This document shows positions 1 through 64,000 of a stretch of 64,000 nt of DNA, piece after piece (the first letter of the stretch is position 1; every line of letters starts with the position of its first letter). The position numbers and the translations under genes are program-made. This DNA is from Alphaproteobacteria bacterium (lineage in GTDB: Bacteria; Pseudomonadota; Alphaproteobacteria; Bin95): assembly GCA_964291285.2 (NCBI GenBank), contig OZ219785.1, positions 1,024,001 to 1,088,000 on the forward strand, read 5' to 3'. Below the pieces are notes generated by a model, which saw only the letters and a list, made by a program, of their open reading frames with translations, did not search any database and was not told the DNA's origin.

Positions 1-555
1 CTCATCGGGGCTGTGACCGTCGTGTTCGGCAACACGGTGGAGGGCGTGGCGACGCCGCTCGGCGGCTTCGACATCGGCGACTACAAGATGGCCAGCTACA
101 CGCTGGTGCTGATCTTCGCGGCAGCGCTTATCCTGGCCGCCATCTTTGCGGGGCTCAAATACACCCGCTTCGGGCTGATCGCGCGCTCGACCATGCAGAA
201 CCCGGGCATGGCCGAGGCGCTCGGCGTCAACTCCAAGCTGGTCTATATGGCGACCTTCGGCATCGGCGCGGCGCTGACCGGGCTGGCAGGCGGCCTGCTG
301 GCCCCGATCGCCGGTGTCGTGCCCAGCATGGGCGTCTATTTCATCGGGCAGGCCTTCATCACCGTGGTGACGGGCGGCTCGGCCATCGTCGCCGGCACGC
401 TCAGCGCCTCGACCATGCTCGGCACGCTCAGCCAGAGCGTCACCTTCCTGTCCGGGCCCGTGTTCGGCGATGCCGCGCTCCTGCTCGTCGCGCTCATCCT
501 GCTCCGGCTGCTGCCGCAGGGCATCACCGGGCGCATCTTCTCGCGCAGCCTCTGA
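1..555 (+). CDS. Branched-chain amino acid/urea-amide ABC transporter permease (LivH/UrtB-like), 5'-truncated by window edge
   Basis: Hydrophobic ORF with the motif TRFGLIARSTMQNPGMAEALGVN; frame is open to position 1. Confidence 0.88.
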   Translation, partial: LIGAVTVVFGNTVEGVATPLGGFDIGDYKMASYTLVLIFAAALILAAIFAGLKYTRFGLIARSTMQNPGMAEALGVNSKLVYMATFGIGAALTGLAGGLLAPIAGVVPSMGVYFIGQAFITVVTGGSAIVAGTLSASTMLGTLSQSVTFLSGPVFGDAALLLVALILLRLLPQGITGRIFSRSL

Positions 556-567
556 GGCGGGGACGGC

Positions 568-1584
568 ATGTCGGCACTCGGATACTGGCGCGGCGTTGCC
601 CTGGTGGCGGCGATTTTCCTCGCGATCCTGCTGTTCGTCCCGGCCTGGTTCGACCTCTTCGAAGTCCTGCAGATGACGCAGTACATCGTTCTGGCGATCT
701 ACGCGCTCAGCCTTGCCTACATATGGGGCTTCGGCGGCATCGTCAGCTTCGGCCAGGCGGGCTTTTTCGGCCTCGGCGGCTACGCCTTCGCGGTGACCTC
801 GATCAATATGGGCGACACCACGGTTCCCTTCCTGCTGACCATCGCGCTCTGCTTCGCCTTCGCGGCCGTACTCGGCTATTTCATGTTCTACGGGCGCCTC
901 AGCGACGTCTATCTCGGCGTCGTGACCCTGGTCGTCGCCCTCATCATGTGGAAGCTGATAAGCCACACGGCCGGGCCCGAATACGCCATCGGCAAGGCGC
1001 GGCTCGGCGGCTTCAACGGCATTCCCAGCATCCCGATCATGCGGGTGCCGTTCACGGACCGGGAAATGGATCCGGGGGAGATGTTCCAGTATTTCATGGG
1101 GCTGCTGATCTTCGTCTATCTGCTGCTCCATGTGCTGATCCGCTCCAAATTCGGCCGGATCGCCATCAGCATCCGCGAGAACGAGGTCCGGACGGGCCTG
1201 CTCGGCTACGACATCCGCCGCTACAAGCTGCTGGTGTTCTCCATCGGCGGCGCGCTCGGCGGGGCGTCGGGCGCCATGTGGGCCACCTACCAGACCTTCA
1301 TCGACCCGAACGCCTTCAGCCTCGAAATGTCGGCCAAATGCCTGATCTGGGTGATGGCCGGCGGCGTCGGCACGCTGGTCGGGCCCATCGTCGGCGTCGT
1401 GGCGCTCCAGTATCTTTCGCTCCGGCTCGGCGAGACGGCGTTCATCAACAATCTGGTGATCCTCGGCATCGTGCTGGTGCTGCTGGTGCTGCTCATGCCG
1501 CGCGGCATCGTGCCGACCCTGCATGACTGGCTGCGCAAGGCGTTCGCGCTCGTCCGGCCGCCGTCTCGCGGAGGCGCGCCGTGA
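568..1584 (+). CDS. ABC transporter permease (LivM/UrtC-like)
   Basis: WGFGGIVSFGQAGFFGLGGY and SKFGRIAISIRENE motifs; multi-TM. Confidence 0.9.
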   Translation: MSALGYWRGVALVAAIFLAILLFVPAWFDLFEVLQMTQYIVLAIYALSLAYIWGFGGIVSFGQAGFFGLGGYAFAVTSINMGDTTVPFLLTIALCFAFAAVLGYFMFYGRLSDVYLGVVTLVVALIMWKLISHTAGPEYAIGKARLGGFNGIPSIPIMRVPFTDREMDPGEMFQYFMGLLIFVYLLLHVLIRSKFGRIAISIRENEVRTGLLGYDIRRYKLLVFSIGGALGGASGAMWATYQTFIDPNAFSLEMSAKCLIWVMAGGVGTLVGPIVGVVALQYLSLRLGETAFINNLVILGIVLVLLVLLMPRGIVPTLHDWLRKAFALVRPPSRGGAP

Positions 1585-2318
1585 GCCCGGCATCCGAACC
1601 CATCCTGGCCACGTCCAGCCTCACCATGCGCTTCGGCGGCGTGGTGGCGGTGGACGATGTCGATTTCAGCCTCGCGCCGGGCGAGCTGCGCTGCCTGATC
1701 GGGCCGAACGGCGCGGGCAAGAGCACCTTCTTCAAGTGCCTCACCGGGCAATTGCGGCCCAGCAGCGGCTCCATCCTGTTCAACGGCGAAGAGATCGGCG
1801 GCCGCCACACCCACGAGATCGTCGCGCGCGGCATCGGCATCAAGACGCAGGTGCCGAACCTGTTCGAGGGCCTCTCGGCCTATGAGAACGTCAGCCTCGC
1901 GGCCAGCCGCAGGAACCGGGCGGACCGGGCGGCGGAGATTGCCGCCGAGATGCTGGAACTCATGCAGATTCCGGAGATCGCGGGCGAGGCGGTCGGCACG
2001 CTCGCCCACGGCCAGCGCCAACTGGTGGAACTCGCCATGGTGCTCGCCGGCCGGCCGCGCCTGGTGCTGCTCGACGAGCCGGCGGCGGGCATGGCGGGCG
2101 AGGAGCGCGCGCGCCTCGCCGGCGTGGTGCGAAGCCTCGCCGGCGACAACACGCTGATCGTCGTCGAGCACGATATGGACTTCATCAAGGACATCGCCAG
2201 CACGGTCACCGTGTTCCACCGCGGGCGCATCTTCATCGAGGGCCATGTCGAGGAGATCATGGCGCATTCGGAGGTGCAGGAGATCTATCTCGGGAAGGAG
2301 ACGAATGCCGCTGCTTGA
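1581..2318 (+). CDS. ABC transporter ATP-binding protein (LivG/UrtD-like)
   Basis: Walker A GPNGAGKST, LLDEP, VEHD; GTGA overlap with upstream gene. Confidence 0.92.
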   Translation: MSPASEPILATSSLTMRFGGVVAVDDVDFSLAPGELRCLIGPNGAGKSTFFKCLTGQLRPSSGSILFNGEEIGGRHTHEIVARGIGIKTQVPNLFEGLSAYENVSLAASRRNRADRAAEIAAEMLELMQIPEIAGEAVGTLAHGQRQLVELAMVLAGRPRLVLLDEPAAGMAGEERARLAGVVRSLAGDNTLIVVEHDMDFIKDIASTVTVFHRGRIFIEGHVEEIMAHSEVQEIYLGKETNAAA

Positions 2319-3021
2319 GATACGAGGCCTGCGGGCGACCTACGGGCCGGTTCCGGTCCTGCACGGTATCGAGCTCGATGTCGGGGAGGGGGAGCTCGTC
2401 GGCGTCCTCGGCCACAACGGCATGGGCAAGACCACCCTGCTGCGCGCGATCATGGGCTTCGTCAATGTCAGCGGCGGCTCCATCCGCTTCGACGGGCGGG
2501 AAATCCAGCGGCTGGCGACCTGGCGGCGCGCGCGGCTCGGCATGGCGCTCGTGCCGCAGGGACGCGAGATCTTCCCCAACCTCTCCGTGCGGGAGAACAT
2601 GCTGGTCGGGGTGCCGCGCGGCGAGGAGCCGGAGGCGCGCATCGAGGAGATCCTCGGCTACTTCCCGCGCCTCACCGAGCTCCTGGACCGCCGGGGCGGC
2701 GCGCTCAGCGGCGGGGAGCAGCAATTGCTGGCGCTCGCGCGCTGCCTCTGCGCGCGCCCGTCCATGATCCTGCTGGACGAGCCGACCGAGGGCATACAGC
2801 CCTCCATCATCCAGGACATCGCCGCCGTCATCGGGGAATTGCGGGCCCGGCAGAAGCTGACGATCGTGCTCGTCGAGCAGAACCTGGACTTCATCGCCGC
2901 GCTGGCCGAGCGCGTGCTAATCCTGCAAAAGGGTGAGATCACCCGCCAGGTCGACAGCCGCGACCTGGGCAATGCCGAGATGATGAGCGCCTATACGGGC
3001 TTCAGCACTCCGGCAGCGTGA
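2305..3021 (+). CDS. ABC transporter ATP-binding protein (LivF/UrtE-like)
   Basis: GHNGMGKTT, LSGGEQQ, LLDEPTEG; start moved to ATG 2305 after AAGGAG RBS. Confidence 0.92.
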   Translation: MPLLEIRGLRATYGPVPVLHGIELDVGEGELVGVLGHNGMGKTTLLRAIMGFVNVSGGSIRFDGREIQRLATWRRARLGMALVPQGREIFPNLSVRENMLVGVPRGEEPEARIEEILGYFPRLTELLDRRGGALSGGEQQLLALARCLCARPSMILLDEPTEGIQPSIIQDIAAVIGELRARQKLTIVLVEQNLDFIAALAERVLILQKGEITRQVDSRDLGNAEMMSAYTGFSTPAA

Positions 3022-3039
3022 CGTCGAGGGAGGAAGAAA

Positions 3040-4554
3040 ATGCCAGTTCAGATGCCGACTGCGGAGCAGCTGCGCGATGTCGCGGACGAGATGGGCCTGA
3101 CGCTCAGCGAGGATGACGTGCAGTCCTTCCTCGGCCTCATCGCCGGCAGCATCGAGGCCTACAACGTGGTTGACGGCCTTCCCGACAACCTGCCGCAAGT
3201 CCGCTATCCGCGCACTCCCGGCTACCGTCCGGAGGGCGAGGAGAACAAATACAACGCCTGGTACTACAAGACCCGCATCCAGGGCGCGGCAGGAGGCAAG
3301 CTGGAGGGCAAGACCGTCGCGCTCAAGGACAATGTGATGCTGGCCGGCGTGCCGATGATGAACGGCGCGGCCACGCTGGAAGGCTATGTGCCGGACATCG
3401 ACGCGACCATCGTCGAGCGGCTGCTGGACGCGGGCGCCACCATCGAGGGCAAGGCGCATTGCGAGAATTTCTGCCTCTCCGGCGGCAGCCACACCAATGC
3501 GACGGGCGCGGTCCACAACCCGCACCGCATGGGCTATTCCGCGGGCGGTTCGTCCTCCGGTTCGGCGGCGCTGGTGGCGGCCGGCGAGGTCGATATGGCC
3601 GTCGGCGGCGACCAGGGCGGGTCGATCCGCATGCCCGCCGCCTATTGCGGCATTTACGGCATGAAGCCGACGCACGGGCTCGTCCCCTATACCGGCATCA
3701 TGCCCATCGAGATCTATGTGGACCACACCGGGCCGATGACCGGCAACGTCCGCGACAATGCGCTGATGCTGGAGGCGATCGCCGGCCCCGACGGCGTGGA
3801 CCCGAGGCAATATGATGTCGAGACGCACCCCTATTCCGAACTGCTGGAAGGCGGCGTCGGCGGCATGAAGATCGGCGTGCTGCAGGAGGGCTTCGGCCAC
3901 CCGAACTCGGAAGCCGATGTGGATGCGGCCAACCGGGCGGCGGCGGACATTCTGGCCAAGCTCGGCGCGGAGGTCCGGGAGGTCTCGGTGCCGATGCACG
4001 CCATCGGCGCCGCGATCTGGACCCCGATCGGCGTCGAGGGGCTGACCGGCACCATGATGTGGGGCGACGGCTACGGCCACAGCCGCCAGGACCTCTATGT
4101 GACGAGCCTGATGGACTTCCACCACCGCTGGCGCGACCGGGCGGACCAGATGTCCGAGACAACCAAGCTGTTCACCATGCTCGGCACCTATATCCGCAAC
4201 CATTACGGCCTGCGCTACTACGGCAAGGGGGTGAACCTCTCGCGGCGGCTGGCGGCGGAATATGACAGGGTGCTGGCCGAGTGCGACCTGCTGCTGCTGC
4301 CGACCGTGCCGCTCAAGGCCACGCCGCTGCCGGGCCCCGAGGCCTCGCGCGAGGAATATGTGCAGCGCGCGCTCGAGATGATCGGCAACACCGCGCCCTT
4401 CGACATCACCCACCATCCGGCGATGTCGCTGCCCTGCGGCATGGGCGACGGGCTGCCCATCGGCATGATGCTGGTCGGCAGGCGCTACGCCGAGCCCGCC
4501 ATCTACCGGGCCGCCTACGCCTTCGAGCAGGCCGAGGACTGGAAGAGCCTCTGA
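3040..4554 (+). CDS. Amidase signature family enzyme (aliphatic/nitrile-pathway amidase-like), 504 aa
   Basis: LKDN (catalytic Lys), GGSSSGS, GGDQGGSIRMP (Ser-cisSer-Lys triad); GAGGAAG RBS. Confidence 0.93.
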   Translation: MPVQMPTAEQLRDVADEMGLTLSEDDVQSFLGLIAGSIEAYNVVDGLPDNLPQVRYPRTPGYRPEGEENKYNAWYYKTRIQGAAGGKLEGKTVALKDNVMLAGVPMMNGAATLEGYVPDIDATIVERLLDAGATIEGKAHCENFCLSGGSHTNATGAVHNPHRMGYSAGGSSSGSAALVAAGEVDMAVGGDQGGSIRMPAAYCGIYGMKPTHGLVPYTGIMPIEIYVDHTGPMTGNVRDNALMLEAIAGPDGVDPRQYDVETHPYSELLEGGVGGMKIGVLQEGFGHPNSEADVDAANRAAADILAKLGAEVREVSVPMHAIGAAIWTPIGVEGLTGTMMWGDGYGHSRQDLYVTSLMDFHHRWRDRADQMSETTKLFTMLGTYIRNHYGLRYYGKGVNLSRRLAAEYDRVLAECDLLLLPTVPLKATPLPGPEASREEYVQRALEMIGNTAPFDITHHPAMSLPCGMGDGLPIGMMLVGRRYAEPAIYRAAYAFEQAEDWKSL

Positions 4555-4584
4555 GAGAAACGCGATCACGGGAGGAACGGGCCG

Positions 4585-6099
4585 ATGACGATTCAGGGTC
4601 CCAAAGCGTCGGAACTGCAGGAACTCGGCCGCTCGCTCGGCTTCGGCCTGACCGATGAGGAAGCCCGGGAATACAGCGAACTGCTTGCCCCCCTGGCCGC
4701 CATGGCCGACGCGCAGCAGAAAATGCCGGACTACCTGCCGACGGTGAAATATCCGCGCACGCCCGGCTACCGTCCGGAGGGCGAGGAGAACAAATACAAC
4801 GCCTGGTACTAAAAGAGCCGGATCGAGGGCGCGGCGGAGGGCCCGCTCAGGGGCAAGACGGTCGCGCTCAAGGACAACATCATGCTGGCCGGCGTGCCGA
4901 TGATGAACGGGACCTCGATCCTCGAGGGCTATGTCCCGGAGGTCGATGCGACCATCGTGACGCGCCTGCTGGACGCCGGCGCCACGATCCTCGGCAAGGC
5001 GCATTGCGAGAACTACTGCCTCTCCGGCAGCAGCCATAGCAATGCGACCGGCCCCTGCCACAACCCCCACCGGATGGGCTACAGCGCCGGCGGCTCCTCT
5101 TCCGGCAGCGCCGCGCTGGTGGCGGCCGGCGAGGTCGATATGGCCATTGGCGGCGACCAGGGCGGCTCGATCCGGATGCCGGCCTCCTTCTGCGGCATCT
5201 ACGGCATGAAGCCGACCCACGGCCTCGTGCCCTATACCGGCGTGCTCGGCATCGAAGCGGGCATCGATCATGTGGGGCCGATGACGGCGACCGTCGCCGA
5301 CAACGCGCTCATGCTGGAGGCCATTGCGGGCGCCGACGGCATAGACGGAAGGCAGCGCGATCTGGTCACGCACCCCTATTCGGAGATGCTGGAGGGCGGC
5401 GTCTCGGGCCTCCGGATCGCGGTGATCGAGGACGGGTTCGACCATCCGGGCTCTGAGGCGGAGTCCGATGCGGTCGTCCGCGCGGCCTGCGCGAAGTTCA
5501 GCGAACTCGGCGCGGAGGTCGAGACCATCTCCTTCCCGCTACACCGCGAGGCCGCGGTCATGTATTTCCCGGCGCTCGCTGAGGGGCTGGCGCGGGAGAT
5601 GATGCTGCAGGGCGGCGTCTTCTACGGCCTGCCCGGCCTGTATGTCGGCGGCGCGCTGGAGCGCAGCAACCGCTGGATGGAACGCGCGCACGAACTGCCG
5701 CCGACGGTCCGCGCCTTCACCCTGCTCGGGGCCTGGTACATGGAAGCCCTGAACGGGCGCATCTACGCCAAGGGCATGAACCTCCAGCGCAAGGCGAAGG
5801 ACGGCTTCGCGCGCCTGATGGAGAGCTACGACCTGCTGCTGATGCCGACCACGCCGCTGGTGGCGCAGGCGATGCCGGGGCCGGACGCCTCGATCACCGA
5901 ATACTGCATGCACGCCTGGAACATGCTGGCCAACTGTCCGACCTACAACTACACCGGCCAGCCCTCCATGTCGGTGCCCTGCGGCATGGTGGACGGCCTG
6001 CCGGCCGGGCTGATGATTACCGGGCGCTGGTGGGACGAGCCGACGATCTACAGGGCGGCGGCGGCCTTCGAGGCGAACTACGACTGGCGCGCTCTCTGA
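4585..6099 (+). pseudogene. Second amidase paralog interrupted by in-frame TAA at 4810-4812
   Basis: ORFs 4585-4812 and 4882-6099 are in one frame; the TAA aligns with a TAC (Tyr) of the first paralog; span is 1515 nt, identical to paralog 1. Confidence 0.85.
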
Positions 6100-6126
6100 C
6101 GGGGCGGCGGTTGGCTCCCTGAGCGG

Positions 6127-7509
6127 TTACTGCGCGGCGGCGGGCCGGGCGGCGAGCGAGCTTGAGGTCGCGTAGTCGAGGTCCCTCGGGAAGCCTTCCA
6201 TCGAGCGCTGCACGGCGGTCTCCAGCCGGCCGAGCGTCTCGTCGATCTCCGCCTCGGTGATGATGAGCGCCGGGCAGACGCGGATGAAGTTCTTGACCGC
6301 GATGGTGGCCAGCCCCTCGAGCAGCGCGTTGTAGCGGATGCGCTCCGCCATCGCCGGGTCCGGGCGGCGGCTCTCCGGCGTCTCGACGATGTCCAGCAGG
6401 TAGTAGAGGCCCTCGCCCCGCACATCGCCGACGACATCGTATTTCCGCTGGATCGCCTCCAGCCCGGCGCGGAGCCTCGCGCCCTTGGCGGCCGCCTGTT
6501 CCGCCAGATTGTCGCGCAGCACGATCTGGAGCTGCTTCAGCGCGACGGCGGCGGGCAGCGGGTCGCCGGAATAGGTGCCGCCCCAGGGCAGGCCCGCCTT
6601 GCCGCGCGCCTCCTCCGCGATTTCCGGCGTCGTAACGGTCCCGGCGATGCCCATGCCGGCGGTCATGCCCTTTCCGAAGGAGACGATGTCCGGCGTGACA
6701 TCGTATTGCTCGAAGGCCCAGATACTGCCGGTCTTGGCGGGTGCCAGCTGCGCCTCGTCCAGCATCAGCAGCGCCCCCCAGCGGTCGGCCATCGCGCGCA
6801 GGCGCGGCAGCCATTCGGGCGGCGGCACCACCATGCCGCCCGCCACGGGGATCGTCTCGGCCATGATGAGCGCGAGGTTTCGGCTGGTGATGTGCTCCAT
6901 CAACTCCTCGCTGTGGTCGAGGCAGGCGACATTGCAGCCGGGATATTCGAGGTTGACGGGGCAGCGGTAGCAGAGCGGGGCGTAGATCGCGTTTCGGTGG
7001 GACGGCATCATCAGCGGCCCCAGATGCGCCTTGCGCCCGCCGCCGACGCTGGTGACGGCCTCGGCCGCCAGGCTGCCGCCATGCAGGCCGCGGATGACCG
7101 ACACGATGTCGTAGCGCCCGGTGACGCCGAGCGCCATGCGCATGGCGATTTCGTTGGCCTCCGAGCCCGTGACAGCGAAGTTCACCACCTTCAGGTCGCC
7201 CGGAAGGGTGCCCGCGATCAGCTCTGCGAACTCGATCAGCCAGGGGTTGGAATACCAGGAGGAGGTATGGACCAGCTTGTCCGCCTGCTCCCGGATCGCC
7301 TCGGTCAGTTCCGGGTGGCTGTGGCCCAGCACCATGCACATCATGCCGGCGGTGAGGTCGAAATATTCGTTGCCGTCCACGTCCTTCAGTACGATCCCCC
7401 GGCCGCTCTCGAAGATCACCCTGGGCTCGTAGCGCCAGCCGTAGATATAGGCTTCGTCACGGGCCATCAGCTCGTGGTGCATGTTCGAGAACTGGAAGCT
7501 CTTCTCCAT
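6127..7509 (-). CDS. Class III PLP-dependent aminotransferase
   Basis: LGHSHP, TGSEANE, DEAQ, FGKG (PLP Lys); start at ATG 7509 after GGAGG. Confidence 0.92.
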   Translation of the reverse strand: MEKSFQFSNMHHELMARDEAYIYGWRYEPRVIFESGRGIVLKDVDGNEYFDLTAGMMCMVLGHSHPELTEAIREQADKLVHTSSWYSNPWLIEFAELIAGTLPGDLKVVNFAVTGSEANEIAMRMALGVTGRYDIVSVIRGLHGGSLAAEAVTSVGGGRKAHLGPLMMPSHRNAIYAPLCYRCPVNLEYPGCNVACLDHSEELMEHITSRNLALIMAETIPVAGGMVVPPPEWLPRLRAMADRWGALLMLDEAQLAPAKTGSIWAFEQYDVTPDIVSFGKGMTAGMGIAGTVTTPEIAEEARGKAGLPWGGTYSGDPLPAAVALKQLQIVLRDNLAEQAAAKGARLRAGLEAIQRKYDVVGDVRGEGLYYLLDIVETPESRRPDPAMAERIRYNALLEGLATIAVKNFIRVCPALIITEAEIDETLGRLETAVQRSMEGFPRDLDYATSSSLAARPAAAQ

Positions 7510-7604
7510 GGGTCCGGCCTCCTCCGCCTGCCGCGCCGGGCCATCATGGCACAGCCCGGCGCAACTTGCGCGCCTGCCGCCCCGCACCTATCTTCCGCTC
7601 CGCC

Positions 7605-7695
7605 GGGGAGGTGGCCGAGTGGCTGAAGGCGCACGCCTGGAACGCGTGTATACGGTAACCCCGTATCGTGGGTTCGAATCCCACCCTCTCCGCCA
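7605..7695 (+). tRNA. tRNA-Ser (anticodon GGA)
   Basis: Acceptor GGGGAGG/CCTCTCC plus GCCA end, anticodon arm CACGC-CTGGAAC-GCGTG, long variable arm, T-loop GTTCGAATC. Confidence 0.97.
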
Positions 7696-7716
7696 TAGTC
7701 GATGCTCTTTTTGTGG
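7686..7716. repeat. attL: tRNA 3' direct repeat plus left inverted repeat (ATAGTCGATGCTCTTTTTGTGG)
   Basis: Reverse complement matches 23251-23273 with 1 mismatch and 1 indel in the A/T run. Confidence 0.85.
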
Positions 7717-7934
7717 GAATTCGGCATCCTCCAAGTCATTGGAATTCCGGACTTCATGATTCGGCAAAACCGCCTTTCGGGGCGCACTCGAAAACTTGAG
7801 TGGGGTTGCCGCACCCTAACATGCGAGTTTTCCCGGAACAGGCGGGTCTGGGTGTTCCTTGCGGACTTTCGGCCGCCCTGTCAGGCCGGCACGAGCGCTG
7901 TCATGGCCTCGGCGATGCCGCCGGGCTCTTTCGC

Positions 7935-8808
7935 TCAGAAGGCGACATTCGCGCCGGCCAGAAGGATGTTGGACCGGGCGCTGCGGTCGCTGTGCGTGCG
8001 GGTATTGTCCACTTTCCTTTTGCCGTCTGTCCCCATGGCCATGATGCTGCCGCCGCTGATGAAGTTCAGCGGCACATAGCCGGCGGTCCGCACGACCTCC
8101 GCAAACAGCTTCACGCTCGGTTCGACGAACCAGGCAACGCCCAGCACGATCTGGTCCTGCTTCTCCCAGGGCGCGCCGCCCGGTCCGGCCGTGAAGCGGC
8201 TGAACTCGACCGAAAGGTCCAGCGGCCCGCTGCCGGAATCGACCCGGTATCTGGCCCCGGCATCGAACGCCGTCACCTTGCTGGCGGCGAATTGCGGTAT
8301 GTCGGGGTTGAAGGTCCCCGGCCACACATCGGTCGTCCGGGCGAATTCCGCCTTGAAGGTGAAGGGGCCGTTGACGCGCCGCCCGTAAAAGGCCGACCGC
8401 CGGGTTGTTGTCCTGGCAGGGCTCGAAATGTTGCACGGGGTAGTCCTGGCAGTAGGCCGAGCCGCGCTGGTATGAGCCGCCCAGGAGAGCCGTTCCCACC
8501 GTCTCCAGCCGGAATTCGTAGCTCGTATCGACGGCAAAACTGTTCAGCCTGCCGGGAACGGCGGTCCCCTTCACCGGCGTGTTCGCCGCGCGGAACTGGG
8601 CCCCGCCCTGTATGCCCATCAGGGCGAGGGTCCCGTCCCGCTTGCGCTCCAGCACAAGGCGTTCCTTGCGGTTGATGCCTTCCGTCGGGTCGAGGAGTTC
8701 ATAGGCGAGGCGCGCCTCGGTGCGGACGAAGCCGGCCGGGGCCTTCGCGGCAGCGACGGGAGCGGGAACGGCGGCGGCGGAGGGTGGTGCGGGCTCGCGG
8801 GCCTGCAC
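7935..8808 (-). pseudogene. Frameshifted/truncated outer-membrane beta-barrel (porin-like) protein
   Basis: C-terminal part (7935-~8395) has amphipathic strands ending in terminal Phe (LLAGANVAF); N-terminal part is in another frame (SAYCQDYPVQHFEPC); no signal peptide. Confidence 0.6.
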
Positions 8809-8886
8809 CGTCCAAAAGTTGAACCGGGGCCGGGGCGAAGCGGTCGACGCCGGGTCTCGAGGGATCGCAAATCTCAGCCGTTGGTA

Positions 8887-11800
8887 TCAGTTCATCGTCA
8901 GGCGCCGCAGGTCGTGCCCGACAGCCAGCATTGCCGGCACGACGAACAGGATGAGCAGGGTCGCGGTGGCCAGGCCGGCCACGATGGTGAGCGCCACGGG
9001 GATCAGGAACTGCGCCTGCAGGCTGGTCTCGAAACAGAGCGGCAGCAGGCCGCTGATGGTGGTGAGCGAGGTCAGGATCACCGCGCGCAGGCGGTCGCAG
9101 GACCCGTCTTCTATGGCCTGCAGCGGCGGCTTGCCTTCCTGCTCGTGGTCGGTGATCGCCACGATGAGCACGATCGAATCGTTGATGACGATGCCGGAGA
9201 GCCCGATCATGCCGATGATCGACAGGACGGTGAGGTCGAAGCCGGTGAAGAAATGGCCGAGCGAGACGCCGATGAAGCCGAGCGGCACCACCGCCAGCAC
9301 CGCCAGCGGGCGGCTGTAGCTGCCGAAGATCCAGGCGAGCACCAGGAACATGCCGGCCAGACCGATCGCCGCGCCGACGCCCATGTCGGCGAAGGTCTCG
9401 GCCTGCTCTTCCGCCTTGCCCGCGAAACGCCATTCGAGGCCCGCATCCCCGGCGATCTCCGCCAGGCCGTCCCGCCGGAGCGCGGCGAGCACCACATTGT
9501 TGGTAGTGACGGTCTCGTCCACCTCCGCCGTCACCGAGACCTCGCGCCGGCCGCGCTCGCGGCGGATGACGTCGTAGCCGCTGGAGGGCGTCACGGTCAC
9601 CACGGCGCTCAGCGGCACCTCGGTCCCGTTCGGGCCGAACAGGTAGAGCGCGCCGAGCCCGCCCGGGTTCTCCTTCTGCCGGACCCTGACCTCGACCTCT
9701 TCGTCGTCCCTGGCGAAGCGCAGCGCGATGTCGCCCTCGAGCGCGCTGCGAAGCTGGCTGCCCGCCCGCGCGATGTCGAAGCCCATCGCCCGGCCCGCCG
9801 GCGTCACCCGAAGCTGCATTTCCCGGTTGCCGTAGGCGAGGTTGTCGCCGATGGCGCTCACGCCCGGATATGAAGCGAGAAGGGCCTTCACGCGCCCGGC
9901 CGCGGCCTTGAGGTCGTCGAGGCTGTCGCCGGACAGGCGCACATCGATTTCGCGCCCGGGCGGTCCGCCGGTCGCGGCGCGGATGGTCAGCGCATCGGCC
10001 CCGACGATCGGCCCGTTGCGATCCCGCCATGCCTGCACGAAGGCTTCGGTGCGCACGTCGCGCTTGTCGGAATCGACGAGTTGGACGACCACCGCGCCCA
10101 CCGTGTCGTCGCGCCGGTGGAGTCCCGACAGGGCCTGGTTGCGCTCGATGCCCTGGACGACGAGCGAGGTATGCACGAGGCCAGGGTCTCCGAAGTCCCC
10201 GGCGGTGGCGCGGGCGCCCCGCTCGATCTGAAGGAGCCGCTCGAGGGTCTCCTCGCCGGTCGTTCCCGGAACCATGCGGAGGTTCGCGAAGATGTTGTTC
10301 GGCTCGACCGAGGGGAAAAAGGTGAAGCCGATGCGCCCGCTGGCCGCAATGCCGAGACTGACGAGGAAGAAGCCGACCGCCAGCGCCAGCACCAGGTAGC
10401 GGTGGACGAGCGCGCGCCCGACCGTGCGCCGGAACGGACCCTCGCGGAACCGGCGGAAGCCTTCGTCGAACCCCCGGCGGAAGCGCGAGGCCCGGCCCTC
10501 CGCAGCGGCCGCGGTCGCGGCGAGCGAATGGCGCAGATGGCCGGGCAGCACCAGGAAGCACTCCACCAGGCTCGCCACCAGCGCCAGCACGACGATGATC
10601 GGGATTTCCCGGATGATCTGCCCGATAATGCCGCCGATCAGGATCAGCGGCAGGAAGGCGGCGATGGTGGTCAGGCTCGAGGAGAACACCGGGCCCGCCA
10701 TGCGCCGCGCGCCTTCCATGGCCGCGTCCAGAGGGTTGTCGCCCCGGCGCGCGCGGGTCTCGGCGTGCTCGGCCACCACGATGGCGTCGTCCACGACGAG
10801 GCCGATGGCGAGAATTGTTCCGAACAGGATGATCATGTTGATCGCGTGCCCGAACGCCCAGGCAAGCGCCATCGCGGCGAGCAGGGCGGCGGGGATGCCG
10901 GCGGCCACCCACAGCGCCGTGCGCGCGTTCAGGAACACGAACAGCACGACCAGCACGATGACAAGGCCGCCGATGCCGTTGCGGACCAGCAGGTCGATGC
11001 GCTGGTCGATCAGGTCCGCCGCCGCGTCGTAGCGGTTGACCGCGATGCCGGGAGGCAGGGTCGGCACGAAACCGTCCAGGAACCGGTCGGCGGCCTCGGC
11101 CGTTTCCAGCGCGTCGGCGGTCGTCGCCCGCTTGACGATGAGTTCCACCGCCGGGCGGCCGTCGAACCAGACCCGCGGCTGGTCCTCGTTCCAGGCTTCG
11201 CTCACCTCCGCAATCTCGCCCACCGTCAGCCTGCGCCCGTCCGGGAACGCCCGGACCTCGACCGCGGCGACCTCCTCGGCCGTGCGCGCAAGACCGAGCG
11301 AGCGCACCCGCGAGAGCGAGCGCCCGCCGGTGTCGCCCCCCGGTATGTCGCGCGAGGCGCCCGCGATCCGGCCCGATATTTCCGAGATCGGCAGGTCGAG
11401 GGCCAGCAGGTCCTGCTGGTCCGCCTCGACCAGGATCCACTCGTCGCGCGCCCCGACCATCTCCACTTCATCGACCCCGGCGCGGATCAGCCCGTCGCGC
11501 ATCCGGGTCGCCCATGCCTTGAGCGTGCGCTCCGGCAGGTCTCCGGCCAGCACGATGCGCAGCAGGTTCTCGTAGCGCACCACGCGCCGTATCCAGGGCG
11601 TCTCGCTGTCCTCGGGCAGGGTCGCGACCCGGGACACGGCCGCCTCCACATCCGCCAGCGCCGCCTGCATGTCGGTCCCGGCCTCGAAAACGATCCGTAT
11701 GTTTGCGAGACCCTCCTGGGAGTTGGAAACGACCCGCTTCACCCGGTCGAGGAAGCGGACCTCGGGCTCGATCGCCTGGACGATGGCATTGTCCACATCC

Positions 11801-11964
11801 TCCGCGCCAGCGCCGGGCCATGTCACGGAGACGAGGACCGCGTCGATGCCGAAATCGGGGAAGAACTGCTTGTTCATCCGCCCGAGCGCCAGCAGCCCGA
11901 CCACCAGCATGGCCGCCATCACCAGGTTCGCCGCCGTCGGGTGGCGCGCGAAAAGCGCGATCAA
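8887..11964 (-). CDS. RND efflux transporter permease (AcrB/AcrD/AcrF family)
   Basis: ARHPTAANL N-terminus, GLVVDDAIVVAE, GIVINDSIV, RLRAVILTSLTT; probable TTG start at 11964. Confidence 0.93.
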   Translation of the reverse strand: MIALFARHPTAANLVMAAMLVVGLLALGRMNKQFFPDFGIDAVLVSVTWPGAGAEDVDNAIVQAIEPEVRFLDRVKRVVSNSQEGLANIRIVFEAGTDMQAALADVEAAVSRVATLPEDSETPWIRRVVRYENLLRIVLAGDLPERTLKAWATRMRDGLIRAGVDEVEMVGARDEWILVEADQQDLLALDLPISEISGRIAGASRDIPGGDTGGRSLSRVRSLGLARTAEEVAAVEVRAFPDGRRLTVGEIAEVSEAWNEDQPRVWFDGRPAVELIVKRATTADALETAEAADRFLDGFVPTLPPGIAVNRYDAAADLIDQRIDLLVRNGIGGLVIVLVVLFVFLNARTALWVAAGIPAALLAAMALAWAFGHAINMIILFGTILAIGLVVDDAIVVAEHAETRARRGDNPLDAAMEGARRMAGPVFSSSLTTIAAFLPLILIGGIIGQIIREIPIIVVLALVASLVECFLVLPGHLRHSLAATAAAAEGRASRFRRGFDEGFRRFREGPFRRTVGRALVHRYLVLALAVGFFLVSLGIAASGRIGFTFFPSVEPNNIFANLRMVPGTTGEETLERLLQIERGARATAGDFGDPGLVHTSLVVQGIERNQALSGLHRRDDTVGAVVVQLVDSDKRDVRTEAFVQAWRDRNGPIVGADALTIRAATGGPPGREIDVRLSGDSLDDLKAAAGRVKALLASYPGVSAIGDNLAYGNREMQLRVTPAGRAMGFDIARAGSQLRSALEGDIALRFARDDEEVEVRVRQKENPGGLGALYLFGPNGTEVPLSAVVTVTPSSGYDVIRRERGRREVSVTAEVDETVTTNNVVLAALRRDGLAEIAGDAGLEWRFAGKAEEQAETFADMGVGAAIGLAGMFLVLAWIFGSYSRPLAVLAVVPLGFIGVSLGHFFTGFDLTVLSIIGMIGLSGIVINDSIVLIVAITDHEQEGKPPLQAIEDGSCDRLRAVILTSLTTISGLLPLCFETSLQAQFLIPVALTIVAGLATATLLILFVVPAMLAVGHDLRRLTMN

Positions 11965-12045
11965 GGGACGGTGACCCTGACGCCGGGGGCGATCTCCGGG
12001 ACGCGCATCAGCACGATGCGCTGGCCGTTCCCCAGCGGCCTCTGC
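11961..12045 (-). pseudogene. C-terminal remnant of RND periplasmic adaptor (MFP)
   Basis: Reads PLGNGQRIVLMRVPEIAPGVRVTVP*, resembling MFP C-termini; its TGA overlaps the RND TTG. Confidence 0.5.
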
Positions 12046-12238
12046 TCCGGCGTCCTCCGGGCGGCCATCGGCGCCAATGCAGTAAACCCCCTCGCCCTCG
12101 AAAACGAAGGACTTTATGAGTATTGCCAACTACTATACGAAGTATAGCTGATTGTTCTAGCCGTTGCGGGTGACTCCCCGAGTCCAAAGGGGCGTTGGTC
12201 GGGTCGGGGCCCGCTTGAGGGTAAAATTGAGGCAGGCC

Positions 12239-13285
12239 ATGGACATCTCTCCAGCAATCGTCGTCAGTTCCGGACGCTGCGGTTCGACCATGCTGTCCGA
12301 TGTCCTGAACTCGCATCCGGACATTCTCAGCATATCCGAGTTGTTTATCTTGCAGGGTCGCGCCCTGTTTCACTTCCGGCGCCTGACCGGCAACGAGATG
12401 TGGAGCATCGTCAGCAGGCAGACGAGGGCGCAGCGCCGGCAACTCGGCAGCCACTCCGAAGCGCTCTTGTACCCGGTCGGCACCCCGCGCGGCCGCTATG
12501 CCGGCGCGGAGATACCCCCCATTTCGTGGGTCACGCTTCCGCATATCACCGACCGGCCCGACGACCTTCTCGACGAGCTCGAGCCGGTGATCCGCTCGCA
12601 GCCGCGCCAATATGCGGCCGATCATTACCGGGCGATGTTCGCGTGGCTGAGCCGGAAGTTCGACCGAAAGGTCTGGGTGGAGCGCTCGGGCGGGGCCGGG
12701 ATGTATGCGCCCAGACTGGCGCAAATGTTTCCCGAGGCGAAGTTCATCCATCTCTACCGCGACGGGCGCGATACCGCCATGTCGATGAAGAAGCACCCCG
12801 TGTTCCGCGAAGCCATGCGCTACATTGTGACCATGAGGGAGTATGGCGTGGATGCGCTGAAACCGATGACAGGGGTCTCGGGACATGCGTTCCGGGACTG
12901 GGCGATGCTGCGCACCCAGCTTCTCGTGTATGTCGTCTTTCTGTTCAGCAGAACCAGAGACCGGGAATTCACGCTTGCCGAATTCGGGAAATTCTGGTCG
13001 GACATAGTCGACTTGGCGGACCGGTTTCTCGACACGCTTCCGCCGGAAAAGGTGCTGCGTGTGCGGTTCGAGGACATGCAGAGCGAACCGGAGAAGGAGA
13101 TTGCGCGCCTCGCGCGGTTTCTCGATCCGTCTCTCGAAGATCCGGAATGGGTGAAGGAGGCGGCGCGGATCCCCCGCCCGACACCCTCGAAGCTGGGAGA
13201 CCTCATTCCCGCCGAGCGCGCCGCCTTGACCGAATCCTGCCGGTCAAGCCTCGAACGCCTCGGTTACGATCTCAGGGAATCATGA
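12239..13285 (+). CDS. PAPS-dependent sulfotransferase (348 aa)
   Basis: 5'-PSB motif SSGRCGSTML, KVWVERSGG, 3'-PB motif HLYRDGRDTAMS, VRFEDM. Confidence 0.9.
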   Translation: MDISPAIVVSSGRCGSTMLSDVLNSHPDILSISELFILQGRALFHFRRLTGNEMWSIVSRQTRAQRRQLGSHSEALLYPVGTPRGRYAGAEIPPISWVTLPHITDRPDDLLDELEPVIRSQPRQYAADHYRAMFAWLSRKFDRKVWVERSGGAGMYAPRLAQMFPEAKFIHLYRDGRDTAMSMKKHPVFREAMRYIVTMREYGVDALKPMTGVSGHAFRDWAMLRTQLLVYVVFLFSRTRDREFTLAEFGKFWSDIVDLADRFLDTLPPEKVLRVRFEDMQSEPEKEIARLARFLDPSLEDPEWVKEAARIPRPTPSKLGDLIPAERAALTESCRSSLERLGYDLRES

Positions 13286-15729
13286 ACCGGTCCCGCACAG
13301 CCGGGACCGGCCTGAGAGGCGCGCTTCCGTTTTCAATCACGCTGCTGCTTGTGCCTTTGGTTATAGCCATGGCGCTGGACTTGCTGCCCGACTTCATTCC
13401 ATGGGTCGTTCCATGGATTATCTTGCCGCTTATTCCCTATATCAAAATTGTGGAAACATTATGCAAGAACGATGTCCCGAACCTGGATCGCAACACGCCG
13501 GAGTCCCGGGTATTCTGGCATATGGCCATTCTCGTTTTATGGGCAGTACTTTATCCTCTGTTGGTGATCTTCATACTTTGGGCCGTATGCAACTTACCGA
13601 CCCTGCTGCTCTACGAACGCCTTGTTCTGCTCGTATTTTGCGGAATGCTCGGCAGACTCGTAACCATAACGTCGCATGACCTGATCCACAGGCCGAAACT
13701 ATGGATGCGGCGGCTGGCGGAATTCACGATGGGCGCAATCGCCATGCCGCACATGTACACGGAACATGTTTATATGCATCATCCGAATGTCGCAACGCCG
13801 CGGGACAGGGAGTCCGCGCGACTTGGGCAAAGCTATTACAATTACTTCTTTACCGGACTTCCCTATGTCTATGCGGAGGCGATTCGTGTCCAGCATCGCC
13901 GGTTGGCCCGCCGCGGTCTGTCGTTCTGGCACAAGTCGAATCCGGTCTGGCTATGGGCCGCCATGTGGGCCGCCTGGCCCGCCCTGGCGCTTGCTATCGG
14001 AGGATGGCTGGGGCTCGCCGCCTGGGCGTTTATTGCCTTGTTCGCAGCCTGGGGGATCAGAGCCGTCGATTATATGCAACATTACGGTTTGCAGCGTGTC
14101 CTGAGGCCGAACGGCAAGTACGAACGGATCCAGCCGCATCATTCCTGGAATCATTCCAGTGCTTCGAACTATCTGTATTTCTCCATACAGCGGCACTCGG
14201 ATCATCACGACAAGCCGACCAGGCCGTACCCATTGCTTCACGGCCTCCCCGAAGACAAGGCCCCCAGCCTTCCATCGCATTACGGCTCGATGATGACCTT
14301 GCTTCTCTTTCCATCGGCCTGGTTCCGGAAAATGAACCCGATTGTCGAAGAGTGGCGGCGCAAATTTTATCCCGATATCAAGGATTGGCGGGCGCTCTCC
14401 AGCAAAGCCTACCGCCACCGGCCCGAGTCGCTCCCCTTGATTTCGGAGGTTATTCAGGGCGCGCCATGTCTGGCAAGATATATGGAGGTCTGTTATCCGC
14501 TGATCGACAGCGTTGCCAGCCGACAATTTCAGCAGATTACCGTTCCCGACAATATAGGCATGGAGCCTGACGAGTTGCTCTTTGCCCAGAGGGGGTTGCT
14601 GCGGCTCTATTACGGTCATGAGTTCGGCTGCAGCGAAATGATTGAAGATATGGACCTTTCAGAAACGGATATGGCCGAGGAAGTCGCCGAAAATGCGCAA
14701 ATCTGGTGCAACGACCAGGCCTTCCAGATCGGCGTAAGGATGATGCGGGGACATGTTTTGGGGCAGGACGCCGGCCGGCCGCTCTCCAACATGGCCGACG
14801 CGGCGATAACCCTGCTGGCGCGGGCCGTTCTCGACGAATTCGTTGCCCATCGAGGCCCGGTTCCCGGCTACGGCATCGCCTTTGTGGCCCTTGGCAGGCT
14901 CGGAGAACGCCGGATGACCTTCGAATCGGAAGTCGAGATCATCGCTTTGGCGGATGGCGCATCGGACATCGAAGGCAGCGGATTCGTTCTGGAGGACAGT
15001 GCCGGCGAGTTCTGCAGGAGGTTCAACAAGGTCGCGGCGCAGTGGTCGGCCAACAACATGCTGGTCAAGTCCGTCCATATGCGGGCCCCGGGCAGCGCGG
15101 CCGACAATGTTACCGGTGCGCTGGAGCGCTTTGCGAACGGCGCCGGGAAACCGGATGCGGATTTTCTGCGGGAAGCGGCGTCGGCGAGGATCGTGTGCGT
15201 GGCCGGCGACCGCCCCGACAAGTTCGCCGAACGGTTCGAGGAAGCCAGGCGGTCCCTCCTCCTCCGGCAGGCTCCGCCGGCCGCCGATAGTCTTCACCCC
15301 GTCCCGGACGAGGAAGGCGAGCGGTTGCTCCCGGCGATTCTGGAAGGCCTGGGCGGTCTGGGCGATCTCGAACGGACCGCGCTCGGGTTGCGTCTGCAAT
15401 ATGGCGAGAGCCATCCGGATATGGCAGGTGGGGATGGACCGGCGGCTGTACTGAAGAAAGCCGGAGAGGTCGGAATTCTCGAATCGCAGACTGCGGAGGA
15501 ACTTGCCGGGGCAGCGGGTTTCCTGCTGGGCGTGGAGTGTGTCCTGTCGCTGGTGAACGGCGGACAGGCCGGCGAGGCGCATTGGGAGGATGCGGTCAAG
15601 GCCACCGTGGCCCGGGCCTGCGACGCCCGGGATTTCGAGGAGGTCGTTGCGAAGGCAAAGGACGCGGCCGCCCGCATCGCTGCATATCCGGTTGCGGAAC
15701 AGGAGCCAGGCGACGGCACCGAGCGGTAA
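13282..15729 (+). CDS. AlkB-type membrane diiron hydroxylase/desaturase fused to a C-terminal GlnE-like nucleotidyltransferase domain (815 aa)
   Basis: His boxes HDLIH, EHVYMHH, DYMQHYG, IQRHSDHH; C-terminal ALGRLGERRMTFESEVEI and GGLGDLE resemble the GlnE adenylyltransferase domain; ATGA overlap with the sulfotransferase. Confidence 0.82.
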   Translation: MNRSRTAGTGLRGALPFSITLLLVPLVIAMALDLLPDFIPWVVPWIILPLIPYIKIVETLCKNDVPNLDRNTPESRVFWHMAILVLWAVLYPLLVIFILWAVCNLPTLLLYERLVLLVFCGMLGRLVTITSHDLIHRPKLWMRRLAEFTMGAIAMPHMYTEHVYMHHPNVATPRDRESARLGQSYYNYFFTGLPYVYAEAIRVQHRRLARRGLSFWHKSNPVWLWAAMWAAWPALALAIGGWLGLAAWAFIALFAAWGIRAVDYMQHYGLQRVLRPNGKYERIQPHHSWNHSSASNYLYFSIQRHSDHHDKPTRPYPLLHGLPEDKAPSLPSHYGSMMTLLLFPSAWFRKMNPIVEEWRRKFYPDIKDWRALSSKAYRHRPESLPLISEVIQGAPCLARYMEVCYPLIDSVASRQFQQITVPDNIGMEPDELLFAQRGLLRLYYGHEFGCSEMIEDMDLSETDMAEEVAENAQIWCNDQAFQIGVRMMRGHVLGQDAGRPLSNMADAAITLLARAVLDEFVAHRGPVPGYGIAFVALGRLGERRMTFESEVEIIALADGASDIEGSGFVLEDSAGEFCRRFNKVAAQWSANNMLVKSVHMRAPGSAADNVTGALERFANGAGKPDADFLREAASARIVCVAGDRPDKFAERFEEARRSLLLRQAPPAADSLHPVPDEEGERLLPAILEGLGGLGDLERTALGLRLQYGESHPDMAGGDGPAAVLKKAGEVGILESQTAEELAGAAGFLLGVECVLSLVNGGQAGEAHWEDAVKATVARACDARDFEEVVAKAKDAAARIAAYPVAEQEPGDGTER

Positions 15730-15850
15730 CGGTGAAATGCCCCGCTTGCCTCGACTGCTGTCAGGCTCCGCATCCGTACCCTTCGGGGTCCGGCGCGGTC
15801 AACCCGTTCATGGCGCGGGTCCGGGTCCCAGGCGGCGTGCCGGGCGACGG

Positions 15851-18271
15851 CTACGGCCCCGGCAGGAGCGTCAGCACCCCCGCCGCCTCCTGCAAGGCCT
15901 CGGCGCGGGTTCGGGGAATGCGCATATAGTCGCCGTCCCGCCACCGGCGGGTCGTGTTGTCGTAGCGCCAGGACAGGAAATTGCCGCTGGCGCCGGTTCC
16001 GACGGAGAACACGGAGTTCGAGAGATCGGACAGGTCGTAAACCGCGCGGTAGCCGGAGCCGTGGTTGGCGGCGAAGGGCGCCTCCTTATTGGCGACGTTG
16101 TGCCGCCCGCGATTGACGGTGAAGCCGCCGCCTCCCGTCTCGATGCGGATATCCGCCAACCGCTTCAGGACCGGTATGCGGCCGAGCAGGACATGGCCGA
16201 ATACGGCCCGGTGCGCCTCGCCCCAATGCCAGTCCTCCATGTCGTCTCCGTAGCGGCGCGCCAGATCGTCGAGAGCGCGTGAAAGAGCGGCGGCGACGGT
16301 CTGGCCGCACGTCTCGACGGGCGTCGTCGTCACATCGTCGCACCATGCCCGGCGGTTTTTCAGCATGTGGGCGACAGTGCCCGGCCGGAGGCCGAAAAAG
16401 GGCTGGAAGAGGTCGCCGAGTTCGTCGGCGTAGAGACCGCGGTTCACTTCTGCGAGCCAGGCCGCAAATATCAACGGCGCCGCCGATGCGCGCGCCATAC
16501 GCAGGTCCCAGCCGCGCAGCAGGGACAATGCGCGTTTCCCGTTTTCGTCCATCCCGGCGGGTTCGGCGAGCATCAGAAACAGGGGGACGAGGTCAGCCGC
16601 AGCGCCGGAGAACTCGTCGTGCTGCAGCGCCGTTTCCGTTGCAACCGTGCGCGGAGCGACCTGCTCCATGTGCGCCTTGATCCGGTCCGCCCGGTATGGC
16701 GGCGGCCAGCGGCGGGCGAGGAACCACGGATGGTCGGCAGGGACGATGCGTTGATTGGCATGCACGAGCAGGCCCGACGGCGGGTTGAAGGCGCGCGGAA
16801 GCGCATCGTGCGGCACGAACCCGGTCCAGTCCCCTTCGCCGGTCCAGCCGGCCGAAGGCAGCCAGCCGTCGCCGGCGCTGCGTATCGGAACCCGCCCCGG
16901 CGACAGGAAGCCGATATTCCCATCTATGTCGGCATAGGTGATGCTGACATGAGGAGAATGGAAATTCTCCAGGGCGGACGTGAATCCGGCCCAGTTCTGT
17001 GCCCGGTTCAACCTGAGAAAGGCGAGAATTGTCATGTCATCGTCGCGCAGAAGCGTCGAAGAGAATGCGACGACATGGTCCCGCTTCCCGGGATATTGCC
17101 CATCGAGGGCGGCGAAGTCGGGCGCGAGGTCGGAAACCACCGGGCCGTGGCGCGTTTCCCGGACGACCAGCTCCACGGGTTCCCGCCCCTTCACGGCAAG
17201 GGTTTCGATCCGCTCATCGAATGGCCGTGATCCGCCGGGCGCGTCGTAACGGCCCGGCTCGCCTTCGCTTATGCGCTCTATGAAGAAATCCTGAAAGTCG
17301 CTGCCTGCATTGGTTACGCCCCACGCAATGGCGTCGTTATGGCCCAGAACGAAAACGGGTCCGCCCGGAACCGTTGCGCCTGCCAGGCTAAGGCCCGGCG
17401 CTTCCATGCGCGCGAGATACCAGAGTCCGGGCGCTGTCAGCGCCAGATGGGGATCGCTGGCCAGCATGGGGAGGCCGCTTGCCGTCCTGCTGCCCGCAAC
17501 TGCCCACGCATTGGACGCCTGTGACTCTGATTGCGAGCCGCCGGACATGGCCCTCCACAGGGATTTCCATTGGGCGGCAACGGGCGTGTGTCCCGCAATC
17601 CCGCGACCGGCGCCGGACAAGTCGCCATCGACGTCCTCGGGGAACAGGTCGGAGAGTTGCGCGGGGGACAATCTTGCCGCAAGCGCGCCTCGAAGGGCTT
17701 CACTCTCCCACTCCCAAACCAGGTTGGCCAGTTTGACGCCGCTCCGCGCCAGCGAATCCTTCGGCCGCCACGGTTTCGGTTCGTAGCCGAGCAGGACGAA
17801 TTCGGGCGGCAGCGCGCCGGGCCGCGTTGCCAGCCAGGCGTTGATGCCGGCGGAATAGGCCTTCAGAACCCCGACCGCATCTTCCGGCAGGCGCGAGAGA
17901 ATCCGCTCCGCATTCCGTTCCGTCCCGAGCGTTCGCGCCATGCGGTCTATGGAGAGCGTTCGCTCGCCGACGACTTCGGAAAGCGTTCCGCTGCCAATCC
18001 GGCGCGCGAAGTCCATCTGGAACATCCGGTCGCGCGCATGCACGTATCCAAGAAGGAAATAGGCATCGTCGACCGTCGCCGCCCGGATATGGGGAATGCC
18101 GTTGGCGTCGTAGATCACTTCTCCCCGCTGCTGGAGGCCGGGAAGCCGGATCTCGCCGTCGAGCCGCGGCAGCGATGTGCGCAGCCAGAACCAGCCCGCC
18201 GCGCCTGCAAGGAGGATCGCGGCGGCGAATGCCACCGGCAGAGCGATCCACAGTTTCGTCCTCCGTCTCAT
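15851..18271 (-). CDS. Penicillin acylase / AHL acylase family Ntn hydrolase
   Basis: N-terminal TM, GIPHI, GYVHARDRMFQMD, beta-subunit start SNAWAV, DPHL. Confidence 0.93.
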   Translation of the reverse strand: MRRRTKLWIALPVAFAAAILLAGAAGWFWLRTSLPRLDGEIRLPGLQQRGEVIYDANGIPHIRAATVDDAYFLLGYVHARDRMFQMDFARRIGSGTLSEVVGERTLSIDRMARTLGTERNAERILSRLPEDAVGVLKAYSAGINAWLATRPGALPPEFVLLGYEPKPWRPKDSLARSGVKLANLVWEWESEALRGALAARLSPAQLSDLFPEDVDGDLSGAGRGIAGHTPVAAQWKSLWRAMSGGSQSESQASNAWAVAGSRTASGLPMLASDPHLALTAPGLWYLARMEAPGLSLAGATVPGGPVFVLGHNDAIAWGVTNAGSDFQDFFIERISEGEPGRYDAPGGSRPFDERIETLAVKGREPVELVVRETRHGPVVSDLAPDFAALDGQYPGKRDHVVAFSSTLLRDDDMTILAFLRLNRAQNWAGFTSALENFHSPHVSITYADIDGNIGFLSPGRVPIRSAGDGWLPSAGWTGEGDWTGFVPHDALPRAFNPPSGLLVHANQRIVPADHPWFLARRWPPPYRADRIKAHMEQVAPRTVATETALQHDEFSGAAADLVPLFLMLAEPAGMDENGKRALSLLRGWDLRMARASAAPLIFAAWLAEVNRGLYADELGDLFQPFFGLRPGTVAHMLKNRRAWCDDVTTTPVETCGQTVAAALSRALDDLARRYGDDMEDWHWGEAHRAVFGHVLLGRIPVLKRLADIRIETGGGGFTVNRGRHNVANKEAPFAANHGSGYRAVYDLSDLSNSVFSVGTGASGNFLSWRYDNTTRRWRDGDYMRIPRTRAEALQEAAGVLTLLPGP

Positions 18272-19665
18272 GCTGCATCCTTCGGCGATGGTTCCGGCGC
18301 CCTCATCTGCGCAACAAGGCGCCAGGCAAGCCCGAGCGAGAGGGAGCCGGCGAGAGCTCTGCCGATCGGCACCGCGCACACCGCCGCCGCCGCGCCAAGC
18401 GCGAGCACGACCGGCTCCCCGTCCGGCATTCCCACGAGCAGCACCAGCGCCAGCAGCGTCAGGACGTTCGCCGTCCAGTCCAGGACCGTCGTCCAGACCG
18501 AACGTCCGAAATGGTAGAATACCGGCCTGCAGAGCGCTGCCATGCTTGCCGGGACGAGCGCGGCGAAACCGTACAGGGCGTAAACATGCACCAGGCCCGA
18601 CGCTCCCGCCGTCAGATCGAACATTCGGGAGATCTGGCCGGAGGTCGACGCGAACAGCGCCCAGACCGCAATGACGTAGCAGATGGAGAACACCGCCGCG
18701 CTGCGAAGGCTGGCGGCGGTCCGGCCGGTGTCGCCGGCACCGTAATTCTGCCCCAGCACCGGGTTGAGCGCGATGGTCAGTCCCATGATCCCGCACCCCG
18801 CGAGCAAGGTGATCCGTGCGAGCAGCGCCCATGCGGCAAGCGCGCTGTCCCCGAACGCCGCGACCCACCAGGTCGCCAGCAGCCAGATTGTGGGCGTCGC
18901 GAGTTCCGACAGGGCGGCCGGCCCCGCGATTGCCAGAACGGGCCCGGCGTCGCGAACCGTCTCGAAAATGTCGGGAAGCTTCAGGAGACGGTATTTGCGG
19001 ATGACGAACCCGACGCCGAGCGCCGCGCTGATCGCGCGGTCCGCCAGCAGCGCCCAGGCGGCTCCCTCCAGGCCCAGACCGGCCCAGAAAATCAGCGCCG
19101 GGCTGACCGCCAGGGCCGCCAGACTGCCCGAAACGGTCACCGCCACGGATCGGCGCACGTCGCCGGCACCGCGCAATATCGCGCCCGTCGCCAGGCTCAC
19201 CGCTGCCAGGGGGACGGAATACAGGGCGATCTCCAGATAGAGGTCCGCAGCGTCGAAGACCGCGCCCGGCTCCACGAAGGAGGCGAGAGCCGCGCCGCGA
19301 AAGACCTGCGCCAATCCGACGGCGGCGCACAGGACGGCCAGGGTGACGACCAGGCATGAGGTCGCCTGCCGCACGGCCAGCGCTTTGTCGCCGGCGCCGA
19401 GCGACTGGCTGACCTGCACGGTCGCCGATGACGCAAAGGCGAGCCCGATGGCAATGACGAAATACTCGATGAATCTCGCGAGCCCGACAGCAGCGATCAA
19501 CCGCTCGTCGCGCAATAGCGAGACATAGAAGAGGGTCACCAGGTCGGCCAGGAAGATGAACAGCAGTGCCGTCGAAGCGGGCCCGGCCATGCGCAGCAGG
19601 TGGCGCCCGACCGGGCCGGTCGTATAGACGCCCTCGGCCGCGCTCCTCGCTCCCGGCTCCGCCAC
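18268..19665 (-). CDS. MATE family efflux transporter
   Basis: YTTGPVGRHLLRMAGP, LADLVTLFYVS, LGQNYGAG; many TM segments; GTG start inferred. Confidence 0.88.
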   Translation of the reverse strand: MAEPGARSAAEGVYTTGPVGRHLLRMAGPASTALLFIFLADLVTLFYVSLLRDERLIAAVGLARFIEYFVIAIGLAFASSATVQVSQSLGAGDKALAVRQATSCLVVTLAVLCAAVGLAQVFRGAALASFVEPGAVFDAADLYLEIALYSVPLAAVSLATGAILRGAGDVRRSVAVTVSGSLAALAVSPALIFWAGLGLEGAAWALLADRAISAALGVGFVIRKYRLLKLPDIFETVRDAGPVLAIAGPAALSELATPTIWLLATWWVAAFGDSALAAWALLARITLLAGCGIMGLTIALNPVLGQNYGAGDTGRTAASLRSAAVFSICYVIAVWALFASTSGQISRMFDLTAGASGLVHVYALYGFAALVPASMAALCRPVFYHFGRSVWTTVLDWTANVLTLLALVLLVGMPDGEPVVLALGAAAAVCAVPIGRALAGSLSLGLAWRLVAQMRAPEPSPKDAA

Positions 19666-19679
19666 CGCTACGCCGCGCT

Positions 19680-20726
19680 CTACACGGCGTAGCCGAGCCG
19701 CTCCAGACCCGGCCGGCAGGCTTCGGTCAATGTCGCCCGTTCTTCCGGATCGAGCCGGCCAAATTTGGACCGGGACGGCCTCGGTATCCCGGCTGCTTCG
19801 TGAATCCAGTCCTCGTTTTCCAAATCTCTGGAAATAAACCGGATTATACGACGCAGCTCCCACTCTGCATTTTGCTGCAAATCGTCAAACCGTACCTCCA
19901 GGACCTGTTCCGACGGCAGGTTCTGGATGAAGTCCTGAGCTGCTCCTACCATCGAGCTCCATATTGCGCCGAAGTGCGCGATCTCCAACCGGTCGGCGGA
20001 CATGGGGATCGGGAACCGGGACAAATACTTCAAAGGTTGCAGGCGCAGCGCCATCGAATCCCAGAATTCGCCATGTTTCGCCTCGACTCTAAAGGGATCG
20101 TATCTTCGCTTCTGGAGGGCAATTATGTAGGGCGCAATTCCTCTGAATGGATGATGTTGAAACATGGAAAGCGCAACATCCCGCCCGTCCCGGTGCATGT
20201 TGATCACCTTGGCTTCCGGAAATCTGTACATGAGCCTCGACGCATACATGGAAGACCCGCCGGAGCGTTCAACCCATACCTTCCGGTCGAATCTGTCACA
20301 CAACCACTCGAAAAGATCACGACAATGTTTTGCAGGAGACTGGCGTGGAAAACTTCGCACGACCGGTTCCATCTCATCGAAGAGTCTTTCGTAGTGATTT
20401 GTCAAGTGAGGAAGCGTCACGCATAGAATGGGAGGGACAGTTTTTCGTCCAAACCGGGAATCGGGATCTTCGAAGGGATACAGCAGTTCTTCGTAGTCTT
20501 TTCTCAGAAGATAACGAACCAATTGCGGTTGATGGGTAAGAACATGCCACATTCCGTTTCCGGTCAGGCGCCATCGGCTGAACAAGGCAGTGCTGTGAAA
20601 TGTAAAAAACTCGGAGATGCTGAGGAGATCCGGATGCAGGTTCAACATGTTGGACAACATCGTCGACCCGCAGCGGCCGGAACTGAGAACGATAACCGGT
20701 GGATAGCGCAGTGCCCGGCCGGTCAT
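19680..20726 (-). CDS. PAPS-dependent sulfotransferase, paralog of 12239-13285 (348 aa)
   Basis: SSGRCGSTML, KVWVERSGG, HRDGRDVALS. Confidence 0.9.
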   Translation of the reverse strand: MTGRALRYPPVIVLSSGRCGSTMLSNMLNLHPDLLSISEFFTFHSTALFSRWRLTGNGMWHVLTHQPQLVRYLLRKDYEELLYPFEDPDSRFGRKTVPPILCVTLPHLTNHYERLFDEMEPVVRSFPRQSPAKHCRDLFEWLCDRFDRKVWVERSGGSSMYASRLMYRFPEAKVINMHRDGRDVALSMFQHHPFRGIAPYIIALQKRRYDPFRVEAKHGEFWDSMALRLQPLKYLSRFPIPMSADRLEIAHFGAIWSSMVGAAQDFIQNLPSEQVLEVRFDDLQQNAEWELRRIIRFISRDLENEDWIHEAAGIPRPSRSKFGRLDPEERATLTEACRPGLERLGYAV

Positions 20727-20820
20727 CGAACGCCTCCCGGTCGTGTTGCGGCCCTTCGTCCGCCGGGACAGCCGGCGGGCAGGGGAGCGCGTCTGGTAAG
20801 CGGCAGCGGAAATCCCGACA

Positions 20821-21813
20821 TCAATCCAGCAATCGAATTACTGCGTCCGCGGCGAGGTCCACCGTCATCGTCGCCGTATCGATCCGCAGTTCGGGAGCTT
20901 CCGGGGGTTCGTAAGGGGAATCGATCCCGGTGAAGTTCACGAGATCGCCCCTGCGCACCTTGGCGTAGAGGCCCTTCGGGTCGCGTGTCTCGCAGACCGC
21001 AAGCGGCGCGTCCACGAATATCTCCAGGAACTCGCCTTCCTCCATCAGGTCGCGCGCCATGCTGCGTTCGGACCTGAATGGGGAGATGAAGGAAACGATC
21101 ACGATCAGCCCCGCATCGGCCATCAGCTTCGCGACCTCGGCCACGCGGCGGACGTTCTCGACCCGGTCGCGCTCGGTGAAACCGAGGTCCCTGTTGAGCC
21201 CGAGCCGGACATTGTCCCCGTCCAGGAGATATGTGCGCCTGCCGCTTGCATGGAGCTTCTGTTCCACGCGGTCGGCGACAGTCGATTTCCCCGCCCCGGA
21301 CAGGCCGGTCATCCATAACACGCAGGGGCGCTGCCCGAGAGCGTGCGACCTCGCCGCCTTGTCGATCTTCAACTCCTGCCGGACGATATTGGTCGCGCGG
21401 CGGAGCGCGAATTCGATGGCGCCCGTGCCCGCTTCCTCGCCGGTGAGCAGGTCGGCAAGGCTGAACACGCCCGCCCTGCGGTCGGCGGCAAAATCCAACT
21501 CAACAGGCCGGTCGAGCGACAGCTTGCAATAGCCGATCTCTTCGGGACCCAGCGTCCTTGCAGCCATATGCTCCAGCGTATCCGTATCGATCCGGTGAAC
21601 GATCTCGGTGACCTGTGCAACCGCTGAGACATTGGCAAAATGAATGAGATAGCGCCGCTTCGGCAGCAGCGGCTTGCTGGCCGTCCAGATGATATGGGCG
21701 GCATACTGGTCGGCGGTCTCCGGCGCAGGGCCTTCCTCCCCGACCGTCCTGCTGCGACCGATATCGACGGTTTCGAGCAGTTTCGTCAGCTCAGAACCGG
21801 AATGTCCGGGCAT
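20821..21813 (-). CDS. cysC: Adenylyl-sulfate (APS) kinase with CysN domain III (truncated CysNC/NodQ)
   Basis: TGLSGAGKST, LDGDNVR, FISPF, RDPKGLY, FTGIDSPYE; N-terminal ADQYAAHIIW CysN-III-like segment; no GTPase domain. Confidence 0.9.
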   Translation of the reverse strand: MPGHSGSELTKLLETVDIGRSRTVGEEGPAPETADQYAAHIIWTASKPLLPKRRYLIHFANVSAVAQVTEIVHRIDTDTLEHMAARTLGPEEIGYCKLSLDRPVELDFAADRRAGVFSLADLLTGEEAGTGAIEFALRRATNIVRQELKIDKAARSHALGQRPCVLWMTGLSGAGKSTVADRVEQKLHASGRRTYLLDGDNVRLGLNRDLGFTERDRVENVRRVAEVAKLMADAGLIVIVSFISPFRSERSMARDLMEEGEFLEIFVDAPLAVCETRDPKGLYAKVRRGDLVNFTGIDSPYEPPEAPELRIDTATMTVDLAADAVIRLLD

Positions 21814-22429
21814 GCCGCCGCTGGTCGTCAAGACGTTTTACCCACGCGGCACGCAAACCGGAGGCCGCGCCTTCGCGCATCGAACGCGCGAGCGCTTATC
21901 GCCATGGCGTTGCAGCAACGCAGATACGCCAGCCGTCCGTCATGCGATCCGGAAGCGCGGCGTAGGGCATCGTCGACAGGGCGGGGGAAAGACAGCGAAG
22001 TGTTTCTGCAAGAACTGAATACATGCATCGGCCACGAAAACCGCCGGACAGGACTTGCGTTACAGGTGCGCCGATGCACCGGAACTACATCAGAGACAAC
22101 CTCGCTGCTGAACTTCAAGTCCATCGTCGACCCGGCCCGAAAACGCGGAAGTTCTCCCCGATCCAGCGGAGCAGCGCGAACCTGAGGCTGCACAATTTGA
22201 GCTGCCCGCCTCCAATATGTCAACGACAATCGAATTGAGGTTGGTCGATGATTGCGTCCATTGGATGACCGGGTTCGGGCGGAGACAGATGCCATATCAG
22301 GTCCGCCCACCTGCCTTATTCACCGTTTCGAGAAATCCGGCTCATCGGGCCTTCGTTCGAGATTCTCCTCGACTTTCTGCCCGCCAACGACGCAAGGGCG
22401 GAAGGTTTCTCCGGCTACACGCTCACCGC

Positions 22430-22740
22430 GCGGCGCCACGGCAACGGGTTCGCGATCGACGCCCGCTACCCCTTCTGGCCGATCGGTTCGACTGCTTCGT
22501 TCACGATGTCCGCAATCATGGATGGAATCCGGTCGACCAGGGCCCGCTCCGGCACAACCTGCCGTTCTTCGTGAACGACGGCAAGCGTATTGCACGCGAC
22601 ATCGAGAGACGGTTCGGCCCGATGCCGACCATCGGGTGTTCCATTCGCTCTCGACCATCCTGGCGCTGCGTCAGGCGAGCACGAGCGAGTGCTTCGATGC
22701 GCTGGTGCTGTTCGATCCGCCGCTGTGCCCGTCCGGCCCG
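22430..22740 (+). pseudogene. Alpha/beta hydrolase remnant (frameshifted)
   Basis: Fragments in three frames: HGNGFAIDARYPFW / DRFDCFVHDVRNHGWN / VFHSLS..LVLFDPPL. Confidence 0.6.
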
Positions 22741-22836
22741 GCATGCACGCGGATTCGCGTTTCTTATCCTGGCGCGGGTGCAATGTCCTTCACGCGCCGC
22801 CCGTCTTCGACCCGGCCCGAGCCGGCAAGGGCGCGG

Positions 22837-22950
22837 TTACCTTCCGCTGTGCCCGGCCAGCGCCGGTTCGATGCTGGCGATGGCGATAACCGCAACGAGC
22901 ATGGCGAGCCACGCAACGGTCGTCAGGTCTTTCCTTGCTTTCATGTTCAT
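22837..22950 (-). pseudogene. 37-aa ORF resembling a TrbC/VirB2 pilin leader (remnant)
   Basis: GGGGGAG RBS; MNMKARKDLTTVAWLAMLVAVIAIASIEPALAG then early stop. Confidence 0.4.
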
Positions 22951-23089
22951 CGTCTCCCCCTTCAACGAGGCTCTCTTCGGATGGCGGCAATCTAGCTATA
23001 CCGCCGGGGCAAGTTCCAATGCCGTTTTCCTTCGCAGTCCATAAGAATTTCCTATGAGAGCGGGCCCCGGCAGTCCGGAGCGGCGCGGT

Positions 23090-23180
23090 TCAGTCTTTGC
23101 GTGTTGTTCGGCGCTCCATGTCGACGCCGATCAGCATCCGCATGCCATCGTTCCCAATTTGGATTCCGAGGGGTCAGGGC
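23090..23180 (+). pseudogene. Possible relaxase HUH-motif remnant
   Basis: Reads ALHVDADQHPHAIVPNLDSEG, resembling MOBP/VirD2 motif III (H-x-D-x-x-H-P-H-x-H). Confidence 0.35.
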
Positions 23181-23250
23181 CCTGGGCCGGGGCACCACAC
23201 CCGTTGCGCGCGACCCGCGATCTGACGAACGCGGTGCTGTCGGAGATACG

Positions 23251-23286
23251 CCACAAAAAAGAGCATCGGCTATCTCTCCGCCATAG
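23251..23286. repeat. attR: right inverted repeat (CCACAAAAAAGAGCATCGGCTAT) plus duplicated tRNA 3' end
   Basis: Read directly; duplicates the last bases of tRNA-Ser including CCA. Confidence 0.85.
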
Positions 23287-23414
23287 GCGGCAGCCGCCGC
23301 GCTCTGGTCCCTGCCGCGGAAGTGCTTTCCGGCACGCAGCGTCCGGTTGCGCCTACTGCCCGCAGGCGAACCGGGCTAGGATTGCGCCTGTCTGACCTTA
23401 GCGGGAGAAGCGCG

Positions 23415-24719
23415 GTGGACATCGCGGCCCTGCGCGCGGCCGGCGCGCGCCACCTGATCCAGAGCGAGCTGCTGTCGGACGTGGTGCCGGCCGTCGAGGG
23501 GCCTGTCTTCGTGCGGGCCGAGGGCGCCGAGATATTCGATGCCGACGGCCGGGCCTATCTCGACTTCAACTCGGGCCAGATGTGCTCGGCGCTCGGCCAC
23601 AACAACCCGCGCGTCACCGCTGCCGTGCGCGAGGGGCTCGGTACGCTGACCCATGCGAGCTCGGTCTATTTCAACGCGCCGCAGCTCCGGCTCGCCGCGC
23701 GCCTGGCGGAGACCTTCGATGCGCCGCTCAGCCGCTCGCTCTTCATCCAGTCGGGCGCCGATTCCAACGAGGCCGCGCTGCTGTTCGCACGCCGCGCGAC
23801 CGGGCGCAGCGGCATCGGCGCGCTGCATCTGAGCTTCCACGGCTACACGGACGTGACGCGCGCGATCAGCTTCGCCGCGGCCACGCCGGGCAACGGGCCG
23901 GCGATCCCGGAGGTGTTCGCGATCCCCGCGCCCTACGCCTACCGCTCGCCGGTGCCCGCCGAGGGCGAGGACTGGTGGCGGCCGCTGCTCGCCATCGCTT
24001 TCGACCTGCTCGACCGCGAATGCCCGAACAACCTCGCCGCCGTCATCGCCGAACCGCTCATCAGCGCCGGCGGCGTCATCGAAATGCCGCCCGGCTACCT
24101 CAAGGCGCTCAAGGCGGGGCTCGAGGAGCGGGGTGCGCTGCTCATCCTCGACGAGGCGCAGACCGGGCTCGGCAAGCTCGGCAGCATGTATGCCTACCAG
24201 CAGCACGGGGTCGTGCCGGACATCATGACGCTGTCCAAGCATTTCGGCGGCGGGCTGCCGATCAGCGCCATGGTGACGACCGATGCGGTCGCCGAACGCG
24301 CGCTGGAAGGCGGGCTCACCTTCGGCCACTCGCACTCCTCCGACCCCATCGCCTGCACGGCCGGCCTCGCCAGCCTCGACGAGATCCTGGAAGAGGACGT
24401 GCCGGCGAAGGCCCGCGCCATCGACGCCCGCTGGAAGGCCGGCATGGAGAGCCTCATGCAGCGCTTCGCGATCATCGGGGACCTGCGCGGGAAGGGCTGC
24501 CTGCAGGGGGTGGAGCTGGTGCGCGATCGCGCCACGAAGGAGCCTGCAAGCCGGGAGGCGCAGGAAATCTACCGCGACTGCCTGGCGAACGGCCTGCTCT
24601 TCTCGGTGCGGGGCCAGCACGGCAATGTGCTCCGCTTCGTGCCGCCCTTCTGCTCCAGCGGCGACCAGATCGACCGCGCCGTCTCGATCCTCGAGGGCGC
24701 TCTCGCCCGCCACGGTTGA
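23415..24719 (+). CDS. Class III aminotransferase (dialkylglycine decarboxylase-like)
   Basis: DFNSGQMCSALGHN, DEAQTG, LSKHFG; GTG start after GGGAG. Confidence 0.9.
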   Translation: MDIAALRAAGARHLIQSELLSDVVPAVEGPVFVRAEGAEIFDADGRAYLDFNSGQMCSALGHNNPRVTAAVREGLGTLTHASSVYFNAPQLRLAARLAETFDAPLSRSLFIQSGADSNEAALLFARRATGRSGIGALHLSFHGYTDVTRAISFAAATPGNGPAIPEVFAIPAPYAYRSPVPAEGEDWWRPLLAIAFDLLDRECPNNLAAVIAEPLISAGGVIEMPPGYLKALKAGLEERGALLILDEAQTGLGKLGSMYAYQQHGVVPDIMTLSKHFGGGLPISAMVTTDAVAERALEGGLTFGHSHSSDPIACTAGLASLDEILEEDVPAKARAIDARWKAGMESLMQRFAIIGDLRGKGCLQGVELVRDRATKEPASREAQEIYRDCLANGLLFSVRGQHGNVLRFVPPFCSSGDQIDRAVSILEGALARHG

Positions 24720-24740
24720 AGAGCCCCCGGCCTCATCGTT

Positions 24741-25487
24741 TCAGGGCGCGCCGCCGTCCACGCGGATGACGGAACCGGTGGTGAAGGCGCTCGCGTCGGA
24801 GGCGAGGTAGAGGGCGGCGGTGACGATCTCCTCCGGCTCGCCGCTGCGCCGGAGCGCGGCCTCTGCGTTGCGGCGGGTCTCATCGTCCCAGGCGTGCGAG
24901 ATGTCGGTGAGGAAGCGCCCCGGCATGATGGCGTTGACGCGCACTTTCGGCGCATATTCGCGCGCAAACGCTTCCGTAACCGCGTTCAGCGCCGCCTTGG
25001 CGCCGGCATAGGGCGCGAGCTCCGGGCGCGGGCGGATGGCGCCTGTGCTGGAGATGTTAACCACCGCCCCGCCCCGGCCCGCCGCCATGGCCGTGCCGAG
25101 GAGCGCGGTCAGCCGGAACGGCCCCTTGAAATTGAGCGCGATCACCTTGTCGAACAGCTCTTCCGGCGTTTCCAGCGAGGAGGGCGCGAGCGGCGAGGAC
25201 CCCGCATTGTTGACCAGCACGTCGATGTCGCCTGCCGCCGCCCAGGCCCGTTTCGCGAGGTCCTCCAGCGCGTCCCAGTCCGAGACGTTGCAGGGCATCG
25301 CCCAGGCCCGCCGGCCGAGCGCCTCCACCTCCGCCGCCACGGCCCGGCAGGACTCCTCGCGGCGCGAAACGATGACCGCATCGGCCCCGCGCCGGGCGAA
25401 GGCCAGCACCATCTCGCGGCCGAGCCCGCGGCTGCCGCCGGTGACGAGCACGGTCTTGCCGGTGAAGTCGAACAGCGGATCGGTCAT
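24741..25487 (-). CDS. SDR family oxidoreductase
   Basis: TGGSRGLG, NNAG, YAGAK. Confidence 0.93.
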   Translation of the reverse strand: MTDPLFDFTGKTVLVTGGSRGLGREMVLAFARRGADAVIVSRREESCRAVAAEVEALGRRAWAMPCNVSDWDALEDLAKRAWAAAGDIDVLVNNAGSSPLAPSSLETPEELFDKVIALNFKGPFRLTALLGTAMAAGRGGAVVNISSTGAIRPRPELAPYAGAKAALNAVTEAFAREYAPKVRVNAIMPGRFLTDISHAWDDETRRNAEAALRRSGEPEEIVTAALYLASDASAFTTGSVIRVDGGAP

Positions 25488-25739
25488 GGGCCCGGGCTCC
25501 GTTCCTTTCCTCGGGAAAACGACTCGGCCGAAAGGTTAAACCCTTTTCCACATCCCGGCCGAGTTCACCGAGATTTGAATGCGGCCGCCAGCATCGGTAT
25601 TTGGCGGAATGCGGGACTGTTCCTATCTTATGGAGATGCACGGGATAACGGCGAAACATGCGGTGACAACGGACCGATCCGTATGTGGACCGATTCGAAA
25701 CGCCCCTGCTGAAACCTCGACAATCCGAAAGGAAGCAGA

Positions 25740-26033
25740 ATGACGACCTCGACACTCAAGGGCCTTGCGGTCGCCAGCGCCGTCGCGGCGGCGCTCGCCA
25801 TGCACACCGCCACCCCGGCCGCCGCCGGCGAGAAGGAGAAGTGCTTCGGCGTCGCGCTCGCGGGCCAGAACGACTGCGGCGCGGGCTCCGGCACCACCTG
25901 CTCCGGCACGTCCACGGTCGATTACCAGGGCAATGCCTGGAAGCTCGTGCCCAAGGGCACCTGCGTGACCATGGAGCTGCCGGGAGACCGCAAGGGCTCC
26001 CTGGAGATGCTCGACCGCGACCTGCCGAGCTGA
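25740..26033 (+). CDS. DUF2282 bufferin-type precursor peptide (BufA1-like)
   Basis: Signal peptide, [14 protein letters not shown]...TTCSG...WKLVPKGTC (4 Cys). Confidence 0.9.
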
Positions 26034-26110
26034 GGACGGCGCCACCGCGTCCCGGATTTCCTTTCCGGGACGCGGCAAGCCGGCCCTGGCCCGCCGGCAG
26101 AGGACCTGCG

Positions 26111-26968
26111 ATGGACGGCATGGACAAAGGGTGGAGCGGCCTGCCGCCGAAGGCCGGCGTCGGCTACAAGCCCCGGCATCTCGAAGACATCCTCGCTGCG
26201 CCCGGCCGGGTCTCCTGGGTCGAAATCCACGCGGAAAACTATATGGCGGACGGCGGCCCCGCGATTGCCGGGCTGAAGCGCCTTGCCGCGCGCTTCCCGG
26301 TCTCCTGCCACGGCGTCGGCCTGTCCATAGGGTCGGAAGGCCCGCTCGATACGGAACATCTGGACCGTCTGGCGCACCTTGTCTCCTGGCTCCGGCCCGC
26401 CAGCGTCTCCGAACATCTCGCCTGGTCCCGCCATGACGGCGGATATCTTGCCGACCTCCTGCCCGTGCCCTGTGACGAAGCGGCGCTCCGACGGGTCTCG
26501 GACCATATCGACGAGGTGCAGGAACGCCTCGGCCGCCGCATCCTGCTCGAGAACCCCTCCAACTATCTCCGGTTCTCCCGCAGCACGATGGCCGAAGTGG
26601 AGTTCCTGGGCGCGGTTGCCGCGCGCACGGGCTGCGGCCTCCTGCTCGATGTGAACAATGTGCATGTCTCGGCGGCCAACGGTGCCTGCGATGCCGAGGC
26701 GTATATCGACGCATTTCCCACGGACCTTGTCGGGGAAATCCATCTTGCCGGCCACGAGATCGAGGCGGACGAGAGCGGCGGCCCGCTGCTGATCGACGCC
26801 CACAACAATCCCGTCGCCGACCCCGTCTGGGCGCTGTTCGAGCGGGTCTGCGCGCGCACCGGGCCGCTGCCGACCCTGATCGAATGGGACAATGACGTGC
26901 CCGAATGGCCGGTGCTCGCCGCCGAGGCCGCGCGGGCCGATGCCGTGCTCGCAGGCTGCCATGCCTGA
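26111..26968 (+). CDS. DUF692 multinuclear non-heme iron oxidase (MNIO, BufB-like)
   Basis: EIHAENY, HGVGLSIG, SEHLAW, LENPS, LLLDVNN, EIHLAGH, EWD. Confidence 0.93.
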   Translation: MDGMDKGWSGLPPKAGVGYKPRHLEDILAAPGRVSWVEIHAENYMADGGPAIAGLKRLAARFPVSCHGVGLSIGSEGPLDTEHLDRLAHLVSWLRPASVSEHLAWSRHDGGYLADLLPVPCDEAALRRVSDHIDEVQERLGRRILLENPSNYLRFSRSTMAEVEFLGAVAARTGCGLLLDVNNVHVSAANGACDAEAYIDAFPTDLVGEIHLAGHEIEADESGGPLLIDAHNNPVADPVWALFERVCARTGPLPTLIEWDNDVPEWPVLAAEAARADAVLAGCHA

Positions 26969-27710
26969 CGACCAGCGCACATTTGCAGCCGCGCTGCTCG
27001 ACCCGGCGAAACCCGTGCCTCCGGGCCTCGTCCGGCCGGACGGGCGGCCGGCGGGGCGGCGCTTCGACATCTACCGCAACAATGTCGTCGTCGCGCTCAT
27101 CGAGGCATTGGGAGAGGCGTTTCCCGTCGTGAAGGCCCTGGTCGGCGAAGAGTTCTTCGAGGCGATGGCGGGCGTCTATGCGCGCGCCCATCCGCCTTCC
27201 TCGCCGCGCATGATCTTCTACGGAGAGGGGTTCGCGCCCTTCCTGGAGAGCTTCCCGCCGGCGGCCGGTCTGCCCTACCTGCCGGACGTGGCGAGGCTCG
27301 AATATGCGCGCCGGCTGGCCTACCACGCCGCCGCCGACCCCGCCGCCGATCCCTCGGTGCTGGCCGGGCTCGACGCGGATGCGCTGGCGGCGGCCCGCTT
27401 CGACTTGCAGGCGGCCTGCCATATCCTCCGCTCGGCGCATCCCGTCCATGCGATCTGGCGCTTCAACGCAACGGACGACAAATCGCCCGTGCAACCCGCC
27501 GCCGAGGATGTTCTGGTGTCGCGCCCGGAAGATATTGTGCTCGTGCAGTTGCTTCCCCCGGGCGGCGCGGCGTTCCTGCAGGCGCTCGACGCCGGCGAGC
27601 CGCTCGGCCGGGCGGCGGAGCGGGCCGCTGCCGAGGCGCCGGAATTCGATCTCGGCGCCAGTCTCGCCGGGATGTTCGCCGGTCCAATCGTCAGGACAAT
27701 CTCCGTTTGA
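26961..27710 (+). CDS. DUF2063 RiPP partner protein (BufC/HvfC-like)
   Basis: RFDIYRNNV, FPVVKALVGEEFF, YLPDVARLE. Confidence 0.9.
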   Translation: MPDDQRTFAAALLDPAKPVPPGLVRPDGRPAGRRFDIYRNNVVVALIEALGEAFPVVKALVGEEFFEAMAGVYARAHPPSSPRMIFYGEGFAPFLESFPPAAGLPYLPDVARLEYARRLAYHAAADPAADPSVLAGLDADALAAARFDLQAACHILRSAHPVHAIWRFNATDDKSPVQPAAEDVLVSRPEDIVLVQLLPPGGAAFLQALDAGEPLGRAAERAAAEAPEFDLGASLAGMFAGPIVRTISV

Positions 27711-27729
27711 AACGTCGGGAGACCCCGCG

Positions 27730-28281
27730 ATGAATTTCCTCTACCGCCTTGAAGACACGATTCTGGGACCGGTCGGCCGGTTCCTCGACGGCGCGGCCAC
27801 GCCGGTCCTGGCGCGACTGGTGTTCCTGGCGACGCTCGCCACCTTCTTCTGGTCGTCCGCCATGACCAAGCTCGGGGAAGGCGTCGGCGGCATCTTTTCG
27901 CTCTCGGCCGGCGCCTATGTGCAGATCCTGCCCGCGCAGATGGAGGCCGTCGGCTACGATGAATCGCAACTCGGCTTCTTCGCGGACCTGATCGTCCTCG
28001 CAGGCACCTGGGCGGAGTTCATCATTCCCGCGCTGATCGTGGTCGGGCTGTTCACGCGCGCCGCCAGCCTCGCCATGATCGGCTTCATCCTCGTGATGAG
28101 CTTCGTCGATATCGCGGGCCACGGGGCGGACGCGGCCACGATCGGCATGTGGTTCGACAATGTGCCGGACGCGAAAATCCTCGACCAGCGGCTGCTCTGG
28201 ATCTTCCTGCTGCTCATCCCCATCGCCCGCGGCGCCGGCCCGGTCTCGCTGGATGCCCTGCTGAGGCGCGGCAGCGCGTAG
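27730..28281 (+). CDS. DoxX family membrane protein
   Basis: FWSSAMTK, GTWAE, GLFTR, GAGPVSLD. Confidence 0.88.
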   Translation: MNFLYRLEDTILGPVGRFLDGAATPVLARLVFLATLATFFWSSAMTKLGEGVGGIFSLSAGAYVQILPAQMEAVGYDESQLGFFADLIVLAGTWAEFIIPALIVVGLFTRAASLAMIGFILVMSFVDIAGHGADAATIGMWFDNVPDAKILDQRLLWIFLLLIPIARGAGPVSLDALLRRGSA

Positions 28282-28360
28282 AGTTCCCAGGACCGGCGAA
28301 TTTACCGCGTGGGCCGCACCGGGTTATCCTCGCGCCGGACGCATCGCCGGCAGGGAGGGC

Positions 28361-28657
28361 ATGATGGCGAAGAGCTACTGGGTGAGCTGTTACCGGTCGA
28401 TCACGAATCCCGACGCGCTGGCCGCTTATGCGAAGCTTGCGGGCCCGGCGATAGAGGCCGGCGGCGGCAGGTTCCTCGCGCGCGGCGGGCGGGTACAGGC
28501 CTATGAGGCGGGCGTCGGCGAGCGCACCGTGGTCATCGAGTTCGCGAGCTTCGAGCAAGCCGTGGCGACCCATGACGGCGAAGCCTACCAGGCGGCGGCG
28601 GCAAAGCTCGAAGGGGCTGTCGAGCGCGACCTGCGGGTGGTCGAGGGTGTCGATTGA
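28361..28657 (+). CDS. DUF1330 domain protein
   Basis: GGRFLARGG, RTVVIEF, AYQAA. Confidence 0.85.
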   Translation: MMAKSYWVSCYRSITNPDALAAYAKLAGPAIEAGGGRFLARGGRVQAYEAGVGERTVVIEFASFEQAVATHDGEAYQAAAAKLEGAVERDLRVVEGVD

Positions 28658-28718
28658 CGCCGCGCCGGGCCCGGATGATAGTCTGGCGCCCGGACACCGA
28701 ACCGAGGAGGCCTGAACC

Positions 28719-29036
28719 ATGGCGGTAACTGCGATCGTCCGCATCCCGCTCTCCGACGGCATGACGCGCGAGGCGGCCAGGGCCGCGTTCGAGGCATCCG
28801 CCCCGCGCTATCGCGGCATAAGGGGGCTGGTGCGGAAATACTACCTCTTCTCCGAGGAAGCCCGGACGGGCGGCGGCGTCTATCTGTTCGACTCGCGGGA
28901 GGACGCCGAGCGGCTCTACGACGATGCCTGGAAGGCCAATATCCGCGAGCGCTACGGCGCCGACCCGTCGATAGAGATTTTCGAGTCGCCGGTGATCGTG
29001 GACAACGACGCAGGCGCCATCTCAGTCGCGGCCTGA
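28719..29036 (+). CDS. YdhR-like monooxygenase (dimeric alpha-beta barrel)
   Basis: GLVRKYYL, GGGVYLF. Confidence 0.8.
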   Translation: MAVTAIVRIPLSDGMTREAARAAFEASAPRYRGIRGLVRKYYLFSEEARTGGGVYLFDSREDAERLYDDAWKANIRERYGADPSIEIFESPVIVDNDAGAISVAA

Positions 29037-29185
29037 CCCGCGTCCCCTCACCTTCGGCGACCGGCGTCCTCCGAGAAGGGAATCTCCCTCCGGGACCGTC
29101 TGTCCGCGGATCCATCCAGATTTGTGCCTCGGGGCATGTTCTCCGGCAGCCATTGGCCCATGGGCGGCCGGGGCTGTGTCTTCGC

Positions 29186-29803
29186 CTACCGCTCGCCGTA
29201 ATGGCGGCGCCAGAGGGGGCCGACGACGGGGTGGGCGCGGACCGCGTCCCTGATCCGGGCGAGGCGCGGCGGCTCCGTGTCGCCGCGATACCAGACGAGG
29301 AACATGGCGAGGTAGATGTCCGCGACCGTCATCTCGCCGCCCAGCAGGAACGGCTCCTCGACATGCGCGTCGATGAGGCTGAGCGCCTCGCCCATGCGGC
29401 GGATGGCGGCGGTTCTGAGCGCATCGTGCCCCTCGGGGTCGTCGGTGAAACGGAACGGGTAGCCCCGCCTGAGCACCGCCTCGTAGAGGTTGACGTTGGC
29501 GAAGATCGTCCAGCGCAGGAACGCGCCATGCGCCGGCGTGCCGGGCGGCGGCGCGAGGCGCTTTTCCGGGAAGGAGAGCGCGAGATGGACCAGGATCGCC
29601 GAGGTCTCGGTCATCGCCGATCCGTCCGGCAGGATCAGGACGGGCAGCTGGCCCCAGGGATTGGTTTCGCGAAAACTCTCCGGCAGGGGCGTTCCGGCCT
29701 TCGAGTTCAGCTCGATCAGCTCGAACGGCGCCTCCGCCAGGGTCAGCGCCGCCTCGACGACGAACCCGCCCGAGCCCGGCCGGTTGTAGAGCGTGTAGCT
29801 CAC
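29186..29803 (-). CDS. Glutathione S-transferase family protein
   Basis: NPWGQLPVL, TETSAI, TVADIYL. Confidence 0.9.
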   Translation of the reverse strand: MSYTLYNRPGSGGFVVEAALTLAEAPFELIELNSKAGTPLPESFRETNPWGQLPVLILPDGSAMTETSAILVHLALSFPEKRLAPPPGTPAHGAFLRWTIFANVNLYEAVLRRGYPFRFTDDPEGHDALRTAAIRRMGEALSLIDAHVEEPFLLGGEMTVADIYLAMFLVWYRGDTEPPRLARIRDAVRAHPVVGPLWRRHYGER

Positions 29804-29814
29804 CAATCCCTCCT

Positions 29815-30678
29815 TCAGCGCGCCAGCATGGCGACCCAGTTGGCGTAGAAGCGCTCGCCGGCGGCGCGCCAGCGGTCTCCCGGCGGCTCTGCGGGATCGT
29901 CGTCCGGGTAGTAGGCCTTGGGCACCGGCACGTCGTCGCGGCGGCCGAGGTCGCGCCTGTATTCGTCGTCGAGCGTGCCCGCCTCATATTCGAAATGGTT
30001 GAGCGCGTGGACATGGCCGAGCGCCGGCTCGCAGATGGCGCCGACATTGGCCTCGTCATGGTCGAGCAGCAGGTCGAGGCTTGCGCCGGCCCGTGCAAGG
30101 TCTTCCCGGCGGGTCTCGGTATGGCGCGAGACCGGCATCGCCACCGGCCCTTCCAGCCCGGCGACGGCGGCGCTGGCGGGCGCGGCGACCCGGTGCTCGA
30201 ACACGCCGAAGCGCTTCTCCGGCAGGGCGTGCTTGGGCACGCCGTGATAGCGGTAGAGCGCGGCCTGCGCGGCCCAGCACAGCGTGAACAGCGGCGTCTT
30301 CCGGGCGCGCAGCCCGCCCAGCAGATGCGTGATCTCCTCCCAGTAATCGACCGCCTCGAAATCCAGCAACTCGATGGGCGCGCCGGTCAGGATCACGCCG
30401 TCCGCCTCCTCCGCCGCGTCCAGCCCGCCATAGAAGGCGGCCATGTGCCCGGGATCGGCGTTCTTGCCCCGGTAGCGCGAGGGAACCGCGAGCGAGAGCG
30501 CGATATCCGGGCCGGCAAGGCCGAGCTTGCGGGCGATCTGCCGCTCGGTCTTCTGTTTCTCCGGCATGAGGTTGACCAGCAGCACGCGGCGCGCCGGCCT
30601 GTCGTCGGAGAAGAGCGGCACGCCCTCCTCCGCAAGCTCGGCCGCCGCCGGCAGTCCCTCCGCAAGCCGAATGGCCAT
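29815..30678 (-). CDS. metA: Homoserine O-acyltransferase (MetA family, probably acetyl-specific)
   Basis: NLMP, TGAPIE, CWAAQA (Cys nucleophile), SRHT, HFEY. Confidence 0.9.
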   Translation of the reverse strand: MAIRLAEGLPAAAELAEEGVPLFSDDRPARRVLLVNLMPEKQKTERQIARKLGLAGPDIALSLAVPSRYRGKNADPGHMAAFYGGLDAAEEADGVILTGAPIELLDFEAVDYWEEITHLLGGLRARKTPLFTLCWAAQAALYRYHGVPKHALPEKRFGVFEHRVAAPASAAVAGLEGPVAMPVSRHTETRREDLARAGASLDLLLDHDEANVGAICEPALGHVHALNHFEYEAGTLDDEYRRDLGRRDDVPVPKAYYPDDDPAEPPGDRWRAAGERFYANWVAMLAR

Positions 30679-31583
30679 CAGCCGCCCTTCCTTTCCGCCT
30701 GCCGCCGCTCGCAGAGTCCGGTGTAGGCCTCCAACCGGTCGCCGCCATGCTCCCAGAGGGTCGCGAGGAAGCGGTCCGCATCGGGAATGCCGTCGTTGGG
30801 GAACACGTCTGCGGTCTCCAGGGCCAGGCCGTAGCGGGCGAGGCGCTCATAGCGGGGCCGGCGGAAGGCAAGCAGTTCCGGGAAGAGCGGGCGCACGAAT
30901 CCGACCGGATCGACGCCCGCGCCGTCCCCGGGCATGCCCTCCAGGCGCGGCATCAGGAAGTCGGGATTATAGAACAGCGGCTTGGGATGGGTGCGGGCGC
31001 GTTCCTTCAGGGTCTCCTCGAAGGCGGCGTCGGCGCGGATATAGACGATCAGGCTGTGGGCCGTGAGCCGTTCCAGCACCGGGTCTTCCGGGTCGTCAAG
31101 ATCGACCACCTCGCAGAGCGAGCCGGAGGCGTCGTTGACGAAGCTCTCGCACCCGTAAAGCCGCCAGCCCTTGGCGATGAAGTCCGGCACGTCGAGCATC
31201 GACTGTATCTCGGCATCCCGGTAAAGCCTCTGGCGGTGGAGGAAGGTCTCCATGTCCAGCCCGCCCGCGGCCGGGTCGCCGTACATGCCGAGGAAGGTCG
31301 AGACCGGCTCCAGATTGTCCACGGAGATATTGTGCTCGATATAGATCGAGTCGGACCGCAGCAGGTCGGCGACGAAGCGGTCCGCCATCGACATGATCTT
31401 GAACTTGATGTTGTCGAGGATGTGCTCGGCCAGGTAGCGCGTGCCGATGCGGTAGTCGGCGGAATAGTGGAACCAGTCGGCCGACCGGCGCAGCGACGTC
31501 GAGAGCACGGTCTTGCCGACGCCCGACATGCCGAGCAGCGTGATCGCGTGGGGGAGCGCCCGGAACGCCTCGAAGCTGCCCAT
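30678..31583 (-). CDS. Uncharacterised P-loop ATPase/kinase-like protein
   Basis: LLGMSGVGKT Walker A, DYRIGTRY, DASGSLCE; stop overlaps metA start. Confidence 0.8.
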   Translation of the reverse strand: MGSFEAFRALPHAITLLGMSGVGKTVLSTSLRRSADWFHYSADYRIGTRYLAEHILDNIKFKIMSMADRFVADLLRSDSIYIEHNISVDNLEPVSTFLGMYGDPAAGGLDMETFLHRQRLYRDAEIQSMLDVPDFIAKGWRLYGCESFVNDASGSLCEVVDLDDPEDPVLERLTAHSLIVYIRADAAFEETLKERARTHPKPLFYNPDFLMPRLEGMPGDGAGVDPVGFVRPLFPELLAFRRPRYERLARYGLALETADVFPNDGIPDADRFLATLWEHGGDRLEAYTGLCERRQAERKGG

Positions 31584-31591
31584 GGGCGCGC

Positions 31592-32860
31592 TCACCCGGC
31601 GAGGCGCGGATGCAGCCAGGCGGCGGCGGCGAGCAGGCCGGCATCGCCGCCCGCCCGGCCGACGAGCTGGACCCCGACCGGCAGGCCGTTGCCGGCGGAG
31701 AAGCCCGGCAGCGTGATGCAGGGCACGCCCAGCGTGGTCCAGATGCGGTTGCATTCCGGCGAGCCGGTCCAGCCGAGGCCTTCCGGCGCCTCGCCGGGCG
31801 CAGCCGGGGTGATGAGCGCGTCCACGCCGTCGAAGACCTTGTCGAAGGCCGCCCGCGCCGCCTCGCGGACGCCGAGCGCCCAGAGATAGCGTTCACGGTC
31901 GAGGCCGAGGCCGGTTTCGACGATCTGGCGGATGGCGTCGCTCATGTCCTCCCGGCGCATGCGGTATTCCCAGGCCAGCAGGCGGGCGCCCTCATAGGGC
32001 ATGATGACATCGTGGGCCGCCGGCACCTCGTCGCAGGGAGGCGGCAGCACAAGGTCATCCGGCCCGGCGCCGGCGGCCGCGCGCGCAGCCTCCATCGCCT
32101 TGACCGACGCCGGCTCGACGCAATGCCAGGCCGGACTCGGGCACATGGCGAAGCGCGCCGGACGGGCCTCGACCCGCGAGATCGGGATGCCCGCCATCGC
32201 CTGCACGAAGGCGCCGGCGTCGGCAACCGTGCGCGCCATGGAGCCCACCGTGTCCAGCGTCTCGGAGATCGGCTTCACGCCCGCGCGCGGCACCGTGCCG
32301 AAGGTCGGCTTGAAGCCGACCGCGCCGCAATAGGAGGCCGGGCGGACCACCGAGCCCGCGGTCTGGGTGCCGATGGCCAGCGGCACCTGGTAATCGGCCA
32401 CTCCCGCGGCCGAGCCCTGCGAGGAGCCGCCCGGCGTGTGGGCCGGGTCCACCGGATTGCGGGTCTTGCCCGGATGGCGCATGGCGAACTCGGTCGTCAC
32501 CGTCTTGCCGAGCACCACCATGCCCGCGTCGCGCAGCAGCGCCACCGGCGCGGCGTCCCAGGCCGGGCGGTTGCCGGGCGTGTAGATCGGCGAACCGTAG
32601 CCGGTCGGCATGTCATGCGTGTCGATGATGTCCTTGACGCCGGCCGGCACGCCGTGGAGCGCCGAGCGGGGCTCCTCCCGGTCGCGCTGCCGTGCTTCGG
32701 CGAGCGCGGCCTCCGGGTCGAGATGGATCCAGGCGCCGACCTGCTCGTCCCGCGCCTCGATATGCGCGAGGCAGGATTCGACCAGCCGCTCGGACGTCAG
32801 GTCTCCCGCCCGGATGGCGGCGGCGGCGTCGAGGCCGGAGAGGAGATGGGGTCGGGTCAT
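31592..32860 (-). CDS. Amidase signature family protein
   Basis: VKDI, GGSSQGS, GTQTAGSVVRP. Confidence 0.9.
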   Translation of the reverse strand: MTRPHLLSGLDAAAAIRAGDLTSERLVESCLAHIEARDEQVGAWIHLDPEAALAEARQRDREEPRSALHGVPAGVKDIIDTHDMPTGYGSPIYTPGNRPAWDAAPVALLRDAGMVVLGKTVTTEFAMRHPGKTRNPVDPAHTPGGSSQGSAAGVADYQVPLAIGTQTAGSVVRPASYCGAVGFKPTFGTVPRAGVKPISETLDTVGSMARTVADAGAFVQAMAGIPISRVEARPARFAMCPSPAWHCVEPASVKAMEAARAAAGAGPDDLVLPPPCDEVPAAHDVIMPYEGARLLAWEYRMRREDMSDAIRQIVETGLGLDRERYLWALGVREAARAAFDKVFDGVDALITPAAPGEAPEGLGWTGSPECNRIWTTLGVPCITLPGFSAGNGLPVGVQLVGRAGGDAGLLAAAAWLHPRLAG

Positions 32861-34032
32861 GGGCGCCTCGCGAAGCTGCGGCCGATAAGCTGGCGGTGGA
32901 TCTGGTTGGTCCCTTCCCAGATCTGGGTGATCTTGGCGTCGCGCAGCAGCCGTTCCGCGCGATACTCCCTGATATAGCCGTAACCGCCGTGAAGCTGCAC
33001 GCACATATCGGCGGCCTTCATGGCGAGGTCGGAGGCGGAGAGCTTGGCCATGGAGGCCTCGATGCCGATATCGTCCAGGCCCTCGTCCACCAGCCCGGCG
33101 ACATAGCCCAGCCAGAGCTCCGCCTGGGCAAGCTCGGTGGCGAGGTCGGCCAGCATGAACTGGATGCCCTGGAAATCCGCGATGCGCCGGCCGGACTGGC
33201 GCCGCTGGCCGATATAGGCCACGGCGTCGCCGAAGGCGGCGCGCGCAATGCCGAGCGCATGGGCGGCGATGGAGGGCCTCGACTTGTTGAGCGCGCCGAA
33301 CAGCACCTTCAGCCCCTCGCCGGGCCCGAGGATGAGGTTCTCCCGCGGCACGCGCACGCCCTCGAAGGCGAGCGCCGCCGTGGAACTCGCGCGCAGGCCG
33401 AGCTTGTCCTCAAGCCGCAGCACGCTTATGCCGGTGGCCTCCCTCTCGACGGCGAGCGCCGTGATCGCCGCGCGCCCGTCCTCGATCTCCGCCCATTTGC
33501 CGAACAGCACACAGACGTCCGCCACGTCTCCGTTGGTGATGAAGGTCTTGGCGCCGTCGATGACGATGTCGCCGCCGTCCGGGCGGAAGCGGGTGCGCAT
33601 GCCGGTGGCGTCGGAGCCGGCGTTCTCCTCGGTGATGCAGAGCGCGGCGAGGCCGCCGTCGGCGATGCGCGGCAGGATGCGGCGCTTCAGTTCGTCGCTG
33701 CCGAAGTCGATCACCGGCTTGATGGCGTGGAAGGTGGTTGACCACACGATTCCGGTCGCCGCGCAGGCCCGCGCCATCTCGTGCGCCGCGCGGATATAGC
33801 AGGCGAAGGACAGGCCGGCCCCGCCATAGGCTTCGGGGACGAACATCCGGTTGAGTTCGAGCTCGCGCATGGCGGCGAGATTGTCCCAGGGGAAGCGGGC
33901 CTCCGCGTCGAGGGCGGCCGCGGCCGGGGCTACCACCCGTTCCGCAAGGCGCTTCACGGCCTCCAGCACCGCCGCTTCCTCGTCCGGCAGCGCTTTTTCG
34001 AGGCGGGCGTCGAGGCGGTCGAGCACGGTCAT
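32857..34032 (-). CDS. Acyl-CoA dehydrogenase
   Basis: ITEENAGSDA, KTFITNG, HGGYGY, IWEGTNQI. Confidence 0.93.
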   Translation of the reverse strand: MTVLDRLDARLEKALPDEEAAVLEAVKRLAERVVAPAAAALDAEARFPWDNLAAMRELELNRMFVPEAYGGAGLSFACYIRAAHEMARACAATGIVWSTTFHAIKPVIDFGSDELKRRILPRIADGGLAALCITEENAGSDATGMRTRFRPDGGDIVIDGAKTFITNGDVADVCVLFGKWAEIEDGRAAITALAVEREATGISVLRLEDKLGLRASSTAALAFEGVRVPRENLILGPGEGLKVLFGALNKSRPSIAAHALGIARAAFGDAVAYIGQRRQSGRRIADFQGIQFMLADLATELAQAELWLGYVAGLVDEGLDDIGIEASMAKLSASDLAMKAADMCVQLHGGYGYIREYRAERLLRDAKITQIWEGTNQIHRQLIGRSFARRP

Positions 34033-34742
34033 TGGTTGATGCTCTGCGCCCCGTCCATCACGATGGTCTCGCCGGTGAGGTAGTGGATCTTCTCGGCGAA
34101 CAGCAGCGCCACGAAGCGCGCCACCTCGTCCACGCTTCCGGGGCGGCCGACCGGGATGCGCCGCTCCAGCCAGGCGCGGAAGCGCGGATTGGCGAGGATT
34201 TCGGCGTTCATGTCCGTCTCCACATAGCCGGGGGCGACGGTATAGACCGAAATATTGTCCTGCGCCCACTCCACCGCGAGGCAGCGTGTCAGGCCGGAGA
34301 CGGCGGCCTTCGACGCGCAATAGGCGGTGTTGGCGCGCACGCCGAGCCGCTCCCAGTAGGAGCCGAGATTGACGACGATGCCGCCGCCATTGGCCTTTAG
34401 GTGCGGATAGGCGGCCTGCGCGGCGGCGAAGACGGCAGTGGTGTTGACCGCCATGGTCCGGGCGAAGTCCTCGACCGGGAACCCGGCGCTCGGCCCCTGC
34501 AGGTGGACGCCGGCATTGTTGACCAGCCCCTCCAGCCCGCCGAGGTCCCGCGCTGCCGCATCGAGCGCGCGGGCGAGGCCGGCCGTGTCGGTCACGTCCA
34601 CGGGCCATGCCGGCAGGTCCAGCCCCTCCGGGCCCCGGCCGGACCGCGTCAGGCAGGCCACCGCGAAGCCCCGCTCCGCCAGCGCCGTCGCAATGCCTGC
34701 GCCGATGCCCCGATTGGCCCCCGTCACCGCAATCGCCGCCAT
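34029..34742 (-). CDS. SDR family oxidoreductase
   Basis: TGANRGIG, NNAG, YCASK. Confidence 0.92.
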   Translation of the reverse strand: MAAIAVTGANRGIGAGIATALAERGFAVACLTRSGRGPEGLDLPAWPVDVTDTAGLARALDAAARDLGGLEGLVNNAGVHLQGPSAGFPVEDFARTMAVNTTAVFAAAQAAYPHLKANGGGIVVNLGSYWERLGVRANTAYCASKAAVSGLTRCLAVEWAQDNISVYTVAPGYVETDMNAEILANPRFRAWLERRIPVGRPGSVDEVARFVALLFAEKIHYLTGETIVMDGAQSINQ

Positions 34743-34937
34743 TGACCCTCCGTCTGTGCCGGTTCTTCGGGTGACGGCCAGAATGGCACGGGCGGGCTGC
34801 GGCGGCGACTCCGGACCGGAACATGTCCTCGCCATCTCGACCGGGAGCCGCAGGCGCAAAGACGATTTCATTGACACGACCTGCGCCCGGCATATCTTTT
34901 TCGTCAGGTGATATTCTGGAAGCGGATCGCCACGTTT

Positions 34938-35228
34938 ATGAAGACTTTTGCAAATTTCGGGCCGAGCCGGCCTGAACTGATCGAAGACATGCCGCTGGAA
35001 GAAGCGGTATGGGTCGATCCGGCGCGCATGAGCGGCGTTCCCTGCTTCCGGGGCACGCGCCTGCCCGTGCGGCAATTGTTCGACTGGCTCGAGGATGGCG
35101 TGCCGCTGGACGAATTCCTCCGCGATTTTCAGATCGATCCCAGGGCCGCCGCGGCTGTCTTGCGAGCGGGTGCCGAAGCTGTCTGTACAGCCGCGACCGA
35201 GAATCCGAACTGCGCCTCCCATAGTTGA
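34938..35228 (+). CDS. DUF433 family antitoxin
   Basis: DPARMSGVPCFRGTRLPV motif. Confidence 0.85.
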   Translation: MKTFANFGPSRPELIEDMPLEEAVWVDPARMSGVPCFRGTRLPVRQLFDWLEDGVPLDEFLRDFQIDPRAAAAVLRAGAEAVCTAATENPNCASHS

Positions 35229-35240
35229 TTCCATACACTC

Positions 35241-35570
35241 GTGAAGGTCCTTCTCGACGTCGGGATTTCGCCGCGTCTGCGTCTTCCGCTTCAGGCGGAA
35301 CTCGGAGATGTGGCGATCGAAAGCGCTATTGTCCGTCGATGGCGCGCCCTGCGGGACGATGAATTGCTGCTGCGGGCCCGTCTGAATGGCTTTACGGCTC
35401 TGGTAACGACTGACAAGCGCCTGGCCGCGGAACAGAGAGACCTTTCAATTGCCGTCGTAGCCGTGGATGACAATCGTCTGGCCAGCCTGGTCGCGGCGGT
35501 GGCCGATATCGCGGATGCCATTCGGTCCGCCGGGCCGGGAGAGCACCGGGTCGTAGCTGTCCGCCGCTGA
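35241..35570 (+). CDS. PIN-like (DUF5615/VapC45-type) toxin
   Basis: KVLLD, D-x-ELL, LVTTDK; follows DUF433 gene. Confidence 0.78.
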   Translation: MKVLLDVGISPRLRLPLQAELGDVAIESAIVRRWRALRDDELLLRARLNGFTALVTTDKRLAAEQRDLSIAVVAVDDNRLASLVAAVADIADAIRSAGPGEHRVVAVRR

Positions 35571-35674
35571 TGGGCCGCATTTCTTCCCCGACCATGCCTG
35601 CCGCCCGCTGCCGTTGATCCCCTCCGGCAGGCCCCCTACGCTGTCTTCGACGGGGCATTTGGGGATGGCGGATC

Positions 35675-36823
35675 ATGGGCGGCGACATGGATTTCGAGGC
35701 GTATCTGGCCGGGGTCGAGGCGTTCACGCGCGAGGAGCTGATCCCGAACGAGGAGCGGGTGGAAGAGCTGGGCCGTGTGCCGGAGGACCTTGTGCGGCGG
35801 ATTTGCGAGATGCGGCTCTTCGCCATCTCGATCCCGGAGGAATACGGGGGCCTCGGCCTCAGCCAGGAGCAGCAGGTGCGGCTCACCTTCGCCTTCACCC
35901 GGGCCTCGGCCGTGTTCCGCGCCCGCTTCTCGACCACGATCGGGCTCTGCAGCCAGGCGATCCTCGACTTCGCCACGGAGGCGCAGAAGCGGAAATACCT
36001 GCCCGCCATGGCGGAAGGCCGCTGCACCGGCGCCTTCTCGCTGACCGAGCCGGACTACGGCTCCGACGCGGCCAACCTCGCAACGACGGCGGTGCGCGAC
36101 GGCGCGGACTATGTGCTGAACGGCACCAAGCGCTACATCACCAACGCGGCGGACGCCGACATGTTCCTGGTCATGGCGCGCACGGGCGGCCCCGGCGCGG
36201 GCGGCGTTTCGGCGTTCGCGGTCGATGCCGGCACGCCGGGCATCCGGGCGGGCGAACCCGTCGCCATGATGGGGCACAGCGGGTCCAGGGTCTCCGAGGT
36301 CTATCTGGAGGACTGCCGCGTGCCCGGAGACGCGCTGGTCGGCGGGCAGGAGGGGCTCGGGCTCAAGGCGGCGCTGCGAGGCATCAACCATGCGCGCACC
36401 CATGTCGCCGCCACCTGCGTCGGGCAGGCGAAACGGCTGGTCGGCGAGGCGGTCCGCTATGCCCGCGAGCGCCGCCAGTTCGGCAAGGCTATCGGCGAAC
36501 ACCAGCTCGTCCAGGCCATGCTCGCCGACATGCGCGCCGACACCTACGCGGCCGAGGCGATGGTGCTGGACTGCGCCCGCCGGTTCGAACGGCGTCCGCT
36601 GCCCTTCGCGGACATCGCCTGCGCCAAGTATTTCGCCTCCGAGATGGTGAGCCGGGTCGCCGACAAGGCGGTCCAGATCCTCGGCGGGCAGGGCTATATG
36701 GCCGGGAACGCCGTCGCCCGCCTCTACCGCGACACGCGGCTGTTCCGCATCTTCGAGGGCACCTCGCAGATCCAGCAGCAGCAGATCGCCCGCGCCATGC
36801 TGCGCGACGAGGCGGACGCTTAA
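35675..36823 (+). CDS. Acyl-CoA dehydrogenase
   Basis: LTEPDYGSDA, GTKRYITNA, IFEGTSQI. Confidence 0.93.
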   Translation: MGGDMDFEAYLAGVEAFTREELIPNEERVEELGRVPEDLVRRICEMRLFAISIPEEYGGLGLSQEQQVRLTFAFTRASAVFRARFSTTIGLCSQAILDFATEAQKRKYLPAMAEGRCTGAFSLTEPDYGSDAANLATTAVRDGADYVLNGTKRYITNAADADMFLVMARTGGPGAGGVSAFAVDAGTPGIRAGEPVAMMGHSGSRVSEVYLEDCRVPGDALVGGQEGLGLKAALRGINHARTHVAATCVGQAKRLVGEAVRYARERRQFGKAIGEHQLVQAMLADMRADTYAAEAMVLDCARRFERRPLPFADIACAKYFASEMVSRVADKAVQILGGQGYMAGNAVARLYRDTRLFRIFEGTSQIQQQQIARAMLRDEADA

Positions 36824-36894
36824 ATTCCCCGCCCGGACGCACCATATCGAAGGCATGGGGCGGCCGCCGCCGCTCGGTACCGGAGGGGTGTGAG

Positions 36895-37734
36895 ATGGGC
36901 CTCAAGAACATTCTCGTGCATGTGGACGGCAGCGAGCGCGCCGGGGAGCGCATCCGCGTGGCCGCAGGTCTCGCCGGGGCGGACGACGGCCATCTGACCG
37001 GGGTCTTCGTTTCTCCGGACCCGTTGATTCCGACCTGGATGGTGGCGGGGATGCCGCCGAGCGCGCTGGAGGCCGCCGTCGAAAGGGTCCGCGGCGAGGG
37101 CGAAACGGCGCGCGGGCGCTTCCTGGAGATCGCGGAGCGGGCCGGCGTCCATGCCGAATGGCGCATGGCGTCGGGGTCGGTCAGCCAGGTGACGGCATTG
37201 CACGCGCGCTATGCGGACCTCGCCGTGGTGGGCAAGGGCAGCGCGTCGGAACCGGAACTCTACCCTTATCCGGAGCTCGCCGCCGACCTCACCATGAGCT
37301 GCGGACGCCCGGTCCTGGTGGTGCCCAACTCCGGGCGGTTCGACGTGCTGGGCAGGACCATACTCGTGTGCTGGAACGCCAGCCGCGAGGCCACGCGGGC
37401 GGTGAACGATGCCATGCCGCTCCTGCGCCGGGCGGAGAAGGTGGTGGTCCTCTCGGTCAATGCGCACCGGCCCTCCGGCGGCGACCACGGCGAAATCCCG
37501 AGCGCCAATATCGCGCTGCACCTGGCGCGCCACGGCGTGAACGCCGAAGCCGCGAACACCGTCGCCGACGGCATTTCCGTCTCGGACATCGTGCTCTCGC
37601 ATGTGAGCGACCGGGGGATCGACCTGATCGTCACGGGCGCCTGGGGACATTCCCGCATGCGCGAATGGGCGTTCGGCGGCGTCACCGCCTCGCTGCTGCG
37701 CGACACCACGGTTCCCGCCCTGATGTCGCATTGA
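36895..37734 (+). CDS. Universal stress protein (tandem USP)
   Basis: NILVHVD, GRPVLVVP, WNASREA, GAWGHSR...GGVT. Confidence 0.9.
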   Translation: MGLKNILVHVDGSERAGERIRVAAGLAGADDGHLTGVFVSPDPLIPTWMVAGMPPSALEAAVERVRGEGETARGRFLEIAERAGVHAEWRMASGSVSQVTALHARYADLAVVGKGSASEPELYPYPELAADLTMSCGRPVLVVPNSGRFDVLGRTILVCWNASREATRAVNDAMPLLRRAEKVVVLSVNAHRPSGGDHGEIPSANIALHLARHGVNAEAANTVADGISVSDIVLSHVSDRGIDLIVTGAWGHSRMREWAFGGVTASLLRDTTVPALMSH

Positions 37735-37798
37735 AACCCGACCCTGCCGGGAGTATGAACGGAACGAGAAGGACTGCGTTCAAGCGGGGGAAACGGTC

Positions 37799-39061
37799 AT
37801 GGCGCTATCCCTGAAACAGGCGGTCCGGAAGACCGCCATGCAGGCCATGCTCATGCGCGAGCGCCTTGAGTGCGGCCACGCCTACAACCCGGTCGCATAC
37901 CGGAACACCCAGAACCCCTATCCCGCCTATGCGGCGCTTCGGGACCGGGGCCAGGCGCACCGCAGCCGGCTGATGAATGCCTGGGTCTTCGGCCGCTACC
38001 CGGACGTGGCGGCGATCCTTCCCGACTGGCAGCGCTTCTCCAACGACGGCAGGAAGGCGAAGCAGCCGGGCAAGCGCACGGTCATCCCGGACCCCGGCAC
38101 GCCGTCCCTGCTGTCGCTCGACCCGCCGGACCACCGCCGGCTGCGCGGCCTGGTCAGCAAGGCGTTCACGCCGCGCGCGGTGAATGCGCTGGAGCCGCAT
38201 ATCCGCAGCCTCATGCACGAGCTTCTGGACGGCATCGACGACCTGTCCGGCTTCGACCTCATGGAGGTCGTCGCCAAGCCGCTGCCGGTGATCGTGATCG
38301 CGGAAATGCTCGGCGTGCCGGTGGAAGACCGCCCCCGGTTCCGGAGCTGGTCCGACCGCCGCGCGCGCATCCTCGAGCCGACGATCAGCGCGGAGGAACG
38401 CGCGGACGCCATTCTCGCCGGGGCCGACCTCGACGCCTATTTCGCGCCGCTCGTCGAGGAGCGCCGCGCCGACCCGCAGGACGACATTCTGAGCGGGCTC
38501 GTCCAGGCTGAGGAAGAGGGCGACCGGCTGGACGGAGACGAGATGATCGCCCTGTTGCGGCTGCTGCTGGTCGCCGGCAACGAGACCACCGTCAACCTGA
38601 TCGGCAACGGCATGCTGGCCCTGCTGCGCCATCCCGAACAGCTCCAGCGGCTCCGGGACGACCCCGCGCTCATCCCCTCGGCAGTGGAGGAGCTGCTGCG
38701 CTACGATTCGCCCGTGCAGCTGGACCTGCGGCGCATCGTCGAGGACTGCGACGTGAACGGCTTCCCGGTGAAGCGGGGCGAGGACATCGTGGTGCTGATC
38801 GGCGGCGCCAACCGCGATCCCGAACAGTTCGAGGACCCGGACGGGCTCGATGTCGGGCGCGAGGGGAACAGCCACATCTCCTTCGGGCGCGGCATCCACG
38901 CCTGCATCGGCGCGCCGCTCGCGCGGCTGGAGGCGCGCATCGCCATCGAGGTGCTGCTGGAGCGCTTCTCCTCGATCCGCCTCGCCGGCCCGCCGCCCCG
39001 CTTCCGCCCCAGCATCGTGCTGCGCGGCCTCGAATCCCTGCCGGTGGCGGCCTCGGTCTGA
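37799..39061 (+). CDS. Cytochrome P450
   Basis: DPPDHRRLR, AGNETT, EELLR, FGRGIHACIG heme motif. Confidence 0.95.
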   Translation: MALSLKQAVRKTAMQAMLMRERLECGHAYNPVAYRNTQNPYPAYAALRDRGQAHRSRLMNAWVFGRYPDVAAILPDWQRFSNDGRKAKQPGKRTVIPDPGTPSLLSLDPPDHRRLRGLVSKAFTPRAVNALEPHIRSLMHELLDGIDDLSGFDLMEVVAKPLPVIVIAEMLGVPVEDRPRFRSWSDRRARILEPTISAEERADAILAGADLDAYFAPLVEERRADPQDDILSGLVQAEEEGDRLDGDEMIALLRLLLVAGNETTVNLIGNGMLALLRHPEQLQRLRDDPALIPSAVEELLRYDSPVQLDLRRIVEDCDVNGFPVKRGEDIVVLIGGANRDPEQFEDPDGLDVGREGNSHISFGRGIHACIGAPLARLEARIAIEVLLERFSSIRLAGPPPRFRPSIVLRGLESLPVAASV

Positions 39062-39092
39062 TTGGTACCTGGCGCCGCCGAAAGGCGGCCGC

Positions 39093-40295
39093 CTATTGGC
39101 GAATCATGCAAACGGGATGGAATCCGACCGTGGCGTCCGACGGACCCTCCGCCTTGCGTTTGCGCAGATAGGTTGCATCGCGCTCTACGGTGACATTTGC
39201 ATATCGTTCCGCCATGGCGTCTATGGCAATCGCCTGCTGGTGAATGTGAGGGCGGGCGTCCTTCGGATCGGTGGAGGCATTGCCGCGGTATCCGGAAAAC
39301 TTCCGCGAATCAAACTTTTCCAGATCGAGAACGCCAACATTTATCAGCTTCGTGGCCGCAATTACCTTGTCCCGGACATTCGCTGGAACCGGCACGCGCC
39401 ACGCCTCGGCAAGCCCGATCACGGCTAATGCCGAATTGACCCCGTAGGTATGGTACCAGAACCCGCGGACCCCTCGGAAAGAGTTATTGTCGATATAGCC
39501 GTCCGGGAAGAACTTTTTGTCGATGTCCTGAAATATCCTGGCGAATGTCCGCGTCGCAAGTTCCTTGTCTTCGGTCCATGCGGCGTAAACCAACTCGCCA
39601 ATGCCTTGGTTGGCATACTGGTAGAAACCTCTGTCATCGCGGCGAGCCGCTTCAGCCCAGGGCCTGATATAGCGCCCGTACAGCCTGTGCGCGTAATCGT
39701 CCACGATCGCACGCTCCGAATCGTTCATCTCCGTTCTGAGGAAAATGGCCGGCACTAGGTAACTGCTGCCGAAACCCGCAGCGAATTGCGGGGCGTGCGC
39801 ATGACATCTGGCGGACGTCACACCCTTCCCGTCATAGCAACGACCGCCCGATCTGCGCACCTCTTCGACAGTCATCGTGTCGAGAATGGTTTCCGCTTGC
39901 GCAATCTGCACCACGAGCGATACCGCCTTGCGAATCTGGTCGGGATCTCCGGTTTTCACTGCCGTGTGCGTCGCTGCGAAAAGATATCGGGCCGGGTAGG
40001 AAATAGCTTCATGGTGAACAGTCAGCGAGTCGCTGCGCTTGAGGTGGTCCGCGTCCCAGTCATAGCCGATGACTTCCGCAATCTTGCCTTCGACGAAATC
40101 GTCCTCAAGCGTCATCTCCAGCCCCAGCCGGGACGTGTCGCAAGCGCCGATCCTGTCGCCATAGAAATACTTGGGAATGTGAAGTGACGCAGAGTCTACC
40201 GTCGTCAGCCCGGGACTCACGGTCTTGGCGGTCTGAACGCAAGCGGGCAGGGTGCAAATCACCATTGCGAGAAGGGGAACCGCACGCTTGAGCAT
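39093..40295 (-). CDS. Secreted/lipoprotein, possibly alginate-lyase-like helical barrel
   Basis: Signal with LPAC lipobox; YANQG and FWYHTYG motifs; lower GC than neighbours. Confidence 0.6.
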   Translation of the reverse strand: MLKRAVPLLAMVICTLPACVQTAKTVSPGLTTVDSASLHIPKYFYGDRIGACDTSRLGLEMTLEDDFVEGKIAEVIGYDWDADHLKRSDSLTVHHEAISYPARYLFAATHTAVKTGDPDQIRKAVSLVVQIAQAETILDTMTVEEVRRSGGRCYDGKGVTSARCHAHAPQFAAGFGSSYLVPAIFLRTEMNDSERAIVDDYAHRLYGRYIRPWAEAARRDDRGFYQYANQGIGELVYAAWTEDKELATRTFARIFQDIDKKFFPDGYIDNNSFRGVRGFWYHTYGVNSALAVIGLAEAWRVPVPANVRDKVIAATKLINVGVLDLEKFDSRKFSGYRGNASTDPKDARPHIHQQAIAIDAMAERYANVTVERDATYLRKRKAEGPSDATVGFHPVCMIRQ

Positions 40296-40336
40296 GTCCT
40301 TGTCTCCCTGGCGTTTGTCCCGGCTGCAGCCAAAAC

Positions 40337-41821
40337 CTACCCGCAGGCATACTCCGCGGCGAAGCGGCCGGCGCGGCGGCCGAAGACGCTGCCGGACATC
40401 AGGCCGGAGCCGCCCGGATAGTTCTCGAAGAACAGGCCGCCTACCAGTTCGCCGGCGGCGTAGAGCCCGTCTATGGGGCGCCCGGAAAGGTCCTGGACGC
40501 GGTTCTCATTGTCGATCTGCAGGCCGCCGAAGGTGAAGGTGACGCCCGTGGTGGTGACGAAGGCGACATAGGGCGGGCTGTCGATGGGCAGCGCCCAGTT
40601 GGTCTTGTCCGGGCTCAGCCCCTCGGTCGAGACGCCGTCGAGCACGGCGGGATTGTAGGCGTTGGAGGACCGGCACGCGGCGTTGTAGCCGCGGACCGTC
40701 TTCGCGAGCGCCGCCGGATCGATCTCCAGCCCGGCCGCCAGTTCCTCGATCGAGTCCGCCTCCACTTTCGTGACTTCGCGGATGCGGTATTCGTCGCGCA
40801 GCATGTGGACGGTCTTGGCGTCGAAGATCTGCGCGCACCAGCGATGCGGCTGTTCCATGATGGCGCGGCCGAAGCGCACATAGGTGAGGTTGCGGTAGTC
40901 CTCGCCCTCGTCGACGAAGCGCTCGCCGTCGAGGTTCACCATGATGCCGAGCGGGTAGCTGTGCTTCTGGAAATTGTCGCCGACGGCGCGGTCCCCGTAG
41001 GGCGGGGCGGAGATGTCCCAGCCGACCGAATGGCAGCCGGACCAGTTGCCGTGCGGCCGCGCGCCGGCCTCCAGCGCCATGCGGATGCCGTCGCCGGTAT
41101 TGTGGCGGGTGCCGCGCACGCGGGCCAGGTCCCAGCCGTGGCCGAGATAGCGCGCGCGCATCTCCGGATTGGCCTCGAAGCCCCCGCAGGCGAGCACCAC
41201 CGAGCCGGTCTCCAGCACTTCGTAGCCCTCCGGCGTGCGCAGCCGGAGGCCGGTTATGCGCCCGGTGTCGTCCTGCACGAGGCCGGTCGCGCCGGTCTCG
41301 TAGCGGATCCCGATGCCGACCGCTTCGGCGCGGCGCAGCAGGAAATCGACCAGCCCCGCGCCGCCGCCGACGGCCTCGATGTTCACGCCGCCGTAGAACA
41401 CCTGCTTGCCGTCCACCTCGTAGGACTGGCGGCCGAACATCGGCACGAAGCGCACGCCGTTTTCCCGCAGCCACGCCATGGCCGGGCGCGACCCGTCGAT
41501 CAGGGTCCAGGCGAGGTCCTCCTCGGCCTGGTGGCGCGTCACCTTCATCAGCGTGTCGTAGAAGAACTGCCGGTCGTGGGTGGGGAGCTCGATGCGCGCC
41601 TTCTCCGCGTCCGAGAGGTCGGTCAGCACGTCGATGCAGACATCCTCCAGCCCGTCATGGACGAAGCGGAAGCCGCCGGCGGTGAAGAAGGAATTGCCGC
41701 CCCGCTCCTCCTCCGGCGCCTTCTCCAGCACCACCACGCGCGCGCCCTTCTCCCGCGCCGAAATCGCCGCGCACAGGGCCGCATTGCCGCAGCCGACGAC
41801 CGCGACATCCCATGCCGTCAT
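40337..41821 (-). CDS. tcuA: FAD-dependent tricarballylate dehydrogenase TcuA-like
   Basis: VVGCGNAA, RGGNSFF, GGFEAN, YPGGSGLMSG. Confidence 0.82.
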   Translation of the reverse strand: MTAWDVAVVGCGNAALCAAISAREKGARVVVLEKAPEEERGGNSFFTAGGFRFVHDGLEDVCIDVLTDLSDAEKARIELPTHDRQFFYDTLMKVTRHQAEEDLAWTLIDGSRPAMAWLRENGVRFVPMFGRQSYEVDGKQVFYGGVNIEAVGGGAGLVDFLLRRAEAVGIGIRYETGATGLVQDDTGRITGLRLRTPEGYEVLETGSVVLACGGFEANPEMRARYLGHGWDLARVRGTRHNTGDGIRMALEAGARPHGNWSGCHSVGWDISAPPYGDRAVGDNFQKHSYPLGIMVNLDGERFVDEGEDYRNLTYVRFGRAIMEQPHRWCAQIFDAKTVHMLRDEYRIREVTKVEADSIEELAAGLEIDPAALAKTVRGYNAACRSSNAYNPAVLDGVSTEGLSPDKTNWALPIDSPPYVAFVTTTGVTFTFGGLQIDNENRVQDLSGRPIDGLYAAGELVGGLFFENYPGGSGLMSGSVFGRRAGRFAAEYACG

Positions 41822-41852
41822 GGCCTCGGTCCCCCCGGGGTCAGGTGTTCGT

Positions 41853-42269
41853 TCAGTCTTCCAGCAGGCCCGTCGCGGAGCCGAGAACGACCGTCTTGCC
41901 GTCCTGGTTCACCGTCTCGATGCCGATCTCCGCCACCGCCCGGCCGTCCTCGTCGCGGATGTCCTGCACCGTGGCGGTTGCGGTCAGCGTGTCGCCGGGC
42001 CAGACCTGGTTGGTGAAGCGCACGCCGTATTTGCGCACGTTCTCCGCCCCGAACAGGTCGGTGACCAGCGTGCCGGTCATGCCCATGGTCAGCATGCCGT
42101 GGGCGAACACGCCCGGATAGCCGGCGGCCTCCTTGCAGTAGAGGTCGTCGGTATGCAGCGGGTTGTAGTCGCCGCTGGCGCCCGAATACATGACGAGCTG
42201 GGTGCGCTTCAGGTCCTCGACCACGATCTTCTCGAAGGTCTGGCCGACCGAGATTTCGCTGGCTTTCAT
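41853..42269 (-). CDS. MaoC family dehydratase
   Basis: YSGASGDYNPLH, AHGM. Confidence 0.9.
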   Translation of the reverse strand: MKASEISVGQTFEKIVVEDLKRTQLVMYSGASGDYNPLHTDDLYCKEAAGYPGVFAHGMLTMGMTGTLVTDLFGAENVRKYGVRFTNQVWPGDTLTATATVQDIRDEDGRAVAEIGIETVNQDGKTVVLGSATGLLED

Positions 42270-42283
42270 CTTCCGGGTCCCCC

Positions 42284-42775
42284 TTATCCCTGATCGACCG
42301 GCCGTTCGGTCCTCACGCCGACGCCGCGCGCCCGGCAGACATGGTTGCCGTCCTGGTCGTAGTAATCGACAAGGCGCTCGGTGAAGGTGAGCTTGCCGGC
42401 GCGCCGGCTCTCCTTCTCCCAGGTCTCGCCCTGGCTGTAGCGCGCCGTCAGCACGTCGCCCGGCCGGACCGGGCGGGTATATTCGAAATGCTGCTCGGCA
42501 TGGAGGCCGCCGGACGTCGCCGGCTTGCCCTCGATGCCGGACGGGTTGCCGCCCGAGCCGAACCAGGCCTCGCCGTCCTTGATGCGCAGCGGGTATTCGG
42601 GGTCGAACTGGGCGACCGCCTGCGGGAAGGTCGGCGGGGCCACCTGGGCGCCCACCGGGTTGCCCTCGCCCTGGCCGGGATCGTGGTAGGCGGGGTTGTA
42701 GTCTCCGATCGAGCGGGCGAACATCATCACATGCGTGCCCTCGACCGGGAAGGTGACGGTCTTTTCGTCCGACAC
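42284..42775 (-). CDS. MaoC/FAS1-like dehydratase N-terminal hotdog subunit
   Basis: FARSIGDYNP, APPTF, LHAEQHFEY. Confidence 0.85.
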   Translation of the reverse strand: MSDEKTVTFPVEGTHVMMFARSIGDYNPAYHDPGQGEGNPVGAQVAPPTFPQAVAQFDPEYPLRIKDGEAWFGSGGNPSGIEGKPATSGGLHAEQHFEYTRPVRPGDVLTARYSQGETWEKESRRAGKLTFTERLVDYYDQDGNHVCRARGVGVRTERPVDQG

Positions 42776-42824
42776 GGGGCGGCTCTCCTTGCTTCGGTGC
42801 TGACCGGGCGACTATAGCGGGGCC

Positions 42825-43283
42825 ATGGACGCGGACAAGAGCGGGTTGCACCTCATCAAGCTGTCGGTCGGCACCGAGAGCGTGGAAGGGCTGGCGGGCT
42901 GGCAGGAGAGCCGCCGGGCGCACTGGAAGGCGGTGGAAGGCCGCGCCATCGCCAGGCACATCACCCGCATGACGCCGCGGCGGGGCGGGGAGATACTGGC
43001 CGGCGGCGGGTCGATCTACTGGGTCATCAGGGGCTTCGTGCAGGCCCGGCAGCGCATCCTCGCCTTCGAGCCGGCGCCGGGGGCGGGCGGCAGGCCGAGC
43101 TGCGCCATCCTGCTCGACGATGCGCTGGTCCGCGTGGCGCCGCGCGCCCACCGCCCGTTCCAGGGCTGGCGCTATCTCCGCGCCGAGGACGCGCCCGCCG
43201 ACCTTCCCGCGGACTATGCGGCCGAGGGCGACGCGCTGCCGCCCGGCCTCGCCGCCGAACTCGGCGAACTCGGGCTGCTGTAG
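42825..43283 (+). CDS. DUF1489 family protein
   Basis: LHLIKLSVG, TRMTPRR, GSIYWVI, FQGWRYL. Confidence 0.88.
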   Translation: MDADKSGLHLIKLSVGTESVEGLAGWQESRRAHWKAVEGRAIARHITRMTPRRGGEILAGGGSIYWVIRGFVQARQRILAFEPAPGAGGRPSCAILLDDALVRVAPRAHRPFQGWRYLRAEDAPADLPADYAAEGDALPPGLAAELGELGLL

Positions 43284-43285
43284 CG

Positions 43286-43531
43286 ATGGCGAAAGCGGCC
43301 AAAGACATGACCGGACCGCGACGACCGGAATTGCTGGACCTGGTGGCCGTGCTCGCGAGTCCGGGCGATCCGGAGATTCGGGCAGGCGATGTCGGCACTG
43401 TCGTTGAGCTCCTGCCGCCCGACGCCGTGGAAGTCGAGTTCCTGAGCCGCGACGGCCGAACCCGGCATGTCGGCACATTGCCCCTGAGCGGTGTACTGGC
43501 CCTCAACCGCGAGCGAACCCGCGTGGCCTGA
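43286..43531 (+). CDS. DUF4926 domain protein
   Basis: GDVGTVVE, VEVEF...DGRT. Confidence 0.75.
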   Translation: MAKAAKDMTGPRRPELLDLVAVLASPGDPEIRAGDVGTVVELLPPDAVEVEFLSRDGRTRHVGTLPLSGVLALNRERTRVA

Positions 43532-43553
43532 CACGGCGCTGCGGCCTCCCTTT

Positions 43554-43979
43554 TCAGGCCGCGGGGGCCTTCCACCGCTTCCGCTGGCGGCGGACGGCGA
43601 GGCGGCGGCGGCGCTCCATGCGGTGGCGCCGGAGGAATTTGCGCAGGGTCGACTCGTCGAACCGTGCGCCCTCGGCGGCCAGCGCCTCGCTCAGCGCCCG
43701 GCTGGTCAGCTCCGGGCGCGCCTCCAGGATGCGGACGATCCGGTCGCGCTCCGCCTCCACCCGCGAGGGAGGGCCGACGCGCCGCGTATCCGGCCGCACA
43801 TGCCCGCGTTCGCGAAACCGCTTCACCCAGCAGTTGACGCTCCTGGCGGCCAGCCCGAACCGGGCCGCCGCCCCCCGGCCGCTCATGCCCTCCTCCAGCA
43901 CCGCCGCCACCGCCCGCTCCCGCAGTTCCACGCCGACCGCCCGGCCCCGCCGGGATTCCGTCAGGATGCCGTCCGCCAT
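43554..43979 (-). CDS. IS630-family transposase N-terminal HTH protein without DDE domain
   Basis: ELRERAVAAV..GMS.R.AAARFG, WVKRFRE, second HTH STLRKFLRR; ends in a basic tail. Confidence 0.72.
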   Translation of the reverse strand: MADGILTESRRGRAVGVELRERAVAAVLEEGMSGRGAAARFGLAARSVNCWVKRFRERGHVRPDTRRVGPPSRVEAERDRIVRILEARPELTSRALSEALAAEGARFDESTLRKFLRRHRMERRRRLAVRRQRKRWKAPAA

Positions 43980-44192
43980 CCCTTGCTCCTTTCCGTCCCC
44001 GTCCGCCGCGGGCCAACCCACCCGCCCGAACGGCGCATCGCCGCCATCTCCGCGCGCGCACCTTCCCCGTTTGCCGCCCGGCCCCCGGCCGCCGGCAGTT
44101 TCCCTTGAAAATCGAGCCGGAACGGACGCCGCAATGCGCCCGGCCCGCCAGCCCGTCAGGTCATGCCCCCGCTCTCTCTGTGCATCGGAGTG

Positions 44193-44225
44193 GAACTTAT
44201 ATAGAACAAAAAGGGATAATGTCAA
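44193..44225 (-). promoter_or_regulatory. Sigma70-like promoter (TTGACA-16-TATATA) overlapped by alphaproteobacterial LexA box GAAC-N7-GAAC
   Basis: GAACTTATATAGAAC at 44193-44207; TGTCAA at 44220-44225. Confidence 0.72.
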
Positions 44226-44240
44226 GCCGAAAACGCCGCC

Positions 44241-44264
44241 CCTTCGACAGGCTCAGGATGAGGG
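44241..44264. repeat. REP-like unit CCTTCGACAGGCTCAGGA
   Basis: Same unit occurs twice more at ~57250-57292. Confidence 0.65.
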
Positions 44265-44284
44265 ATTTGCCGGGATTGCCGCGC

Positions 44285-45715
44285 CTAGACGGCGAGGGCG
44301 AGCAGGCGGTCGAGGTCGAGATGCGCCTCCAGATGGTCGGCGAGGGCGTCCAGCACGGCGTCGGTCTCCGCCTCCCAGGCCCGTTGCCGCTCAGCGCCCA
44401 TGCGCGCGAGGAAGCGTTCTCGGAACCCGTCATTGGCGAACAGGCCGTGGCAGTAGGTGCCGAACACGAGGCCGTCTTCGGAGACCGCGCCCTCCGGCCG
44501 CCCGTCGAGATCGAGGAACGGCCGCGCCAGCGCAGGCCCGGACGAGCGGCCCATGTGGATTTCGTAGCCGGTGAGCCCGTCGGCAGTACGGACCGGCTCG
44601 GTGCGTTTTTCGCCCGTCAGCACCGTCTCAATGTCGAGCAGACCGAGGCCGGCGCTCGATCCCGGCGGGCCTTCCACGCCGTCCGGGTCGGACACGGACC
44701 GGCCCAGCATCTGGAAGCCGCCGCAGAGCCCCAGCACGCGCCCGCCCCGGCGCAGATGGGCGCGGATGTCGATATCCCAGCCCTGGTCCCTGAGGAAGGC
44801 GAGGTCGGCCCGCGTGTTCTTGCTGCCGGGCAGCACGGCGAGGCCGGTATCGCCCGGCAGCGCCTCGCCGGGGCGCACGAAGCGGACGCCGACCTCGCCG
44901 GCGAGCGGGTCGAGATCGTCGAAATTGGCGATCCGCGGATAGCGGAACGCGGCGACGCGCGGCGGCCCCGCCGACGCCCGGTCCGCTTCCAGAGCCATGG
45001 AGTCCTCCGCGGGCAGCTTGCGGGCGTCCTCGAACCAGGGCACCACGCCGAGGCAGGGCAGCCCCGCGAGACGCTCCAGCGCGGGAATAGCGGGGTCGAA
45101 CAGGGCGGGGTCGCCGCGGAACCTGTTGACGATATAGCCGCACAGCCTTGCCGCATCGGCGGGCGGCAGCACATGGCGCGTGCCGGCGATCGCCGCGATG
45201 ACCCCGCCCCGGTCGATGTCGGCGACCAGCACCACCGGCAGCCCGGCCGCCTCGGCGAAGCCCATATTGGCGATGTCGCCCTCGCGCAGGTTGATCTCCG
45301 AGGCGCTGCCGGCCCCCTCGACCAGGACGAGGTCGGCATCGGCGGCCAGCCGGCGGAAAGCGTCGAGCGCGCCGTCCAGCAGGCCGGCCTTCAGGCGCGC
45401 ATAGTGCTTCGCGTCCGCCCGCCCGACGGCGCGCCCGGCCAGCACGACCTGCGCGCCGAGTTCGGACTCGGGCTTCAGCAGCACCGGGTTCATGTCCACA
45501 TGCGGCGCCACGCCGGCGGCCCGCGCCTGCAGCGCCTGGGCGCGGCCGATCTCGCCGCCTTCCGGCGTGACCGCGGCATTGTTCGACATGTTCTGCGGCT
45601 TGAACGGTCTGACGCTGAGGCCGCGCCGCGCCCAGGCCCGGCAGAGCCCCGTCACGATCAGCGACTTGCCGGCATCGGAGCCGGTCCCCTGCACCATCAG
45701 CGCCCTGGCCGGCAT
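44285..45715 (-). CDS. cobQ: Cobyric acid synthase
   Basis: [43 protein letters not shown]. Confidence 0.95.
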
Positions 45716-45762
45716 GGTGTCGGGCCCGCTTCGAGAGGGACCGGGACCGGCGCTCCGGCCCG

Positions 45763-46461
45763 CTAGAACCGGCTCAGTGCCTCGCGAAGCGCGTCGGCCC
45801 CGGGGTTGGCGTGGGCGCGCTCGATGACAATGGCGTGAGGCGTTGCGCCCTCCTTGTAGAAGGCCCGGTTCCAGTCCTGGCGGCGCGCGATCACCGCGCC
45901 TTCCAGGGAGGCGCCGGCGAAGAGGCCCTGGCTTGTGGAGAAGGTGAGAATGTCGGGCCCGACATTGCTGGTTGTCGCGCCCTCTATGCCCGCGCCTTTG
46001 GGGCCGGCGGCGACGGAAGCATCGGCGCCGAGCTTCATCTGGTTTTCTAGCACGGCCTCGAGGGCGCCGCTCGTGCGCATCAGCAGCATCGCCTCGGCGG
46101 TCTGGCCGCCGATCTGCAGGCCGAAGCTCACCGATGCCATGGTGTAGAACGCCGGGTAGCTCCACGATCCCTTCTCATTGCGGGTCAGCAACACGCCGCT
46201 GCCGCCCTCGCCGCCCACCAGGAACGCGCCCTTGATGAGGGTCGGGAAGATCAGCACGGCCTTTGCCTGGCCGAGAAAGCGCCTGAGGTTGGGCCCGACA
46301 TCCGGGTCGCGGGCAAGGCGCTGGACTGTGATCCGGGCCTTGTCCACGAGCTCGGTTGCCTCCGTTTCTTCGGTCGAGGCCGCTGCGGGTGCCGACCACA
46401 AGGCCGCAACCAGCAGGAGCGGGAGGATCGGGCGGGCTGACATGTGCTTCATCGGCGCCAT
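45763..46461 (-). CDS. YSC84/SYLF lipid-binding domain protein
   Basis: Signal peptide, [25 protein letters not shown]. Confidence 0.88.
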
Positions 46462-46465
46462 GCTC

Positions 46466-47095
46466 CTAGAACTCAATGCCGATCTGAGCCTTCACACCGG
46501 CGCGGAAAGGGTGCTTCACGAGAGTCATTTCGGTGACGAGGTCGGCAACTTCAATCAATTCGGGCTTCGCATTGCGCCCGGTGACGACGACATGCAGGTT
46601 CTCCCGGCGGTTTGACAGCGCCGACAGCACCCGGTCGAGGTCCAGATAGCCGTAACGCAGCACGATGTTCAGCTCGTCGAGGATCACCATGGCGTTCGAC
46701 GGGTCGGCCATCATGGCTTCCGACATTTCCCAGGCGGCTTCGGCGGCGGCGATGTCGCGCGCGCGGTCCTGCGTCTCCCAGGTGAAGCCCTCGCCCATGG
46801 CGCGAATCTCGACCAGCTCCGGGAAACGGGCGAACACCTCGCGCTCGCCCGTCTTCCACACGCCCTTGACGAACTGCACCACGCCGACCTTGAGGCCGTT
46901 GCCGACGGCGCGGGCCGCCAGCCCGAAGGCCGCGGTCGATTTGCCCTTGCCCTTGCCGGTATGGACGATCAGAAGGCCTTTTTCGATCGTCTTGCCGGCC
47001 AGCATCCGGTCACGCGCGGCCTTACGCTTGCGAGCCTTCTCGTTCGCCCGGGCGTTGACGGCCTCCTCGTCGAGAGAGCCGGTCTCTCGGCTCAT
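46466..47095 (-). CDS. cobO: Cob(I)yrinic acid a,c-diamide adenosyltransferase
   Basis: TGKGKGKSTAAFG, GFTW, LDELN, TGR. Confidence 0.95.
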   Translation of the reverse strand: MSRETGSLDEEAVNARANEKARKRKAARDRMLAGKTIEKGLLIVHTGKGKGKSTAAFGLAARAVGNGLKVGVVQFVKGVWKTGEREVFARFPELVEIRAMGEGFTWETQDRARDIAAAEAAWEMSEAMMADPSNAMVILDELNIVLRYGYLDLDRVLSALSNRRENLHVVVTGRNAKPELIEVADLVTEMTLVKHPFRAGVKAQIGIEF

Positions 47096-50000
47096 GGACG
47101 TTCTCCGCTGGCCAGCGACCGGAGCAAATCATAGCCGAAATTGGCTCTCGGCCGCCACAGGCCCCGGTCCAGCGCCTCCAGGAATCGCGCCGCCGTCTCG
47201 CGTAGCGCGGCAGGGTTGCTGCTCTCCATGAAATCCCGCACCGCCTCGTCGCGGATATAGGCGTCGAACAGCATTTCGAAGTGATGGTCGCGCACCGCGC
47301 CCGTCGTCGCGGCGAAGGCGAACAGGTAATCCACCGTGGCGGCGATCTCGAAGGCGCCCTTGTAGCCGTGGCGCATGACGCCCCGGATCCATTTGGGGTT
47401 GGCGGCGCGCGCGCGCACCGTGCGGGCGATTTCTTCCTCCAGGCGGAAGATACGCGGGCGTTCCGGGCGGGTGTGGTCGTTGTGATAGACCGCCGGGCGG
47501 TTTCCGGAGAGCATGGCCGCCGCCGCCGCCAGCCCGCCCTCGAACTGGTAGTAATCGTCGCTGTCGAGCAGGTCGTGCTCGCGATTGTCCTGGTTGTGGA
47601 CCACGGCCTCGACGCGCGCGAGCCGGCGCTCGAACGCGCGGTGGGCAGGCCGGCCCTCCTCGCCCGCGCCGTAGGCGTAGCCGCCCCAGGCGACATAGGC
47701 GCGCGCCAGGTCCCCGGGGCCGTCCCAGCCGCCCTCGTCGATCAGCGCCTGCAGGCCCGCCCCGTAAGCTCCCGGCATCGAGCCGAACACGCGCCAGGTC
47801 GCTTCGCGGAAGCCGTCGCCTTCCGGCGTGTAGAGCGGGTTGTCGTCCTCTTCCAACCGGGCGACGGCGCGCACCGCGCTGTCGAACAGGTCGATCAGGC
47901 CCGGAAAGGCGTCGCGGAAGAAGCCGGAGATTCTGAGCGTGACATCGACGCGCGGGCGGTCGAGCGCGCCGCGCGGCACGATCTCGAAGCCGGTCACGCG
48001 CCCGGAGGCCGCCTCCCATGTCGGGCGCACGCCCATCAGCGCCAGGGCTTGGGCGATGTCGTCGCCGCCGGTCCGCATCGCGCTGGTGCCCCAGGCGCTG
48101 AGCGCCAGCGCGCGCGGCCACTCGCCGTGGTCGCGGACATGGCGCTCAACCAGCAGCGTGGCTGAATGCCAGCCGAGCTGCACGGCGGCGGGGGTCGGCA
48201 CGGCGCGCGTGTCGACGGAGTAGAAGTTGCGCCCGGTCGGCAGCACGTCCGGCCGGCCTCTGGTCGGCGCGCCGGAGGGGCCGGGCTCGATGAAACGGCC
48301 CGCGAGGCCCGCCCTGAGGCCGGCGGTCTCCGCCGCGCCCGAACGGTCGAGCGCCGGGGCCAGCGTTTGGCTGAGGAAGCCGAGCGCGGCGGCGCTTTCG
48401 GGGCCGGGCGGTTCGTCCGCGCCGTCCGCCAGCCGCGCCATCGCTGCCTCGAGCCGCTCCAGCGTGTCGCCCGCCGTGCGCCAGGGGGCCTCGCCGGTCA
48501 GGAAAGCGGGCCGGGGGCCGGTCCACGGTGCGGCCAGGTCCTCGCCGACCTCGATGCCGAGGTCCGCCATGAGCGCCGGCAGCAGCCGCGGGCGCATGGC
48601 GGCCACCAGCAGGTCGCGCCGCTGTGGGCCCTCGGGAGAGGCGCCGAAGACGTGCAGCCCGTCGCGGATCTGCAGCTCCTTCAGTTCGCAGAGATAGCCG
48701 TCGAGCTTGCCGAGCGCCGCCGCCTCGCCGTCCTCCGGGCGGATGCCGCAATCGGCCGCCAGCCCCTCGCGCTCCGCAAGGTCCCGTATATCTGAAGCCA
48801 GCACCGGCAGGCGGCGCGGGTCCAGCGTCGATGCCTGGAAATACTCGTCCACCAGCCTTTCCAGCTCCACCATGGCCCCGTGGCTCTCCGCGCGTGTGAG
48901 GGGAGGGGTCAGGTGGTCGACAATTGCGGCATGAGTGCGGCGCTTGGCCTGCGCGCCTTCGCCCGGATCGTTGACGATGAACGGGTAGAGGTTCGGCATG
49001 GGCCCGAGCACGGCATCCGGGAAGCAGTCCCCTGAAAGCGCCAGCGCCTTGCCCGGCAGCCATTCCAGATTGCCGTGCTTGCCTAGATGTATGACGGCAT
49101 CGGCCGCGAAGCCGCGCCTCAGCCAGCCATAGAAAGCGAGATAGGCGGGCGGCGGCGGCAGGGCGGGGTCGTGGTAGCTGGAGGCCGGGTCGATGTCGTA
49201 GCCGCGCGAGGGCTGCACCGCGACGGCGATATCGCCGAACAGGAGCGCCGGTATTACGGTGTCCCGGCGCGTAAGGCCCCAGCGTTTCTGGACCAGATCG
49301 ATTGCGCCGGCAGGCAGGCCGTCCAGGAAGGCCCGGAAATCGCGTTCCGGAAAGACCGGGCCTCCGGTCCGCGCTTCCTGAAGTTCCCGCATGAGCGCGT
49401 CGCCGTCTGCCGGCAGTCCCCCGGCCCCGAGCGCACGGAGCACGGCCAGCGCCGAAGCCGGCGTGTCGAGGCCGACGCCGTTGCCGATGCGCCCGTCGCG
49501 GGTCGGGTAGTTGGCGAGGACCAGGGCTATGCGCTTCCGTCCGGGCCGGCGGAGTTTCGCCCAGTTGGCGGCGAGTTCCGCGACGAAGCGCACCCGGTCC
49601 GGCACCGGCCGGTAGCGGGTGATGTCGCACTCCGTCGCCGCGTCGCGCCGGCTCGGCGCCTTGAAGGAGACCGCGCGGGAGATCAGCCGCCCGTCCACCT
49701 CCGGCAGCGCGATGTTCATGGCGATGTCGCGCGGGGAGAGGCCGCGCGTGCCCTCGCGCCAGGCGGCCTCCGCGCCGCCGGAGAGCACCGCCTGGACCAC
49801 CGGGCAGTCATAGCGGTCGAGCGGCCCCGGCCCGTCCGCGCCGCGCGCCGCGAAGCCGGTGGTGTTCACGATGACGGCGGGCGGCTCGGCTGCGAACAGG
49901 CGCTGCAGCAGGCCGAGCGAGTCCGGGTCCTTGAGGCTGGAAATGGCGACCGGCCGGGGCGAGACGCCTGCCGCCGCCATCTCCTCCGCCAGCATGTCGA

Positions 50001-50610
50001 TGGCCGCCACGTTCCCGGATTGCAGGTGCGCCCGGTAGAACAGCAGCGGTGCGACCGGGCCGTCGCCCATCGCTGCCGCATAGGGCCGGGCGCGCGGGAT
50101 CGGCTCGGGCTCCCGCCAGGGGGCGGGGCGGCCAAGCAGGTGGGCGGCGTAGCGCAGGCAGTTCAGCGCGTTGTCGGGACCGCCCTCCGCCAGGTAGCGC
50201 CAGAGGCGGCGGCAAGCGTCCGCATCGAGGCTGGACCAGGCGTCGAGCTCCGGGTCCGCCCGGTCGTCGCCCGGCAGCAGCGCCACCGGCGCCTCCAGCG
50301 CGTTCAGCCGCTCAACGCCGTAAGGCCAGTAGCCGCGCCCGCCGAGGAGGCGGACCACGACCAGCCGGGCGCGGGAGAGCACGCGCTCGACATGCAGATC
50401 GACGGACAGGTTGTGGCCGAGCGCCATGACGTTGGCGAGCCGGAGCGTCGGGGCGTGCCCGTCCTCGGCGAGGCGTTTTCGCTGGGCCTCGGCGAGCAGG
50501 GCGAGCTCCGTGTCGGCCGCGCTCAGGACCGCGATGTCGCCCGGCGTCTGGCCGAGATCGACCGCCTCGCCCTCCTCGACCGCGCCCGGGGTTGCGGCTA
50601 GGAGATGCAC
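47092..50610 (-). CDS. cobN: Cobaltochelatase subunit CobN
   Basis: HLGKHGNLEWLPGK, LPTGRNFY, RAANPKWI. Confidence 0.95.
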   Translation of the reverse strand: MHLLAATPGAVEEGEAVDLGQTPGDIAVLSAADTELALLAEAQRKRLAEDGHAPTLRLANVMALGHNLSVDLHVERVLSRARLVVVRLLGGRGYWPYGVERLNALEAPVALLPGDDRADPELDAWSSLDADACRRLWRYLAEGGPDNALNCLRYAAHLLGRPAPWREPEPIPRARPYAAAMGDGPVAPLLFYRAHLQSGNVAAIDMLAEEMAAAGVSPRPVAISSLKDPDSLGLLQRLFAAEPPAVIVNTTGFAARGADGPGPLDRYDCPVVQAVLSGGAEAAWREGTRGLSPRDIAMNIALPEVDGRLISRAVSFKAPSRRDAATECDITRYRPVPDRVRFVAELAANWAKLRRPGRKRIALVLANYPTRDGRIGNGVGLDTPASALAVLRALGAGGLPADGDALMRELQEARTGGPVFPERDFRAFLDGLPAGAIDLVQKRWGLTRRDTVIPALLFGDIAVAVQPSRGYDIDPASSYHDPALPPPPAYLAFYGWLRRGFAADAVIHLGKHGNLEWLPGKALALSGDCFPDAVLGPMPNLYPFIVNDPGEGAQAKRRTHAAIVDHLTPPLTRAESHGAMVELERLVDEYFQASTLDPRRLPVLASDIRDLAEREGLAADCGIRPEDGEAAALGKLDGYLCELKELQIRDGLHVFGASPEGPQRRDLLVAAMRPRLLPALMADLGIEVGEDLAAPWTGPRPAFLTGEAPWRTAGDTLERLEAAMARLADGADEPPGPESAAALGFLSQTLAPALDRSGAAETAGLRAGLAGRFIEPGPSGAPTRGRPDVLPTGRNFYSVDTRAVPTPAAVQLGWHSATLLVERHVRDHGEWPRALALSAWGTSAMRTGGDDIAQALALMGVRPTWEAASGRVTGFEIVPRGALDRPRVDVTLRISGFFRDAFPGLIDLFDSAVRAVARLEEDDNPLYTPEGDGFREATWRVFGSMPGAYGAGLQALIDEGGWDGPGDLARAYVAWGGYAYGAGEEGRPAHRAFERRLARVEAVVHNQDNREHDLLDSDDYYQFEGGLAAAAAMLSGNRPAVYHNDHTRPERPRIFRLEEEIARTVRARAANPKWIRGVMRHGYKGAFEIAATVDYLFAFAATTGAVRDHHFEMLFDAYIRDEAVRDFMESSNPAALRETAARFLEALDRGLWRPRANFGYDLLRSLASGERP

Positions 50611-51641
50611 CGTCCGCCAAGCGTCCGGGCGACGGCCTCGCGGTCGAGGCCGGCGAAGCCGATCACCACCAGCCGCGTCAGCGGCTCCTCGCCGGCCTGC
50701 CAGGGCCGGTCGTACCAGGTCTCGGTGCGGGCGCCGACGCCCTGCACGGCGAGCCGCATCGCCTTGCCCTCGACCGCTGCGAACCCCTTGACGCGGAGCA
50801 CGTCGTGGCCCTTTGCCGCCGCCGCGATACGCTCGGCGAGCGCCGCCGGCTCGACCGGCCCCGCCTCGACGGCGAAGCTCTCGAAATCGTCATGGTCGTG
50901 CTCGTCCTCGCCGTCATGGTGCGAGGGACGCGCGCCGAGGTCGTCTTCCGCCGCCACTTCCAGGCCGAGGAGCAGGCGCGTATCGACCGCCCCGCCGGTT
51001 GAGCCGACCGTCTTGACCGCGGGCGAGCGCAGCCCCTGCCGCACCTGGGCAAGCACGCCCGCCCATTCCGGCGCGTCCAGCAGGTCGCGCTTGTTGACGA
51101 CGACGAGGTCGGCGGCGGCGAGCTGGTCCTCGAACAGCTCCTCGAGCGGCGCGTCGTGGTCGAGCGCCGGATCGGCCCGGCGCGCCGCGTCCACGGCTTC
51201 CGGGTCGGCGGCGAAACGCCCGGCGGCGACGGCCGCGGCGTCCACTACCGCGACAACGCCGTCCACCGTGGTGCGCGAGCGCACCTCCGGCCAGGCGAAG
51301 GCCTGTACCAGCGGTTTCGGCAATGCGAGGCCCGAGGTCTCGATGACGATGTGGTCTGGCGGGTCGGGCCGGTCGAGCAGCGCCTGCATGGTCGGCAGGA
51401 AATCGTCCGCCACGGTGCAGCAGATGCACCCGTTGGCGAGCTCGACGATGTCCTCGTCCCCGCAGCCCTCGATGCCGCAGGCGCGCAAGAGTTCGCCGTC
51501 TATGCCGAGGTCGCCGAACTCGTTGACGACCACCGCGAGGCGCCGCCCGCCGGCATTCTCCAGCAGGTGGCGGACCAGGCTGGTCTTGCCGGCGCCGAGA
51601 AAGCCGGTGACGACGGTTGCCGGTATCTTCGGTTTCAGCAT
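50598..51641 (-). CDS. cobW: Cobalamin biosynthesis protein CobW
   Basis: TGFLGAGKT, NGCICC, ETSGLALP, His-rich HHDGEDEHDHD. Confidence 0.95.
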   Translation of the reverse strand: MLKPKIPATVVTGFLGAGKTSLVRHLLENAGGRRLAVVVNEFGDLGIDGELLRACGIEGCGDEDIVELANGCICCTVADDFLPTMQALLDRPDPPDHIVIETSGLALPKPLVQAFAWPEVRSRTTVDGVVAVVDAAAVAAGRFAADPEAVDAARRADPALDHDAPLEELFEDQLAAADLVVVNKRDLLDAPEWAGVLAQVRQGLRSPAVKTVGSTGGAVDTRLLLGLEVAAEDDLGARPSHHDGEDEHDHDDFESFAVEAGPVEPAALAERIAAAAKGHDVLRVKGFAAVEGKAMRLAVQGVGARTETWYDRPWQAGEEPLTRLVVIGFAGLDREAVARTLGGRCIS

Positions 51642-51652
51642 GGGATGCGCTT

Positions 51653-52144
51653 TCAGGGCTTCAGCACAAGCGGCAGGCCGGCCACGACGAACACGACCCG
51701 GTCGGCGGCGCAGGCGATTTCCTCGTTCAGCCGCCCCTGGGCCTCGCGGAAGCGCCGGCCGAGCGGCGTTGCGGGCACGAGGCCCATGCCGGTTTCGTTG
51801 GAAACCAGCACGGTCTGACCGTTGCGGCCCGCGAGCGCCTCCAGCAGCGCGCCGGTGTCCGGCTCCCGGCCGGCGGCGAGCGCATTGGAGAGCCAGAGCG
51901 TGAGGCAGTCCGCCAGCACCGGCATGCCGCGGGCTTGCCGGAGCGCCTCGGGCAGGCGGCAGGGCGCCTCGACGGTCGTCCAGCAGGGCCCCCGCCGGGC
52001 GCGGTGGCGGGCGATGCGCTCCGCCATCTCGGCGTCGCCCGCCTCGGCCGTGGCAATATAGACGGCGGGCCCGTCGAACAGCGATTCGGCGTAGCGGCTC
52101 TTGCCGGAGGCGGCGCCGCCCAGCACCAGGGTCGTGGTGGTCAT
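51653..52144 (-). CDS. cobU: Adenosylcobinamide kinase / phosphate guanylyltransferase (CobU/CobP)
   Basis: GGAASGKS, YIATA, DCLTLW, SNE. Confidence 0.93.
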   Translation of the reverse strand: MTTTTLVLGGAASGKSRYAESLFDGPAVYIATAEAGDAEMAERIARHRARRGPCWTTVEAPCRLPEALRQARGMPVLADCLTLWLSNALAAGREPDTGALLEALAGRNGQTVLVSNETGMGLVPATPLGRRFREAQGRLNEEIACAADRVVFVVAGLPLVLKP

Positions 52145-52232
52145 GGGGATGTTTGCTACCGGCGTTTCGCCGGCCGTTCAAGGCGCGCGGTCCGGCTCGA
52201 CTTTCCGGGCGCGCCGGGGCATATCCCGGCCC

Positions 52233-52475
52233 ATGCTCACGCTGCTCCGCCGCATCCTCGCCCTCTATCTCGGCATCGGGCTCCTGCTGGGGCTGGTCGC
52301 GGGCTTCTCGCGCCTGTTCGTGCGGGTCGTCCACGGCCTCGGACCCGGCGAATTCGGACCGGCTCTGGGCGATGCGGCCCTGTGGGCGTTCATGCGTTTC
52401 TGGCTCTGGCCCTGGCAGTTCTGGACAGAGGTGGTGGAGGGCGAACGCACCCTGCTCGGCTGGCTGCTGGCCTGA
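52233..52475 (+). CDS. Small membrane protein, unknown function
   Basis: Two hydrophobic segments; fills gap between cobU and the next gene. Confidence 0.6.
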   Translation: MLTLLRRILALYLGIGLLLGLVAGFSRLFVRVVHGLGPGEFGPALGDAALWAFMRFWLWPWQFWTEVVEGERTLLGWLLA

Positions 52476-52529
52476 GGCGGCGGCGGCGCGCATACTCCGG
52501 CGCGGGACCCGGGAAAAGGGGGAGACGCA

Positions 52530-53423
52530 ATGGAACTCGGATTCGTTGGCGTGGGCGCGATGGGCGCGCCGATGGCCGGGCGGCTGCTGGACGGGGGCCA
52601 CAGCCTGGTCGTTCACGACGTCCGCGCCGAGGCGGTGGCGCCGCTCGCGGCCCGGCAGGCGCGCACGGCAGAAAGCCCGAAGGCCGTGGCGGACATGGCG
52701 GAGACGGTCATCGTCTCGCTGCCGACGCTCGGCGCATGGCGCGAAGTCGGGCTCGGCAAGGAAGGTCTCGCGAAGGGCGGGCGGATCGCGAAGGTGGTCA
52801 ACACCTGCACGGTCGGCTCGGGCTTCATCCGCGAGATGGCGGCCGCGCTGGGCGAGTCCGGCATCGAGATGCTCGACTGCCCGATCAGCGGCGGGCCGCC
52901 GGGCGCGGAGGCGGGCACGCTCTCGGTGATGGCGTCCGGCAGCCGCGCGCTCTTCGACGAATTGCGCCCCGCCCTCGACTGCTGGGGGCACACGGTCGTC
53001 CATGTGGGCGAGGAGCCGGGTGCGGCGCAGACCGTCAAGCTCGTCAACAACATCCTCTCCGCCGCCGCGCTCGCCGTCACCTCCGAGGCCCTGGTGATGG
53101 GCTCCAAGGCGGGGGTCGATCTCGAGGCGATGCTCGAGGCGGTCAATGCCGGCTCGGGGCGCAACAGCGCGACGGCCGGCAAGATTCCCGCCTCAGTGCT
53201 GGACCGGTCCTTCGCCTACGGGGCGGCGCTCGACATCCTGATGAAGGATATCGAGCTCGCGCTTGCGGAGGCCGAACGCCTGAAGGTGCCGTCCTGGGTC
53301 TCCTCGGCCGTGCGCCAGTTCTTCCGCCACTGGCACATGCAGGGCAAGGGGCGCGAGGACATCACCTCCATCGTGCAGATGGTTGAGGGCTTCGCCGGCC
53401 ACACCCTGCCGAAAGTCCGTTAG
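52530..53423 (+). CDS. NAD(P)-dependent 3-hydroxyisobutyrate dehydrogenase family oxidoreductase
   Basis: [21 protein letters not shown]. Confidence 0.92.
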
Positions 53424-54451
53424 CCCCTGCGCTCCAGCAGGCAGGCGTCGCCGTAGGAGAAGAAGCGGTAGCGCTGCCTGACGGCGTGGGCGTAGGCGGC
53501 GCGCATGCGCTCCAGCCCGGCGAAGGCCGCGACCAGCATGAACAGCGTCGAGCGCGGCAGGTGGAAATTGGTGAGCAGCAGGTCGGCCGTCCGGACCTCC
53601 CGGCCGCCGGGGCGCAGGAATATGTCCGTCTCCCCTTCCCAGGCCGCGACCTCGCCCGAGGGGCCGGCCGCCGATTCCAGCAGGCGGAGCGCCGTGGTGC
53701 CGGCCACGACCAGCCGGCCCCGGCGGCCCCGGACGCGCGCGGCCGTCTCTTCGGTGATGCGCCCCCACTCGCTGTGCATCCGGTGCCGGGCCGGGTCCTC
53801 CGTGCGGACCGGCAGGAAGGTGCCGGCGCCGACATGCAGGGTGACGGCGGCGCGCTCGACGCCGCGCGCGTCCAGGGCCGCCAGCAGGCGGGGCGTGAAA
53901 TGCAGCCCGGCCGTGGGCGCGGCGACCGAGCCCGGCTCGCGGGCGAACACCGTCTGGTAGGCATCCCGGTCGCCCGGGTCGCCGCCTTTCGGGCGCTTGA
54001 TATAGGGCGGCAGCGGCATGGCGCCGTGCGCCTCCAGTGCCGCGTCGAGTTCCGCCCCCTCCGCCGAGAACGCCAGCGCGACTTCCCCGTCCTGCCGGCG
54101 CTCCTCCAGCACCGCTTCGAGCCCGCCGGGAAAGGCGATCCGGTCGCCTTCCCGGAGCCGCCGCCCGGGCCGCGCGAAGGCGAGCCAGCGCCGCCTGTCG
54201 AGGCGCTTGTGCAGCAGGGCCTCCACCGCCGCCGCGCCGCGCCGCCCGTAGAGGCGCGCCGGGATCACGCGCGTGTCGTTGACGACCATGAGGTCGCCCG
54301 GCCGGAGCAGGTCCGGCAGATCGGCAATGCGGCGGTCCGCGAGTACGGACGAAACATGCAGCAGCCTTGCCGCGTCGCGCGGCTCCACCGGCCGCTGCGC
54401 AATCAGCCCGGCGGGCAGCTCGAAATCGAAATCGCTGGTGCTCAGGGTCAC
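53420..54451 (-). CDS. queA: S-adenosylmethionine:tRNA ribosyltransferase-isomerase
   Basis: [44 protein letters not shown]. Confidence 0.96.
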
Positions 54452-54568
54452 GGCCGCCCGGCTCCGCCGCGGGCCGGGACCTTCGCAGGCCCGGTGGAGC
54501 CTGTCAAAACGGTCCGGGATTTGAGATAAACGGCCCTCGACGCGGAAACGCCGGAGCGGAACCGGGAC

Positions 54569-55300
54569 ATGGCCATCGGATTGAAGGAAGGCCGCAGGAT
54601 CGCCGCCCGCGCCCGCCGCTGGACCCTGGTCAAACGGGTCATGCTGCTCGTGGCGCTGCTCGCGGTCGCCGTATTCGCCTATGAGACCGGCGCCACCCGC
54701 ACGCAATACCGCATCGAGCGCCTGGAGGAGAGGCTGGCGGCCCAGGACGCCGCCATCGCGCGGCTGGAGGCCGAGAAGGAGGAACTCGACAGGCGGCGGC
54801 TGGCGGCGGTCCAGAACGAGAGGACGCTTCAGGCCCGCTACGACCGCAATGTGCCGACCGGCAAACGCAAGGAAGTCTTCGACCTGCTTCTGGAACGGAT
54901 CGACGCCGGCCTGGAGGAGGAGCGGATCGCCTTCCTGCTGCGCGAGGCGGATGTGGAGCCGGCCTGCGACCCGGAGCCGGTCACCAAGCGTTTCGTGCTG
55001 GCCACGCCGCTGCATGACGGCGCCAACGCCTCGGCCCAGTTCGCGGAAGGTGCGATCACGGTCACCGGCGAGGGGCAGGCGGAGCTGACGGAGGCGGGCC
55101 TGCCCGAGGCGTGGTTCGACCCGGCGGCGCCGGTCATGCTCCGCTTCACCGCCATCGGCGGCGATGCGACCGAGGCGCGGGGCAAGCTGCCGCTCGACCA
55201 TTCCCTGCGGCTGGCCGGCAACGAATACCGCTTCGCCGCCCGCGCCGGCCCCCGCTCCTTCGTCCACGTCACCGCGCTCCGCTGCGACTTCCCGGGGTAG
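54569..55300 (+). CDS. Hypothetical protein with N-terminal TM and coiled coil
   Basis: Hydrophobic segment followed by heptad-rich region; coding-like codon usage. Confidence 0.7.
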
Positions 55301-55312
55301 CGGCCGGAATCG

Positions 55313-56581
55313 TCAGGCGGGCGGCAGGCGGAGCTTGTCGGCGTGCATCTCCACCACGGCGTCGAGGTCCGGGTCCGGGGCCGTCACGTCGATGGCGCGC
55401 ACGCCGAACAGGGCCGGGTTGTGCGGCAGGACCGGCTCCCTGCCTTCGGCGAGGTCGCGGGCGAGCTTCAGCAGCCGGCGCCGCGCGGCGATGATCGCGG
55501 CGTCCGAGGGTCCGAGATGCTCGTTCTCGCGGTCCGCTATCGGCCCCATGCTCTCGACGACGGCGCGGTCCTGGTTGTTGACGCCCGGGATGCCGGTCGC
55601 GTTGCCGGCCCGCTGCGAGGCGCGGTCGAGCCTGTAGCCGTTCTCGCGGTTGACCTCGGGCGTGAAGCCGCCCGGCAGCGTGCGCGGCGCCGCGCCCAGG
55701 CCCGTCTCCAGATAGGCGCGGTCCGCCTCCGTCATCGGCGCTTCCGGGTTGTAGGAGGTGCCGAAGACGAAGCTGTTCTCGTCGTCGATCGGGATATAGG
55801 CGCGCGACGAGATCGGGTATTTCGGGTGCGGGATGATCGAGTTGCTCGGCAGGATCCACTGCGTGATGCGCCAGTTGAACAGGCCGTCCGCCGCGCCGCG
55901 CTGCGAGCCGTAATAGAAGCCGTAATCCGTCGGCCGGATGTGGATCGACGGCATGCCGTCCCGCTGCCAGTTGCCGTGCGCGGCGGCAAGGCCGGGCGAC
56001 AGGGCGGAAGTGTCGGCGAAGCGGTGCAGGAAGGTGGTGTGGCGGGTGTCGATCTCGCCCTCGAAGCCCTGGAAATAGTTGGCGCGCAGGTGCCACTTCT
56101 TCTGCCAGCGATGCTCGGGCGCCAGCACCGCCCACTCGAATTCGGGCAGCGGCGGGCGCCTGTCCTCCGGCCCCATATAGACCCAGATCCAGCCGCCCCA
56201 CTCGGCGGCCGGATAGGCCTTCGCGCGCACCTTGCGCCTGTAGTCGGTCTCCGGCGGCTCGTTCGGCATCTCGACGCAGTTGCCGTCCACGTCGAACTTC
56301 CAGCCGTGATAGACGCAGCGCAGGCCGCACTCCTCGTTGCGCCCGAAATAGAGCGAGGCGCGCCGGTGCGGGCACCTCTCGTCGAGGATGCCGACCCGGC
56401 CGCCCGTGTCCCGGAAGGCCACGAGGTCCTCGCCCAGCAGCCGGAGCCGCACCGGGTCGCAGTCGGACCCCGGCAGCTCGTCCGGCATGAGCGCCGGGAG
56501 CCAGAACCGGCGGAACAGGTCGCCCATCGGCGTGCCGGGGCCGGTCCGGCACAGCAGGTCGTTGTCTTCCGGTCTCAGCAT
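55313..56581 (-). CDS. Rieske non-heme iron oxygenase alpha subunit (phthalate dioxygenase/LigX-like)
   Basis: CPHRR...CVYHGW Rieske motif; DTRHTTFLH mononuclear iron motif. Confidence 0.92.
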   Translation of the reverse strand: MLRPEDNDLLCRTGPGTPMGDLFRRFWLPALMPDELPGSDCDPVRLRLLGEDLVAFRDTGGRVGILDERCPHRRASLYFGRNEECGLRCVYHGWKFDVDGNCVEMPNEPPETDYRRKVRAKAYPAAEWGGWIWVYMGPEDRRPPLPEFEWAVLAPEHRWQKKWHLRANYFQGFEGEIDTRHTTFLHRFADTSALSPGLAAAHGNWQRDGMPSIHIRPTDYGFYYGSQRGAADGLFNWRITQWILPSNSIIPHPKYPISSRAYIPIDDENSFVFGTSYNPEAPMTEADRAYLETGLGAAPRTLPGGFTPEVNRENGYRLDRASQRAGNATGIPGVNNQDRAVVESMGPIADRENEHLGPSDAAIIAARRRLLKLARDLAEGREPVLPHNPALFGVRAIDVTAPDPDLDAVVEMHADKLRLPPA

Positions 56582-56705
56582 CGCGGGACGCCTCTTTGCG
56601 GGCCGGCGCAGCATGACGCCGCCCGGCCGCGCCATCAAGCATTCGGCGAGAGGCCCACCGGAGTCGCACATCTGCGCCGTCGGCATTGCATCGCACGGCC
56701 CCCAG

Positions 56706-56837
56706 CCGTCACCCCGGACTTGATCCGGGGTCCATCCCTGACCGTTTGCGCCTGCCGCAGCCGGTGGAGAACAGGCCCGACCGCCGATGCTGCCGCGAGA
56801 GTCGAGGCTGGACCCCGGATCAAGTCCGGGGTGACGG
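56706..56837. repeat. REP-like palindromic pair (CCGTCACCCCGGACTTGATCCGGGGTCCA)
   Basis: Perfect 29-bp inverted repeat 56706-56734 / 56809-56837. Confidence 0.85.
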
Positions 56838-57301
56838 TGGGAGGGGGAACCGCGCGGGATGTCATGAAATGTCATGTTTTGTCATGTTCCGGGTTCGTGC
56901 GCCGGCTGCTCCGGCCGGTTGGAGGGGTCGTTTCGCGGGCCGTGGCGGGCCTCCTTTCCGCCGCTTCCCCGACTGCCGGGGGAGCGTCACTGTTTCGCGC
57001 GTGTCGCGCGCGGGCGGGGGCGCGTGTCGGCGCCGGCGCGGTTCGCGCGCCTGATTGCCTGCGCACGCGCGCGCGAGGCGGCCCCGCGCACCGCCTCCCT
57101 CCGCGCCTATATCGGCCGCGAACTGCCGGGAATCAAGTCCGTTTTTGTGAACAAAAATGAAAATATGAGTAAATTTCCTCTAACTCGTTGACTCCGGGGA
57201 GAAACCGCAGCGGCCCGCAAGCGCCTGCGCCCCGCACGGCCGGCCGCCCCCTTCGACAGGCTCAGGACAGGTTCCCTCGACAGGCTCAGGGCAGGCTTCT
57301 C

Positions 57302-57389
57302 CGTCGTGCCCGGACTTGTTCCGGGCATCTCCCTCCACCGCTCCCCCCGGACGGCCGTATGGATGCCCGGAACAAGTCCGGGCATGACG
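57302..57389. repeat. REP-like palindromic pair (CGTCRTGCCCGGACTTGTTCCGGGCATC)
   Basis: 28-bp inverted repeat with 1 mismatch, 57302-57329 / 57362-57389. Confidence 0.85.
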
Positions 57390-57497
57390 ATATGGGGGCA
57401 TGACGGGAAGAGGGCCGTGCGATGCGATGCCGACGCCGGAGATGTGGGAAGCTGCAAGTCCCGGACCGCAGTCCGGGGCAAGCGGGAGAGGGAATTC

Positions 57498-57743
57498 TCA
57501 GCGAAAGGCGTGGTCGAGCGACCGCGGCGGAAGCGCCGGCTGGTTGCGGCCGGCGGCGAAGAAGTCCTCCGAGAACCGGCCCGCAACATCGTCGAGCCAG
57601 GCCCAGTCCGACGCGACGGGTTCGAGGATTACTGCGGCGCCCTGCCGGCGGATGCGGACTTCGGCGCCTTCCATCCGGAATTCCTTCGGCAGCCGGACGG
57701 CCTGCGAGCGGCCCGACCGGAAGAGTTTGGCGGTTGCGGCCAT
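57498..57743 (-). CDS. vapB: VapB/AbrB-family antitoxin (orphan)
   Basis: AKLFRSGRSQAVRLPKEFR motif. Confidence 0.85.
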   Translation of the reverse strand: MAATAKLFRSGRSQAVRLPKEFRMEGAEVRIRRQGAAVILEPVASDWAWLDDVAGRFSEDFFAAGRNQPALPPRSLDHAFR

Positions 57744-57987
57744 CGGAACCTCCATGGCGGGATACGGCAACGGGGTATGCCTTCCCGGGCCCTAGCAGTC
57801 CAGCCCGGCGCAGGGGCGGCCGGGGCGAGGGGGAGGAAGGCCGGCCCCGGACCGACTCCCTTGCCGTGCGCGGCCCCATCGCCCGGACACCGCGCCATGC
57901 CGCCAAAGGCAAGAGGTCTCCGCCTTCGCGGGGATGACAGCGCCTTATGGGAAGGGCCGATATATCGGCAAGAATAAGAACCCGCGT

Positions 57988-58800
57988 TTAAATTGCAGAA
58001 ACAGAACCGACTTTATTGTTTCTTTCCCCGTTTAGCCGCACTATTTCTTGAAAAATGTTTTGGTGCTCATCACATTCACTTAAAGTCACATCGCAACGCT
58101 TTGCTATCTCTATACGCTGAGATTCCAAATCAAGTGCTTTCACTGCGAAGTCCTTCTGTGCCTGACATATTACCTGCTTGGAGTTGGCAATTTCACTTTG
58201 CCTTGCTCCCCATATGGAAAGAGAAGGTCTTTCAAGACAACGTTCAGCGGATTTATGCAAATTACCAAGCACCTCAAGAGTATCGGTATAAGACACATCG
58301 TTTTTCAGCATCTCTCCAAGAGCATAGCCATATCCATCAAGATACAAACTTGTTAGATGTAGGAAAGTCCTGACACTCATATAGTTGTTTGCTTCCGCAT
58401 CATGCATTAAGCCATCAGGTCTTTTAGGATAAGAAGACATGTTTTCAATATCTGTCGCCGCTCTTTCGTAATAGAATATAGCCGCATCGTAATTCTCTTG
58501 TGTCGTGGGCAAGCTGGTAGAAGAATAAATGTCCTTGTCCTTCCGATGATATTCTCCCAAAAAATAAGAAGCGGTGACATGTCCCAAATCTGACGCTTTT
58601 TCTATATAGTGACGCCACTCTCTTCCCTGACAGAAACGGGCATATCCTTCTGTGTAATTCCTGACAGGATCATCGGGAGCCGCCGCAATATACGCATCAC
58701 CCGTTGCATTCCCCACACCCTCGCAAGCTAGACCATCTACTGCAAAAACAGAAGCGATAACAAAAAAGTTGATGAAAATTCCATAGCTTGTTCGTTTCAT
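57988..58800 (-). CDS. AT-rich secreted Sel1-like repeat protein
   Basis: Signal peptide; IEKASDLGHVTASYFLGEYH and AIFYYERAA Sel1-like helices. Confidence 0.7.
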   Translation of the reverse strand: MKRTSYGIFINFFVIASVFAVDGLACEGVGNATGDAYIAAAPDDPVRNYTEGYARFCQGREWRHYIEKASDLGHVTASYFLGEYHRKDKDIYSSTSLPTTQENYDAAIFYYERAATDIENMSSYPKRPDGLMHDAEANNYMSVRTFLHLTSLYLDGYGYALGEMLKNDVSYTDTLEVLGNLHKSAERCLERPSLSIWGARQSEIANSKQVICQAQKDFAVKALDLESQRIEIAKRCDVTLSECDEHQNIFQEIVRLNGERNNKVGSVSAI

Positions 58801-58942
58801 AATTTCCGCCTGCACTTTAACTTCAAAGGCCGCTCCTGCTCCGCCTCGCACCGGGGACCGGGCATCGGCGCGGTTCGCATCCCGGCATCCTAGTGTAGGC
58901 TATGCTCCGGAGACAAGGGCGGGAGCCGGGAGGGGCAGCGTT

Positions 58943-61015
58943 ATGGGGTGGCGGATCGGGGTGGATATCGGCGGGACCTTCACCGATGTCGCCGTGCTGG
59001 ACGAGGAGAGCGGGCGCGCCGGCATCGCCAAGGTCCCGACCACGCCGCGCGACTTCGGCGCCGCCGTGATCGACGGCATAGGCGCGGCCATGCGCGACTA
59101 CGGCATCGACCCCGCCTCGGTCTCGCTCGTCTCGCACGCCACCACGGTCGTCACCAACGCGCTGCTGGAGGGCAAGGGCGCCGAGGTCGCGCTGGTCACG
59201 ACCGCGGGCTTCCGCGACGTGCTGGAGCTGCGCCGCTCCGCCCGCGCGGACCTTTACGACCTGTTCCAGAACGCCCCGGCGGTGCTGGTGCCGCGCCGCC
59301 GGCGCTTCGAGGTGGCCGAGCGGATCGACGCCCAGGGCGAGGTCGTGGCGCCCCTCGACGAGGCCGGGCTGGACGCGGTCGTCGAGCGCATCCGGGGCCT
59401 GGATGTGGAGGCGGTTGCGGTCTGCCTGATGTTCTCCTTCCTGAACGACGCGCACGAGCGCCGCGTCGGCGAGCGGCTCCGGGCGGCGCTTCCGGGCCTG
59501 CCGGTGTTCCTTTCCAGCGAGGTGCTGCCGGAAATCCGCGAGTTCGAGCGCACCAGCACCACGGCCGTCTGCGCCTATGTCGGGCCGGTGCTGGCCTCCT
59601 ACCTGGACCGGCTGGAGGCCGCGCTCGCCGAACTCCGCCTGCCTTCGCTCTACGTCATGGGCTCGAACGGCGGCGTGTTCGACGTGCCCGAGGCGCTCAA
59701 GATGCCGGCGGGCGCCGTCGAGTCGGGGCCCGCCGCCGGGGTCATCGCCGCGCAGCGCATGGGCCGCCAGCTCGGACGCGCGAACCTCATCTCCTTCGAC
59801 ATGGGCGGCACGACGGCGAAAGCGAGCCTGATCGAGGACGGGCGCATCGAGACCACATCCGAATATGAGGTCGGCGGCGAGGGCAATGTCGGGCGCTGGC
59901 TCCACGGCACGGGCCACCCCATCCGGGTGCCGGTGATCGACCTGGCGGAAGTGAGCGCGGGCGGCGGCAGCATCGCCTGGCTCGACCCCGGCGGGGCGCT
60001 GCGCGTCGGGCCGCAGAGCGCGGGCGCGGAGCCGGGGCCCGCCTGCTACGGGCAGGGCGGGACGAGGCCCACGGTGACGGACGCCAATGTCGTGCTGGGC
60101 TATCTCAGCCGCACGCACCTGCTGGGCGGGCGGCTGCCCATCGACGCGGCGGCGTCCGAGGCCGCGATCCGCGAGCATATCGCCGACCCTCTGGGTCTGG
60201 ATGTCGCCGAGGCCGCGGCGGGCATCGTCCGGGTCGTCAACAACGGCATGGCGGAGGCGCTGCGCATCGTCTCGGTGGAGCGCGGCCACGATGCGCGCGA
60301 ATTCTCGCTCGCCGCCTTCGGGGGCGCGGGGCCGGTCCACGCGGCGGCGCTGGCGGAGGAACTGGGCATGGAGGAAGTGGTCGTGCCGCCGATACCGGGC
60401 GGGTTCTCCGCGCTCGGCCTCGTCGCGACCGACCTCCGCCGCGACTACGCCCACACCTTCTACACAAGGATAGACGAGGCGGACCTGGACGCGCTCAACC
60501 GCCGGCTGGCCGAGCTGGAACGCGCGGCCCGGACCATGCTGGAGAATTCCGGGCTGCCGGAAGCCGACCGGTCCATCGAACGCTCCGCCGACTGCCGCTA
60601 CACGAGGCAGGCCTACGAACTGACCGTGCCGCTCGGCGACGGCCCCGTGACGCGCGCGGCGCTGGACGCGCTCGCCGACGGGTTCCACGACCGCCACCTG
60701 CGCACCTACGGGCACAAGAACCCCGACGAGGCGGTGCAGATGGTGAATGTCCGCGTCACCGCGACGGGCCGGCTGCCGGGCGTCGAGTTCCATGCCGACG
60801 CGGAGGCCCCTGCCGGTCCCGCCGGCGAGCGCGAGGTGGTGTTCGGCGAACGGCTGCCCTGCCCGGTCATCGCGCGCGGGGACCTGCCCGCCGATGCCGG
60901 GGGACGGCCGGGGCCGTTCATCGTGGAGGAGATGGACTGCACCACCGTGGTGCCGCCCGGCTGGCAGGCCCGGGGCGACGAACGCGGGTTCATCCTGATG
61001 ACGAGGAGTGCGTGA
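58943..61015 (+). CDS. Hydantoinase A / oxoprolinase family protein
   Basis: GVDIGGTFTD, ESGPAAG, DMGGTT, PTVTDAN. Confidence 0.93.
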   Translation: MGWRIGVDIGGTFTDVAVLDEESGRAGIAKVPTTPRDFGAAVIDGIGAAMRDYGIDPASVSLVSHATTVVTNALLEGKGAEVALVTTAGFRDVLELRRSARADLYDLFQNAPAVLVPRRRRFEVAERIDAQGEVVAPLDEAGLDAVVERIRGLDVEAVAVCLMFSFLNDAHERRVGERLRAALPGLPVFLSSEVLPEIREFERTSTTAVCAYVGPVLASYLDRLEAALAELRLPSLYVMGSNGGVFDVPEALKMPAGAVESGPAAGVIAAQRMGRQLGRANLISFDMGGTTAKASLIEDGRIETTSEYEVGGEGNVGRWLHGTGHPIRVPVIDLAEVSAGGGSIAWLDPGGALRVGPQSAGAEPGPACYGQGGTRPTVTDANVVLGYLSRTHLLGGRLPIDAAASEAAIREHIADPLGLDVAEAAAGIVRVVNNGMAEALRIVSVERGHDAREFSLAAFGGAGPVHAAALAEELGMEEVVVPPIPGGFSALGLVATDLRRDYAHTFYTRIDEADLDALNRRLAELERAARTMLENSGLPEADRSIERSADCRYTRQAYELTVPLGDGPVTRAALDALADGFHDRHLRTYGHKNPDEAVQMVNVRVTATGRLPGVEFHADAEAPAGPAGEREVVFGERLPCPVIARGDLPADAGGRPGPFIVEEMDCTTVVPPGWQARGDERGFILMTRSA

Positions 61016-61016
61016 C

Positions 61017-62771
61017 ATGGCCGCCCATCCGTCCGCGGTGAAGACCGACGCCGCCACCTTCGAGGTCGTCAAGAACAGCCTCTATGCGGTCGCCGAGGAA
61101 ATGAAGGTGGTGCTCGCCAAGACCGCCTATTCGCCGATCCTCAAGGTGGCGGGCGACTATTCCTGCGGCGTGTTCGACGACCGGGGCGAAATGGTGGCCC
61201 AGGGCCCCGACCTGCCGATCCACCTGGGCTCGATGCCGGACGCCGTGCGCGCGGTGGTGCGCGCGTGGGAGGATATCGGGTCGGGAGACGTGTTCGTCCA
61301 CAACGACCCCTATTTCGGCGGCTCGCACCTGCCGGACGTGAACGTCGTCTCGCCCGCCTTCGTGGACGGGGCGCTGCTCGGCTTCTGCTGCGTGCGCGCC
61401 CACTGGCCGGACATCGGCAGCGCCACGCCCGGCAGCTACGGCGCGGTCACGGACGTCTATGGCGAGGGGCTGCGCCTGCCGCCGGTGCGCATCCACCGGG
61501 GCGGGGCGGTCAACCGCGACGTGGAGGACCTGATCTTCGCCAATGTCCGCACGCCGGACGAGCGCCGGGGCGACCTGCGCGCCCAGATCGCGGCCAACCG
61601 CCGGGCCTGCGAGCGGCTCGAAGCGCTGGCCCGCAAATACGGCACGGACAACCTCAAGCGCATCATGCAGGAGGTGATGGATTACTCCGAGGCGATGATG
61701 CGCGCGCTGCTCCGCGAGATTCCCGACGGGGAGGGCGCGTTCGAGGACTTCTGCGACGGCGACGGCATCGTCGCGCCCGGCTCGAACCGCGACGAGACCT
61801 TCGACATCAGGCTGCGGATCGTCAAGCAGGGCGACGGCGTGACGGCGGACTTCGAGGGCTCCGATGCGCAGGTGGCCGGCCCGATGAACGCGCCGCTCTC
61901 GGTCACCTCGTCGGGGGTGTTCGCCGGCCTCAAGATGGCGGTGGACTCGGCCGGCGTCGTGCCGCCCAACTCCGGCGCCTGGCGCCCCGTGAAGGTGCTC
62001 GCGCCCGAGGGCTCGGTGGTGAACGCGCAGTATCCGGCCCCGGTGGTCTATGCCAACCACGAGATGTCGCACCGGATCTGCGACATGGTGTTCGGCGCGC
62101 TCGCGGCCATTATCCCGGACCGGGTGATGGCCTGCTCCCAGGGCACTTCGGCCGTGCTGACCCTCGGCGGCACCGACTACCGGACGGACGAGCACTATGT
62201 CAGCTACGAGACGGTCAAGGGCGGCTTCGGCGCGCGGCCGGACCGGGACGGCATCAGCGCGGTCGCCAGCGGCATCTCCAACACCATGAACACGCCGGTG
62301 GAGGTCATCGAGATGAGCTTCCCGGTGCGGGTCGAGTCCTACGAGCTGCTGCCCGATTCCGGCGGCGCCGGGCGCTGGCGCGGCGGGCTCGGCGCGCGCC
62401 GCACCTGGCGCATCCTGGAGCGCGACTCGCGCGCCACCGTCTGCTGCGAGCGCACCAAGTCCGCGCCCTTCGGCATCGAGGGCGGGGCGGCCGGCGCGCC
62501 GGCGCGCATCTCGGTCGTCGATGCCCACGGGGCCGAGCGGGTGCTGAACAGCAAGGGCGCCTTCGATGCGCCGGCGGGCGCGCTGGTGGTCTTCGACGTG
62601 CCGGGCTCGGGCGGCTACGGCCCGCCGTCCGAGCGCGACCCGGCCCGCCTCGCCCGCGACCTCGCCGACGGCTACGTCACGCCGGAGGGCGCGCGGCGCG
62701 ACTACGGCGCAGAGGACCCCGAGGCGGCCCTGCGCGCCGCCGCGGACGGCAGAGGCGCGGCAGGTTCCTGA
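61017..62771 (+). CDS. Hydantoinase B / oxoprolinase family protein
   Basis: NDPYFGGSHLPD, HWPDIG, NTPVE, DSGGAGRWRGG. Confidence 0.93.
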   Translation: MAAHPSAVKTDAATFEVVKNSLYAVAEEMKVVLAKTAYSPILKVAGDYSCGVFDDRGEMVAQGPDLPIHLGSMPDAVRAVVRAWEDIGSGDVFVHNDPYFGGSHLPDVNVVSPAFVDGALLGFCCVRAHWPDIGSATPGSYGAVTDVYGEGLRLPPVRIHRGGAVNRDVEDLIFANVRTPDERRGDLRAQIAANRRACERLEALARKYGTDNLKRIMQEVMDYSEAMMRALLREIPDGEGAFEDFCDGDGIVAPGSNRDETFDIRLRIVKQGDGVTADFEGSDAQVAGPMNAPLSVTSSGVFAGLKMAVDSAGVVPPNSGAWRPVKVLAPEGSVVNAQYPAPVVYANHEMSHRICDMVFGALAAIIPDRVMACSQGTSAVLTLGGTDYRTDEHYVSYETVKGGFGARPDRDGISAVASGISNTMNTPVEVIEMSFPVRVESYELLPDSGGAGRWRGGLGARRTWRILERDSRATVCCERTKSAPFGIEGGAAGAPARISVVDAHGAERVLNSKGAFDAPAGALVVFDVPGSGGYGPPSERDPARLARDLADGYVTPEGARRDYGAEDPEAALRAAADGRGAAGS

Positions 62772-64000
62772 GCGCCTGTCCGTCCGGCGAGATGCTGCGC
62801 GACGCTGCGGGCGTCCTCGCCGACGCCGTAGAGGATGCCGGACTTGCGCCATGTCATCCAGTTGAGGCCGGCGAAATAGAGGCCGGGGCAGGCGCTCACC
62901 CCGCCCGGCGCCACCGGATAGCCGGCCTCGTCGAGCACCGGGGCCTCGATCCAGGAGAAGTCGTGGCGGTAGCCCGTGGCCCAGACCACGTTCGCAATGC
63001 CTGCCCCGGCGAGGTCGAGCCTGCGCCGGATTCCCGGCATGGCCCCGTCCGCGGGCGGGCCGCCGGCAAGCTCCTCTTCCGTCGGCGGCGGCGCGTCGAT
63101 GCCGTGCATCTCGATATGGCGGTCGAATTCGGCGGTAATCCGCTCGGCGAAGGCGTCCGCGAAGCGCATGTCGTCATGCAGCCCGCCATCGAGGCGCGCC
63201 CGCTCGCCCTCGCAGTCCACCAGCCGGCCGAGCAGGCGGATGCCGCGCCGGTGGAACTCGTGCAGGCTGAGCGTGCAGCCGCCATTGCGGCCGGAGAGGT
63301 GCGGGTCCGCCCGGAAACGCGCCTCCGGGCTCTCCAGCATGGCCGGGGTGCGGTCGAGATAGCCCATGTCGCGCTGCCATGCGATGCAGTCCCGGCCCCG
63401 CCAGCGCCTCGGCAGCCGTCCGGCCCGGCCGACGCAGAGCCACACCTCCCGGCCCGCCTCGTGCAGCTCCTCCGCGATCTGGCAGCCGGTCTGCCCCGCG
63501 CCCACGACCATGACGCCGCCCGGAGGCAGCATGGCGGGACGCTTGTAGCCGTCGGCGGTAATCTGCGTCAGGCGGCGGGGTAGGCGTTCGGCGGCGGGCG
63601 GGACATGCGGCGCCTGGTAGGTGCCGGCCGCGACGACGACATTGCGCGCCCGCCAGCGCCCGGCGTCCGTCTCGACCGCAAAGCCGTCCCCGTCGGGCCT
63701 GACGGCGTGCGCCTCGACCCCGCAGCGCACCGGCGCGCCGAAGGAGTCCGCCCAGCGCTCGAAATGGCGCACAAGCTCGTCGCGCGAGAGGAAGCCGTCC
63801 GGGTCGCCGCCCGCATAGGCCGCGCCGGGAAGCGCGATCGACCAGTTGGGCGTGACGGTGCAGAACGAGTCCCACCGGCGCTCGCGCCAGCTCGCCGCGA
63901 TGCCGGACCGCTCCAGCACGACATGGCCGATGCCGAGCCGGGCGAGGAACCAGCTGACCGCGAGGCCGCCCTGTCCGGCCCCGATGACGATGGTCTCGCA
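62702..64000 (-). CDS. Flavin-dependent oxidoreductase (CzcO/FMO-like), 5' end beyond window
   Basis: GAGQGG at window edge, RWDSF, GAGQTG, VVWATGY, GLYFAG. Confidence 0.88.
   Translation of the reverse strand, partial: CETIVIGAGQGGLAVSWFLARLGIGHVVLERSGIAASWRERRWDSFCTVTPNWSIALPGAAYAGGDPDGFLSRDELVRHFERWADSFGAPVRCGVEAHAVRPDGDGFAVETDAGRWRARNVVVAAGTYQAPHVPPAAERLPRRLTQITADGYKRPAMLPPGGVMVVGAGQTGCQIAEELHEAGREVWLCVGRAGRLPRRWRGRDCIAWQRDMGYLDRTPAMLESPEARFRADPHLSGRNGGCTLSLHEFHRRGIRLLGRLVDCEGERARLDGGLHDDMRFADAFAERITAEFDRHIEMHGIDAPPPTEEELAGGPPADGAMPGIRRRLDLAGAGIANVVWATGYRHDFSWIEAPVLDEAGYPVAPGGVSACPGLYFAGLNWMTWRKSGILYGVGEDARSVAQHLAGRTGAQEPAAPLPSAAARRAASGSSAP

Follow-up and report, generated by a model that had tools for sequence, protein, structure and literature searches.

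A cargo-carrying element at a serine tRNA gene is probably a non-autonomous member of a DNA transposon family that targets tRNA-Ser ends

The window, a stretch of 64,000 nucleotides from an alphaproteobacterial genome (G000), contains a single tRNA gene, which was identified with ARAGORN as tRNA-Ser(GGA). The final base of this tRNA, the A of CCA at position 7695, is also the first base of a terminal inverted repeat (TIR), whose counterpart ends at 23273. The 15,579 bp delimited in this way (7695-23273), referred to here as the window element, and its surroundings contain the following features:

7605..7695, forward strand: tRNA-Ser(GGA), the target gene (ARAGORN, sequence)
7686..7694: left copy of the target duplication, CTCTCCGCC, the last 9 bases of the tRNA before its terminal A
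7695..7716, forward strand: left TIR, ATAGTCGATGCTCTTTTTGTGG (sequence; family consensus)
7717..7925, forward strand: subterminal end region (blastn, 71-73% identity to the inner side of element ends elsewhere)
7816..8808, reverse strand: 330-aa ORF without a family match, which may not be a gene (ORF list, Pfam)
8877..22223: cargo block duplicated in the genome (blastn; Pfam)
8887..12129, reverse strand: AcrB-type RND efflux pump, cargo (Pfam ACR_tran, E 4.8e-153)
12164..13285, forward strand: sulfotransferase, cargo (Pfam Sulfotransfer_3, E 1.3e-21)
13624..14296, forward strand: fatty-acid desaturase domain, cargo (Pfam FA_desaturase, E 1.2e-22)
15851..18121, reverse strand: penicillin-amidase family hydrolase, cargo (Pfam Penicil_amidase, E 6.4e-212)
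18268..19863, reverse strand: MATE efflux transporter, cargo (ORF; Pfam match of its copy on contig C3)
19680..20726, reverse strand: second sulfotransferase, cargo (Pfam Sulfotransfer_3, E 2.8e-19)
20821..21831, reverse strand: APS kinase with an eEF1A-C-like domain (Pfam APS_kinase, E 1.5e-68)
22217..23044, forward strand: 275-aa ORF without a family match (ORF list, Pfam)
23251..23273, reverse strand: right TIR, reverse complement ATAGCCGATGCTCTTTTTTGTGG (sequence)
23274..23282: right copy of the target duplication, CTCTCCGCC (sequence)
23287..23299, forward strand: small hairpin GGCGG-CAG-CCGCC, part of the native flank and upstream of the aminotransferase gene (sequence)
23322-24719: aminotransferase gene in the flank (Pfam Aminotran_3)

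The FA_desaturase match covers residues 409-632 of a long ORF (12400-15729), in which the start of the gene is not settled, while the Penicil_amidase match covers residues 413-1153 of the ORF at 15851-19357. The MATE transporter has a 98.9% identical copy on contig C3, which matches Pfam MatE (E 2e-30). The APS kinase gene is CysN/C-like and lacks the GTPase part, a form that its copy on C3 shares. In blastn, the subterminal region at 7717..7925 matches metagenome arrays L123 and L133 as well as G010 L027 4330-4565, the end of an autonomous 39-kb element distal to its candidate transposase gene.

The original prediction, made from the letters of the window, described an island with a direct repeat of the tRNA 3' end and with inverted repeats just inside both ends, and both held up. 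The 13-bp direct repeat, CTCTCCGCCATAG, occurs at 7686-7698 and 23274-23286, with no further copies in the window at up to one mismatch (2 matches versus 0.13 expected; 2 reached by none of 100 shuffles). Read directly, the TIRs at 7695-7716 (22 bp) and 23251-23273 (23 bp) agree except for a single substitution and an extra T when the left is compared with the reverse complement of the right. An inner stretch of 17 bases in the left repeat (7700-7716) has one inverted copy, at 23252-23268 (2 matches versus 0.12 expected, again reached by 0 of 100 shuffles). The hairpin sequence announced beyond the right repeat, GGCGGCAGCCGCC, is indeed present at 23287-23299. Both junctions are spanned with 0 differences by independent contigs of run X22, the left one by record 10 (7667-8929) and the right one by record 16 (22194-24400); the run may derive from the same sample that gave the genome.

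The same ends were found in relatives, with the consensus ATAGCCGAT-N5/6-TTTTGTGG. This repeat bounds all 12 complete elements that could be delimited, and each of them has the same 9-mer to its left and to its right. They are the window element, a second, 6.1-kb element of the same genome at tRNA-Ser(TGA) on contig C2 (G000:C2), three elements of G015 (E1, E2, and a 25-kb copy), a 39-kb element of G010, a 17-kb element of G003, and L088, L089, L102, L133, and L140. The duplicated 9-mers are CTCTCCGCC, CCATCCGCC, CCCACCGCC, GTCTCCGCC, and CTCACAATG. Nine base pairs is the duplication length across the family, and the 13-bp repeat of the window is a coincidence: its additional ATAG is the start of the TIR on the left and belongs to the native flank by chance on the right. 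In 11 of the 12 elements, this 9-mer corresponds to a tRNA-Ser gene end. The exception, the 25-kb copy of G015, lies in an insertion sequence and is flanked by CTCACAATG, which is unrelated to the tRNA end. Its flanks match two uninterrupted copies of the insertion sequence and overlap there by exactly 9 bp (4860463-4860471 and 1758365-1758373), which proves the empty site at a non-tRNA target. Of the two readings originally offered, these results support the second, in which an element with TIRs targets tRNA ends and duplicates 9 bp of its target.

The terminal motif was found 3' of tRNA-Ser(GGA) in 9 of the 11 same-genus relatives in which the locus was read, and also 3' of tRNA-Ser(TGA) and tRNA-Ser(CGA). 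Beyond the genus, it lies 3' of tRNA-Ser genes in a Paracoccaceae MAG and two gammaproteobacterial MAGs, and the sequence past it differs at every one of these sites in different bacterial classes. Within the genus, tRNA-Ser contexts account for 14 of the 22 motif matches. As the two widest pattern scans included CCGCC, they could find only tRNA-like flanks; in an unbiased scan with the exact 22-mer, 4 of 8 ends lay away from tRNA-Ser genes, so the preference for this site, though strong, has exceptions.

Some elements carry a gene for a 626-aa protein, which is the only gene common to these otherwise different elements. In 8 of 10 loci, a TIR lies 110-470 bp upstream of this gene, which reads inward; near the other two (L149 and L150), no repeat was found within a 2-mismatch scan. 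In the model, the protein combines a pair of N-terminal zinc ribbons with a helical DNA-binding region and a DDE-type domain of RNase-H-like fold. Across 51 diverse family members, there is no variation at C30, C35, C74, C77, C114, C144, C147, D234, and D274, and hardly any at D399 and D526; judging from position in the model and conservation, D234, D399, and D526 would be the catalytic residues. The best 26 rows of an all-against-all fold search were all DDE transposases and integrases. Foldseek E-values were all above 0.001. A language-model neighbor with a Pfam family was IS1 (0.86), which is a lead only. An initial comparison with a single IS1595 sequence was not significant. One family member aligned pairwise with the IS1595 transposase of G000 itself (24% over 286 aa, E 2e-9) across the zinc ribbon, the helix-turn-helix (HTH), and the first catalytic D, and an hhalign profile comparison with IS1595 transposases gave a weak match that covered the ribbon, HTH, and first D only (probability 32%, E 5e-4). 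On the basis of position and fold, the 626-aa protein is most likely the transposase of the family.

The gene is present at low copy in tRNA-Ser arrays in 9 of the 16 other genomes of the genus, compared with 0 matches in G000, where tblastn with 15 family members recovered only IS1595 copies. This absence bears out the original description of the island as non-autonomous, since autonomous relatives encode the DDE-fold protein beside the TIR, and it implies that both elements of G000 are immobile unless a transposase is supplied from outside. Decay of the gene is seen elsewhere: it is frameshifted in G015, and a 73-aa relic remains inside a 2.3-kb cargo-only element.

We consider it probable that 7695-23273 is a non-autonomous, cargo-only member of a DNA transposon family that targets tRNA-Ser ends, with the 626-aa protein as its likely transposase. 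The family, of which no description was found in the literature searched, is a previously undescribed one of cut-and-paste-type transposons that home to the final nine bases of tRNA-Ser genes. Its members would insert by a 9-bp staggered cut, preferably at the 9 bp just before the terminal A of a tRNA-Ser gene. Because the TIR starts with A, the first base of the element would rebuild the encoded CCA and leave the tRNA gene whole. Autonomous members would supply the putative transposase that moves the elements; the way in which the tRNA end is recognized is likewise inferred. Repeated insertion into a copy of the duplicated 9-mer would yield head-to-tail arrays with IR-9 bp-IR junctions. The window copy itself would have come in by transposition as one unit.

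That last step is open to some doubt. The two ends of the window element differ in flavor, with GGGAAT... on the inner side of one and GGCGTA... on that of the other. Moreover, 13.3 kb of the 15.6 kb is paralogous to C3:1853238-1875088, which is colinear and 88-99% identical, with identity varying by segment (blastn). Recombination may therefore have put the present unit together as a hybrid, which would then not be the product of a single transposition. In its strongest form, this would mean that the 15.6 kb was never mobile as a unit, its ends being remnants of separate elements from an old array and its cargo having been brought in or exchanged through homologous or IS-mediated recombination with the C3 locus. 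Mismatched TIR variants are found on other cargo-only elements (G015 E1 and the L133 cassette), and the G+C content is mosaic (56-71%). Against this, both 9-bp repeats are intact and the TIRs are only a substitution and an indel apart. The C3 copy has neither a TIR nor a tRNA nearby. It is interrupted at three points by IS elements, including one that disrupts the amidase gene, and more IS elements flank it; as the more damaged of the two, it has at least an equal claim to being the derived copy. We regard such an origin as unlikely, though not negligibly so, and it alters the history of the window copy, not the kind of element. No empty site for this insertion was found among relatives, and the first 25-85 bp of the right flank had no counterpart in 12 relatives holding the flanking gene. 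In G006 and G009, tRNA-Ser(GGA) lacks the element and is followed by a different gene. The original prediction had named a different junction in relatives without the cargo as evidence against it; the junction does differ in these two, because the region downstream is rearranged there.

Returning to the transposon family as such, its mover could be another protein acting in trans, with the 626-aa protein as cargo or an accessory DNA-binding factor. The role of the latter is predicted from position and fold, searches of Pfam, NCBIfam, and PHROGs gave it no match to a transposase model (Pfam transposase models matched none of 21 members tested, one of which had a weak Zn_ribbon_InsA match), many elements move or persist without it, and the autonomous candidates are large (17-39 kb) with many unannotated genes. 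Yet the constant position and direction of its gene relative to the TIR, the lack of any other shared gene, the fold, and the N-terminal zinc ribbons and HTH, as in IS1 and IS1595 transposases, speak for a transposase, as does the low-copy occurrence in tRNA-Ser arrays. The abundant IS256 copies of G000 have unrelated ends (GGTCGTG...). A role as cargo or accessory factor is improbable.

The other reading originally offered was that of a recombinase attP with long symmetric arms. Here, a site-specific recombinase of the tyrosine or serine type, encoded elsewhere, would move the cassettes, with IR-9 bp-IR as recombination site and the tRNA-Ser end as partner, in the manner of an integron or of recombinase-less cis-mobilizable islands. 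The strong site choice fits such a system, as do head-to-tail arrays with a constant, same-oriented core at each junction (G010, G015, L088, L089, L133, and L140) and the lack of an enzyme gene in any annotated cassette. However, the arms and the chromosomal site have nothing in common, one element lies between unrelated 9-mers with an exact 9-bp target duplication, and the orientation of elements with respect to the asymmetric core is not fixed: the end bearing the candidate transposase gene is tRNA-proximal at 3 loci (G010 L030, G003 L148, and L145) and tRNA-distal at 4 (G003 L151, L140, G007 L028, and G012 L031). No recombinase gene was found in the Pfam-annotated elements (window, G000:C2, both G015 array elements, the G015 25-kb copy, and L102), yet a DDE-fold gene adjoins the TIR at 8 loci. 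The appearance is different in a true integrase island that G000 has at tRNA-Ser(TGA), where an integrase gene adjoins the tRNA and a 27-bp direct repeat extends into the T-loop. We consider a recombinase very improbable. The palindromic form predicted for the joined ends does exist as the junction between neighboring array elements; the contigs of four public runs contained neither an excision joint nor a circle joint, but such data are not expected to show one.

There is next to no chance that the motif is a native, conserved trailer of tRNA-Ser genes, serving in processing or termination, with a chance or locally duplicated inverted copy at 23251: although many relatives have it behind three different tRNA-Ser genes and at G000:C2 it lies past the att repeat of the integrase island, as expected of native flank, inverted pairs of it enclose unrelated cargo in 12 elements, tRNA-Ser genes of different classes are followed by it with differing sequence beyond, tRNA-Ser(GGA) lacks it in two relatives, and its bounding of an insertion within an IS, with target duplication and empty site, refutes the idea unless that assembly is an artefact.

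The proposed transposon family shares features with several known systems. Mobile insertion cassettes (MICs), such as MIC231 of the IS231 group, are non-autonomous, cargo-carrying IS derivatives. Like these, the elements hold passenger genes between the TIRs of a transposon family, lack a transposase of their own, have a fixed-length target duplication, and would need a transposase in trans. Unlike MICs, their parent family is not a classified IS, their cargo is large (1-15 kb, and to 39 kb in autonomous copies), and they target a specific gene end, where they pile up in tandem. Compared with IS256/Mutator-type DDE transposases (ISCth4, PDB 6xg8), the 626-aa protein has no Pfam Transposase_mut match, carries a pair of zinc ribbons at its N terminus, and exceeds them in length by about 200 residues; IS256 lacks a gene-specific target. 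The order of zinc ribbon, HTH, and first catalytic D resembles that of the IS1595/IS1 group, some members of which reportedly have passenger genes, and IS1 and IS1016-type elements make 8-9 bp duplications. Unlike that group, the protein is twice as long and its elements have a gene-specific target; Pfam DDE_Tnp_IS1595 matched 0 of 21 members, and the profile similarity at 32% probability is confined to the N-terminal third.

As in Tn7 and CRISPR-associated Tn7-like transposons (CASTs), some of which home beside tRNA genes, a low-copy, cargo-rich DDE transposon, often with defence-type genes, homes to a safe site by an essential, conserved gene that is not inactivated. The duplication made by Tn7, however, is 5 bp long, its insertions all have one orientation and lie downstream of the target gene, and its movement depends on TnsABC together with D, E, or a guide RNA, whereas here there is a single candidate protein, a 9-bp duplication, both orientations, and insertion within the last bases of the gene. 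Tyrosine-integrase islands and CIMEs at tRNA genes share the 3' end, direct repeat, regenerated tRNA, and tandem accretion, but not the absence of an integrase, the repeat as 9-bp target duplication rather than att core, the two orientations, or the non-tRNA target with a different 9-mer. Integron cassette arrays are alike in outcome, with mostly single-function, enzyme-less cassettes, imperfect palindromes, and one genomic platform; here, the junction palindrome consists of two transposon ends around a duplicated target instead of attC, no IntI is apparent, and each element brings its own inverted ends and is able to use other sites. Among eukaryotes, Dada transposons make 6-7 bp duplications. 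They are described as DDE-type TIR transposons that strictly target small-RNA genes, tRNA genes included (Kojima and Jurka 2013, PMC3706591), and by that description resemble the family presented here, which, unlike Dada, is bacterial.

The only tRNA gene in the window is a tRNA-Ser(GGA) gene at 7605-7695, the acceptor stem of which contains a G3:U70 wobble pair (GGGGAGG paired with CCTCTCC). The sequence CTCTCCGCCATAG is present at 7686-7698 and again at 23274-23286, with no third site in the window (2 matches versus 0.13 expected; 0 of 100 shuffles reached 2). Directly inside these copies lie the terminal inverted repeats (TIRs), ATAGTCGATGCTCTTTTTGTGG at 7695-7716 and CCACAAAAAAGAGCATCGGCTAT, inverted, at 23251-23273, which differ by one substitution and one extra base. 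The right flank continues with GGCGGCAGCCGCC at 23287-23299. In sequencing run X22, which may be the source sample, the left and right junctions were bridged by separate contigs with 0 differences. The sequence observations of the original prediction (the copies of the tRNA end, the inverted repeats, and the flank) were all recovered by direct reading and match counts. Two class-III aminotransferase genes, at 6127-7587 (minus strand) and 23322-24719 (plus strand), flank the tRNA gene and the element divergently.

The element has a mosaic G+C content (56-71%) and carries the following features, the families of which were assigned with Pfam:

8887-12129, minus strand, AcrB-type pump
12164-13285, sulfotransferase
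about 13624-14296, fatty-acid desaturase domain
15851 to about 18121, minus strand, penicillin-amidase family hydrolase
18268-19863, minus strand, MATE pump
19680-20726, minus strand, second sulfotransferase
20821-21831, minus strand, APS kinase with an eEF1A-C-like domain
beside each element end, one ORF without a family match (two in all)

All Pfam matches in the element were to cargo and none to an integrase or a transposase, which upholds the earlier remark that neither is visible. Positions 8877-22223 are colinear with a second cargo block on contig C3 of the same genome (G000), at 1853238-1875088, with 88-99% identity. No TIR or tRNA gene was found near this block. It is broken up by three insertion sequences (ISs), one of which disrupts the amidase gene; the intact copy is that of the window. 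The insertions seen at C3:1850000-1879000 (L154, L155) are an IS5/IS1182-like transposase, a Transposase_29 element in the amidase gene, and an IS21 IstB-containing insertion. Further ISs flank the block, and as they lie on both sides, the region is an IS hot spot.

The ends of the window element belong to a larger family. A census of all fetched loci gave a TIR consensus of ATAGCCGAT, 5 or 6 variable bases, and TTTTGTGG. These TIRs are common to 12 complete elements with different cargo, and all 12 elements delimited at both ends have an identical 9-mer on either side. Among them are five different 9-mers, one of which is not derived from a tRNA.

Complete elements of the family, with length and flanking 9-mer. 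G003, G010, and G015 are relatives of the same genus; L-numbers are fetched loci.
Window element, 15.6 kb, CTCTCCGCC
G000, contig C2, 6.1 kb, CCATCCGCC
G015 array, element 1 (Ser/Thr kinase), 2.35 kb, CCATCCGCC
G015 array, element 2 (DUF4238), 1.16 kb, CCATCCGCC
G015, 25 kb, CTCACAATG
G010, 39 kb, CTCTCCGCC
G003, 17 kb, CCCACCGCC
L088, 4.1 kb, CTCTCCGCC
L089 (SIR2-like gene), 4.6 kb, CCATCCGCC
L102, Paracoccaceae (exonuclease-BRCT), 3.5 kb, GTCTCCGCC
L133, 1.5 kb, CTCTCCGCC
L140, 4.2 kb, CTCTCCGCC

In some copies the duplication appears longer than 9 bp (13 in the window, 12 in the 25-kb element of G015), because the native flank happens to match the start of the repeat (A, AT, ATA, or ATAG).

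On contig C2, tRNA-Ser(TGA) is followed by a 12-kb phage-like island, then by the motif, and then by 6.1 kb of unrelated cargo, in which Pfam recognized an IclR regulator, a TPP enzyme, and a TRAP transporter. The far end of this element is the inverted motif, after which comes CCATCCGCC, identical to the nine bases that precede the terminal A of that tRNA. The island (C2:84973-97087, L153) was inserted later than the TIR element, displacing the left end of the latter from the tRNA. It is a genuine integrase island: a tyrosine integrase gene adjoins the tRNA gene, a 27-bp direct repeat extends into the T-loop, and its genes encode a D5_N primase-like protein, a large terminase, a capsid protein, a prohead protease, and a portal protein, next to an IS. 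The TIR elements, in contrast, have a 9-bp repeat and no integrase.

Of the 11 loci read across the genus, 9 have the motif after tRNA-Ser(GGA), and the sequence past it differs in most. In G006 and G009, this tRNA gene runs directly into another gene, and in G016 it is followed by something else. Two MAGs, one of Arenicellales and one of Thiodiazotropha, likewise have the motif 3' of tRNA-Ser genes that differ in sequence, so that the family extends over more than one bacterial class.

The original prediction offered two readings of these ends, a recombinase attP site with symmetric arms or a TIR element that targets tRNA ends. The TIR element is the reading that held. The 25-kb element of G015 sits within an IS, and both of its flanks match two uninterrupted copies of that IS, in which they overlap by exactly 9 bases (4860463-4860471 and 1758365-1758373). 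These copies represent a classical empty site, at which the duplicated 9-bp target is the non-tRNA sequence CTCACAATG. A recombinase acting on an asymmetric core would be expected to give one orientation only, and the finding of both orientations argues against it: the end with the candidate transposase gene is adjacent to the tRNA in 3 loci and is the far end in 4. In addition, the chromosomal site has the 9-mer in common with the element and none of the arms. Finally, no recombinase gene was found with Pfam in the window or in any other annotated element with these ends, and relatives carry a gene for a DDE-fold protein instead. This evidence leaves the attP reading unlikely. The symmetric repeat-core-repeat palindrome that had been predicted does exist, as the junction between neighboring elements of an array (G010, G015, G007, G012, L065, L078, L088, L089, L123, L133, and L140). 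Such junctions would arise if one element after another inserted into one of the two 9-mer copies. At L065 (1470-1555, from a MAG named uncultured Rhodobacter sp.), CTCTCCGCC lies at the center of a perfect palindrome, with arms of 34 nt, that is much longer and cleaner than the remaining junctions; two copies of one element could be joined here, or the structure could be a recent dimer or derive from a circle.

Mobilization by IS256 was also considered, as G000 contains 24 full copies of that family, but their ends (GGTCGTG...) are unrelated to the motif, and the IS256 fragment that adjoins a copy of the motif in G015 has an end of its own and was inserted separately. The 24 full-length transposase genes, of two types, are spread over all five contigs of G000, an unusually heavy IS load. 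A native trailer or terminator was dismissed, since the motif also bounds the G015 insertion that has an empty site.

For the window copy itself, the proposed check, a tRNA end joined directly to the downstream flank, came out negative in the relatives searched. No such site was found by both-flank searches in 40 relatives or in 16 same-genus genomes, nor in the 11 loci read, in a comparison with G006, or in a right-flank alignment in 12 loci. The 25-85 bp at the start of the right flank were found in G000 alone, and relatives that lack the element have a different gene after the tRNA. In relatives, a distance of 4 kb to 250 kb separates the right-hand aminotransferase gene from the tRNA gene, or the two are on different contigs, and this variation indicates that the neighborhood has been rearranged across the genus. 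In some relatives, a TTCTCCGCCA relic is present upstream of that gene. Excised forms were sought in Logan contigs, which cannot show rare forms, from four runs: against positions 6800-24400, the 15 matches listed, of 23, included no joint of 7694/7698 to 23283/23287 and no circle joint. The runs that hold the window stretch were sponge metagenomes or coded organism A. A search of viral contigs with a pattern of tRNA end plus motif gave 0 matches, and a search of a plasmid collection with the window DNA gave trivial matches only.

The preference of the family for tRNA-Ser sites is strong, and it is not absolute. A motif scan across the genus gave 22 matches; of the 19 examined, 14 lay in tRNA-Ser contexts, 4 lay outside them, and 1 was by a decayed tRNA-like end. 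An unbiased scan with the exact 22-mer placed 4 of 8 ends away from tRNA-Ser genes. The two widest pattern scans included CCGCC and were therefore blind to other targets. The terminal repeat begins with A, so that the tRNA CCA is restored by the element; at every tRNA target, an A also comes next in the native sequence. As to how the target is recognized, arrays grow on after a transposon end has replaced the downstream flank, so the tRNA-gene side may by itself be enough for recognition.

A candidate for the transposase was found within the 25-kb element of G015. A tblastn search with two unannotated ORFs inside its left end identified the same gene beside a TIR in seven other loci. The gene, frameshifted in G015, is a single ORF of 626 amino acids in G010, L140, and G007. 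In 8 of 10 loci, the gene points inward from a TIR located 110-470 bp upstream of it; the repeat of the remaining two appears decayed. A 73-aa relic of the gene remains inside the 2.35-kb cargo-only element of G015. The protein had no match in Pfam, NCBIfam, or PHROGs. A set of 119 homologous clusters of roughly the same length were all unnamed or labelled "hypothetical", and in a larger library the family comprised 1146 representative clusters (50% identity; E up to 0.001). Some long members carry a C-terminal RNase T-type exonuclease. Among distant homologs on plasmids of cultured bacteria, 7 of 8 are annotated as hypothetical and 1 as "insertion element protein"; around a distant plasmid homolog from Polaromonas JS666 (30% identity), no convincing inverted repeats were found within 9 kb.

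An alignment of 51 diverse members showed seven invariant cysteines (two zinc ribbons), together with invariant D234 and D274 and nearly invariant D399 and D526. The AlphaFold model (pLDDT 83, pTM 0.86) has the strand-strand-strand-helix-strand-helix-strand-helix order of an RNase-H-like core, the fold of DDE enzymes, which is encoded by the autonomous copies. In this model, D234 lies on the first strand, D399 just after strand 4, and D526 at the start of the following helix; by position and conservation, these residues form a putative acidic catalytic triad. Foldseek matched ISCth4 and Tn5, with E-values above 0.01, and an HMM search of the sequences of solved structures with the family gave nothing. 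We infer that the protein is a transposase with a DDE fold that belongs to a family not yet classified and has an N-terminus like those of IS1 and IS1595. A 189-aa ORF that follows the candidate transposase gene was rejected, being an antisense artefact of a gene for ankyrin repeats. Such a gene is convergent to the gene for the 626-aa protein in three autonomous elements (L032, 6507-6974 and 11525-11998; L030, about 15029-15487; L140, about 7372-7830) and could be either a conserved accessory gene or simply cargo that they share.

In sequence, the family has a weak link to one named family, IS1595. One member aligns with the IS1595 transposase of G000 over the zinc ribbon, the HTH, and the first catalytic aspartate (pairwise E 2e-9). 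Profile-profile comparison with hhalign covered the same parts alone, with a probability of 32% and E 5e-4, and a narrow alignment compared with a single IS1595 sequence was not significant. Moreover, 0 of 21 members matched the Pfam models DDE_Tnp_IS1595 and Zn_ribbon_IS1595 (E up to 1 for three proteins and up to 0.01 for 18), models that the true IS1595 copy of G000 does match. With no Pfam match and a profile match limited to the N-terminal part, assignment to IS1595 was dropped. Assignment to IS256, the sole likeness to which is the fold, was dropped as well: Pfam Transposase_mut gave no match, and the ends differ from those of the IS256 copies in G000.

The gene for the 626-aa protein was found in 9 of the 16 other genomes of the genus, in one to three intact copies each and mostly in tRNA-Ser arrays, and in 0 of 24 genomes searched from other genera. 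It had 0 matches in G000. A tblastn search of the window and of all of G000, with 15 family members as queries, returned IS1595 copies only; within the window, these queries gave nothing above chance-level fragments (E up to 1). The elements of the window and of contig C2 are therefore non-autonomous orphans. This agrees with what had been predicted, as the window element has the ends of autonomous copies, no transposase gene inside, and none elsewhere in the genome; it is an inert relic, stranded in G000. Its two ends are of different flavors. The left 230 bp show 71-73% identity to the subterminal region of the ends of other elements, including the transposase-distal end of the autonomous 39-kb element of G010, and probably hold further binding sites. 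The two end flavors and the duplication of the cargo leave room for remodelling of the unit by recombination after insertion.

An island at a tRNA gene is usually attributed to an integrase and, if it has none, is usually regarded as decayed. The window island is of another kind: it is a non-autonomous, cargo-carrying derivative within a DDE transposon family that chooses the 3' end of tRNA-Ser genes as a safe site and repairs that end. Mobile insertion cassettes are a known concept of such a derivative, and the cassette arrays at tRNA-Ser genes resemble integrons. As far as compared, the family departs from described systems in four features: an unclassified transposase family, integration within the final nine bases of tRNA-Ser genes together with CCA repair, the use of both orientations, and the growth of integron-like arrays at those genes. 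No description of such a transposon family was found in the part of the literature compared, to which the entries of ISfinder and TnCentral did not belong.

Taken together, these results allow a broader reading, to which we give slightly less than even credence: the 626-aa protein is the founding member of a DDE transposase superfamily that has not been classified (1146 clusters at 50% identity, with no Pfam or NCBIfam model), one branch of which has acquired gene-specific homing to the last nine bases of tRNA-Ser genes with CCA repair, turning these genes into integron-like cassette platforms. Repeated homing would let cargo-only cassettes for defence, signalling, transport, and sulfation pile up at tRNA-Ser genes, and these cassettes would be exchanged across classes of marine and sponge-associated bacteria. 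If true, a single-protein, programmable-looking safe-site integrase of such a kind would be new, and if the protein alone suffices for homing to a 9-bp site in a conserved gene, it would be a candidate tool for site-specific insertion. The findings bear on the annotation of integrase-less islands, would add a large unannotated protein family to the transposases, and point to a transposon-based route to single-locus cassette arrays of metabolic modules and defence-like genes, the latter including SIR2-like, Ser/Thr kinase, HEPN/nucleotidyltransferase, and exonuclease genes. For G000 itself the consequences are modest, the element being stranded and its cargo present twice.

Several other sites in these genomes resemble parts of the elements described here. 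Motif-like sequences with one mismatch each lie at the non-tRNA sites C4:759825-759844 and C1:135831-135851 of G000 (L040, L041) and may be solo ends of decayed elements; the one on C4 continues like the inner end of elements in G008. The tRNA-Ser(CGA) gene at C2:655448-655537 is followed by AGAGGGGATCGGAATTTCTGTAGGAA, which is loosely TIR-like and may be a decayed end. Similar decayed repeats lie beside tRNA-Ser(CGA) in G006 and G010, with the gene for the 626-aa protein 2.5-6 kb off. At C1:809501-814500 of G000 (L147), an N6/N4 DNA methyltransferase gene comes immediately after a transposase gene of the IS1595 family, beside a tyrosine integrase gene; this unit, possibly an IS1595 element with a methylase passenger, is present in three copies, being identical at C2:1112533 and C3:1208120.
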